In this document: piece by piece, positions 1-35,103 of the stretch
Layout of the letters: every line of letters starts with the position of its first letter
Position numbering within the stretch: the first letter of the stretch is position 1
Assembly (NCBI GenBank): GCA_001001795.1
Contig: LCLB01000001.1
Location: 8,249 to 43,351, forward strand
Length of the DNA: 35,103 bases
Source of the DNA: Parcubacteria group bacterium GW2011_GWF1_45_5
Lineage (GTDB): Bacteria; Patescibacteriota; Minisyncoccia; UBA6257; Brennerbacteraceae
Direction: 5' to 3'
Program-made: the position numbers and the translations under genes
Notes under the pieces: model-generated
The model's input: the letters and a program-made list of their open reading frames with translations, nothing else
Database searches by the model: none
What the model was told of the DNA's origin: nothing

Positions 1-1
1 C

Positions 2-529
2 GTGAAGGGAAGCTTTGCCGTAGCGATGCGTGCAATACGGAACGTGGTGAACTTGGATGCGAGTATCGTCACCAACATCGTGGTGTGTTCAGAAAATTTC
101 CGTTTCCTCAAACAATATATCGATGTTCTTGTACAGGCACGGGTGAGCAAGACTATTTTCCTGTTCATTGTGCCCGAAGGGAATGCGTTGCGTAACTCGT
201 CTTTAATCCCGGCGCTTCCGGAAGTTATCCCGTACGTACAGGATGCCGTTGATTATGCCAATATAAAAGGTGTTTACCCTGCGCTAACTTTTTTCCCTTT
301 TTGTGCGCTTGATCCGTATTATATTTCGTATGCGGCGGAAGCATATATGCCGGACCGGTTTAAAGATCCCGAGGCGTTTTCCGCGCGGAGGCATAGGCCA
401 CCGCAGTGTCTCCGGTGCGCGTGTTATCGATTATGCCCCGGGGTCTGGGAAGCGTATTATACACTCCATAGTTTTTGTTTTAAGCCTTTCCCGGTACGCC
501 GCCGTAGTGTGGGATCTCGTCACAAGTAG
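2..529 (+). CDS. Radical SAM protein, HxsC-like; C-terminal part only (5' truncated by window)
   Basis: KGSF..AI.N barrel segment, FFPFC and C-terminal QCLRCACYRLCPGVW (CxxCx5CxG); co-linear with the next ORF. Confidence 0.85.
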   Translation: MKGSFAVAMRAIRNVVNLDASIVTNIVVCSENFRFLKQYIDVLVQARVSKTIFLFIVPEGNALRNSSLIPALPEVIPYVQDAVDYANIKGVYPALTFFPFCALDPYYISYAAEAYMPDRFKDPEAFSARRHRPPQCLRCACYRLCPGVWEAYYTLHSFCFKPFPVRRRSVGSRHK

Positions 530-532
530 CCG

Positions 533-652
533 ATGACCGGTAGATTATTGGTTTCTCTGCCACATTTTTTATCCCACGCGGTTCGCGCGCTGACGGAGGG
601 CGGTGGTATATCATGGAATCTCATTTGTTTTCTTAATATTCTTATATTATGA
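533..652 (+). CDS. Possible 39-aa small ORF (MTGRLLVSLPHFLSHAVRALTEGGGISWNLICFLNILIL)
   Basis: Hand-translated; ATG 3 nt after the upstream TAG, TGA at 650-652; no homology evidence. Confidence 0.2.
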   Translation: MTGRLLVSLPHFLSHAVRALTEGGGISWNLICFLNILIL

Positions 653-685
653 TAAACAGTACAGATAGCGGATATTCATACTTTC

Positions 686-1570
686 ATGCGTCATTACAGA
701 CTTTTCCTGACGAGTGTTCGCAATGAGAATTGTTCGTTTTGTTCGGTAAAAGACGATCCGTTTGTCTCCCTTTCTTTTTTGGATGCGGTTACCTTGCTCC
801 GGGAGGCTCGAAGAAAAGGTGCCGATTATTTAAGCATAGACGGAGGAGAGGTAACGATGACGTCCTACTTTACGAAACTGATTCAGCGAAGCGTTTCCCT
901 TGGTTTCAAAAAGATAGTCGTCAATACAAACGGTTTTGGTTTTCGCAATCGTGATTTTACCGAAACCGTTTTGGAAGAAAGGCAGCATATATTGAGGATA
1001 TGCATTTCCTTGTATGGTCATAATAAGCGCGTACATGACAGATTGACTAACGTAAAAGGAAGCTTCGATGCCACGATAAAGGCCATAAAAAACATAACCG
1101 ACATGCGAGGTGATCTTGTTGCCAGTCTGGTCGTATGCTCGGAAAACTTTCCCTTTTTGAAAAAATATATCGGCACTCTGAAACGATTGAAGATAAAAAC
1201 AGTGATTATATCATTTGTTGCAGTTGAGGATGATGTGTTATGGAAGCCGTCATTTGTTCCCGATATAAGAGATACCATTCCGTTTCTTCAAAAGGCAATT
1301 GACTACGCCAATACAAAAAATATAAGCATATCGCTTGTTTTTTTTCCTTTTTGCGTACTGGGTAAATATTACACCGAGTATGCGACCGAGAGGTATGCGG
1401 GCAATCGTTATAAGAATCAAAAAGAGTTTTTTAAAGGAAAACACATTTCGAAACAGTGTTTTGGATGCACCTATTACAATTCATGTCCGGGCGTTTGGGA
1501 AGAATATTATAAATTGCGCGGTTTCAGGTTCAGGCCCGTATCCGCAAGACTTCACGAGTCATCTAATTAA
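686..1570 (+). CDS. Radical SAM-fold protein with degenerate cluster motif (RxxxCxxC)
   Basis: VRNENCSFC, DGGEVT, NTNG, HDRLT..KGSF, FFPFC, QCFGCTYYNSCPGVW. Confidence 0.85.
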   Translation: MRHYRLFLTSVRNENCSFCSVKDDPFVSLSFLDAVTLLREARRKGADYLSIDGGEVTMTSYFTKLIQRSVSLGFKKIVVNTNGFGFRNRDFTETVLEERQHILRICISLYGHNKRVHDRLTNVKGSFDATIKAIKNITDMRGDLVASLVVCSENFPFLKKYIGTLKRLKIKTVIISFVAVEDDVLWKPSFVPDIRDTIPFLQKAIDYANTKNISISLVFFPFCVLGKYYTEYATERYAGNRYKNQKEFFKGKHISKQCFGCTYYNSCPGVWEEYYKLRGFRFRPVSARLHESSN

Positions 1571-1591
1571 TGAGTATTCATTTTGTTTCTA

Positions 1592-3517
1592 ATGGAACGC
1601 ATAGATATAAAAATAGGATTCCAATGCAATAATCGTTGTCTTTTCTGTATTCAGGGAGAGAGGCGGTACAGTGAGCCGGATAAGTCCGAAAAAGAAATAC
1701 GGGATATTCTGCGAAGGATGAGGAAAAACCATAACGGTGTTGTTTTCACCGGTGGAGAGCCGACCATAAGACCGGAGCTTTTGGACCTGGTGCGGTACGC
1801 TAAAGAAATAGGGTACCGGCATATTCAAATCCAAAGCAACGGACGGATGTTCGCGTATCCGGAATATTGTCAGGCGTTGATAAGGGCTGGATGTAACGAA
1901 TTTTCTCCCGCACTTCACGGTTCCACTTCTCGCATACACGACTCTTTGACTCGTGCGCCCGGCAGCTTCAATCAAACAGTTCGGGGTATCCGGAATCTGA
2001 AAGCGCTGGGTCAGCACATTATTACCAACAGCGTTGTCACCAAAATGAATTATAAAGATTTGCCCGCGCTGGCTCGTTTGCTGGTGAGTCTTGGTGTTGA
2101 TCAGTTCCAGTTTGCCTTTATGCATATTAATCCGGTCATAGCGCACGATTCTTCATTGATCCGAAAACTTGTCCCCCGATATCAAGAAGCAGTTCCTTAC
2201 ATGAAGAGAGGTATAGAGATAGGGGGAAAAGCGGGGATAAGGGTTATGGTTGAAGCAACGCCATATTGTTTTATGAAAGGATATGAGAAATATGTGTCCG
2301 AGCAGTATATTCCTTTCTCAAGCGTAGTAGACGGCAAAAAAGAAATAACGGATTACGGTTCATATAGGAAAAATATCGGAAAATCCAAAGGGCCTAAATG
2401 TAGTCAATGTATATATAATGGGGTCTGCGAGGGTCCTTGGGCCGAATATCCCCGTATTTTCGGGTGGTCGGAATTAAAACCCGTATATTCCGATCCAGAA
2501 ATTATATCCAGTACCGGTGCCGTAGACGAAAAGGAAAGCGTAAAACGTGGGAAAGGATCAAAGGAAGACCAATCGTCTTCCGGAAAGGTTTTTCTGGTCA
2601 TGACGGGCTTTTTATGCAACAACGATTGCGTTATGTGCAGCGTGAAACCCAAGGCGTTGCAGTATGTTTCCCGAAGCACAAAAGAGATTATCAAGGACAT
2701 GGAAAGGGGAATAAAGTCCGGCTATGAGAATATTGAATTTACAGGAGGAGAGCCGACAACAAGAGATGATGTATTATTACTGATCAAAAAGGCGAAAAAA
2801 TTGGGATACAGGGATGTCGCGCTCGGAACCAATGCCCGGACGTCGAGTTCTTTGTCGTTTTTGAAGGAATTGCAGAGAAATGGTTTAACCAGGTTGGTAA
2901 CAACAGTATACGGACCGACCCCGAAAGTTCATGATAAGGTGACCCGGGTGCGGGAAAGTTTCAGGCAAACTATTCAAGGTGTTAGAAACTCGCTTCGTTT
3001 AGGGATTATGACAAGCGTTAACACAGTTGTCTTCAATATGACTGTTGGTTCTTTGAGGGACACGGGGCTTTTTCTATTTTCTCTTGGTGTGAGGCATTGG
3101 ACTTTGCTCGATTTGATTCCGGACGGATATGTACACGATCAGTATTCGCTTTTTTCGGTGCACCCAGAAAGTCTACAAAATGCTTTGAAAAGAATAGGTC
3201 CGGTTCTTCCAAAATTCGGGCAGGTTTTATTCATGGACTTCCCTTATTGTTTATTCCCACCCTCATTATTGAAAATGGAAAACTGTCATTTCATTAACGC
3301 GAAAGAGAGAACCGAGATCATTAAACAGGTTGGCTATAATCCAAAGCGTTTTCAAGAAAAATCTAATACCTATTACGATATCCATAAAACCAGGGTTCGG
3401 AAATGCTCGAAATGCGTCTATCGCGACGAATGTGGAGGCGTCTGGGTTCCATTTCCGGATTCATATGGGGAGTCTTTTATTAAACCGTTTATCAGGAGAA
3501 TAGACAGGGATCGATAA
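1592..3517 (+). CDS. Tandem double radical SAM protein (two complete HxsC-like domains)
   Basis: Domain 1: CNNRCLFC, TGGEPT, QSNGR, TPYC, CSQCIYNGVCEG. Polar linker. Domain 2: CNNDCVMC, TGGEPT, FPYC, CSKCVYRDECGG. ATG 1592 preferred to TTG 1583. Confidence 0.9.
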   Translation: MERIDIKIGFQCNNRCLFCIQGERRYSEPDKSEKEIRDILRRMRKNHNGVVFTGGEPTIRPELLDLVRYAKEIGYRHIQIQSNGRMFAYPEYCQALIRAGCNEFSPALHGSTSRIHDSLTRAPGSFNQTVRGIRNLKALGQHIITNSVVTKMNYKDLPALARLLVSLGVDQFQFAFMHINPVIAHDSSLIRKLVPRYQEAVPYMKRGIEIGGKAGIRVMVEATPYCFMKGYEKYVSEQYIPFSSVVDGKKEITDYGSYRKNIGKSKGPKCSQCIYNGVCEGPWAEYPRIFGWSELKPVYSDPEIISSTGAVDEKESVKRGKGSKEDQSSSGKVFLVMTGFLCNNDCVMCSVKPKALQYVSRSTKEIIKDMERGIKSGYENIEFTGGEPTTRDDVLLLIKKAKKLGYRDVALGTNARTSSSLSFLKELQRNGLTRLVTTVYGPTPKVHDKVTRVRESFRQTIQGVRNSLRLGIMTSVNTVVFNMTVGSLRDTGLFLFSLGVRHWTLLDLIPDGYVHDQYSLFSVHPESLQNALKRIGPVLPKFGQVLFMDFPYCLFPPSLLKMENCHFINAKERTEIIKQVGYNPKRFQEKSNTYYDIHKTRVRKCSKCVYRDECGGVWVPFPDSYGESFIKPFIRRIDRDR

Positions 3518-3545
3518 GGATATATGATTAAGGTGTACAGTACAT

Positions 3546-4430
3546 ATGAGTGGTATCAGAAAAAAGATTAAAAATAAAGAAACGAGCCCATACGTTTACG
3601 TTGGGTATGCTTGCAACAATAATTGCATATTTTGCAGTGAGGCCGATGAATATCTTTCTGGGTTGAAGGAAAAGTCCATTGCGGAAATCAGAAAAGAACT
3701 CCGGATAATAAGAAAAAAATATGATTTCGTAAGCATCATGGGCAGGGAGCCGACAGTGAGAAAGGATATTCTAGAAATCATAAGATTTGCCCGGAGCCTT
3801 AAGTTCAGACAGGTGGGGTTGACAACGAATGGTCGTATGTTCTCTATCTCGTCTTTCACGAAAGCGGTTCTCGCTACGGGTATCAATCAAATCGGGGTTT
3901 CTCTTTCCGGGGCATCGGCCCGTATCCATGATCGCCAGACACTTGTCCCGGGAAGTTTTAAACAAACAATCGCCGGCATCAAAAGCATCATCAGATACAA
4001 AGGAAAAAACACAAGCCTTCTTGTTAACCTTCCAATGAACAGGTTGAATTATCGTAATCTTGGCGCGGAGCTGGAGCTATTAACCGGTTTAAGAGTCCGA
4101 GAGATAAATATTCTAAATATTTCCCCATTAAGCACGCGTTCTGCCACCAAAAAGCTGATTATGCCGATGCCCCGGCTTGGCGCTTACGTTTTTAATGTTT
4201 TAAAAAGAGGTGGTTTTTTGAACAAAACAGATTTGAGGGTTTTGTTGGTCGAATTTCCTCCGTGCAGTTTGCCGAAAGAGGCGCAGGTATATTCTTTTCC
4301 TTGCCTGGAGAAAAACAACGACAAAGTCAGAATCTCTCTTTGCAGACAATGTTCTTATAAAATTAAATGTGACGGAATCCTGAATTCATATCTTCGTTTG
4401 TATGGCGATAATGAGTTTATCCTGGAATAA
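3546..4430 (+). CDS. Radical SAM protein, HxsC-like
   Basis: CNNNCIFC, MGREPT (GGE variant), TTNGR, HDRQT..PGSF, FPPC, CRQCSYKIKCDG. Confidence 0.9.
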   Translation: MSGIRKKIKNKETSPYVYVGYACNNNCIFCSEADEYLSGLKEKSIAEIRKELRIIRKKYDFVSIMGREPTVRKDILEIIRFARSLKFRQVGLTTNGRMFSISSFTKAVLATGINQIGVSLSGASARIHDRQTLVPGSFKQTIAGIKSIIRYKGKNTSLLVNLPMNRLNYRNLGAELELLTGLRVREINILNISPLSTRSATKKLIMPMPRLGAYVFNVLKRGGFLNKTDLRVLLVEFPPCSLPKEAQVYSFPCLEKNNDKVRISLCRQCSYKIKCDGILNSYLRLYGDNEFILE

Positions 4431-4431
4431 A

Positions 4432-4572
4432 ATGAACACCGGAGCTTTAACCATATCTCGAAATAGGATATTGGATTTAGTTTACGAACCTCTCAAAAAA
4501 CCGGGCACTCTTTCCGGAATTCCTCGGTGGTTGTCGAAGAGATGTCCTTACACGATCCTTTATAATTTATAA
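4432..4572 (+). CDS. Possible 46-aa small ORF (MNTGALTISRNRILDLVYEPLKKPGTLSGIPRWLSKRCPYTILYNL)
   Basis: Hand-translated; ATG 1 nt after the TAA at 4430, stop 9 nt before the next ATG; fills the gap. Confidence 0.3.
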   Translation: MNTGALTISRNRILDLVYEPLKKPGTLSGIPRWLSKRCPYTILYNL

Positions 4573-4581
4573 TATCTTGAT

Positions 4582-5598
4582 ATGAAAAGAGCCGAAAACA
4601 ATCAGGGTGTTGCCCCAGGCGGGAGCGTTGTGACGCACGAGGCACATGCGTATATCCAACTGAACACTACTTGTAATCAAAAATGTTTATTTTGTAACAG
4701 ACCACCCATGGATCCGACGAAGGTCGTTAAGTGGTGTATTCCAAAATCGAAGGACGTCATGAAGGCAATCAAGGATAAGTTAAGGGATCCCGCGATGAAA
4801 AGAATTATCTTTACTGGCGGAGAACCTCTTTTATATCCCGACATTTCTAAAGTTATCCGTTTTGCGAAGAAGTGCGGTTTTATGGTCGAAATTCAAACAA
4901 ATGGTACGTTGTTGGACAGACAGATGATATCTACCTTGAAAGACGCCGGACTGGACATTATTAACTTCGGGTTGCACAGTCATAAGAAGAATGTCAGCAG
5001 CCAGTTGCGGGGTGTCCGGTTTGGCTTTGAAACCATTATAAAAAACCTCCGGCTTGCCGATAAAAACGGTTTTAAAATCCATATCATTCATGTCATTAAT
5101 TCGTTCAATTATAAAGACCTTCCCGGGTTTATTGATTTTATGCACAAGTTGCGTCTTCATAATCTTTGGTTGAATCTTAGTCTGGTTGTTCCGGAGGGCT
5201 GGGCATGGGAGAATAAACGAGTCATTCCCAGGGCGCGGGATATTAAGCCGTTTTTGCAAAAAGCGATGAAAAAATGTTCGACTTACGGAATTCGTTTTGA
5301 TGTTTCGGAAATCGTACCGTTGTGTATCGTTGACGGCTTTGAAAACCATGCCATTTCAACTTTATTCAAGATATCCCAATTTAAAATAGTGGATGATTAT
5401 CTTTCCGGGGTGCGGGGTCTCGATTTTTCCAAACCGTCTTCTTTACAGGCCGCAAAAGCTCCACAGTGCAAAAAGTGTACCATGAATGCGATATGCGCAG
5501 GATTCTACCCACGGCTTAAGGAACTCTACGGTGTAAGAGACTTTATCCCGCGTACAGATGATCCTTTACCGGTTTATAAGAAGCTACGCCTTATATGA
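4582..5598 (+). CDS. Radical SAM protein, HxsC-like
   Basis: CNQKCLFC, TGGEPL, QTNG, VPLC, CKKCTMNAICAG. Confidence 0.9.
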   Translation: MKRAENNQGVAPGGSVVTHEAHAYIQLNTTCNQKCLFCNRPPMDPTKVVKWCIPKSKDVMKAIKDKLRDPAMKRIIFTGGEPLLYPDISKVIRFAKKCGFMVEIQTNGTLLDRQMISTLKDAGLDIINFGLHSHKKNVSSQLRGVRFGFETIIKNLRLADKNGFKIHIIHVINSFNYKDLPGFIDFMHKLRLHNLWLNLSLVVPEGWAWENKRVIPRARDIKPFLQKAMKKCSTYGIRFDVSEIVPLCIVDGFENHAISTLFKISQFKIVDDYLSGVRGLDFSKPSSLQAAKAPQCKKCTMNAICAGFYPRLKELYGVRDFIPRTDDPLPVYKKLRLI

Positions 5599-6500
5599 TG
5601 AATGAAAAAGAACTGTCCAAAGCGGCAAGAATTGTTCCTCAAACCAATTTTGTTTTGTCGGAATTCATGGCGATGTTGGTCGGTGAAAAACCGGCCATAG
5701 TGACAAGTTTTCAGAATAGAGGAGAGGATAGCTTCATAAAGACCAATTTTCCAGGTTTATTTATGGCCATAGGAAATGGATCCTGGTACATAAAGGAACC
5801 GATTTTAGCCATATCCAGGAATAAAGAATTCGCCCGACAGGCAGCCGACTATCTTAATGTAGTCTCAATAGAGGCGCAAGGGAGGGTTCTGGGCTACCCG
5901 AATTGTTGCAGCAAGCGGCATGCTGATTTTTGTCGCGATGGCAAGGCGCTTGATTCGTCTTTTATTGTCTTCGAAACACACCGAAGTTCAGAGAAACATA
6001 ATTACCTGTTGAATAATCTTTTCAATTTTTACAGTAGGCTCGGGATGGACCAGGGGAGGTTTGATGATTTTATCCGATATGGTAAAGTCAATGAAAGAAT
6101 TTTAGGATTTTATGCCTTCCACCTGGAGTATATTTCTCATATACCTTGCCGTTACGACTGTCCCAAAAGTGTAAAAATCGGAAAAAGGATAGAGTCAATT
6201 TTGAGAAAATATGCCCCCGTGATGGAGAACAACATAAAATATTCCCTTGCGAAACCGGTATTATTCTTCAACCTTTTTAATCTGGTTGTGTTCGATGGTT
6301 ACTGCGAAGGCGACACCTTGTTTTATAGTAAGGTGGCGCCCCCTTATTTTCCTTCAGCCAGTACTTTGGTAGCGCTCCTTAAAGAAGGCAACAGAATTGT
6401 TGTTTCCGACCGCAGAATCTCGATATACAACGGGAACAAAAAACTATTTTCCTATAAAAAAAAGAGTATAAGAGACGGTTTTATCATCGATTTCAAATGA
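5595..6500 (+). CDS. DUF483-like cysteine-motif protein
   Basis: GRVLGYPNCC and HIPCRYDC motifs; ATGA overlaps with neighbours on both sides. Confidence 0.6.
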   Translation: MMNEKELSKAARIVPQTNFVLSEFMAMLVGEKPAIVTSFQNRGEDSFIKTNFPGLFMAIGNGSWYIKEPILAISRNKEFARQAADYLNVVSIEAQGRVLGYPNCCSKRHADFCRDGKALDSSFIVFETHRSSEKHNYLLNNLFNFYSRLGMDQGRFDDFIRYGKVNERILGFYAFHLEYISHIPCRYDCPKSVKIGKRIESILRKYAPVMENNIKYSLAKPVLFFNLFNLVVFDGYCEGDTLFYSKVAPPYFPSASTLVALLKEGNRIVVSDRRISIYNGNKKLFSYKKKSIRDGFIIDFK

Positions 6501-7762
6501 TTCCTTCGGGACAGAATCTTACATTAGATCAATCCAAGAATAAAATGAAAACAACCGACATATTTAAAGGCAAAGAGATCGAAGCATCTTCTCATGATTC
6601 CGTGCGCCATCCGGAGATGCTCTATATCAGCATAGACGAGCAATGCAATCAGAACTGTGCCTTTTGCGTGGTAAAAGGGGGTAACGAAGGGAAGTTCGGT
6701 TCAATGAGCACCAGCGCAGTGAAAAAGATGATCAGGGCATTTATTGGTTCAGGAGGAAGGCATATTATCTTTACCGGAGGGGAACCTACGTTGCGCAACG
6801 ACCTCCCCGGAATCATAGCGTACGCTGAAAAATTTGCAGGATTATACTCGATCGCCATTATTACCAATGGCACGCGTCTTTCCGATAAGCAGTACGGCAA
6901 AGACCTTCTTGCCGCTGATAAGAAGAACAAGCTCGGCATTTGTGTTTCCTTGCATTCCCACAAAGAAAGAATCAGCGAGTCGCTTACGCATTCTTTCGGA
7001 ACTTTCAAAAAAACAATGAGGGGGATCGAATATTTCGTGAATCACGGGAAGAACCTTTCGATATATCATGTAATCACCTCCCGGAATTACAAGGATCTTC
7101 CGGGATTCGTGAAGTTTTTAAATAAAACATATCCCAGGATAAAGGATGTTACCTTCGCATATCCGTTCCCTCAAGGGAATGCCCTGTTGAATGACTGGAT
7201 TTACGTAAAATTCAGCGCTTTGAAACCATATTTTTTAAGAACCCTTTCCTTTTTGGAAAAAGAGAAATACAACGTAAGCATAGCAAGCTGTGGACAGTTC
7301 CCTCTATGCATTCTGCCCGGATTCGAAGAAAAAGTGCTCCAGCCACTATCTGAGAGCGAGGAGAATGTCTCCGGTGTGGTTGGGGAAAAATCTTTTCATG
7401 AGTTCGAAATGTCATCCTCGGAATGGATTGATCAATATAAAATAGGAGGGAAAGGATGCCGTAATTGTATATTAAACAGGTACTGTCAAGGGTTTTGGAA
7501 AAAGTACGTCGATTTGTTTAGTTTTAACGGTATGCGACCGGTTACAATTTCTAATTTCAAGGGAAACAAAATAAGGGCACCATTAACTAGTGGAAAACAA
7601 ATGCAGGAGATGATCAATAGAATAAAAACAACCAAGATGAATCTTATTCTGCTTGCGCATGTTGACGATGATTATTTGAAAGGACTTTTGGAGTTCTTGA
7701 GAACAAAAAAGGTGTTTGCGGTGGTCGTACATAAGAAACGTATTTTATACCCTTTATCTTAA
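6497..7762 (+). CDS. Radical SAM protein, HxsC-like, with C-terminal extension
   Basis: CNQNCAFC, TGGEPT, ITNG, FPLC, CRNCILNRYCQG; the start could instead be ATG 6545. Confidence 0.9.
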   Translation: MIPSGQNLTLDQSKNKMKTTDIFKGKEIEASSHDSVRHPEMLYISIDEQCNQNCAFCVVKGGNEGKFGSMSTSAVKKMIRAFIGSGGRHIIFTGGEPTLRNDLPGIIAYAEKFAGLYSIAIITNGTRLSDKQYGKDLLAADKKNKLGICVSLHSHKERISESLTHSFGTFKKTMRGIEYFVNHGKNLSIYHVITSRNYKDLPGFVKFLNKTYPRIKDVTFAYPFPQGNALLNDWIYVKFSALKPYFLRTLSFLEKEKYNVSIASCGQFPLCILPGFEEKVLQPLSESEENVSGVVGEKSFHEFEMSSSEWIDQYKIGGKGCRNCILNRYCQGFWKKYVDLFSFNGMRPVTISNFKGNKIRAPLTSGKQMQEMINRIKTTKMNLILLAHVDDDYLKGLLEFLRTKKVFAVVVHKKRILYPLS

Positions 7763-7796
7763 GTATTTTTAGTCAAGGCGGTGGCATAAGCGTCAT

Positions 7797-8735
7797 ATGA
7801 AACAAATAAAAAAAACAGTCATTTTTTTCAGTTATACATGCAACAACAGATGCGTTTTTTGCATTAATTACAATAAAAGGAAGATTGCCGCGCCGTCTTA
7901 CACAGATGTTAAAAAGGATATATTGAATGCAAAAAGGAGAGGAAGCACGTATCTGGAACTCATCGGAGGGGAACCGACCATAGATCCCAATATCTTGGGG
8001 CTTATTCTGTTTGCCAAAAGAATGAAGTTCGAGACCGTTATGATGGCGACAAACGGCAGGATGTTCGCCTATAAAGATTTTACCGAAAAGATTTTACGCG
8101 TGGGCCTTAATAGCATTATTTTCTCTATTCATGGTCATACGGCAACGCTGCATGACTCATTGACCGGGGTGCAGGGGAGTTTTGCGCAATTGAATCAGGG
8201 GGTAAAAAATGTCCAAAAGATCTCCAAGAAACTTCACCTACAGGTAATGCTCGGGACAAATACAACCATTGTGAGGCAAAACTATAAACTTTTACCACGA
8301 ATCGGAGCCTATATAAAAAAAATCGGTCTTTATAACGCAGAGTTCATTTTCGTTGATCCAACGTACGGTGGGGCGCATGATGATTTCCGTACCCTTGTGC
8401 CCAAGATTTCGGAGATTGCGCCATACGCTCATGCATGCTTGGATATTGGAAAGAAATACAAGATTCAGCACTGGCATATCCGGTATGTTCCCTTGTGTTA
8501 CTTTCAGAATTATCTTGACCAAATCAGTGAATTGAATGAAATAAATGTTTATAGTAATGTCGAGCACATTGCCCCTGACTTTTACAATTCACATGCTCTC
8601 GAAGGAAGGAAATTAGTAGGGAGGGCGCGTCCTTCGAAATGTAAAGGGTGCGGACTTTATGCGATGTGTGAGGGGATATGGAAAGAATATCTTCGCCATT
8701 ATGGCGATTCTGAATTAATCCCTCAAAAGGCATGA
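7797..8735 (+). CDS. Radical SAM protein, HxsC-like
   Basis: CNNRCVFC, IGGEPT, ATNGR, HDSLT..QGSF, VPLC, CKGCGLYAMCEG. Confidence 0.9.
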   Translation: MKQIKKTVIFFSYTCNNRCVFCINYNKRKIAAPSYTDVKKDILNAKRRGSTYLELIGGEPTIDPNILGLILFAKRMKFETVMMATNGRMFAYKDFTEKILRVGLNSIIFSIHGHTATLHDSLTGVQGSFAQLNQGVKNVQKISKKLHLQVMLGTNTTIVRQNYKLLPRIGAYIKKIGLYNAEFIFVDPTYGGAHDDFRTLVPKISEIAPYAHACLDIGKKYKIQHWHIRYVPLCYFQNYLDQISELNEINVYSNVEHIAPDFYNSHALEGRKLVGRARPSKCKGCGLYAMCEGIWKEYLRHYGDSELIPQKA

Positions 8736-9784
8736 TAGAGCCCTTGCGGGAGGAGGATTACGGAGTATGGGACGCTTTCGTGGAAGAATCTTCCGACGGG
8801 ACATTATTCCATACGATCGCGTGGAAGAGAATTTTAGAGGAAACATTCGGTTACCAGCCATATTATTTTATTTTAAGAGACGCCAAAGGCGGGATTGCCG
8901 GGATATTTCCGGCGTTTTTGGTCAGGGGTATCCATGGAAAGGTGCTTGTGTCGTTGCCGTTTATGGAGTACGGAGGGCCAATTGTACGGGATGGGTATTA
9001 CGCATCGATGTTTGAAAGTATCGTTAATTTATTTGTGATGTTAAAAAAAGAACAAGGCGTACGTTATCTTGAGATAAAGACGCCTCCAGATACGCAATAT
9101 CATGACGCAGAGTCGTTCTTATTTGCGCCGGTTGTTAAGGCATACGATTATAGTATTAATATCGGCGGGAGGGATTTTACGAATGATTTTTGGCCGAAGA
9201 TGAAAGCGAAAACAAGGGTTCGGCACTCAGTTGTGCAATCGTGCCGGTACGGGGTAGGAGTGGCAGATGCCGATATACACTCCTTCTATGCGCTTCATGT
9301 CAGTAGTATGGCGCGTGTCGGTTCACTTCCATGGCCACAACGATTTTTTGCAAATATACGCACATATTATCCTGCATCACGGTTTATCGGGGCATATATT
9401 GATAAAAAAATGATCGGGGCAATGCTTAATTTGCCGTATCGGGCAAGGGATTTAGCGGTTGTGCTGTCGTACGATCGTTCATGCCAAGCATACCGGGCAA
9501 GCGATCTTTTGTATTATCATGAGATACGGTTTGCTTTTGAGAATCGATTCGCCACAGTTGATTTTGGCCGTACCCGTCCCGATTCCCCGTACGAAAAATA
9601 CAAACAAAAATGGGGAGCGACAAAACATACGCTTTATAGCTACGTGTACCCCGCAGATATGTGCCATTTGGTCGATCCGTATGCCTCCTATACGCGCTTC
9701 GCGCGATTCACAAGAAATAACATAGCATGGAACGCCTTCGTACATACTTTTTTCGGGCAAAACGCCATACGCTATTTCCCGTAA
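8732..9784 (+). CDS. FemAB-related / GNAT-family acyltransferase
   Basis: WDAFV..GTLFH..AW.RILEETFGY, LVSLPF.EYGG, DFGRT, KYKQKWGA. Confidence 0.8.
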   Translation: MIEPLREEDYGVWDAFVEESSDGTLFHTIAWKRILEETFGYQPYYFILRDAKGGIAGIFPAFLVRGIHGKVLVSLPFMEYGGPIVRDGYYASMFESIVNLFVMLKKEQGVRYLEIKTPPDTQYHDAESFLFAPVVKAYDYSINIGGRDFTNDFWPKMKAKTRVRHSVVQSCRYGVGVADADIHSFYALHVSSMARVGSLPWPQRFFANIRTYYPASRFIGAYIDKKMIGAMLNLPYRARDLAVVLSYDRSCQAYRASDLLYYHEIRFAFENRFATVDFGRTRPDSPYEKYKQKWGATKHTLYSYVYPADMCHLVDPYASYTRFARFTRNNIAWNAFVHTFFGQNAIRYFP

Positions 9785-9786
9785 AT

Positions 9787-10440
9787 TTGGAGATCCGACA
9801 GCGGATATTTTTCAACCGTGTTGCGGAAGATTTCGGGACACGTGCGTGGGCTACGGGTAGGGTGGCGGAACGGCAGGCAATACGTCGATGGACGGCAGAA
9901 CGTATCATATACGGCGAGAACATTCTCGACGTCGGTGTCGGCAACGGTCTTATGTTCCAGTACCTTAAAAGGAAAATCAATTATACGGGTATCGATATTT
10001 CCGAGAATATGCTTATTCAGGCCGGAATTCGGGCGCGTCATTACGGGATTCCCTTCACTGCCCTACAGGGTAATGCCGCTGCGTTGCCGTTCCCCGATAG
10101 TTCGTTCGATACAGTTATGTGCATAGATATGTTCCATCATATTCCCCGGTTTCTTCGGAGTCGCGTATTAGGTGAACTTGTACGGGTAGTGCGTCCCCGC
10201 GGTCAAATTATTATAGAAATAAAGAATCAATGGAATCCATTCATCGCATGTGGATATTTGATTGGCGGTATGGTTCATGGCGTTACTATGGTCCCCGTTA
10301 ATCCGTTTAATGTCCGGCATTATTTCTCCGAAACAGGTTTTCATATACAAGACAAATTTATTGTGCCTCCGCGCATATGCCCGCCGTTCATCGTGTTTGA
10401 TTTGCGTCAGGGTACAGGCGATGTCCGTGTGATACAATAA
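9787..10440 (+). CDS. Class I SAM-dependent methyltransferase
   Basis: LDVGVGNG, GIDIS, LPFPDSSFDTV, RVVRPRG; TTG 9787 avoids overlap with the upstream gene (ORF open from 9727). Confidence 0.85.
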   Translation: MEIRQRIFFNRVAEDFGTRAWATGRVAERQAIRRWTAERIIYGENILDVGVGNGLMFQYLKRKINYTGIDISENMLIQAGIRARHYGIPFTALQGNAAALPFPDSSFDTVMCIDMFHHIPRFLRSRVLGELVRVVRPRGQIIIEIKNQWNPFIACGYLIGGMVHGVTMVPVNPFNVRHYFSETGFHIQDKFIVPPRICPPFIVFDLRQGTGDVRVIQ

Positions 10441-10483
10441 AACAAGGGAATAAAATTATGTAAATATTTTTCCTACCTTGATT

Positions 10484-11173
10484 ATGACGGTATCAGTTAT
10501 TGTTCCGGTGTACAACGAAGAAAAAACCATCGCGACAACCATTCGCGCGATCAATGCGGTTAATATATCAAAACAAGTGATTATTGTTGATGATGGCTCT
10601 ACGGATGCAACCCGTGAGGCTATCGGTATGCTGTGCGATCAATACCAGTTCATATTAATCAGACACGAGGGTAATCAAGGGAAAGGAACCGCCATTCAAT
10701 CGGCGCTTGCCCATGCCACTGGCGAAATATCTGTTATTCAGGACGCGGATCTGGAAACCAGCCCCGATAATTATCCACGCCTGGTAGAGCCGATTATCCG
10801 GGGCGAAACAGGGGTGGTGTTTACGTATCGCATACGTGCCCCTATAACCAAAGAATCATTGTCGCATTGGGTGTACCGTTGGGGGAACGCGGTGCAAACA
10901 TGCTTGGCTAATTTGTTATTTGGCGCCAGTATACGTGACGTAAACAGTGGTTGTAAGGCGTTCAGAACCGATATATTGAAAGCATTTGAATTGCGGGAAC
11001 GGGGATTTGCCGTTGAACATGAGATGACGGCGAAGGCATTAAAGAGGAGTCGTTGTATATACCAACTGCCGATTCGATATTTTCCCCGTACGATTAGGCA
11101 GGGTAAGAAAATAAATTTTTTTGACGGTATCAAAGGAATTACAGCCCTTATTCGATACAGATTCATTCCGTGA
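10484..11173 (+). CDS. Glycosyltransferase family 2 (DPM1/ArnC-like polyprenyl-phosphate glycosyltransferase)
   Basis: VIVPVYNEE, VDDGSTD, NQGKG, QDADLE (DxD), D.NSG.K.FR. Confidence 0.9.
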   Translation: MTVSVIVPVYNEEKTIATTIRAINAVNISKQVIIVDDGSTDATREAIGMLCDQYQFILIRHEGNQGKGTAIQSALAHATGEISVIQDADLETSPDNYPRLVEPIIRGETGVVFTYRIRAPITKESLSHWVYRWGNAVQTCLANLLFGASIRDVNSGCKAFRTDILKAFELRERGFAVEHEMTAKALKRSRCIYQLPIRYFPRTIRQGKKINFFDGIKGITALIRYRFIP

Positions 11174-12999
11174 AGAATATGTTTTCCAACAAGATGATTT
11201 CTAAAATGTTGACGGTTACGGTCATTATGGCGGTATATGTTCTGCTTATTTTGTTCATTAATCCCGGCATCCTGTCGTTCCATCGTGATCCGATATTATT
11301 CGAGGAAGATATCAGAATTTTCGTTTATACTTTTCCTTTATTGGCAGTGATTATTGCCGGATACATTTGTTTTTGCGAAAGGCGTGTATTTCTGGAAGTG
11401 ATGCGTTCGGTTCCTAAAAGATATTTTATAACCCTGGGGATAACGGTGATTATTTTTCTTCTTGTCTGTTGTTGGGGAGGATTGACCCTTAAGTTTTTTA
11501 ATCCAACCGATGCCGAATGGGCCGAACTGCATTACGCCAGGGACTTGGTGACGGGCGATAAACGTGCATTTCTTTATCTTATAGACCGGGTAATGGGCAT
11601 CTTGATATATGCCATAGGATTTAAGGTATTTGGATTTACGCCTTTTGTAGGGACAATAACCAGCTTAGTGGTCGGCGCCCTCTCCATTGTCGCGGTTTTC
11701 TTCTTGGCCCAAGTTCTATTTCGTAATCCTCGGATCAGTTTGGCCAGCGGCATGGTGTACGCCGCGAACCCCCATGTCCTGATTTTTTCTTCGGTCAGGA
11801 TGGGATACACGATTATAGTCGGTCTTTTCATGTTACTTTTTATTATCGCCGCGGTTTTAGCCTTTAGGCGGCATTCTTTTCCCCTGCACATTGTCGCCTT
11901 GGCTTGTTTTGCGGTTATGAATCAGACCAAACCAGAGTACTTTGTTCTGATCGGGGTTTACGCATTTTGCTATCTGTTATTCGGAGAATTTAGGCATTTA
12001 TCCTGGCGACGTACGGCAGTATTGTGTCTGGTTTTGTTTTTATTCTCCATACCATTTTTACTAACTAATTATCATTTCCGCCAGACAACCATGGATGGTT
12101 GGTGTAGCTTTCCTTCGCAACCATTTCATGATGGCAGATTCTATTCTTATTTTTCGCCTGTGCTAGCCCCTATGGACGTAGCTTTGCGTTTCTTATTGAA
12201 TAATCGTTTTTCCCTGAATTATTTCTTCAACGATATTCCTTCGTTTATTTCGTTTTGGGGTTCTCTGAAGATGGTAATTATAAGCGTGGTGGCAATGGTT
12301 GGCTTTTTGCTTTCTTTTAAGAAACATTTTAGGGATAATTTGTTCTTATTTTTATCCTTCGTAATAATGTCGTTTATATATTTAGCCGATTGTATTTACT
12401 ACGAGGATCGTTTGGCGGTTCCGACTTACAATATTGCTGTTTTGTATGTCGGTTTTGCCATTGGTTTTCTTGCGGATTCGTTGACGAGGTTCATCGGGAA
12501 GGGCGAGATATCCAGGTATATTTCTGTCATCATCATTTCGTTGGCTGTTTCATTGGTGTCGTTGGGAGTGGCTTTTAAAAGTTATCGTTCATATCTCGGT
12601 GAACGTCTTTTGCCGCATTCGCTGTTGGACCTTTCGTCAACTTATAGTGTCGATATTTATGGAGACTTAAGATCAATCTCGGATAAATACGGTTTTGCGC
12701 CCGCGCAATCATATCTTATTCTCCCTGGTCACGCTGAGCTGCATTCGGCTCAATTTCTTGGTTATGAAGCGATTGCTCTTTCTGATATGTTCGACAGCTC
12801 GTTTTTTACTGACCGCGATCTTTTCCTTGGAAACTTTCAACTGCCTCATGGGGCATTTAAGAATAATTATTTCATCGAGAGTCCCCAGTGTTCTCCGCCC
12901 GATCAGGAGCTTGGTGTCATGTGCGAATTTGTAAAAATAAACTATAAGGAACGTATGATAGGGCAATGGGGAGTGTATACTATATATCAATTAAAGTAA
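11170..12999 (+). CDS. Multi-pass membrane glycosyltransferase, GT-C superfamily (ArnT/PMT-like)
   Basis: Many hydrophobic segments, acidic PTDAEW loop after the early TMs, P.HV.FS and TKPEY motifs, soluble C-terminus; GTGA-coupled to the GT2. Confidence 0.65.
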   Translation: MKNMFSNKMISKMLTVTVIMAVYVLLILFINPGILSFHRDPILFEEDIRIFVYTFPLLAVIIAGYICFCERRVFLEVMRSVPKRYFITLGITVIIFLLVCCWGGLTLKFFNPTDAEWAELHYARDLVTGDKRAFLYLIDRVMGILIYAIGFKVFGFTPFVGTITSLVVGALSIVAVFFLAQVLFRNPRISLASGMVYAANPHVLIFSSVRMGYTIIVGLFMLLFIIAAVLAFRRHSFPLHIVALACFAVMNQTKPEYFVLIGVYAFCYLLFGEFRHLSWRRTAVLCLVLFLFSIPFLLTNYHFRQTTMDGWCSFPSQPFHDGRFYSYFSPVLAPMDVALRFLLNNRFSLNYFFNDIPSFISFWGSLKMVIISVVAMVGFLLSFKKHFRDNLFLFLSFVIMSFIYLADCIYYEDRLAVPTYNIAVLYVGFAIGFLADSLTRFIGKGEISRYISVIIISLAVSLVSLGVAFKSYRSYLGERLLPHSLLDLSSTYSVDIYGDLRSISDKYGFAPAQSYLILPGHAELHSAQFLGYEAIALSDMFDSSFFTDRDLFLGNFQLPHGAFKNNYFIESPQCSPPDQELGVMCEFVKINYKERMIGQWGVYTIYQLK

Positions 13000-13009
13000 T
13001 CAAACAATT

Positions 13010-13228
13010 ATGGTTAAAAAGGTATCGACGAAAATTAAGGAATATGTTCTGGTATACCAAAGCCAGGAACATTATGAGGTGCTGGGGTATGTTCGAGCTC
13101 CATCTATGATAGTAGCCAAGAAGAGGGCTCAAAAAAAACTTCTGCCGGAAGCGAAATATTATAATGTTCCGCAAGCGGAAATAGACGAGATAGCGGGTTT
13201 CGACAGAGTAGACTTTGATTTGAAATAA
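13010..13228 (+). CDS. Hypothetical 72-aa protein
   Basis: ATG in TATG context; fills the gap between the GT-C and the last radical SAM gene; basic N-terminus, acidic C-terminus. Confidence 0.7.
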   Translation: MVKKVSTKIKEYVLVYQSQEHYEVLGYVRAPSMIVAKKRAQKKLLPEAKYYNVPQAEIDEIAGFDRVDFDLK

Positions 13229-13265
13229 TCATTTTGTATTTTCCGTTTCATTGCCATTCTTGATT

Positions 13266-14195
13266 ATGCCCGATGTTGCCATTTGGAACCAGTGTAACAA
13301 TCATTGCGTGATGTGCACGAATTCTTTATCTTTCCAATCGGAGAAAGAGAGTGTTCCTTACGCATTTAAAAGTATCAAACAAAGATGGGTGCGACGCGCC
13401 ATGGGGCCGGAGGATGTGATTTCTTTCAGCGGGGGAGAGCCCACGATTCATCCTGAATTTTTCGAAATTATCCATTGGTTTCGTGCCGAATATCCCAAAC
13501 GCACCATTGTAGTGGTGTCGAACGGGAGAATGTTTAGTTATCTTCAATTCACGAGAAACATTCTGAAAATCAGTAATATTCTTTTTGAAGTCGCCCTTCA
13601 TGGATACGATGAGAAATCGCACGACAGTGTAACCCGTGCTCCGGGGAGTTTCCGACAGACCGTTCAAGGGATTCATCACATCTTACGCCACAAGAAAGCA
13701 TCGCAAGAATTGGAGATACGGATTGTCGTCACCAAACTTACTTATAAGCACCTGGGGAAGATACTCTCTTTTGTTGAAAAAGAATTCGGCGCTCAAAAGA
13801 TACGGGACATCGCTCTGATTTTTATAGAAATGGAGGGTCAGGCTCAAGATAACGCACGAGTCGTGGGCATATCGTATGAAAAGGTAAAGAAATATATAGA
13901 ATCTGCCGTCCACGACTGGTCATCGTCTTTCCGTGAACTTCGATTGCTTCATTTTCCTTTATGCACAATTCCTCAAATATTATGGCCGTACGCATGGAGA
14001 ACGCTCAGGGAAGAGGAGGTGACCTTTTTGTCGCGTTGTGCATCGTGTCTGATGAAGAAATATTGCTTGGGAATCCATAAGGACTATATAAGCATCATGG
14101 GGAAGGGAGAATTCAAACCGGTTCGAAATATGAAGAAAAAGATAGAAAAGGGGATCTCTTTCTATAAGCCCATTAAAAGCATTTCGCGGGGATGA
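13266..14195 (+). CDS. Radical SAM protein, most HxsC-like copy
   Basis: CNNHCVMC, SGGEPT, VSNGR, HDSVTRAPGSF.QT..GI, EIRIVV.KL.Y, FPLC, CASCLMKKYCLG. Confidence 0.9.
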   Translation: MPDVAIWNQCNNHCVMCTNSLSFQSEKESVPYAFKSIKQRWVRRAMGPEDVISFSGGEPTIHPEFFEIIHWFRAEYPKRTIVVVSNGRMFSYLQFTRNILKISNILFEVALHGYDEKSHDSVTRAPGSFRQTVQGIHHILRHKKASQELEIRIVVTKLTYKHLGKILSFVEKEFGAQKIRDIALIFIEMEGQAQDNARVVGISYEKVKKYIESAVHDWSSSFRELRLLHFPLCTIPQILWPYAWRTLREEEVTFLSRCASCLMKKYCLGIHKDYISIMGKGEFKPVRNMKKKIEKGISFYKPIKSISRG

Positions 14196-15373
14196 CCATT
14201 CCTTCAACCGTTATTACCTATTTATTCCTGATTCCTCTTGGATTGCTTGGTGGCATCACCAGTTATACTGACATCAGATACGGGAAGATAAAGAACATTC
14301 ATTTGCTTTTGGGGTTGATATATTCGATTTGTTTGTATTCTTTTCTGATTGTTTACAGTACGTACGGCATTCATCAACCGGGTAATCTGAAATATCTTTT
14401 CAATCTATTTCTAAACGGATCCTTTGCGTTTTTATGCGGTTATCTTTTATGGCGTTTTGATTTATGGGCGGCAGGGGATGCGAAACTTTTTTCTCTTTTT
14501 GCGTTTCTTATCCCTCTGGAGTTTTATTCTCGCAGTTATATCTCTCTTTTCCCCTCGGCAACGCTTCTGATCGATGCATTCCTTTTCATCTGTTCCGCTT
14601 TTATTGTTGAAATGCTTTGCAAATTGACCCTATCGCTGTACGGTATCGCTAGGAGTTTTCTTAGAAAAATTAAAGAAGGTTTTAGGTTGTCTTTCTCCGA
14701 TTTTTTCCGAATGCGATGGGGAGTTTTAAAGAGCTTTATTATAGAAACAGGGAAATTGTTTCTATTGTGCACCAGCGCGCTTATTGCCATCGAGGGCCTT
14801 TCAATTTTTCTGAAAAAGATTATCCCTTCGGCGAACATATCGCACCCTTTGCTTTTTCAAACATTTTTTTTCGCGTTGCAAATCATTTTATTTAGATCCC
14901 TTTGGAAAAACAAAATATTTGTTAGATTAATTTTAGTGGCAGGCGCAGTATGCGGTACCATTTTTCTTTTATCGCATAATGGAATATTATTACTGAATCT
15001 GGTAAAAAACTCTATAATCCTTTTGCTTTTGGTGGGAGTTGTCATGCAGATGGTCTATACGTACATCGAATCTCACGAGACCAGAAGAATAAGGGCTAAA
15101 GATGTTTGTCTGGGTAGCTTTATTACCCCGGAGTCGTTACTTTATATAGAAAATGAGTTTAAAAAGAAAAATAAGGCAGATGAGCTCGGTACCTGTTGTT
15201 CCGATGGTTTGACAAGGATCCAGGCGGATCTTATCCGTGACGTATTCGAAAACGATGACAGCATTCGGATAAACGTATATAAAACCTTCTTTTTCGCACC
15301 TTTTATATTTTTGGCCTTCTTATTCACGATTTTGACAAAGGGATCATTCTTGTTTTTCCTTCTGGATCTTTAA
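14192..15373 (+). CDS. A24-family (prepilin/preflagellin, FlaK-like) intramembrane aspartyl peptidase
   Basis: First Asp in SYTDIRYGKIKN, second in WAAGDAKL; multi-TM; C-terminal DGL...V.KTFFFAPFI. Confidence 0.8.
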   Translation: MTIPSTVITYLFLIPLGLLGGITSYTDIRYGKIKNIHLLLGLIYSICLYSFLIVYSTYGIHQPGNLKYLFNLFLNGSFAFLCGYLLWRFDLWAAGDAKLFSLFAFLIPLEFYSRSYISLFPSATLLIDAFLFICSAFIVEMLCKLTLSLYGIARSFLRKIKEGFRLSFSDFFRMRWGVLKSFIIETGKLFLLCTSALIAIEGLSIFLKKIIPSANISHPLLFQTFFFALQIILFRSLWKNKIFVRLILVAGAVCGTIFLLSHNGILLLNLVKNSIILLLLVGVVMQMVYTYIESHETRRIRAKDVCLGSFITPESLLYIENEFKKKNKADELGTCCSDGLTRIQADLIRDVFENDDSIRINVYKTFFFAPFIFLAFLFTILTKGSFLFFLLDL

Positions 15374-15375
15374 CC

Positions 15376-15403
15376 TTGTTCCTTCGGGGCTTTTTGTTAT
15401 ACT
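15376..15403 (+). promoter_or_regulatory. Putative sigma70 promoter for the cysteine desulfurase
   Basis: TTGTTC-16 nt-TATACT with TGn extension. Confidence 0.45.
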
Positions 15404-15482
15404 GTAAGAGCAGATATCTATTTTCTGACCTTTGCGATAATATTTGCACGACATACTTTGCGATAGATCGAGTTTATTATTT

Positions 15483-16700
15483 ATGGATACGCGCGTGTAT
15501 TTGGATTGCGCCGCTTCAACGCCGGTTGACCCACGGGTCGTTGCTTCTATGGAGCCGTATTTTTCGGCTATATTCGGGAATCCCGGGTCGGTACATGCAT
15601 TTGGCAGGGAGGCCCAAGCTGCGCTTGATATGGGTCGTCAAAATATCGCCCGACTATTCGGAGTTGATTTCGGTAATGTCGTATTTACTTCTTCGGCAAC
15701 CGAAGCGAATAATTTGATCATTCAGGGAGCGGTAAAAATGTACAGGAAAGAACAGGGACCGGACCACGAGCTCCCCCATATTATTACCAGTAGTATCGAG
15801 CACGAATCAATACTGGAAGCTTGCAGAGATCTGGAACAGAATAGTTTGGCAACCGTTACCTATGCGCCCGTTAACAAAGAAGGGTTCGTTGATGTAGCGG
15901 TTATAGCCGGAAGTTTGCGTAAAGAAACCGTGTTGGTTTCCATTATGTATGTGAATAATGTGACCGGAGCGATCCAGCCGGTTGAAGAGATCAGCAAGAT
16001 TATCAAGGGATTCAAAAGCGATAAACTTTCCCCTCGGCATCAGTCGCGTTACTCTCCTAAAGAGTTGATGTATCCGATTTTTCATAGCGATGCCGCACAG
16101 GCAATCCACTGTCTCGAAAAGATTGGTCTTTATGATCTAGGGATGGATGCCGTGACAGTTTCCTCTCATAAAATTTACGGTCCCAAAGGAGCAGGGGCTC
16201 TTATCGCCGGTTTTTCTTTTGGCATCGGGATTGCTCCAATGATAATGGGGGGGATGCAGGAGTTTGGCATACGCGCAAGCACGCAGGATGTGCCGGGTAT
16301 TGTTGGCTTTTCCGATGCGCTTAAATTTGTACGCGAAGAACTTGTACAAGAAAAAAAACATACTAAAGAATTGAAGAACATTCTTGTGAAGGGGATTATT
16401 TCCTCTTATCCTCGGGCGGTTATCAATTCCTGCGAACCATGTATCTCGAGTGTGTGCAACATTTCGTTTCCGGGATTCGGACTCGAAGAACTGCTGTATC
16501 GGTTTGATCAACAAGGGATTGCGGTTGCCGCGGGGTCGGCATGCAGCGCAAAGGTTCTGGGACCTTCTCACGTTCTCGTCGCCATGGGGCTGGATGAACC
16601 TTTGACGACTTCAGCGATCCGTTTCAGTTTTGGAAAATTTATTACGCGGGAGGCTATGCACTATTGTGTTGAACGGATTCCCTTGATTCTCGCCCGGTAG
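15483..16700 (+). CDS. iscS: Cysteine desulfurase (IscS/NifS family)
   Basis: YLDCAASTP, FGNPGSVH, FTSSATEANN, HSDAAQ, SSHKIYGPKG, AGSACSA. Confidence 0.92.
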   Translation: MDTRVYLDCAASTPVDPRVVASMEPYFSAIFGNPGSVHAFGREAQAALDMGRQNIARLFGVDFGNVVFTSSATEANNLIIQGAVKMYRKEQGPDHELPHIITSSIEHESILEACRDLEQNSLATVTYAPVNKEGFVDVAVIAGSLRKETVLVSIMYVNNVTGAIQPVEEISKIIKGFKSDKLSPRHQSRYSPKELMYPIFHSDAAQAIHCLEKIGLYDLGMDAVTVSSHKIYGPKGAGALIAGFSFGIGIAPMIMGGMQEFGIRASTQDVPGIVGFSDALKFVREELVQEKKHTKELKNILVKGIISSYPRAVINSCEPCISSVCNISFPGFGLEELLYRFDQQGIAVAAGSACSAKVLGPSHVLVAMGLDEPLTTSAIRFSFGKFITREAMHYCVERIPLILAR

Positions 16701-16704
16701 CTTT

Positions 16705-16733
16705 TTGCTTTTTCTCCTTTTTATCTTTATACT
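16705..16733 (+). promoter_or_regulatory. Putative sigma70 promoter for clpB
   Basis: TTGCTT-17 nt-TATACT. Confidence 0.5.
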
Positions 16734-16785
16734 ATTTTAAAGTATTTCATTTTTCGTCCGGGTTTTATCCCTATCTCTCATTTTT

Positions 16786-19410
16786 ATGAATAATCCATTT
16801 AATCGTTTCACGAATCGTGCCCAAGAAGCACTACAGCGGGCTCAAGAACTGGCTGCCGAAAAAAACCATCCCGAGATCACGAGCTTACATGTTCTACTGG
16901 CTTTGTTGTGGCAGGAGGAAACTATTATCGCAGAGGTATTCCGGCGACAAAGCGTCAATGTCGAAGAATTATCTCGCCGTGCCGAGGATCGTCTAGAGAA
17001 TCTCCCGCGTTTGTTTACCATGGGTCAGGCGTCTCCTTTCGGATCTTTTTACATTTCCCAGGAATTAATCCTTGCCTTTCAAAAAGCAGGAGAACTTCTA
17101 AAGAAATTCGGAGATGAGTTTGTGGGTCCCGAACACCTGATACTTGCGCTTGTTTCCCACAAAACCAAGGTCCAGGAAATTCTTCTGGAAATGAAATGTA
17201 CCGCGGAAAATCTGGAACAGACAATCCGCGAGGTGCGCGGGGAGTCCCATATTCAGGATGAAGCCGATGACAAGCGATATGGAATATTGGAGAAATATAC
17301 TGTTAATCTGACCAACCAAGCACGCGAGAAAAAACTTGACCCGGTTATCGGCAGGGAAAAGGAGTTACGCAGAGTCATGGAAGTATTGTCGCGCAGAACC
17401 AAGAACAATCCTCTTCTTATTGGCGAGCCGGGAGTCGGCAAAACAGCGGTGGTTGAAGGATTGGCACAAATGGTGGTGGCAAACGAGGTTCCCGGGCCGT
17501 TGCGCGATAAAGAAATACTTGTTCTTGATATTGGTTCGGTGGTTGCCGGAACAAAGTTTAGGGGAGAGTTCGAGGAACGCCTGAAAGCAATTTTGAAAGA
17601 AATAAAAGAAGCTTCCGGGAAATATATTATTTTTATTGATGAAATTCATACTATCGTCGGAGCGGGGTCGGCAGAAGGAGCGATAGACGCCTCGAATATG
17701 CTGAAACCGGTTTTGGCACGCGGAGAACTCCATTGTATCGGAGCGACTACTTCAAAAGAGTTTAAGCGGTATATAGAAAGGGATCCTGCTTTTGAGCGCA
17801 GATTCCAGCCGATTATGGTCGAAGAGCCGTCTCGCGACGATGCAGTTTCCATTTTGCGGGGTATTAAGGAGAAGTACGAGGTTCATCATGGGGTTAAGAT
17901 AACCGACGGAGCCCTGATTGCGGCCGTTGATCTGTCTATCCGCTATATTCCTGACCGGTATCTGCCGGATAAAGCCATTGATTTGATGGACGAAGCCTCG
18001 TCGTCGTTACGGTTGGAGATCGAAAGTGTGCCTACCGAAATTGATGAGATACGCAGGGCTTTGCGGCGGTTAGAAATAGAATTTGAAGCGATGAAAAAAG
18101 AAGAAACAAAGGAAGCGCGAATTCGTCAGAAAAAAATTGAAAAAGAAATTGCCGAGTTGCGTGAAAGCGATGCGGCGCTAACCGGACAATGGGACAAGGA
18201 AAAGACCGTAGTCGGAAAGATTCAATCCCTGCGGTCCCAAATGGAATCCTTAAGAGACGAATCCAGCAAGCTTGAAGCAGAGGGGAATCTTACTGGTGTA
18301 GCGGAGATTGTGTATGGGAAAATTCCTTCATTGGGGAACGATTTGCGCGTTGCGGAAAGGAAGGCCGAAATATCTCGCAAGCGGGCTCGGTTTGTAAAAC
18401 AATGGGTTGCGGAAGAGGAGATCGCGCGCGTAGTATCACGATGGACCGGAGTGCCGGTGACAAGAATATTGGAATCGGAAGCGGATAAGCTTTCCCGTCT
18501 GGAGGAAATATTGGCGCAAAGAGTAATCGGTCAGTCAGTGGCAATCAGCGCCATCAGCCGGGCTTTGCGTCGTTCTCGTGCTGGATTGTCCGATGAAAAC
18601 CGGCCGATCGGTTCATTTATGTTTTTGGGTCCTACAGGAGTAGGAAAAACCGAGTTGGCGAAGGCTCTGGCGGAAGCAATGTTTGGCGACGAACGTACTA
18701 TTATCAGACTTGATATGTCTGAATATATGGAACGTCATACCACAGCTCGGCTTATTGGGTCTCCTCCTGGCTATGTCGGTCATGAGGAAGGAGGACAACT
18801 TACCGAACTGGTAAAACACCGGCCTTACAGCCTTATTCTTTTTGACGAAATAGAGAAAGCGCATCCCGAGGTGTTTAACGTATTGTTGCAAATGCTCGAT
18901 AATGGCCGATTGACCGACGGGAAAGGGAAAACAGTTAATTTCAAAAATACGATTATCATTATGACCTCGAACCTCGGGAGCGAATATATCAAAGAAATGT
19001 CGGGAATGGGGTTCGCGACCGCTCAGACAAAAACAGTGGAAACTTTAAAGGATAAAATCATGGAAACGCTTCGCCAAAACCTGCGTCCCGAGTTTTTGAA
19101 CCGCATCGACGAGATAGTGGTTTTCAATCCTTTAACCAGGAAAGATATTGCCGCGATTGTCGATATTCAGCTGAAAAAGGTCACGGAACGGCTGCAAGGG
19201 AAAGGAATCATTATCGATATGAACGATAAGGTTCCGATGTTCTTGGCGGAACAAGGGTTCGATCCCGAGTTCGGTGCCCGTCCACTTAAACGAGCTATTG
19301 AACGGCTTTTGGTGGATCCTCTTTCGGAAAAGATTATTGACGGAAAAATTAGTCAAGGTGCCAAAGTTCGTGTAAGAGTGCGGGATGGCGCACTACGTAT
19401 CGGATCATGA
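16786..19410 (+). CDS. clpB: ATP-dependent chaperone ClpB
   Basis: Clp N-domain, [12 protein letters not shown], long coiled-coil M domain, [19 protein letters not shown]. Confidence 0.96.
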
Positions 19411-20090
19411 ATTTCGTGGTTGTGAGTTTGTGTATCTTTGTTTTTCTGGGGATCGGCGGCCTCACGGGGACTTTTTTATGGTGGATCGCCGCTTGTACCC
19501 TTCTTATAATCGAATGGGTTCGTCGTATCCCCGATTTTTGTGGTAGAAGAATAGGACGTATTGTCGTGCTGTTTGGTATGGCGGCGCCGTTTTTATTTCA
19601 GGATACCGTGCGATTGATTTTAGGGATAAGCCTTATTGTTATCTGGACGGGAGTTCGTGTCAGACGTTCATATTGGGGCATCACTTATCAAACAATTTAC
19701 CAATGGTGCATGTTGACATTGTGCGGGTATGGCGCTTTATTCTTCTTTTCCCTTGTTATGAGGGGAAGCGTATGGGTGTGGGTCGGATGGGTAGAAGCGA
19801 TATTGGTGTGCGCGTTATTGTTTCCGTGTTACGCGGAACTGTATGGATTTCGGTTTTCTCGGTTTGAGTACTGGGCGATTATTATGTATGTAAGCCAGGT
19901 AATTTTAATGCTTTATTTTCTTCCTTTGCCATGGGGGACACTCGTGTTTTTATTTTTGATTTTTATTGTTTGGATGTTGCGTGAACTCAAAGAATTACAT
20001 TCAAAAACATGGACATGGAAGGCTTTTTGCCGGCACTTTGCCGTGGTGAGTGCGATTTCTTTTGGCCTATTTTTTACGATTCGATTTTGA
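19407..20090 (+). CDS. Hypothetical multi-pass membrane protein
   Basis: 227 aa, hydrophobic, ATGA overlap with the clpB stop. Confidence 0.7.
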   Translation: MNFVVVSLCIFVFLGIGGLTGTFLWWIAACTLLIIEWVRRIPDFCGRRIGRIVVLFGMAAPFLFQDTVRLILGISLIVIWTGVRVRRSYWGITYQTIYQWCMLTLCGYGALFFFSLVMRGSVWVWVGWVEAILVCALLFPCYAELYGFRFSRFEYWAIIMYVSQVILMLYFLPLPWGTLVFLFLIFIVWMLRELKELHSKTWTWKAFCRHFAVVSAISFGLFFTIRF

Positions 20091-20645
20091 TGGCGAGGCA
20101 TCTTTGGAGATAAGTGAAACCAGGGTATTTTCTATATCCGGGTAAATTTTTTCGATAAGTATTATTCGTTCTGCGGCATTGAACCTTTTTAAGACAAATG
20201 TCCCTGCTTGTGATTGTTGATGAGCGTGTCGTACTCCGATGCGAATCCGTGTAATCTCCTGTGTTTTCAAAATAGTAGCTATTGACTCTATGCCGTGATG
20301 CCCTGCTGGTCTACTGGCGCGCGCTACTTTGATTCTACCCAGGATCAAATCACTATCGTCATGGACGATGATGCAGTGAGGAATCGTGATTTTTAGATTT
20401 TTTAAAAGAGTAAACACAGCCCGGCCAGAATCGTTCATAAAGAGTCGGGGGAGCGCATAAATAACCGGGGTACCGTTAAGAGTAAAGGAAGCGGTATCTG
20501 CCAGCAGTAGGGCGTGCGATTTCCATGACGTCTCGAGGTGTTGAGTAAGCGAATGGATAAGGAAATCTCTTCCTATGTTGTGTGGGGTGCCGGTGTATGC
20601 GGCCCCGGGATTTCCCAGCCCGATAACAAGAAATGCGTTTTTCAT
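20067..20645 (-). CDS. pth: Peptidyl-tRNA hydrolase
   Basis: IGLGNPG..Y..TPHNIG, FMN.SG, VHDD.DL, GHHG, RIRIGV. Confidence 0.95.
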   Translation of the reverse strand: MKNAFLVIGLGNPGAAYTGTPHNIGRDFLIHSLTQHLETSWKSHALLLADTASFTLNGTPVIYALPRLFMNDSGRAVFTLLKNLKITIPHCIIVHDDSDLILGRIKVARASRPAGHHGIESIATILKTQEITRIRIGVRHAHQQSQAGTFVLKRFNAAERIILIEKIYPDIENTLVSLISKDASPSKSNRKK

Positions 20646-20658
20646 ATAATGATAAGGC

Positions 20659-20686
20659 TTGATTTTGTCGGGTGGTTTGTTACAAT
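20659..20686 (+). promoter_or_regulatory. Putative sigma70 promoter for lepB-hisS
   Basis: TTGATT-16 nt-TACAAT with TGn extension. Confidence 0.45.
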
Positions 20687-20711
20687 CGCTTATTAAGGCT
20701 TGGTTATTTTA

Positions 20712-21263
20712 ATGTCAAAAATCAGAGATTTTCTTGCAGAATTGATCGAGATGGTTGTTATCTCCCTTCTTATTATTGTACCAATACGATTTTTCATTAT
20801 CCAGCCCTTCTTTGTCAAAGGACAATCTATGGAGCCGAACTTTCTGGAGAACGATTACCTGGTTATCGACGAAATTTCTTTTCGTTTGCGTGCTCCCGAG
20901 CGGGGAGAAGTTGTCGTACTTAAGTCTCCTCAAGCAGAGGGTCAGTATTATATAAAACGAATTATCGGGTTGCCCCATGAGACCATAGAAATAAAGGATG
21001 GTGTGGTGAAGATTTATTCTTTTAATGATCCTGCGGGACAGATATTGCAAGAGCCGTATCTGCAAAACGGAGAAGTGACGGAAGGGAACCTGAAGATAAC
21101 AATGCAGGAAGATCAATATTTTGTTTTGGGTGACAATCGGAAGTTTTCGTACGATTCCCGAAGATGGGGTTTGTTGGTGCGAAAAGATATCATCGGCAGA
21201 GCGTGGATTCGTTTGTGGCCGCCTCAGGCGGTTACCGTTTTTGCGGTTCCCGAAACAAATTGA
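20712..21263 (+). CDS. lepB: Signal peptidase I
   Basis: N-terminal TM, GQSMEP (catalytic Ser), YIKRIIGLP (Lys), GDNR..SYDSR. Confidence 0.95.
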   Translation: MSKIRDFLAELIEMVVISLLIIVPIRFFIIQPFFVKGQSMEPNFLENDYLVIDEISFRLRAPERGEVVVLKSPQAEGQYYIKRIIGLPHETIEIKDGVVKIYSFNDPAGQILQEPYLQNGEVTEGNLKITMQEDQYFVLGDNRKFSYDSRRWGLLVRKDIIGRAWIRLWPPQAVTVFAVPETN

Positions 21264-21288
21264 TTTTTAATAGGTATCTATAAAAAGT

Positions 21289-22620
21289 ATGCCTCGAAGA
21301 AAAAAAGAACAGGGGAAGGTATCGCGCGATCGGAAGTCGTTAAAGCATCCGGTGCAGATTCTGAAAGGTATGCACGATGTTGTCTATCCGGAGGTGGCTT
21401 ACTTTGAGCAGCTGCGTTCGGTATGCCAGGAGGTCGCGAGCAGGTACGGATACGGTTTTCTGGAGGTGCCGGTCTTGGAGCATCAGGATCTTTTTAAAAA
21501 AAGTGTTGGAGGAACAACGGACATAGTGCAAAAAGAGATGTATGCATTCAAAACGCGGGGAGGGGATGAAGTTGCGTTGAGACCGGAATTCACCGCCGGC
21601 ATGGTTCGTGCGTACATTGAAAACGGTATGAGTAACTGGCCCCAGCCGGTAAAATTGTGGACGTGGGGACCAGCCTTCCGTTACGAAAATCCCCAGGCAG
21701 GAAGATACCGCCAGTTTTGGCAGATTGATTTTGAATACTTTACAAGTGCCGATCCGATTGTTGATGTCGAGGTTATGCAGATGGGAGTGGATCTTTTAAA
21801 GAGCTTTGGTATCAAAAACGTATGTTTGGAGCTCAATAGTATCGGGTGCTGGGGGTGCCGGGACACTTATCGGAAACAATTAAAGAATTACTATCGTTCA
21901 AAGAAGCGGAAGCTTTGCCTGGATTGTAAAAGCAGGTTCGATAAAAATATTTTACGGCTTTTGGACTGTAAAAACGAACAGTGTCAGCCTTTTAAAACCG
22001 ACGCTCCGCAGATGCTAGATTATTTGTGCAAAGAATGTAACGCTCATTTTAAAAAAGTTTTAGGGTACTGCGAAGAGCTGGGTTTAGGGTACGTGTTAAA
22101 TCCATTTTTGGTGCGTGGCCTGGATTATTACAACCGAACCGTATTCGAGTTTTTTACTCAGAATAGCGAAAATGAAGGCGGTGGGGCGAAACTTGCACTC
22201 GGCGGCGGCGGGAGATTTGATTATTCCACGCAACTCTTGGCCGGGCCGGAAACGCCGGCATGCGGATTCGCTCTTGGAGTCGAGCGGATTGCCACTCTGT
22301 TGGGCAAGGACCCGAAAAGTATTTCCGAGCCAACCGTGGATGCGTATTTTGTTCAGATCGGGGAGCCGGCTCGGGTACGTGTGCTTGGGTTAATCGAGAA
22401 GTTTAAGCGATGCCGGGTTCGTATAGGATTTGATGTTGGTCGAGAGAGTCTCAGGGCACAGTTCAAATCAGCCGATCGTTTCCATGCCCAGTTTGCGGTG
22501 ATTATCGGCGAAAAAGAAATATTTGATAATACCTTTATCTTACGGGATATGGTCAGCGGTATTCAAGAAACATTTCCCATAGATACGTTGATGGATGTGC
22601 TTCGCGATCGCGTGAAATAG
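21289..22620 (+). CDS. hisS: Histidyl-tRNA synthetase
   Basis: KGMHD, KEMY, LRPEFTA, FRYENPQAGRYRQF, LVRGLDYY, GGGRFD. Confidence 0.97.
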   Translation: MPRRKKEQGKVSRDRKSLKHPVQILKGMHDVVYPEVAYFEQLRSVCQEVASRYGYGFLEVPVLEHQDLFKKSVGGTTDIVQKEMYAFKTRGGDEVALRPEFTAGMVRAYIENGMSNWPQPVKLWTWGPAFRYENPQAGRYRQFWQIDFEYFTSADPIVDVEVMQMGVDLLKSFGIKNVCLELNSIGCWGCRDTYRKQLKNYYRSKKRKLCLDCKSRFDKNILRLLDCKNEQCQPFKTDAPQMLDYLCKECNAHFKKVLGYCEELGLGYVLNPFLVRGLDYYNRTVFEFFTQNSENEGGGAKLALGGGGRFDYSTQLLAGPETPACGFALGVERIATLLGKDPKSISEPTVDAYFVQIGEPARVRVLGLIEKFKRCRVRIGFDVGRESLRAQFKSADRFHAQFAVIIGEKEIFDNTFILRDMVSGIQETFPIDTLMDVLRDRVK

Positions 22621-22626
22621 GATCAT

Positions 22627-22959
22627 ATGGAAAGTTGTTTATTGTGCGATATCGGGAAAAGATCAGAACCAAGCGAAATTATCTGGGAAGACGCGGAGTA
22701 CCTTTGTATTGAGAATAAGTATCCCCAGGCGCCGATTCATGTTTTGGTGTTCCCTAAGGAACACATCGAAAAAAGCGAGGTGAGAAACGGTAATAGGAAG
22801 GATTTTTTTGAAAGCATGATGGGGGCAGTGTACGAGGTGGTAAAGTTTTTAGGGCTCGATACCAAGGGGTACAAACTCATAAACAACGGCGCCGGGTATA
22901 ATCATATCGAGCACGAGCATTGGCATATCTTAAGCGGGTTGAAAGAAAAACAGGAATAA
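22627..22959 (+). CDS. HIT-family protein
   Basis: CLLC, PQAPIHVLVFPKEH, HEHWHIL triad. Confidence 0.88.
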   Translation: MESCLLCDIGKRSEPSEIIWEDAEYLCIENKYPQAPIHVLVFPKEHIEKSEVRNGNRKDFFESMMGAVYEVVKFLGLDTKGYKLINNGAGYNHIEHEHWHILSGLKEKQE

Positions 22960-23000
22960 GGTATACTGTAAAATATAGAATATTTCATTAATTTACGGGT

Positions 23001-23270
23001 ATGGCAGTAACAGTAAAGCGAAAAGACGGGGAAAATACATCAAGTTTTCTGTACCGGGCGACCAAGCGCATTCAGAAATCCGGTGTTCTTTTGCAGTCAA
23101 GGCGGAATCGGTTCTATAAGACTGTTTTAACGAAGAACAAGCGCTGGACAACGGCGATGCATCGCATGGGCATGGAGCGTCAAATTCAGAAATTTTTGAA
23201 GCTTGGGTATCCTCTTGATGAATCAATCGCTTTGGCGCGTAAGATTACCAAAGGGATTATAAAAAAATAG
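23001..23270 (+). CDS. rpsU: 30S ribosomal protein bS21-like
   Basis: V.RK.GEN..S.L.R.TKRIQKSGVL...R..RFY; lies between HIT and yqeY. Confidence 0.7.
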   Translation: MAVTVKRKDGENTSSFLYRATKRIQKSGVLLQSRRNRFYKTVLTKNKRWTTAMHRMGMERQIQKFLKLGYPLDESIALARKITKGIIKK

Positions 23271-23300
23271 ATTCCCTTTAAAAGGAGAATCTATTTTTTT
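23261..23300 (+). terminator. Intrinsic terminator-like hairpin after rpsU
   Basis: AAAAAAATAGATTC / GAATCTATTTTTTT 14-bp inverted repeat plus inner CCTT/AAGG. Confidence 0.6.
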
Positions 23301-23320
23301 AATATTGATATTTTTTATAT

Positions 23321-23797
23321 ATGACCCTTCAAGAAAAAATACAACAAGATATGCGCATTACGCTTAAGGCGCGGGATGAGTTCCGTTTGGGAGTGTTGCG
23401 CATGCTCAATGCCGCATTGGGGAATAAAGAAATAGAAAAGCATGCCGTATGCGTGCATGCCGGGATGTCTCCGGAACCTTTGACCAACGACGAATGCTGT
23501 GAAATTTTTCAGAAAGAATACAAACAACGCAAAGAATCCGCTTTGGCGTACGAACAGGGTAAGAGAAAGGATTTGCAAGAGATAGAACTCAAGGAAGCCG
23601 AGATTGTCGCCGAATACTTACCACAACAATTCTCGGAAGACGAGATTAAAGAAAGGGTACGGGTTGCGATTTCATCATCGGGAGCAAACGGTGCTGCCGG
23701 AGTGGGAACGGTTATGGGTATTCTTTCCAAGGAACTGAAAGGCAGGGCCGATATGGGCACTGTTTCTCGGATAGTGAACCAGTTGCTTTGTTCGTAG
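23321..23797 (+). CDS. yqeY: GatB/YqeY domain protein
   Basis: LQEKI..DM..LKARD..RLGVLRML, KQRKES..Y..G.R.DL, YLPQQ.S, KGRAD. Confidence 0.92.
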   Translation: MTLQEKIQQDMRITLKARDEFRLGVLRMLNAALGNKEIEKHAVCVHAGMSPEPLTNDECCEIFQKEYKQRKESALAYEQGKRKDLQEIELKEAEIVAEYLPQQFSEDEIKERVRVAISSSGANGAAGVGTVMGILSKELKGRADMGTVSRIVNQLLCS

Positions 23798-23801
23798 ATT
23801 T

Positions 23802-24269
23802 ATGGTTGTTCTTGAAAATTCGGGAGGGTATCCGTGTTCCGAACGTATTATTGTCAGGGCAGCCGATACAATCCTCCGTATTTTGAAAATTCCGCCAGGA
23901 TGGATTTTGGAGTTGCATCTTTTGGATGCCCGTAAGATGTATTGGTTGAACAGGCGATTTCGGGGTAAAAACAGGGCAACCACCGTTTTGAGCTTCGAAG
24001 GGAAAGAATTCCCCGTTGGTTCTGCGCGCCTTCTTGGAGAGGTTTTTTTATGTCCAAAGGAAATTTTACGGGCAAATCCGCCTTCTTATGTTGTGGCGCG
24101 GGGAGAATCTTCTTACTTGATGTATTATTTGATACATGGGATACTACATTTAAAGGGGTTTACTCACCAAGGTTCTTTGCGGAATCGTTTTTCTATGGAA
24201 CGGGCCGAGCGAAGAGTTTTTACCAAATTGTTTTCTTTTCATGAATCAAAAACCATTTTGCGCAATTGA
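23802..24269 (+). CDS. ybeY: rRNA maturation endoribonuclease YbeY
   Basis: LN..FRGKN.AT.VLSF, HGILHLKGFTH. Confidence 0.9.
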   Translation: MVVLENSGGYPCSERIIVRAADTILRILKIPPGWILELHLLDARKMYWLNRRFRGKNRATTVLSFEGKEFPVGSARLLGEVFLCPKEILRANPPSYVVARGESSYLMYYLIHGILHLKGFTHQGSLRNRFSMERAERRVFTKLFSFHESKTILRN

Positions 24270-25467
24270 TATCGGCAGTTTTTCTATCAAGGGATTGGTG
24301 GCGGATATCAACTCCAAAAAAGGGAGTGTTGATATCGTGCACATGGCGGAAGCTTCTTCGCACGGCGTCCGGAGAGGCATTATTTTTGATGTTGAAGATG
24401 CGGCGCATGCGATCGCCGGAGTTTTATCACAGTGCGAAGAAGCGGCAAAACAGGAGATCAACGAAGTTTCTGTCGGCATCGGGGGTCCGTGTCTCGAAAC
24501 TCGTTTTGCCAAGGGGACGATTATTGTTTCGCGTCCCGACGAGCAAATCGGAGAAGACGACGTGCGCCGGGTACAGGAAACTATTCATACGACTCCGGGG
24601 CCGCAGAATCGGACTATCCTTCACGTGATTCCCCGTTATTATTGTATTGATGAGGTGGACAGGGTAAAAACATCTCCCGTTGATATGCAAGGTGCCCGAC
24701 TTTCTCTTGAGGCGACTGTTGTCGATCTTTTCACCCAAGCATCCTTGAATCTTTCGAAGACGTTTGCGGTTGTCGGTGTGCAAACATCTGTTCCGGTGGC
24801 GAACATTTTGGCGGTTAGCAAAGCATTCATTTCCAAACGTGACCGCGAACAGGGTGTTGCGGTTATCGAAATTGGCGCAGAAACGACATCGCTTGCCGTT
24901 TTTGAAGACGAAGAATTATTGCATTTAGCGGTGGTTCCTTTAGGATCCCAGAACATCACCAATGATATTGCCAATGCTTTGAAGATACATTTCGATACGG
25001 CCGAACGGATTAAGATTGCCTTTGGATCGGCTATCGAAGCAAAGGTTAATCGAAAAGAAGAAATTGACCTTTCGCAATTCATAGAAGGGGAGGATGAGAT
25101 TGTCTCGCGTCGTCATGTCGCGGAAATTATTGAGGCGCGCGCCTCGGAAATTTTAGGATTCGTAAACGACGAACTTAAGAAAATGGATCGTGCCGGCAAA
25201 CTTCCTGCGGGCGCATATGTGTACGGAGGAGGGTCACAACTTCCTTATTTTACGCAATTAATGAAACATGAACTGAAATTATCGGCACGCTATCTGACAT
25301 TCGATCAGTACAGTCGTTATTTCGATTCTCATATCGGAATATCTTATGCGGGTGTCTGTGGACTGTTGGTTTGGCACCTCGATTCCATTATGGGCGAGCG
25401 AAGACCCATGGGTCAATCAGGTATGGCAGGGTGGCTCAAGAAATTTATAGGAAACTTTCTTCCCTAA
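24241..25467 (+). CDS. ftsA: Cell division protein FtsA
   Basis: IDIGS, S.GVRRG.I, IEIGAETT, LG..NITNDIA, AERIK, amphipathic C-terminal helix; precedes ftsZ. Confidence 0.95.
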   Translation: MNQKPFCAIDIGSFSIKGLVADINSKKGSVDIVHMAEASSHGVRRGIIFDVEDAAHAIAGVLSQCEEAAKQEINEVSVGIGGPCLETRFAKGTIIVSRPDEQIGEDDVRRVQETIHTTPGPQNRTILHVIPRYYCIDEVDRVKTSPVDMQGARLSLEATVVDLFTQASLNLSKTFAVVGVQTSVPVANILAVSKAFISKRDREQGVAVIEIGAETTSLAVFEDEELLHLAVVPLGSQNITNDIANALKIHFDTAERIKIAFGSAIEAKVNRKEEIDLSQFIEGEDEIVSRRHVAEIIEARASEILGFVNDELKKMDRAGKLPAGAYVYGGGSQLPYFTQLMKHELKLSARYLTFDQYSRYFDSHIGISYAGVCGLLVWHLDSIMGERRPMGQSGMAGWLKKFIGNFLP

Positions 25468-25476
25468 AAGGCGGTT

Positions 25477-26706
25477 ATGAAACGCAAAAATATAAAAACA
25501 AAGAAAAAACCGATTGTTTCCCGTATATACGATCTACGTGAACGTCAAAAACAAAAAGTACGAGAGCCTGACGCGTATCGGGCCGTGTTACCGCGTATGA
25601 AAATCATCGGGATAGGTGGTGCCGGCGGCAATGCCTTGAGCCGGATGCACGGTGTTATCAAGGGGATTGGAACAATCGCCCTAAACACCGACGCGCAGGA
25701 CCTGCGTTTTACCCAGGCGGATTATAAAATTCAGGTCGGGAAAAATGTTACCTTTGGCAGGGGCGCCGGCATGAATCCCGAGATGGGGAAAAAATCAGTT
25801 GAGGAAAGCAAGGATGAAGTCATTGCTGCTCTTCAGGGCACAGAACTGGCTTTTATTACCTGCGGGCTGGGAGGCGGTACAGGATCGGGTGCGGCGCCGG
25901 TAGTGGCGGAGCTTTGCCGGTCGTTGAATATGGTGACCATTGCGGTTGTCACTATGCCGTTTACTTTTGAAGGAAAAGAGCGTATGCAGATTGCCCAAGG
26001 CGCATGGAACGCATTGGTGACCCATGTGGATGCTTTGATTACGGTGCATAACGATCGGGTATTTTCCATTATCGAGGCGAACACATCTTTGAAAAAAGCA
26101 TTTTGGCATGTCGATGAAATTTTGCGTGAAGGGATACAGGCGGTGTCGGATTTGATCATTAAGCCGGGACTTATCAATGTCGATTTTTCTGATTTGAAGG
26201 CGATTGTGCAGCGGGCGGGGCCGGCGCTCTTGGGAATTGCGACCGCTCAAGGGAAAGATCGCGCCGAACGTGCCGCCGAGCATGCGATTACCAATCCTCT
26301 CGTAGAGAGTTCCATAGACAATGCGCGACGGGTTCTTTTGAATATTACGGCATGCGGTGATTTGAGCATGATCGAAGTTCAACGGGTTGCTCAAGTTATC
26401 ACCGAACGCGTACATCCGGACGCCAAAATAATTTTCGGTGCGAATTTTGATTCTACCCTTGGGAAAGGTACTATGAAGGTTACGGTTGTTGCCTGCGATT
26501 TTGAGGGGAGTATGCAGACATCGCTTATCGAGAACGACAACGATGCCTTGTTTCAAAGAAAACAAAACACAGAAACGTCACGAACCCAGTATCAGAATGT
26601 GCAGGAAAATTCTCCTCTTTTGAAAGACATGCTTGGAGAAAAGATAAAACCATTCGAGAATCTCGAAGACCAACCGGCTTTCCTAAGGAAGAAAAAGCGC
26701 GAATAA
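25477..26706 (+). CDS. ftsZ: Cell division protein FtsZ
   Basis: GIGGAGGNA, NTDAQ, GGGTGSG, INVDFSD, C-terminal PAFLRK. Confidence 0.97.
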   Translation: MKRKNIKTKKKPIVSRIYDLRERQKQKVREPDAYRAVLPRMKIIGIGGAGGNALSRMHGVIKGIGTIALNTDAQDLRFTQADYKIQVGKNVTFGRGAGMNPEMGKKSVEESKDEVIAALQGTELAFITCGLGGGTGSGAAPVVAELCRSLNMVTIAVVTMPFTFEGKERMQIAQGAWNALVTHVDALITVHNDRVFSIIEANTSLKKAFWHVDEILREGIQAVSDLIIKPGLINVDFSDLKAIVQRAGPALLGIATAQGKDRAERAAEHAITNPLVESSIDNARRVLLNITACGDLSMIEVQRVAQVITERVHPDAKIIFGANFDSTLGKGTMKVTVVACDFEGSMQTSLIENDNDALFQRKQNTETSRTQYQNVQENSPLLKDMLGEKIKPFENLEDQPAFLRKKKRE

Positions 26707-26721
26707 TCGTAGAAATATAAA

Positions 26722-26756
26722 TATGCAAAACCGGCTTCTTGAGCCGGTTTTGCATA
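26722..26756 (+). terminator. Terminator-like hairpin after ftsZ
   Basis: Perfect 15-bp inverted repeat TATGCAAAACCGGCT / AGCCGGTTTTGCATA, 5-nt loop. Confidence 0.7.
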
Positions 26757-26805
26757 CACTGTCGAATAGTTTTAAATTTGGAGAAAAAGTTATCGGGAGA
26801 GCAAC

Positions 26806-26901
26806 TTGACCGCCGCATACGAATATTTTACAATATGCCAATTCAAGCTCTTTAAATCAGATGTTCTTGTCCACAGATCGTTCTTGCAGCGGTGGTACAA
26901 T
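26806..26901 (+). promoter_or_regulatory. nrdJ promoter region (two candidate promoters, one DnaA-box-like site)
   Basis: TTGACC(26806)-17 nt-TACAAT(26829); TTGTCCACA at 26867-26875; TGgTACAAT at 26893-26901. Confidence 0.5.
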
Positions 26902-26919
26902 CACCATATCCCTACGCAT

Positions 26920-29172
26920 ATGTCCCAACCGAATATCATTACCAAGATTATAAAGCGCGACGGCCGGATAGTGATATTTGATCAGGACAAGATTACCCAG
27001 GCGATTTATAGGGCGCTTCGGAGCGTCCGCGAGACGAACGTGTTACTTGCACAGGAAGTTTCCGACAAAGTGGTTGAAGTTTTGAATGATCGGTTTTCGA
27101 ACAGTGTCCCTGGAGTCGAGGATATCCAAGATGTCGTGGTCAGCATTTTGTCTGCCATAGGGTACGAAGAAGTCGCGCGTTCATATCAGGAATACCGCGA
27201 GAAACGGGCGTTCATCCGGGAGGCGAAATATTGGCTTTTAGCTCGCGATATCCGCACCAAGCTCTCGGAGAATTCTGTGAAAGTACTAGAAAGCCGGTAT
27301 TTGCGCAAGAGCGAAGATGGAAAAATTCTTGAAACCGCGCAAGAATTATTCAAGCGGGTTGCCCATAATATTGCGTCTGCGGAAAAAAATTTCAATCCCT
27401 CGATTACCGATGACGAATTGTTCCGCGTCGAAGAAAAGTTTTACCGCATGATGGCTCAATTGGAGTTTCTCCCCAATTCTCCCACCCTGATGAATGCGGG
27501 GAATTATCTTCAGCAGTTGTCTGCGTGTTTCGTGCTTCCTATAAATGATTCTCTCTTGAGTATTTTTGAGGCGTTGAAACAAACGGCGTTGATTCATCAA
27601 TCGGGCGGGGGAACGGGATTCGATTTTTCGCACTTGCGTCCTCATGGAGATTTCGTGAAGACCACCGCAGGTGTCGCATCGGGTCCGATTTCGTTTATGA
27701 GAATTTTCGACTCTGCTACACAGGAGATTAAGCAGGGTTCGTTCCGTCGCGGGGCGAATATGGGTATTTTGCGCGTAGATCACCCGGATATTCTGGAATT
27801 CATTGCGGTGAAAGCGGACAACAAAACACTGCAAAATTTCAATATTTCGGTTGCGATTACCAACGAATTTATGGAGGCGTACGAAAAGGACGAGATGTAT
27901 CCGTTGCGTAATCCCCGTACGGGGCAGGTTATTGAGAAGCTTTCCGCGCGTATGGTATTCGATTGCATTGCACGTACTGCGTGGACAACCGGCGACCCGG
28001 GTCTTTTATTTATTGATCGGATGAATGACGAGCGTGGGAACCCCGTCCCTTCTCTCGGCAGGATTGAGGCGACCAATCCATGCGGTGAAATTCCCATGCT
28101 TGCGTACGAGAGCTGCAATTTAGGCAGCATCAACCTGAACGCCGTGCTTAAAGAAGAAGGTGAGGGGAAATGCGTATTTGATTGGGATGGATTCGGGACA
28201 TTGGTTCATAATGCGGTTCATTTTCTGGATAATGTGATTGAGATGAGCAGATACCCCTTGAACGAGATTGATCAGGCGACTCGGTCAATGCGGCGTATCG
28301 GGCTGGGGATTATGGGGTGGGCGGATATACTCATGAAACTGGGCATCCCCTATGATGCGGAGGAGGCGTATGAGTTTGCCGGGCGATTGATGAAATTCGT
28401 CCAGGACGAGGCGAGGCGTGCCTCTGACGAGTTGGGTAAATTGCGCGGACCATTCCCCAATTATACGTACTCGATTTTCGTGCATACCGATCGCAAACCG
28501 CGCAATGCGGCTCTTACCACTATTGCGCCCACAGGCACCATTTCGGTTATTTCGGATTGTTCTTCCGGTATCGAACCGATTTTCGCTCTTGCGTATATCC
28601 GTAAAGCAAGATTGAACCGCGGGGCGCGCGACGATAAGGATGAATGGGTCGATTTGCTTGAAGTCAACAAGACGTTTGAGGAGATCGCTAAGCGCGAAGG
28701 ATTTTATTCAGAAGAGCTTATGAAAAAAGTCGCATTGCGGGGATCGGTGCAGGGTATTACGGAGATACCGGAGCATTGGCGTGCGGTTTTCAAAATCGCT
28801 CACGACCTTAAGTCGGAAGACCATATTCGTATGCAGGCGACTTTTCAGAAATTCGTTGATAATGCGGTTTCGAAAACAGTTAATTTTTCGAATACGGCCT
28901 CGCTCGAAGATGTAAAAAAAGCATATTTGTTGGCCTGGGAATCCGGCTGCAAAGGTATCACCATTTATCGTGACGGATCAAAAGAGTTCCAGGTGCTAAA
29001 TCTCGGTTTTTCTCAAGAACCCATAACCGTGACTACAGAGGAAGAAGATCATCGTGGGGAGAATAACATCGACGAAACCGTTTCCGAAGCCGCAGTAAGC
29101 ATTGCGTACGATCAGGTGCCCAATACTGTTATCATGGCAAAGGATTCTGGTGTTTGCCATAACTGCGACTAG
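26920..29172 (+). CDS. nrdJ: Class II (adenosylcobalamin-dependent) ribonucleotide reductase with N-terminal ATP cone
   Basis: IIKRDG ATP cone, PNSPTLMNAG, LSACFV, RRGANMG, TNPCGE, IAPTGT, SKTVN, KGITIYRDGS, C-terminal CHNC; no adjacent R2 gene. Confidence 0.9.
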   Translation: MSQPNIITKIIKRDGRIVIFDQDKITQAIYRALRSVRETNVLLAQEVSDKVVEVLNDRFSNSVPGVEDIQDVVVSILSAIGYEEVARSYQEYREKRAFIREAKYWLLARDIRTKLSENSVKVLESRYLRKSEDGKILETAQELFKRVAHNIASAEKNFNPSITDDELFRVEEKFYRMMAQLEFLPNSPTLMNAGNYLQQLSACFVLPINDSLLSIFEALKQTALIHQSGGGTGFDFSHLRPHGDFVKTTAGVASGPISFMRIFDSATQEIKQGSFRRGANMGILRVDHPDILEFIAVKADNKTLQNFNISVAITNEFMEAYEKDEMYPLRNPRTGQVIEKLSARMVFDCIARTAWTTGDPGLLFIDRMNDERGNPVPSLGRIEATNPCGEIPMLAYESCNLGSINLNAVLKEEGEGKCVFDWDGFGTLVHNAVHFLDNVIEMSRYPLNEIDQATRSMRRIGLGIMGWADILMKLGIPYDAEEAYEFAGRLMKFVQDEARRASDELGKLRGPFPNYTYSIFVHTDRKPRNAALTTIAPTGTISVISDCSSGIEPIFALAYIRKARLNRGARDDKDEWVDLLEVNKTFEEIAKREGFYSEELMKKVALRGSVQGITEIPEHWRAVFKIAHDLKSEDHIRMQATFQKFVDNAVSKTVNFSNTASLEDVKKAYLLAWESGCKGITIYRDGSKEFQVLNLGFSQEPITVTTEEEDHRGENNIDETVSEAAVSIAYDQVPNTVIMAKDSGVCHNCD

Positions 29173-29233
29173 AAAGAACGTTTTTTCTGGACTTTTGCTT
29201 TATTTCCCGCTACAATAGTACGTAATCAAACGT

Positions 29234-29914
29234 ATGGATATTTTTACTTTACAGGCTTCATTGCGTACTATAGTGGGGAAATCCGTGGCAGAACTTCGCG
29301 AACAGGGCATGATTCCTGCCGTGATTTATGGCCCCGATATGGAAAATGTTTTGATAACCGTTCCTAACCAGGCGCTTATTGATTTACAAAAGAAGGCATC
29401 GGAAAACTCCATTATCGAGCTTACGGTGGGGGAAGGAAAAGATAAAACGGTGTGCAAAGTTCTTATCCAGGAAATCCATCGGGGGCCGTTATCCCAAATC
29501 ATTGACCACATTGATTTTTATAGGTTCAACTCGACCAAAAAGGTTCATATTGACGTTCCTATCGAGCTTGTCGGGATTTCTCCAGCGGTGGCTGATTTAG
29601 GAGGAGTTCTTTTGCAGAATATAGACAGGATTGAGGTCGAGTGTCTCCCTGATGCCATTCCTCAGCAGTTTGTTGTTGATATTTCAAAACTTTTGACGCT
29701 TAATGACACGATATATGTGGAAGATTTAATCATGCCTGAACATGTTATCTGCCACGTAGAACCACACGTTCCGATTGTTTCGGTTACCGAGCCGCAGAAA
29801 GAAGAGGTTGTCCCCGTTGAGCCGGTAGCGCCCGAAACGGTTTTGACCGAGGCAGAAGTGAAGCGCAAAGAGCAGGAAAAAGAAAAAGAAGAAGAGACTG
29901 CGGCGCAGGGGTAA
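29234..29914 (+). CDS. rplY: 50S ribosomal protein bL25/Ctc
   Basis: LR..G.IPAVIYG, HIDFY, VPIEL.G.SP, EVECLP.AIP, acidic tail. Confidence 0.93.
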   Translation: MDIFTLQASLRTIVGKSVAELREQGMIPAVIYGPDMENVLITVPNQALIDLQKKASENSIIELTVGEGKDKTVCKVLIQEIHRGPLSQIIDHIDFYRFNSTKKVHIDVPIELVGISPAVADLGGVLLQNIDRIEVECLPDAIPQQFVVDISKLLTLNDTIYVEDLIMPEHVICHVEPHVPIVSVTEPQKEEVVPVEPVAPETVLTEAEVKRKEQEKEKEEETAAQG

Positions 29915-29941
29915 ATTCATTTGGTTTAACATACCAACCAC

Positions 29942-31378
29942 ATGGTGGTTGACATTTATCCAAGGTATAAACATATTCGGCGCCCTGCCATTTCATATCG
30001 GGAGGCGTTTTTGGGATTTACTCATAGTTTCAGTTCTTTTTTTACCTTCCGTAGATATATTCCGTTTGTACGATGCGGTATCATGCTTATAGTGGTTGCG
30101 TACGCGGTGCAAGGGAGCATATTTGTGAAAGCCCCGGATGCACAACCAATGGGATTGGTTTTGTTTGCAGATACGTTTGAAAATCGGCAACAGCTTGAAC
30201 AGAAACTGAACGAGATTGAAAAAGAGATTGCTGATTACGAACGTAATATTGCCGATACGCAAGCACAGAAGAAGACTCTTGCCAACGAGATCAAAATCCT
30301 TGACGCTCAAATCGCCAAAATCAATCTTCAGGTAAAGCTGCTCGATTTGGAAGTCCAGCGGTTAAGTTTGCGAATAAACGACCTTGGCCTCAGCATAGAG
30401 GGATCAGAATCGAAAATTGACAAAGCAAAAGTGGTGCTTGCGTCTTCCCTTCAAAATGTCTATGAATTTGATAAATTATCCTTGGTTGAGATTCTGGTCG
30501 GACGAGACAATATGTCTGATTTTTTTGATGAGGTGAATGCACATGCCACTATCCAATATCAGCTGCAAACCGAACTTGAAGAGATACGTACGTTGAAAAG
30601 GAGTTTGGAAGATCAACAAGACGATCTTATAGGGCGCAGGGAAGATCAGCGGGCCCTTTTGGATCTGCAGGAGGTCCAGCATAACCAGTTGTCGAAAAAG
30701 AAAGAAGAAAAGGATACCCTCCTCAGGGTTACCAAAGGAAAGGAAAGCGCCTTTCAGCAGTTATTGAAGCAATCTCAAAAAACAGCTGCCGAGATTAGAG
30801 CTCAACTATATAAGCTTATTGGCGGAGGGGAAATTAAATTCGGTGACGCACTCCAGTACGCCGACTTTGCCTATCAACAGACAAGTGTCCGCCCCGCATT
30901 TTTACTGGCGGTTTTGGATAAAGAATCGGCGTTAGGGAAAAACGTGGGCAGGTGTTCTTGGGAGAACGCCATGCATCCTACCAGGGACAAACCCGCGTTT
31001 ATCCAGATTACCCAGGAGCTGGGGCTGAATCCCTTGACCCTTCCTGTTTCATGTCCCATTATTTCGGACGGGGCGTACGGAGGGGCTATGGGAATCGCTC
31101 AGTTCTTACCGTCAACCTGGTTGCTTTATAAAAACAGAATTCAGGCGATTACCGGCAGCGTACCTTCGCCATGGAATCCTCGTGACGCGTTCATCGCAAC
31201 TGCATTATATCTGAGAGATGCCGGAGCAAGCAAGGGTGGTTATACGGATGAACGTATTGCTGCGGCTAAGTATTATGCCGGTTCGCGCTGGAGATATTAT
31301 TTAGGGACGTACGGAGATAGGGTGATGGATCGCGCGAAATATTACGAGGGCCAAATATCAATCTTAAGGGGAGTATGA
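29942..31378 (+). CDS. Exported coiled-coil (CwlO/PcsB-like) protein with C-terminal lytic transglycosylase domain
   Basis: N-terminal TM, long heptad region, catalytic KES, GAMGIAQFLPSTW, SPWNP.DA; true start uncertain. Confidence 0.85.
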   Translation: MVVDIYPRYKHIRRPAISYREAFLGFTHSFSSFFTFRRYIPFVRCGIMLIVVAYAVQGSIFVKAPDAQPMGLVLFADTFENRQQLEQKLNEIEKEIADYERNIADTQAQKKTLANEIKILDAQIAKINLQVKLLDLEVQRLSLRINDLGLSIEGSESKIDKAKVVLASSLQNVYEFDKLSLVEILVGRDNMSDFFDEVNAHATIQYQLQTELEEIRTLKRSLEDQQDDLIGRREDQRALLDLQEVQHNQLSKKKEEKDTLLRVTKGKESAFQQLLKQSQKTAAEIRAQLYKLIGGGEIKFGDALQYADFAYQQTSVRPAFLLAVLDKESALGKNVGRCSWENAMHPTRDKPAFIQITQELGLNPLTLPVSCPIISDGAYGGAMGIAQFLPSTWLLYKNRIQAITGSVPSPWNPRDAFIATALYLRDAGASKGGYTDERIAAAKYYAGSRWRYYLGTYGDRVMDRAKYYEGQISILRGV

Positions 31379-31379
31379 A

Positions 31380-31410
31380 ATCAAAAACAGCCCTCTGGGC
31401 TGTTTTTGAT
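31380..31410. terminator. Bidirectional intrinsic terminator between the convergent transglycosylase gene and rnpB
   Basis: Perfect 14-bp inverted repeat ATCAAAAACAGCCC-tct-GGGCTGTTTTTGAT. Confidence 0.8.
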
Positions 31411-31754
31411 AGGTTCGTAAGCCGGATTCTGTTTCTAAGCGATCATTTATCTAGCCCCGACGTTACCGTCGGGGTCAAGCAACCACTCCCAACTCTTTGT
31501 TCAGCTGTCCAAAAAGTTGGGCACGAGTTTTGTACCCCGTAAGGATTTTGCCGTTTCACCCCCGATGTTGCCATCAGGGCTCGCCCCTTGAAAATCTTGG
31601 GGCGCTGTAATACTTTCGCATTCCAGCGTCTCTGCTCGCACCTCTGTCCCGACGCGATGTCGTGGCGGTGGGTGTTACCCACTACGTTCTCGCTTAAGGC
31701 GAGAGGTATCCGGACTTTCCTCTCCGACGTTGCGTCGGAGCGATCACTCGACCT
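31411..31754 (-). ncRNA. rnpB: RNase P RNA
   Basis: Minus strand reads GAGGAAAGUCCGG near the 5' end, GGGUGAAACGGC internally and AGAUAAAUGAUCGC...AACAGAAUCCGGCUUAC at the 3' end; the ends pair (P1). Confidence 0.95.
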
Positions 31755-31760
31755 GTATAT

Positions 31761-31789
31761 ACTATACCATGTCAAAGCTTATCATGCAA
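31761..31789 (-). promoter_or_regulatory. Putative rnpB promoter
   Basis: Minus strand TTGCAT-17 nt-TATAGT with TGn, -10 ending 6 nt before the RNA 5' end. Confidence 0.6.
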
Positions 31790-31801
31790 CTTTATGTATC
31801 T

Positions 31802-31833
31802 TTGCTTTTTACGGTTATGCGTGATACTATAAT
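31802..31833 (+). promoter_or_regulatory. Putative rpmE promoter
   Basis: TTGCTT-17 nt-TACTAT with TGn, overlapping TATAAT. Confidence 0.5.
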
Positions 31834-31855
31834 AGTATTCTAATACCGAGATCAT

Positions 31856-32170
31856 ATGAAAAAAGATATTCATCCAACATATTATCCAAAAGCCCAGGTT
31901 ACCTGCGCGTGCGGGGCGGTTTTTACCATAGGGGCGACAAAGCCGGCGTTTGAGGTAGAAATTTGTTCCCATTGCCATCCGTTCTATACAGGGAAAGAGA
32001 AGATAGTTGACGTTGCGGGGCGCGTAGAAAAGTTTAAAGCGCGTATGGAAAGAACAAAAGACGTTAAAACAACGCGTGCGGTGAGCAAGCGGGCAAAACG
32101 GGTTATAAAAACCGAGAAAAAAGCGAAAAAACAGGCAGGAGAAGAACCAAAGAGAAAAAAGGGCAAGTAG
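31856..32170 (+). CDS. rpmE: 50S ribosomal protein bL31 (Zn-binding type, basic C-terminal tail)
   Basis: [30 protein letters not shown]. Confidence 0.96.
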
Positions 32171-32243
32171 CAGATACCATGGTCATATACGACATGAAAC
32201 GTGCCGTTTTTTGTTTTGCATTTTCTCGTTACAATACGATATG

Positions 32244-32393
32244 CCCCGTAGTGAAACTTTGACGAAAGTGTCTGCCGAGTGGATAGTCAGTAATTACTAC
32301 TGGGCGGTTAAAATAACATTGTATTAATCCTATTACTCACTGAAAGTAATAAATAAACACTTTGACCCATCCAGTCAAAGTTCTACTACGGGG
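32244..32393. mobile_element. 150-bp MITE-like / structured element with terminal inverted repeats, at the prfA start codon
   Basis: Left CCCCGTAGTGAAACTTTGAC, right GTCAAAGTTCTACTACGGGG (18/20 complementary); TATG on both flanks (32240-32243, 32394-32397). Confidence 0.6.
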
Positions 32394-32394
32394 T

Positions 32395-33456
32395 ATGCGC
32401 GAAGAATTCAAAAAAATACTTGAGGAATACCGATCTCTTGGATTGCGCCTGGAGGATCCTGAATTTCTGAAAAAGGGGCAAGAGTATGTGACGGCGAGCA
32501 AGCGTTTCGCGGAATTACAAGAGCTCGGCTCATGTCTTACCAAATACCACGATTTCGAACGGCGCCTGGATGAAGCTGTTGCTATGGCAAAACAGGAATC
32601 CGATCCGGAGTTGAAAATCATGGTGCAACAGGAAACCGATGAGCTTTCGAAAACTTTAGAAAATTACGAACAGGAATCATCCCGCTTGTATGCCGTGTTT
32701 CAAGAACCGAAAGAAGCAGACCAAACTCATAAGGAAATGATTCTTGAAGTACGGGCAGGGACGGGCGGGGATGAAGCGGCTCTTTTTGCCCGTGATTTAT
32801 TTTCCATGTACGAACGGTATGCACTCAATCATTCTTGGGACATTACGCTTATTCATGAAAATAAAGATGAGCTTGGGGGATATAAGGAAATTGTCGCGGA
32901 GGTACGCGGCAAGGGAGCATACGACGTATTTCAGCACGAACAGGGAGTCCATCGTGTGCAGCGGATTCCCGAAACCGAAAAGTCCGGACGGATACATACG
33001 TCTACCGCCACGGTTGCGGTTCTGCCTGTAGTGAAAGATGTCAATATAGAAGTTCAAGATAAGGATTTAGAGATCGAGTTTATCCGGAGCAGCGGTCCCG
33101 GTGGTCAAAACGTCAATAAATTATCGACCGCTGTGCGCATGAAACATATTGCGACAGGGGTTACCGTGTTCTGCCAATCGCAACGCCATCAGCACCAAAA
33201 TAGGGAAAAGGCCCTCGAGATTTTAAAATCGAAGCTGTATCAACGCGAACTTGAAGAACGGCAACAAAAAGCGACTGCGGCGCGACGCGCACAGGTCGGG
33301 ACAGGAGAACGTTCGGAAAAGATACGTACTTATAATTTTCCGCAAGACCGGGTGACCGATCACCGTATCAATCAATCGTGGAAGAATATGAGCCGCATTA
33401 TGAACGGTGATCTTGACATTATTTGGGCCGCACTCCGTGCGGCCCCTCCATCATGA
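32395..33456 (+). CDS. prfA: Peptide chain release factor 1
   Basis: EVRAGTGGDEA, VHRVQRIPETE (PxT), SGPGGQNVN, RSEKIRTYNFPQDRVTDHR. Confidence 0.95.
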   Translation: MREEFKKILEEYRSLGLRLEDPEFLKKGQEYVTASKRFAELQELGSCLTKYHDFERRLDEAVAMAKQESDPELKIMVQQETDELSKTLENYEQESSRLYAVFQEPKEADQTHKEMILEVRAGTGGDEAALFARDLFSMYERYALNHSWDITLIHENKDELGGYKEIVAEVRGKGAYDVFQHEQGVHRVQRIPETEKSGRIHTSTATVAVLPVVKDVNIEVQDKDLEIEFIRSSGPGGQNVNKLSTAVRMKHIATGVTVFCQSQRHQHQNREKALEILKSKLYQRELEERQQKATAARRAQVGTGERSEKIRTYNFPQDRVTDHRINQSWKNMSRIMNGDLDIIWAALRAAPPS

Positions 33457-35066
33457 TTAGTATCGCGAAATTTTTCGAACCTTCTCCAACCGTTGAACGT
33501 GGAGCTTTTATTATCGCTGTAGTAACCGCTTTCGGCAGTGCGCTGGGAATAGTGAAGAATACGCTGCTTGGGGCTCAATTCGGGGCGGGCGCAGAACTCG
33601 ATCTCTATTTTGCGGCATTCAGGATTCCCGATTTTTTGTACAATATTTTCATATTTTCCACTCTTTCAAGTTCATTTCTGCCTATTTTCTCCCGATTGAT
33701 AATACAAGGGAAAGAAAAACTCTGGGGAGTGTTGAGCAGCCTTATATTGATATTTACGGTTGTTCTTGGGATATGCGGTTTAGTCGTTTTGGTCTTTTCC
33801 CATGAAATCGTGGGGATTCTCGCTCCGGGCTTTTCTTCTGTCAACGCGGACCGACTTTCTTTGTTTTTACGCGTTCTCATGATTCAACCGATCCTTTTGG
33901 CAGTGTCGAATCTAATAGCCATGACACTTCAGGGTTTTAAGCGTTTTTTTATTTCCTCATGTGCCCCTATTTTTTATAATGCAGGAATTATCATCGGTAT
34001 TTTGGTTTTTTCTCAATGGTGGGGCATGATGGGTGTTATTTTTGGCGTGATTTGCGGTGCTTTATTTCATCTCCTTATTCAACTCCCTTCACTATGGAAG
34101 CTGGGGTTCAGTTTCCGCCCTGCGATACAAGGGTCCCTTCCTCACCTGAAAGAGATGTTTCTTTTAATGATTCCTCGGTCGTTTGCGCTGGTCGCGAACA
34201 GCTTTCTTTCCCTGTGGGTCGTTATGGTTAGTTCTTTATTGATTCCCGGTTCGCTTTCCGTGTTCGATTTGGCAAATTCAATCCAAGCATTGCCCCAGAC
34301 TATATTCGCACTTTCGTTCATTACGGCATCGTTTCCGTTTCTTTCGTCCGCGTGGGCAGCCGGAGAATCCCAAGACGGTCAAGGAGAAAAGAAGGTTTTT
34401 ATTCGTCTGGCGGAACAGACTATGCACCATATTATTATGGTGATGATTCCTGTTGCGATGGTTTTGGCGGTTTTTGCTCCGGTTGTCGTCCGGATGATGC
34501 TTGGATACGGAAATTTTTCCGTCGATGATCAATCACAGACAAGCCTTGCGCTCGTTATGTTTTGCATCGGGATTCCATTTCAGGCACTTCTTATGTTTTT
34601 GGTACGTGGATTCTTCGCCATGAAAAACACCAAAATTCCGCTCTATTCGGTTCTGATCACGAGTGCCTTGATGATTCCCGGGATATGGTTGTCAGGAGTC
34701 CGTTTCGGAGTTTGGGGCATTGCGCTCGTAATGAGTTGTGGAGCAATCTTGAATACCATATATCTCTTTTTTATTTTTAAAAGGATTCTCGGCGGGGTTG
34801 CGTTTCCTATGGTGCGGGAAGGAATGAAGAAAGGTTTTATTTTAGGGAGTTTTGCGGCATTTCCTGGCGGTGTCGCGTATTATATTATCCATGCCATGTT
34901 AAAAGGTGCTACCTCATGGATTTTTATCTTTGAGCTGATGATTGCCGCATTGGTGAGCTGCGTTTCCGTATTCGTAGCGCTTTATGTGATAAAGGTTGTC
35001 GATTTGCGGGAGTTGTTCAAAAAACAAGGATTAAACGATTTAGAGAATGGATCAGAGCCGCATTAA
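33453..35066 (+). CDS. murJ: Lipid II flippase MurJ (MviN)
   Basis: FGAG.ELD.YFAAFRIPD, F.P.F, AP.FYN, RGFFA.KNTK.P; ATGA overlap with the prfA stop. Confidence 0.92.
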   Translation: MISIAKFFEPSPTVERGAFIIAVVTAFGSALGIVKNTLLGAQFGAGAELDLYFAAFRIPDFLYNIFIFSTLSSSFLPIFSRLIIQGKEKLWGVLSSLILIFTVVLGICGLVVLVFSHEIVGILAPGFSSVNADRLSLFLRVLMIQPILLAVSNLIAMTLQGFKRFFISSCAPIFYNAGIIIGILVFSQWWGMMGVIFGVICGALFHLLIQLPSLWKLGFSFRPAIQGSLPHLKEMFLLMIPRSFALVANSFLSLWVVMVSSLLIPGSLSVFDLANSIQALPQTIFALSFITASFPFLSSAWAAGESQDGQGEKKVFIRLAEQTMHHIIMVMIPVAMVLAVFAPVVVRMMLGYGNFSVDDQSQTSLALVMFCIGIPFQALLMFLVRGFFAMKNTKIPLYSVLITSALMIPGIWLSGVRFGVWGIALVMSCGAILNTIYLFFIFKRILGGVAFPMVREGMKKGFILGSFAAFPGGVAYYIIHAMLKGATSWIFIFELMIAALVSCVSVFVALYVIKVVDLRELFKKQGLNDLENGSEPH

Positions 35067-35103
35067 GAATTTTGTCATCATTGCCCATATTGACCACGGG
35101 AAG
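35047..35103 (+). CDS. lepA: Translation elongation factor 4 (LepA), N-terminal fragment
   Basis: MDQSRIKNFVIIAHIDHGK (G1 motif); only 19 codons visible, so another translational GTPase is not excluded. Confidence 0.8.
   Translation, partial: MDQSRIKNFVIIAHIDHGK

What the first reader, a model, noticed from the sequence alone, without database searches (positions are those of the whole stretch)
1..15373. Array of at least 9 related radical SAM domains joined to glycosylation, acylation and membrane-peptidase genes: candidate undescribed post-translational modification system
Seen: 8 co-directional radical SAM genes share one architecture (N-terminal CxxxCxxC where visible, GSF-type barrel motif, PxC, terminal CxxCx5CxG). 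They are interleaved with DUF483-like, GNAT, methyltransferase, GT2, GT-C and A24 peptidase genes. ATGA/GTGA overlaps occur at 5595, 6497, 8732, 11170 and 14192. Knowledge: the layout resembles HxsC of His-Xaa-Ser systems, which usually have one HxsB, one HxsC, HxsD and an HxS-repeat precursor. None of HxsB, HxsD, an HxS repeat or a PqqD/RRE domain is recognisable here. Inference: a multi-step pathway that modifies a peptide or pilin-like surface protein, then cleaves and glycosylates it at the membrane. This is a large Fe-S/SAM investment for a probable CPR cell.
Basis: partly seen in the sequence, partly recalled or inferred. Interest (0 to 1): 0.88.

Follow-up and report, generated by a model that had tools for sequence, protein, structure and literature searches.

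The report
Expanded His-Xaa-Ser maturation locus
The radical SAM gene array is the downstream part of a greatly enlarged His-Xaa-Ser (Hxs) protein-maturation system, a kind of system recently shown to block phage DNA entry in E. coli, here found in a tiny groundwater bacterium with many extra enzymes and its own membrane peptidase.

Summary
The window carries 8 co-directional radical SAM (rSAM) genes with 9 HxsC-like domains, plus DUF483-like, FemAB/GNAT, methyltransferase, GT2, GT-C and A24-like genes.

Just upstream on the same contig lie HxsD, an HxsD-like protein, HxsB (all above NCBIfam cut-offs), a single precursor with 17 His-Xaa-Ser repeats, and a second SPASM rSAM.

The whole is about 20 kb, 3% of a 657 kb genome, and holds 11 of the genome's 13 rSAM domains.

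Eight other genomes of the same order carry the same expanded layout. The HxsC-like genes fall into seven orthologous classes, so they are old, non-redundant paralogues.

The A24-like peptidase always follows the most HxsC-like paralogue. In metagenomes it is found essentially only beside Hxs genes.

GT-C and GT2 recur in about half of the loci. The FemAB-like gene is seen only here; the methyltransferase recurs in two other loci.

Verdict: a new, strongly expanded variant of a known system. A role in phage defence is inferred, not shown.

The parts
1..529 (+). 3' part of HxsC-like rSAM gene 'C0'. Its 5' part lies upstream at G000:C1:7807-8238, separated by a run of 10 N at the window edge.
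   Evidence: The N-terminal part has CTQDCVFC. C0 is 43-53% identical to C1.
686..1570 (+). HxsC-like rSAM 'C1'. It lacks the first Cys of CxxxCxxC and may be catalytically degenerate.
   Evidence: The orthologue in G019 keeps the motif (CNQKCGFC).
1583..3517 (+). Fused double HxsC-like rSAM 'C2N+C2C'. These are separate genes in the related genomes.
   Evidence: (two stretches; HxsC4 287.8 bits, cut-off 500).
3546..4430 (+). HxsC-like rSAM 'C3'
   Evidence: orthologue clade, SH-aLRT 100.
4582..5598 (+). HxsC-like rSAM 'C4'
   Evidence: clade support 99.
5595..6500 (+). DUF483-like protein with invariant GYPxCC ... PCxxxCxxS motifs; function unknown.
   Evidence: The fold search gave no PDB match at E <= 0.001.
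6497..7762 (+). HxsC-like rSAM 'C5' with a C-terminal extension
   Evidence: clade support 97.
7797..8735 (+). HxsC-like rSAM 'C6'
   Evidence: clade support 100.
8732..9784 (+). FemAB-family / Acetyltransf_6 protein; seen only in this genome's locus.
   Evidence: TIGR03019 125.8 bits, cut-off 260. No BLAST hit in the 8 related loci or in the 80 metagenome loci.
9727..10440 (+). Class I SAM methyltransferase (accessory)
   Evidence: A class I methyltransferase also occurs in the G639 locus, and a BLAST hit to this gene occurs in metagenome locus L117.
10478..11173 (+). GT2 glycosyltransferase. Its best models are polyprenyl/dolichyl-phosphate sugar transferases (AglJ and others), all below cut-off.
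   Evidence: Recurs in G565 and G629 and in 7 of 21 metagenome clusters with >= 6 kb upstream.
11170..12999 (+). GT-C (PMT_2/ArnT-like) membrane glycosyltransferase with about 12 hydrophobic segments
   Evidence: BLAST hits in G019, G540, G565 (two copies) and G629, and in 9 of 21 metagenome clusters.
13010..13228 (+). Conserved 72-aa small ORF of no known family, directly upstream of C7.
   Evidence: tblastn hits in 8 of 8 expanded genomes and in 22 of 36 metagenome clusters with >= 1.4 kb upstream.
13251..14195 (+). HxsC-like rSAM 'C7', the paralogue closest to canonical HxsC (182.3 bits, cut-off 267.9)
14192..15373 (+). A24-like GxGD membrane aspartyl peptidase with invariant D..I.N and W..GDAKLF motifs
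15374..15398 (+). Terminator-like hairpin with a T run at the end of the locus (a consensus match only)
15444..16700 (+). NifS/IscS-like cysteine desulfurase. It possibly supplies Fe-S clusters to the locus, or it is simply housekeeping.
   Evidence: IscS-like genes also lie in or beside Hxs loci in G504, G054 and in L112, L121, L122, L189.

Best explanation
The window holds the downstream two thirds of one about 20 kb His-Xaa-Ser (Hxs) type maturation locus, G000:C1 about 3300-23621.

Gene order: HxsD, an HxsD-like protein, HxsB, one HxsA4-like precursor, a second SPASM rSAM of 646 aa, nine HxsC-like rSAM domains (C0-C7), a DUF483-like protein, an accessory block (FemAB-like, methyltransferase, GT2, GT-C), a 72-aa protein, then C7 and an A24-like peptidase.

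Shown: gene identities, gene order, and conservation of the layout in other genomes.

Inferred mechanism:
1. The single 147-aa precursor has a conserved 31-residue leader, a Sec-like hydrophobic segment ending in A-x-A, two H-x-S-x-F-x-N units, 17 HxS repeats and a Cys-rich tail.
2. It is modified in the cytoplasm on its His/Ser repeats by HxsB, the second SPASM enzyme and the seven classes of HxsC-like enzymes. HxsD proteins act as adaptors.
3. The neighbouring ferredoxin, FNR-like reductase and cysteine desulfurase supply electrons and Fe-S clusters.
4. The precursor is then exported and loses its leader. The locus-specific A24-like protease is the best candidate for that cut, about 40%, at the invariant Gly before the hydrophobic segment.
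5. In some lineages the product is further decorated outside the membrane by the GT2 and GT-C pair.

Most likely role, about 40%: an envelope barrier against phage, by homology to the E. coli HXS system.
For: Upstream Hxs core: HxsD 70.6 bits (cut-off 50), HxsD_rel 69.3 (cut-off 41), HxsB 499.5 (cut-off 370), and a precursor with 17 HxS repeats. Only one HxS-repeat ORF and one such leader exist in the whole genome.

All window rSAMs match HxsC/HxsC4 models at E <= 1e-14; these are the top models for most of them, and 11 of the genome's 13 rSAM domains lie in this locus.

HxsB above cut-off occurs in 10 of 400 other genomes of the order and in 0 of 400 others in a phylum-wide sample. Of those 10, 8 carry the expanded layout and 2 (G013, G054) are simpler.

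A tree of 69 HxsC-like proteins gives seven orthologue classes, each with members from all or nearly all of the 9 genomes. SH-aLRT support is 97-100 for six classes and 86 for C7. Paralogues are only 20-32% identical to each other.

The A24-like gene is adjacent to C7 in 8 of 8 expanded loci. In metagenomes, 45 of 51 A24-like clusters have Hxs neighbours, and the other 6 sit at contig edges. Of 39 clusters with >= 900 nt upstream, 32 have an HxsC-like ORF directly upstream. Its two Asp motifs are invariant. The genome has a separate canonical A24 peptidase elsewhere.

The leader, with an invariant Gly, is conserved in 20 distinct precursors.

Complex prediction of the A24-like protein with the leader gave weak support only: score 0.60, best control 0.00, partner pLDDT at least 59, runs agree in at least 75% of contacts. 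The mark was reached by 58 of 80 solved complexes and 2 of 110 mismatched pairs, but at 0.60 or under by only 7 of those 80 and by both mismatches that passed.

E. coli HXS: HxsB, HxsC and HxsD are needed for N-terminal processing and a +8 Da modification of HxsA, which blocks phage DNA entry (PMC13128918, abstract and sections 8-11 read).
Against: No HxsC-like protein reaches the HxsC cut-off (best 182.3, cut-off 267.9) or the HxsC4 cut-off (best 287.8 for the double protein, cut-off 500).

All of them lack the roughly 100-residue N-terminal region of canonical HxsC. The CxxxCxxC motif sits at residue 117 in Aeromonas HxsC and at residues 9-79 in the full-length rows here.

The precursor differs from canonical HxsA. 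It has no peptidoglycan-binding domain and no Pfam hit. The x positions are G/S/A/T rather than Arg, which weakens the electrostatic DNA-binding model. This copy scores 48.6 on HxsA4, cut-off 55.

The hydrophobic segment is below a transmembrane threshold and ends in A-x-A. Ordinary signal peptidase could therefore do the cleavage, leaving the A24-like protein without an assigned substrate.

Folds of the A24-like and DUF483-like proteins found no solved relative at E <= 0.001.

The PADLOC library gave only generic rSAM (viperin-model) matches. No known defence genes were seen beside the locus.
Confidence: 0.78

Rival explanations
1. Same maturation machinery, but the product is not an antiphage effector. 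It is a His-rich, Cys-tailed surface polymer that binds or stores metal ions such as Ni, Zn or Cu, or has some other envelope role.
For: The array has a His at every third residue over 17-61 repeats, with Cys clusters at the C-terminus. The x positions are not basic, unlike canonical HxsA. An ArsR/SmtB-type metalloregulator (63.6 bits, cut-off 55) lies at the left edge of the region in this genome.
Against: The regulator gave no BLAST hit in the related loci. No metal transporter lies in the locus. The only experimentally studied relative is an antiphage system (PMC13128918). A patchy distribution, 10 of 400 genomes in the order and 0 of 6 in the same family, fits an accessory or defence trait at least as well.
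Confidence: 0.2
2. The locus builds or decorates a cell-surface fibre or attachment structure for an episymbiotic lifestyle. The fibre-like protein encoded just upstream of HxsD would be a partner or a second substrate.
For: A secreted fibre-like protein lies directly upstream of HxsD in G000 and in 6 of 8 expanded genomes. It has an N-terminal A-W-[ST]-N-P motif, GNVGIGT repeats and a conserved C-terminal ...LCCKVSNPI. Some HxsA tails end in a similar CCK motif (G565, G629). A second such protein here carries a phage tail collar domain.
Against: The fibre protein has no HxS repeats and no Hxs leader. Adjacency alone is weak evidence. No binding test was run.
Confidence: 0.12
3. The FemAB-like, methyltransferase, GT2 and GT-C block (window 8732-12999) is an envelope-glycan module that landed in a variable slot of the locus and does not act on HxsA.
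For: The FemAB-like gene gave no hit in 8 related loci or 80 metagenome loci. The GT-C gave a hit in only 4 of 8 genomes and 9 of 21 metagenome clusters, often on the opposite strand. The same slot holds other genes elsewhere: a B12-binding rSAM in G565 and large rSAMs in G593, G629 and G639.
Against: The GT2 and GT-C pair recurs at the same place, between the C3/C5/C6 genes and C7, in many independent loci. The Ser-rich repeats are a plausible O-glycosylation acceptor. In this genome the genes overlap by 4 bases with their neighbours.
Confidence: 0.4
4. One reading: an undescribed modification system unrelated to Hxs that matures a pilin-like protein.
For: Within the window itself there is no HxsB, HxsD, precursor or RRE.
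Against: HxsD, HxsB and the HxS precursor lie immediately upstream on the same strand and contig. The same joint layout occurs in 8 other genomes. No class III prepilin signal was seen in the precursor, whose hydrophobic segment is Sec-like and ends in A-x-A. The genome has a separate canonical A24 peptidase.
Confidence: 0.03

Closest known systems
Canonical HXS / His-Xaa-Ser system (HxsD-HxsB-HxsC-HxsA) of Pseudomonadota, e.g. E. coli (PMC13128918) and Aeromonas salmonicida plasmid NC_009349.1
   Same: HxsB and HxsD are above the equivalog cut-offs, and HxsB is about 37% identical to proteobacterial HxsB. The precursor is exported and carries tandem HxS repeats. The HxsC-type rSAMs have CxxxCxxC plus a C-terminal CxxCx5CxG cluster motif, which the Aeromonas HxsC also has.
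   Different: Nine HxsC-like domains in seven conserved classes instead of one, none above the HxsC cut-off, and all without the canonical N-terminal region.

Extra components: a second SPASM rSAM, an HxsD-like protein, DUF483-like proteins, a 72-aa protein and a dedicated A24-like peptidase.

The precursor has 17-61 repeats instead of about 5-7, a long conserved leader, no peptidoglycan-binding domain and no Arg in the repeats.

Gene order is D-B-A-...-C rather than D-B-C-A. The paper reports that more than 99.8% of HXS systems have four proteins and that 99.7% are in Pseudomonadota (section 10).
NCBIfam 'type 4' Hxs models: HxsA4 (NF038313), HxsC4 (NF038332), HxsD-like (NF038315)
   Same: The precursor leader and repeats match HxsA4. 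This copy scores 48.6, and orthologues in G504, G579 and L135 score 101.4, 89.2 and 61.2, against a cut-off of 55. HxsD-like passes. HxsC4 is the best model for C2N, C3 and C6.
   Different: No protein reaches the HxsC4 cut-off of 500; C2N-type orthologues score 148-168. I could see only the model names, not their descriptions. I found no paper that names HxsA4 or HxsC4.
Peptidase A24 (prepilin / preflagellin peptidases, GxGD aspartyl proteases)
   Same: PF01478 matches 9 of 9 orthologues at E <= 0.01. Two invariant Asp-bearing motifs lie in hydrophobic helices. That these are the catalytic motifs of the family is recalled knowledge.
   Different: This copy is below the Pfam cut-off. The protein is larger, with extra helices and a soluble insert. 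It sits in an rSAM locus rather than a pilus locus, and no class III signal substrate was identified. The fold search did not retrieve a solved A24 structure.

Membership tests
His-Xaa-Ser (Hxs/HXS) system | HxsB rSAM/SPASM maturase (TIGR03978, cut-off 370 bits) | tested here: met
   499.5 bits for G000:C1:3957-5420.
His-Xaa-Ser (Hxs/HXS) system | HxsD small protein (TIGR03976, cut-off 50 bits) | tested here: met
   70.6 bits. A second HxsD-like protein scores 69.3 bits, cut-off 41.
His-Xaa-Ser (Hxs/HXS) system | HxsC rSAM maturase (TIGR03977, cut-off 267.9 bits) | tested here: not met
   The best is C7 at 182.3 bits. The others score 76-106 per domain. C7-type orthologues in 8 other genomes score 165-186.
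His-Xaa-Ser (Hxs/HXS) system | Precursor with tandem His-Xaa-Ser repeats | tested here: met
   17 HxS repeats in a 147-aa ORF, encoded by a 9-nt tandem array of 14.8 copies. HxsA4 model 48.6 bits, cut-off 55, for this copy; three orthologues pass.
His-Xaa-Ser (Hxs/HXS) system | Four-gene D-B-C-A organisation and a peptidoglycan-binding domain in HxsA (the E. coli type) | tested here: not met
   Order is D, D-like, B, A, SPASM rSAM, then HxsC-like genes. No Pfam domain in the precursor.
His-Xaa-Ser (Hxs/HXS) system | Antiphage activity; +8 Da modification of an HxS motif | not testable with these tools
   Known only for E. coli (PMC13128918, sections 8-9).
HxsC4 (NF038332) | Whole-protein score >= 500 bits | tested here: not met
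   287.8 bits for the two-domain protein and 136.7 for C6. C2N orthologues score 148-168.
Peptidase A24 | PF01478 above the gathering score (26.5 bits) | tested here: not met
   18.9 bits for this copy. However, 9 of 9 orthologues match at E <= 0.01, best 7.5e-9.
Peptidase A24 | Two conserved Asp motifs, the second of GxGD type | tested here: met
   D27 (..YTDIRYGKIKN) and D96 (WAAGDAKLF) are invariant in 9-10 orthologues. Their catalytic role is recalled knowledge.
Peptidase A24 | Fold like solved A24 peptidases | tested here: inconclusive
   Model pLDDT 70, pTM 0.60. No PDB match at E <= 0.001. A profile search of PDB sequences gave 0 hits at E <= 1.
GT-C glycosyltransferase (PMT_2) | PF13231 above the gathering score (26.1 bits); polytopic membrane protein | tested here: met
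   30.2 bits. About 12 hydrophobic segments.
DUF483 (PF04467) | Above the gathering score (25 bits) | tested here: not met
   18.2 bits, and 18.7-21.9 for three relatives. The nearest Atlas clusters carry PF04467 in 20-40% of members.
RiPP recognition element (PqqD/RRE) | A recognisable PqqD-like domain in any locus protein | tested here: not met
   No PqqD-family hit in the Pfam scans of the locus proteins. Remote RREs could be missed.

The most novel reading that the evidence does not exclude
The CPR-type Hxs locus makes a new kind of protein-derived polymer. A secreted chain of up to 61 His-Xaa-Ser units would be rewritten residue by residue by seven specialised HxsC-class radical SAM enzymes plus two SPASM enzymes.

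The terminal module (72-aa protein, C7, A24-like GxGD protease) would be the dedicated leader-removal and export step. That would identify the missing protease type behind the non-canonical N-terminal processing of HxsA that the E. coli work left unexplained.
Probability: 0.3. Interest if true: 0.8.

Novelty: new variant of a known kind. Interest (0 to 1): 0.62.

Why it matters
HXS was shown only in 2026 to be an antiphage system. Its chemistry (+8 Da on one HxS motif) and the protease that trims HxsA are still unknown (PMC13128918, discussion).

This variant spends about 3% of a 657 kb genome, and 11 of its 13 rSAM domains, on one precursor. It keeps seven enzyme classes as one-to-one orthologues across three lineage groups. 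That argues for a multi-step or multi-site chemistry that the four-gene system hides.

It also names concrete candidate parts that are absent from the proteobacterial system: an A24-like peptidase, a 72-aa protein, DUF483-like proteins and a second SPASM enzyme. These could be tested by co-expression.

It extends Hxs systems to very small groundwater bacteria, whereas the published survey found 99.7% of systems in Pseudomonadota.

Tried and rejected
1. The search for related loci in genome contigs with the 646-aa SPASM rSAM alignment.

2. DUF483-like protein. The AlphaFold model had pLDDT 67. Foldseek against PDB gave 0 matches at E <= 0.001. The Atlas gave only unnamed or DUF483-bearing clusters. 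Function remains unknown.

3. A24-like protein. The model had pLDDT 70. Foldseek against PDB gave 0 matches at E <= 0.001. A profile search against PDB sequences gave 0 hits.

4. The 72-aa ORF. Pfam gave only sub-threshold BTB_2 fragments, in 15 of 20 members, best E 2e-4. hhalign against the HxsD alignment gave probability 0.6%, and against the N-terminal 116 residues of Aeromonas HxsC 0.1%. The Atlas gave no named family. The ideas that it is an HxsD homologue or a split-off HxsC N-domain are rejected.

5. The PADLOC library of 2023 gave only weak viperin-model matches to the rSAM cores. That library predates the HXS paper.

6. Expression: no RNA holder was listed.

7. The promoter scan was not above shuffles, 26 found against a mean of 36.4.

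8. Literature. Searches for His-Xaa-Ser/HxsB/HxsC/HxsD, for radical SAM with Patescibacteria, RiPP and CPR, and for HxsA2-4/HxsC4/'HxS repeat' found no description of multi-HxsC loci. The original description of the motif (cited as Haft and Basu in PMC9062424, passages seen) was not read.

10. I did not try to fill the run of 10 N at the window's left edge.

Full report
**Observation**

The window is G000:C1:8249-43351 of a 657 kb, 51-contig genome.

ORF listing and Pfam/NCBIfam scans confirm eight co-directional rSAM genes in window 1-14195:
- 2-529, cut at its 5' end
- 686-1570
- 1583-3517, with two rSAM domains
- 3546-4430
- 4582-5598
- 6497-7762
- 7797-8735
- 13251-14195

All of them match HxsC (TIGR03977) or HxsC4 (NF038332), which are the top models for most, and none reaches a cut-off. 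The best is 13251-14195, at 182.3 bits against 267.9.

The terminal CxxCx5CxG and P-x-C are in 9 of 9 domains, G[ST]F in 7 of 9, and CxxxCxxC in 8 of 9. ORF 686-1570 has lost the first Cys. The five 4-base overlaps are exact.

The interleaved genes are:
- a weak DUF483 match
- a FemAB/Acetyltransf_6 protein
- a class I methyltransferase
- a GT2
- a PMT_2-type GT-C
- a weak A24 match

Eleven of the 13 PF04055 matches in the genome lie in this locus.

**What lies to the left**

I fetched the 8.2 kb upstream of the window. On the same strand it carries, in G000:C1 coordinates:
- 3300-3734: HxsD (TIGR03976, 70.6 bits, cut-off 50).
- about 3760-3960: an HxsD-like protein (NF038315, 69.3 bits, cut-off 41).
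- 3957-5420: HxsB (TIGR03978, 499.5 bits, cut-off 370).
- 5417-5860: a 147-aa precursor.
- 5919-7859: a 646-aa rSAM/SPASM enzyme.
- 7807-8238: the 5' half of the gene that the window cuts, separated from it by a run of 10 N.

The precursor's C-terminal half is HGSHSSHGSHSS..., 17 HxS units. They are encoded by a 9-nt tandem array.

Further left are a ferredoxin, an FNR-like reductase, an ArsR-type regulator and two secreted fibre-like proteins.

The array belongs to a His-Xaa-Ser locus. Only one HxS-repeat ORF and one such leader exist in the whole genome. One precursor therefore faces eleven rSAM domains.

**Is the expanded form real and conserved?**

HxsB above cut-off was found in:
- 4 of 61 genomes in a sample of relatives, G000 included.
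- 11 of 401 genomes of the same order, G000 included. By family: 6 of 42, 1 of 1, 1 of 4, 1 of 42, 1 of 41; 0 of 6 in the window's own family.
- 1 of 401, G000 only, in a phylum-wide sample.

Of the ten other carriers, eight hold 5 to 10 or more HxsC-like matches next to HxsB: G019, G504, G540, G565, G579, G593, G629 and G639. Two, G013 and G054, are simpler.

BLAST of all ORFs in those loci against this locus gives a shared order:
1. a fibre-like protein (6 of 8)
2. HxsD
3. the HxsD-like protein in some
4. HxsB
5. HxsA
6. a SPASM rSAM related to the 646-aa enzyme (7 of 8; the eighth is broken by a contig end)
7. HxsC-like genes of recognisable types
8. DUF483-like genes (6 of 8, counting Pfam)
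9. a variable slot
10. C6, then C7, then the A24-like gene (8 of 8)
11. a ferredoxin directly after it in three genomes

**A tree of the paralogues**

The tree has 69 HxsC-like proteins from the nine genomes and is rooted on Aeromonas HxsC. I left out two contig-edge fragments and both halves of C0. It gives these clades:
- C2N: SH-aLRT 100
- C2C-type: 99
- C3: 100
- C4: 99
- C5: 97
- C6: 100
- C7: 86
- C1: 100, found only in G000 and G019

Inside most clades the same three genome groups recur.

Different classes are only 20-32% identical within this genome. C0 and C1 are 43-53% identical and look like a later duplication.

The expansion is therefore old, and each class has been kept. That argues for distinct roles rather than redundancy.

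**The peptidase and a missed gene**

The ten A24-like sequences (nine orthologues plus the G013 relative) share invariant D..I.N and W..GDAKLF motifs. All nine orthologues match PF01478 at E <= 0.01. The genome has a separate, canonical A24 peptidase on another contig.

A metagenome scan with the A24-like alignment found 288 relatives. The best 80 loci collapse to 51 clusters at 90% identity. Of these, 45 have Hxs-type neighbours, and the other six have under 200 nt of upstream sequence.

Of 39 clusters with at least 900 nt upstream, 32 have an HxsC-like ORF directly upstream, 25 of them C7-type. The other seven still have HxsA, HxsB, HxsD or further HxsC-like genes close by. In a few small loci the A24-like gene directly follows HxsA.

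The 252-nt 'gap' before C7 holds a 72-aa ORF (window 13010-13228). It is conserved in 8 of 8 expanded genomes and in 22 of 36 metagenome clusters with enough upstream sequence. It has no Pfam family. It is not HxsD-like and not like the N-terminus of canonical HxsC.

**The accessory block**

- GT-C gave BLAST hits in 4 of 8 genomes and in 9 of 21 metagenome clusters with at least 6 kb upstream.
- GT2 gave hits in 2 of 8 genomes and 7 of 21 clusters.
- DUF483-like gave hits in 11 of 21 clusters.
- The FemAB-like gene was found only here.
- A methyltransferase recurs in G639 and L117.
- The same slot holds a B12-binding rSAM in G565 and further large rSAMs in G593, G629 and G639.

Glycosylation is thus an optional tailoring step, or an unrelated insertion. 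It is not a core part of the system.

**The precursor**

Twenty distinct precursors share the leader P-x-I-K-K..F-L-x-S-E-E-G-K-I-[ST]-K-K..L-x-L-G. It is followed by about 17 hydrophobic residues, A-x-A, H-x-S-x-F-x-N units and then 2 to 61 HxS repeats.

The hydrophobic stretch is below a transmembrane threshold and looks like a Sec signal.

The canonical Aeromonas HxsA has a short signal peptide, Arg-rich repeats and a C-terminal domain that these precursors lack.

The HxsA4 model recognises several of these precursors. NCBI's curators have therefore seen this precursor type. I found no paper that describes it.

**Mechanism**

The HxS repeats are most likely modified in the cytoplasm by HxsB, the second SPASM enzyme and the seven HxsC classes, with HxsD proteins as adaptors. 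This follows from homology to E. coli, where HxsC binds HxsD and where HxsB, HxsC and HxsD are all needed for a +8 Da change and for N-terminal processing (PMC13128918, sections 8, 9 and 11 read).

Export and leader removal follow. The A24-like protease is my best candidate for the cut at the invariant Gly. The only direct test was a complex prediction with weak support: score 0.60, best control 0.00, partner pLDDT at least 59, runs agreeing in at least 75% of contacts. At 0.60 or under, only 7 of the 80 solved complexes reached the mark, and so did both mismatched pairs that passed at all. The A-x-A site offers signal peptidase as a rival.

An antiphage role is inferred from homology and from the patchy distribution. 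The lack of basic residues and of a wall-binding domain counts against a simple copy of the E. coli mechanism.

**Verdict**

It is wrong on the main point, because this is an Hxs locus.

It is a new, strongly expanded variant of a known kind, conserved across several families of very small genomes. No L30 match was found at 96.6% completeness, and the DNA occurs in groundwater and soil metagenomes.

Noticed in passing
window 13010-13228 (+): A conserved 72-aa ORF with no known family lies in what looks like an intergenic gap before C7. It is present in 8 of 8 expanded genomes and in many metagenome loci.
   Followed up: yes
L001 1290-2120 and 2613-3266 (G000:C1, upstream of the window): Two secreted fibre-like proteins share an N-terminal ...AWSNPSVNPPGGN motif. 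One has a phage tail collar domain. The other ends in ...LCCKVSNPI, and that C-terminus is conserved upstream of HxsD in 6 of 8 related genomes. Some HxsA tails end in a similar CCK motif.
   Followed up: partly
window 686-1570: This HxsC-like paralogue has lost the first Cys of CxxxCxxC (RNENCSFC). Its tandem duplicate C0 and its G019 orthologue keep the motif, so it may be a pseudo-enzyme.
   Followed up: partly
L001 8239-8248 (just left of window base 1): A run of 10 N splits the first rSAM gene. By comparison with its paralogue, at most a residue or two is missing. I did not try to fill it.
   Followed up: no
L161 12353-12706 and L186 16727-17104 (metagenome loci): These precursor variants have repeats that read H-x-S-C (HSSCHSSCHSSC...), with a Cys added to every unit. 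L167, L170, L129 and L144 carry other Cys- or Tyr/Gly-rich cores behind the same leader.
   Followed up: no
G000:C32:1325-1720: A second, canonical A24 prepilin-type peptidase (36.4 bits, above cut-off) lies elsewhere in the genome. The locus copy is therefore an extra paralogue.
   Followed up: partly
L102 11200-12633 (G565), L106 3642-5513 (G593), L109 7217-9025 (G639), L108 1293-2798 (G629): The variable slot of related loci holds yet more rSAM enzymes, including one with a B12-binding domain.
   Followed up: partly
window 15444-35066: Housekeeping genes follow the locus: NifS/IscS-like, ClpB, Pth, signal peptidase I, HisS, HIT, S21, YqeY, YbeY, FtsA, FtsZ, class I/II-type ribonucleotide reductase, L25, an SLT-domain protein, RF and MurJ. 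GC content is about 0.40-0.44 in most of the locus and 0.44-0.49 downstream.
   Followed up: no
whole genome G000: No ribosomal protein L30 match at 96.6% completeness, while 13 of 14 control genomes ring. This is consistent with a CPR/Patescibacteria-type organism. That CPR genomes lack L30 is recalled knowledge.
   Followed up: partly
HxsA genes of G000, G019, G504, G565, G579, G593, G629, G639: The repeat number ranges from 17 to 61 HxS units between genomes. This suggests fast expansion and contraction of the 9-nt tandem array. The G639 copy is interrupted by N.
   Followed up: partly

Follow-up and report, generated by a model that had tools for sequence, protein, structure and literature searches.

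The window analyzed here, a stretch of 35,103 nucleotides from Parcubacteria group bacterium GW2011_GWF1_45_5, carries at 32244-32393 what is very probably a 150-bp non-coding transposable element (MITE), inserted on the TATG of the prfA start and belonging to a family of Patescibacteria (CPR) with relatives that encode a GIY-YIG nuclease. The family is large and apparently without a description in the literature searched. The features of the locus are listed below, each with its basis.

31856..32170, + strand: rpmE (ribosomal protein L31), the upstream neighbour (ORF list; rpmE-prfA order kept in four same-family genomes)
32230..32235, + strand: TACAAT, a -10-like hexamer 5 nt before the first ATG (sequence)
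32240..32243, + strand: upstream TATG copy of the 4-bp target duplication (sequence; family-wide 4-bp duplication rule)
32241..32327, + strand: 28-codon ORF opened by the orphaned first ATG, running into the element and ending in TAA (ORF list)
32244..32393, no strand: very probable non-coding element (MITE) (sequence reading and repeat search; other copies match in the ends alone)
32244..32263, + strand: left terminal inverted repeat, the GA-type end, CCCCGTAGT-GA-AACTTTGAC (repeat search, family logo)
32295..32304, + strand: internal TACTACTGGG, a degenerate third end-like motif (repeat search)
32359..32381, + strand: subterminal hairpin ACTTTGAC-ccatcca-GTCAAAGT beside the AG-type end, arms 32359-32366 and 32374-32381 (repeat search)
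32362..32389, + strand: weak, outward, promoter-like TTGACC-16 nt-TACTAC, 5 nt before the prfA ATG (direct reading)
32374..32393, + strand: right terminal inverted repeat, the AG-type end, with reverse complement CCCCGTAGT-AG-AACTTTGAC (repeat search, logo)
32394..32397, + strand: downstream TATG copy, in which the ATG at 32395-32397 is the prfA start codon
32395..33456, + strand: prfA (peptide chain release factor 1), intact, 353 aa (PCRF E 1.6e-56, RF-1 E 5.2e-41)

Anatomy of the element at the prfA start codon

The anatomy was observed directly. The inserted element is 150 bp long (not 151) and is catalogued as G000:C1:40492-40641, G000 being the window's genome. The preliminary description had placed an inverted-repeat element exactly at the prfA start, with the start duplicated, and TATG indeed stands on both sides of it; the order TACAAT, acga, TATG was also as described. 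The terminal arms, CCCCGTAGTGAAACTTTGAC on the left (32244-32263) and GTCAAAGTTCTACTACGGGG on the right (32374-32393), are complementary as DNA at 18/20 positions, and with flanks counted the inverted-repeat search returned 23 nt at 87%. The sole two non-complementary positions are 10-11 (GA versus AG), and since the same mismatch recurs family-wide, it does not represent decay in the prfA element. Moreover, the internal TACTACTGGG may be a remnant of another short element, either an older or a nested one.

The RNA fold of the element reached -56.4 kcal/mol (z -7.0), equalled by none of 200 shuffles, and it contained the closing stem, the AAAGTGT/ACACTTT extension, and the TATTACT/AGTAATA hairpin that had been predicted, with z of -5.25 for the minus-strand RNA and -5.9 for the DNA fold. 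The local hairpin of the right arm reported earlier was present as well, formed by ACTTTGAC and GTCAAAGT. A small GC-rich hairpin occurs at the corresponding place in many family members. The 28-codon upstream ORF with its TAA end was also recovered; it is the sole ORF of the element, which is non-coding, and it is a by-product of the insertion, with nothing indicating a gene.

The prfA gene remains intact, with an unbroken RF1 frame, and the RF1 proteins of relatives align from residues 1-5, i.e., they have a common start. Insertion into the TATG with the prfA start codon would have duplicated those four bases, leaving one copy with the old upstream region, including the -10-like TACAAT, and the other at the head of the intact RF1 gene. 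TACAAT was not called by the promoter scan because there is no -35 box there; it may be the original leaderless prfA promoter, and a leaderless promoter of this kind, with TACAAT 5 nt ahead of the ATG, is plausible for the window's genome, in which no Shine-Dalgarno signal was found and TAnnnT hexamers are most frequent at a distance of 6 nt upstream of the start codon (51 vs a background of ~20). In addition, the weak outward TTGACC-16-TACTAC of the preliminary description is there on direct reading (hexamers at 32362-32367 and 32384-32389), and the promoter scan did not call it because TACTAC lacks the final T. Since the element is fixed and the gene intact, prfA is presumably still expressed, either by read-through from upstream or from this weak outward signal.

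Distribution of the family and its target duplications

Membership of the prfA element in a wider family was observed through its ends. The two-end pattern matched 8/201 genomes of the order and the reversed control none, and one same-family genome held 22 copies. A scan of species representatives returned at least 121 stretches, with labels mostly of Patescibacteria, Parcubacteria, Paceibacterota and similar. The same ends bound at least 122 elements in at least 121 Patescibacteria loci, a sample that holds several copies per genome and in which at least five loci overlap earlier-seen ones. The ends are 20 bp long and read CCCYGTAGT-(GA at one end, AG at the other)-AA..., and the end logo gave GA at one end with AG at the other in 119/122 elements among the matches listed. 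Positions 14-20 differ among elements, yet they agree between an element's own two ends in 113-120 of the 122 (among the matches listed), and from position 21 inward the two ends are unrelated in the logo of these listed matches. Nothing of the prfA element's interior beyond the 20-bp ends matched in comparisons with all fetched loci and the window's genome.

The duplication rule was likewise observed across the family: among the matches listed, an exact 4-bp duplication accompanied 99/122 elements, namely TATG/CATA (42), TTGA/TCAA (26), CAAG (6), TAAA (5), TGAA (5), TATA (4), and others (11), with genome-wide 4-mer shares of 0.8% for TATG/CATA and 1.2% for TTGA/TCAA. The earlier proposal of a non-autonomous element that targets TATG starts and keeps the gene intact agrees with these results, since the same ends recur elsewhere with 4-bp duplications, TATG/CATA being the commonest among the matches listed, and RF1 is intact; copies at other start codons, again with 4-bp duplications, were recovered by end-pattern searches.

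Further copies were found in the window's genome when it was searched by ends, whereas a whole-element similarity search returned the prfA element alone, because only the ends are common to the copies. A non-coding copy with GTAGT-type ends like those of the prfA element and a CATA duplication lies on the frr start codon (C33:6001-6125), a non-coding copy with sister-type ends lies on the -35 box of a TTGACT-16-TATACT promoter (C29:244-365), and the argS start codon is occupied by a coding copy whose ends are likewise sister-type (C13:4541-4851). Three elements of the superfamily in this genome contain a nuclease gene, one with GTAGT-type ends (on contig C4) and two with sister-type ends (on C7 and C13). 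Within a sister sub-family, the coding element on C7 (426 bp) and the non-coding element on C44 (252 bp) have the left end and 148/153 right-hand bases in common, and they are read as parent and derivative.

Target-site preference

The site preference was directly observed at two kinds of target. Among the matches listed, 47 duplications bear an ATG. An ORF of at least 80 aa starts at 42 of these, 2 others are truncated where the locus stops, and the remaining 3 are short. A crude 'non-disruptive site' model, whose neutral expectation of 31% derives from one genome (that of the window) with ORF-based gene calls, gave a binomial P of 8e-17 for this start-codon enrichment among the matches listed, and selection against disruptive insertions contributes part of it. 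At the TTGA sites, 23/26 read TTGAC and 19/26 have a TAnnnT -10 box 16-18 nt on (among the matches listed), vs 18.5% and 11%, respectively, for intergenic TTGA in the window's genome. The target rule of the preliminary description thus holds for TATG starts but is too narrow, as the TTGA(C) of -35 boxes was the target in 26/99 cases among the matches listed.

The orientation of non-coding copies relative to the host gene was random (19 vs 18 among the matches listed). With this orientation and no common hexamers among the matches listed, a general outward promoter at the element ends was dismissed. A leaderless start was also considered as a common feature of TATG targets and is not general, because only some of them have a -10-like hexamer 3-9 nt upstream (among the matches listed).

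Coding relatives and the GIY-YIG nuclease

A physical link between the ends and a nuclease gene was observed in four elements of 309-318 bp with GTAGT-type ends, each of which contains one GIY-YIG nuclease gene of 87-105 aa and no other gene. In the 201 genomes, two elements of ~310 bp have these ends, and the product of each is a GIY-YIG protein (87 and 90 aa; PF01541 E 9e-17 and 1.5e-18), and two more GTAGT-type coding elements were identified in G059:C69 (317 bp) and G000:C4 (318 bp); the end of the latter is like that of the prfA element at 15/20 positions and differs at 5/20, including positions 3-4. Other end families likewise enclose a GIY-YIG gene, in units of 278-320 bp. These coding elements were sought with a gap of 151-450 between ends, a setting at which 3 genomes also matched the reversed control, so that a lone match may be a chance one.

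The catalytic residues Y4, Y6, Y17, G19, R27, H31, and E63 were invariant in 8 proteins, and the nearest solved relatives of the nuclease were the UPF0213 proteins 1zg2 and 1ywl (E 1.8e-7), suggesting from sequence likeness that the nuclease is of the Ssn/UPF0213 type. Coding copies on start codons have the nuclease gene co-oriented with the host gene in 5/5 cases, and the coding copies have no obvious promoter and sit, co-oriented, just behind host promoters or genes. The preliminary description had envisaged a transposase with the same ends; a gene between the same ends does exist, but it encodes a tiny GIY-YIG nuclease, not a classical transposase.

Proposed mode of movement

From the association of ends and gene we infer that the nuclease may move the element. 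On balance, we lean towards a joint scheme in which the nuclease, supplied in trans, would mobilize the non-coding copies, would probably act on the element folded as a single-strand hairpin, and, in the promoter-less coding copies sitting just behind host promoters, would be expressed by those promoters. The basis for the folded form is that the stem keeps its constant GA/AG mismatch and that positions 14-20 vary by element yet match between its own ends, although these matching variable ends are not proof, because descent from masters with perfect repeats gives the same pattern. More tentatively, and with somewhat less confidence than an even balance would imply, the family might represent a new class of transposon, in which an autonomous ~310-bp form, the smallest known self-mobilizing one, would have an Ssn-like GIY-YIG nuclease as its sole protein instead of a DDE, HUH, serine, or tyrosine enzyme, would use a folded hairpin marked by GA/AG, and would target TTGAC and TATG, so placed that coding copies are expressed by the host and the host gene stays usable. 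Against movement by the nuclease stand the 5/20 differing end positions of G000:C4 and the nature of GIY-YIG enzymes, which to our knowledge are hydrolytic nucleases, none of them known to join DNA strands.

Alternative explanations

An assembly artefact or chimera at a repeat might be suspected in a genome that is a 51-contig metagenome bin, as repeats often break or mis-join assemblies. Nevertheless, contigs from 4/4 other runs, assembled independently, cover the element and reproduce its junctions with 0-1 differences; in one run a single contig spans the whole element (32175-32851), in two further runs separate contigs cross each junction, and in the fourth the right junction alone is crossed, so that such an origin is hardly credible. 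No joint skipping the element occurred in the contigs of the 4 runs (assembled, depth 2-5, rare variants dropped). Similarly, no empty site was found among the relatives, which belong to other genera, and a metagenome scan with RF1 gave one relative, at 59% identity too distant for this purpose. Four same-family relatives with rpmE-prfA have spacers of 50-120 nt that lack the element and are unalignable, as these relatives are of other genera with RF1 50-54% identical. This absence also bears on the idea, raised in the preliminary description, that the sequence evolved as a structured 5' leader or switch regulating RF1 production. The strong fold (z -7.0), the start codon at the stem foot, and the short upstream ORF ending in TAA would fit such a leader, but the interior matches nothing else and is conserved nowhere, the ends belong to a mobile family present at unrelated genes, and the fold of the minus strand is almost as strong, which is what a DNA palindrome would give. 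Moreover, Rfam 15 (including 6S RNA, leaders, and riboswitches) gave only chance-level matches (E 3.9-9) for 32150-32450 at E up to 10, the sole gathering-score match in the whole window being RNase P at 31402-31759. The element is thus neither a known ncRNA such as 6S among the Rfam families nor a single copy conserved in relatives, and the leader reading was abandoned as very improbable. Co-option of the inserted element, which is compatible with the MITE explanation, deserves somewhat more credit and is still improbable. Either the TTGACC-16-TACTAC of the right end would restore a leaderless prfA transcript, or translation of the 28-codon ORF would open the stem and couple it to RF1 translation. 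The outward hexamers with their 5-nt distance to the ATG mirror the upstream TACAAT-5 nt-ATG geometry, the genome has a leaderless-type signal instead of a Shine-Dalgarno signal, and the insert has become fixed at a gene that should be essential; against this, TACTAC lacks the conserved last T, the promoter scan was silent, and start-codon copies place either end beside the gene (19 vs 18) with no shared outward promoter among the matches listed.

The proposal of movement by the nuclease must further be weighed against a MITE of the same family moved by a conventional DDE or HUH transposase that is encoded elsewhere or lost, in which case the GIY-YIG gene would be a passenger or a separate selfish gene homing into the elements. 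Terminal inverted repeats with a fixed-length target duplication are the classical mark of DDE transposition, and the 20-bp repeats and fixed 4-bp duplication of the present family conform to it; CC... ends with a 4-bp duplication were considered as a pointer to the IS1380 or piggyBac types, an idea that was dropped after the profile results given below. Such an enzyme would also account for G006, which has the most copies (>20, in an assembly 94% complete) and in which no GIY-YIG gene was found between matching ends. Two contigs of this genome that start inside the repeat (L018 and L019) were considered as possible ends of a missing coding copy and are uninformative, because their ~98 shared bases run past the element end. 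Y1_Tnp genes are present in the three most copy-rich genomes (G006, G059, and G102) and absent from G000 and G004, and rve genes are present in G000, G006, and G059 (3/5 genomes). However, no transposase ORF was found between such ends, where the nuclease alone occurs in the 4 GTAGT-type elements and several other end families, and none of these ends lies near the four Y1 ORFs and one rve ORF of six fetched regions, a fifth Y1 region having no ORF of at least 100 aa. Furthermore, a terminal CA is typical of rve-type elements, and Y1 elements insert without duplicating their target. With PF01609, PF00872, PF13843, and PF00665 as the only transposase profiles tried for DDE, PF01609 and PF00872 each matched 0/5 genomes; PF13843 also matched 0/5, but its control was equally silent, so this result has no weight. 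A conventional transposase appears unlikely as the mover, though a good deal less so than co-option as the role of the insert.

Comparison with known systems

Short non-coding elements near gene starts are familiar from bacterial MITEs such as the Correia repeat-enclosed elements of Neisseria, which are ~100-150 bp long, non-coding and multicopy, have inverted repeats and a TA duplication, lie near gene starts, and alter promoters or mRNA structure. The present family is alike in its short, non-coding units with inverted ends, short target duplication, many copies, and frequent position beside gene starts. It differs in its duplication of 4 bp, mostly TATG or TTGA among the matches listed, instead of TA, in its high specificity for start codons and -35 boxes and its constant GA/AG end mismatch (both among the matches listed), and in that a GIY-YIG nuclease takes the place of a DDE transposase in the only relatives with a gene. 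DDE insertion sequences with 4-bp duplications are known from the IS5, IS1182, IS701, and IS1380/piggyBac types, but no DDE transposase gene lies between the present ends. The IS200/IS605 and REP/BIME-RAYT systems parallel the scheme proposed here in their very small size, in ends recognized as folded single-strand hairpins, and in non-coding hairpin copies that are amplified by one enzyme gene, present once and enclosed by those repeats. Their enzyme is a Y1/HUH tyrosine one, and they have neither target duplication nor terminal inverted repeats. Unlike these, the present family has a 4-bp duplication (among the matches listed), and four Y1 ORFs in the fetched regions of G006, G059, and G102 are not bounded by its ends.

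An enzymatic parallel is provided by the Ssn proteins of Chenal et al. 2025 (PMC11893778), nucleases that act site-specifically on single strands and have NTS/SRM hairpin repeats on either side. According to the accessible text of that paper, Ssn are single-domain GIY-YIG proteins of ~90-100 aa, defined as a family by top CDD assignment to cd10448, which cut only single-stranded DNA next to a hairpin, and their gene is flanked on both sides by a genome-scattered repeat, a layout that its authors liken to an insertion sequence (PMC11893778). The coding relatives described here are similar as single-domain GIY-YIG proteins of comparable size with the gene between repeats, and one homologue (L089, 40% identical to P0001) has flanking repeats that fit the NTS motif published there (PMC11893778). 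In contrast, the ends of the present family (CCCYGTAGT...) do not correspond to the NTS motif as published, and 20-bp terminal inverted repeats, a discrete unit of 120-320 bp, and a 4-bp duplication stand against the ~30-bp hairpins given for Ssn (PMC11893778). In the accessible text of PMC11893778, no duplications or miniature derivatives are reported, the terms 'MITE', 'target site', and 'Patescibacteria' are absent, and IS200/IS605 and REP/BIME-RAYT are cited in the Discussion. NTS-like repeats were seen on C46 and C48 of the window's genome.

Implications for Patescibacteria

The host is an ultra-small groundwater bacterium in which a 150-bp hairpin separates the start codon of an essential translation factor gene from the region upstream of it; even so, the insert was present in every run examined. 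With prfA and frr (non-coding copies) and argS (a coding copy of a sister sub-family) all affected in one 657-kb genome, these elements are a real factor in the organization of gene starts in ultra-small bacteria. In addition, because the inserts create false upstream ORFs and long 'leaders', gene-start calls in Patescibacteria must allow for them. The combination of inverted ends and 4-bp duplications with a sharp preference for start codons and -35 boxes, and with no cargo other than a tiny GIY-YIG nuclease, was without description in the literature searched. If the nuclease drives the movement, the family would use a chemistry new to transposition and offer a naturally evolved means of recognizing promoters and start codons, and it would suggest a possible mobile-element origin for the Ssn nucleases.

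Insertion of a mobile element on the RF1 start codon

The prfA element is a real insertion of a non-coding member of a mobile-element family, located exactly on the start codon of the gene encoding RF1. The order TACAAT-acga-TATG-[150 bp]-TATG-cgc between rpmE and prfA was borne out in the sequence, with the following features at the locus:
31856-32170, rpmE, upstream of prfA
32244-32393, non-coding element, a 150-bp unit with 20-bp inverted ends

The inverted ends are complementary at 18 of 20 positions, and the element folds far better than shuffled sequence both as RNA (z -7.0 and -5.25 for the two strands) and as DNA (z -5.9). Anatomically, it is a bacterial MITE. The structural details in the preliminary description, namely the extension of the closing stem, an inner and a right-arm hairpin (the latter at 32359-32381), and the 28-codon ORF opening at the first ATG (32241-32327), were all present; of the proposed outward promoter TTGACC-16-TACTAC, the hexamers were found but received no call by the promoter scan. 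The essential gene was indeed kept intact, as the RF1 frame is unbroken (PCRF and RF-1 domains) and its start coincides with the RF1 start of relatives. The host genome comprises 657 kb in 51 contigs and is 96.6% complete; the runs in which it occurs are labelled groundwater or soil metagenomes. A bacterial RNase P RNA of class A (31402-31759, minus strand, 117.7 bits) occupies the gap from the upstream ORF to rpmE. In addition, the edge of contig C34 (68-691, minus strand; contig GC 41.7% versus 44.6% in C1) holds another fragment resembling RF1, with 53% identity to residues 141-348; either a paralogue or contamination of the bin might account for it.

The prfA element had also been suggested to be a structured leader or switch controlling RF1, which was not borne out. 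The RNase P RNA was the sole Rfam match in the window, with nothing credible on the prfA element, and of six genomes from the same family, four kept the rpmE-prfA order, their spacers of about 50-120 nt lacking the element. These relatives belong to other genera (RF1 50-54% identical) and show absence at the locus rather than a true empty site; a metagenome scan returned nothing above 59%. Contigs from all four other runs contained the prfA element and none skipped the insertion, with one run's contig spanning the element whole, two runs having separate contigs over each junction, and the fourth covering the right junction only; as far as assembled contigs of low depth can show, the insertion at prfA appears fixed.

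Start codons in this genome showed no Shine-Dalgarno signal (G 12-17% at positions -12 to -5), T precedes ATG in 60% of 593 genes called as ORFs, and the peak of -10-like hexamers lies 6 nt before ATG, making it plausible that prfA was leaderless before the insertion. Afterwards, prfA would be read either from a transcript that crosses the hairpin or from the outward site at 32362-32389, which is weak.

Copies, ends, and distribution of the family

Searching the taxonomic family with the prfA element gave matches to its two ends alone (25 in one genome), corresponding to units of 120-150 bp that share these ends, each flanked by a 4-bp direct repeat differing by copy. A two-end pattern matched in 8 of 201 genomes of the order (reversed control, 0), and a stricter one detected at least 121 stretches in species-representative genomes, the titles of the matches listed being mostly from Patescibacteria and Parcubacteria-type lineages. 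Among the matches listed, 99 of 122 elements had an exact 4-bp duplication; the transposon reading was right, the same ends recurring at many loci with 4-bp duplications.

In the window's own genome, whole-element similarity search retrieved the prfA element as its sole match because the interior is unique, and a search by ends revealed additional copies, with either GTAGT-type ends (those of the prfA element's own family) or sister-type ends (related sub-families):
C33, 6001-6125 (L220), non-coding, 125 bp, GTAGT-type ends, on the frr start codon with CATA flanks
C29, non-coding, 122 bp, sister-type ends, within a TTGACT-16-TATACT promoter
C44, non-coding, 252 bp, sister-type ends, at a contig end
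C4, 21814-22131, coding, at the 3' end of its host gene
C7 and C13, one coding element each

As the host gene on C33 encodes ribosome recycling factor (RRF, E 1.3e-46), this genome has such insertions in two genes for translation termination/recycling. Head-to-tail arrays were observed in genome G006 (L014, L017, and L068), where neighbours share a single 4-bp repeat (e.g., ...GGG-TATA-CCCC...) and very short units, 67-69 bp, contain little beyond two ends and a hairpin.

The search pattern permitted other GA/AG combinations; among the matches listed, 119 of 122 elements had one end reading ...GTAGT-GA-AA and the other ...GTAGT-AG-AA. Positions 14-20 vary between elements, the two ends of one element agree in 113-120 of the 122 (among the matches listed), and from position 21 the ends are unrelated; therefore, the repeat measures exactly 20 bp and contains a two-base mismatch that is constant. 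Recognition of a folded single strand would be compatible with this pattern, but matching ends are also expected if the copies descend from masters whose ends matched. Next to the AG-type end, on its inner side, many copies harbored a short hairpin rich in GC (32359-32381 in the prfA element). These hairpins frequently belong to the GCGAAGC or CGCAAAGCG type (L006, L011, L014, L030, L066, and others), DNA mini-hairpins of unusual stability.

Target sites

The duplicated tetranucleotides are far from random: among the matches listed, 42 of 99 were TATG/CATA and 26 of 99 TTGA/TCAA, versus genome-wide 4-mer shares of 0.8% and 1.2%. The proposed targeting of TATG starts is supported, and TTGA/TCAA sites are used too. 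Of 47 ATG-containing duplications among the matches listed, 42 start an ORF that is 80 aa or longer and leads away from the element, two are truncated at the locus end, and three open shorter ORFs. A crude neutral model for the window's genome, which admits only TATG sites not breaking a called ORF, expects 31% on start codons. The excess is strong, with the model being rough and same-genome copies not independent; at least five of the listed loci repeat loci already sampled. TTGA sites among the matches listed read TTGAC in 23 of 26 cases and had a -10-like hexamer 16-18 nt further in 19 of 26, compared with 18.5% and 11% of intergenic TTGA in the window's genome. Since the duplication restores TTGA or ATG beside the gene, the promoter box or start codon stays usable. 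Selection against harmful insertions alone cannot yield two specific tetranucleotides, which makes a mechanistic target preference likely. The rpsL start codon (protein MPT(I/V)(H/N)QL) holds an element in three different genomes (L105, L125, and L145), and several other target proteins begin MP..., which gives TATGCC as the target sequence and resembles the junction TATG-CCCC.

GIY-YIG nuclease elements and the candidate mobiliser

With a wider gap, the two-end pattern recovered two elements (309 and 313 bp) from the 201 genomes, each with one ORF (87 or 90 aa) encoding a clear GIY-YIG domain; the closest solved relatives of such proteins are UPF0213 proteins. A search with such a protein identified homologues in five genomes, 10 of them in the window's genome and between 2 and 7 in each of the other four. 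Many lie within 278-320-bp units bounded by inverted repeats, and catalytic residues were invariant across eight of the proteins. Two units, on C69 of G059 and on C4 of the window's genome, had GTAGT-type ends, the C4 end matching that of the prfA element at 15 of 20 positions. In a sister sub-family, the coding C7 (426 bp) and non-coding C44 (252 bp) elements have the same left end and are identical at 148 of 153 bases on the right-hand side, and represent parent and derivative. The nuclease gene was co-oriented with the host gene in all five start-codon coding copies (a small unsystematic sample, one from another end family) and would thus be transcribed from the host promoter; non-coding copies showed no orientation bias (19 vs 18). 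At C4, the first end bases CCGGGTAG rebuild the host's last codons and provide a stop codon that replaces the original CCGGGTAA, and the flanking repeat is just ~3 bp (GGA). Other small GIY-YIG genes with different ends directly adjoin tRNA genes (C20, C6, C38, and C25 of the window's genome), one lying between duplicated tRNA halves.

In cargo and layout, the coding elements resemble Ssn nucleases with flanking NTS/SRM repeats, a layout that their authors likened to an insertion sequence (PMC11893778); the text of that paper mentions no target duplications, miniature derivatives, or Patescibacteria. One GIY-YIG homologue (L089, on C49 of G059) is flanked by repeats fitting the Neisseria NTS motif GTCATTCCCGCG-nnn-GCGGGAATC as published there (PMC11893778). 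NTS-like repeats also occur on C46 and C48 of the window's genome, one inside or beside an rve-domain gene on C46. Full-text literature searches returned no account of inverted-end GIY-YIG elements from these bacteria, and the family is apparently undescribed.

The search for a transposase with the same ends thus yielded an enclosed small GIY-YIG nuclease gene and no other gene. We infer that this nuclease mobilises the elements, as no other gene turned up between such ends and each of the different end families encloses a homologous nuclease. However, the assembly of the copy-richest genome lacks a matching coding element, and GIY-YIG enzymes have no known DNA-joining activity. Mobilisation by another enzyme draws on the rve genes in three of the five genomes compared and Y1 genes in three of five, but the rve and Y1 ORFs found in the regions examined had no such ends nearby, and PF01609 and PF00872 transposases were absent from all five.
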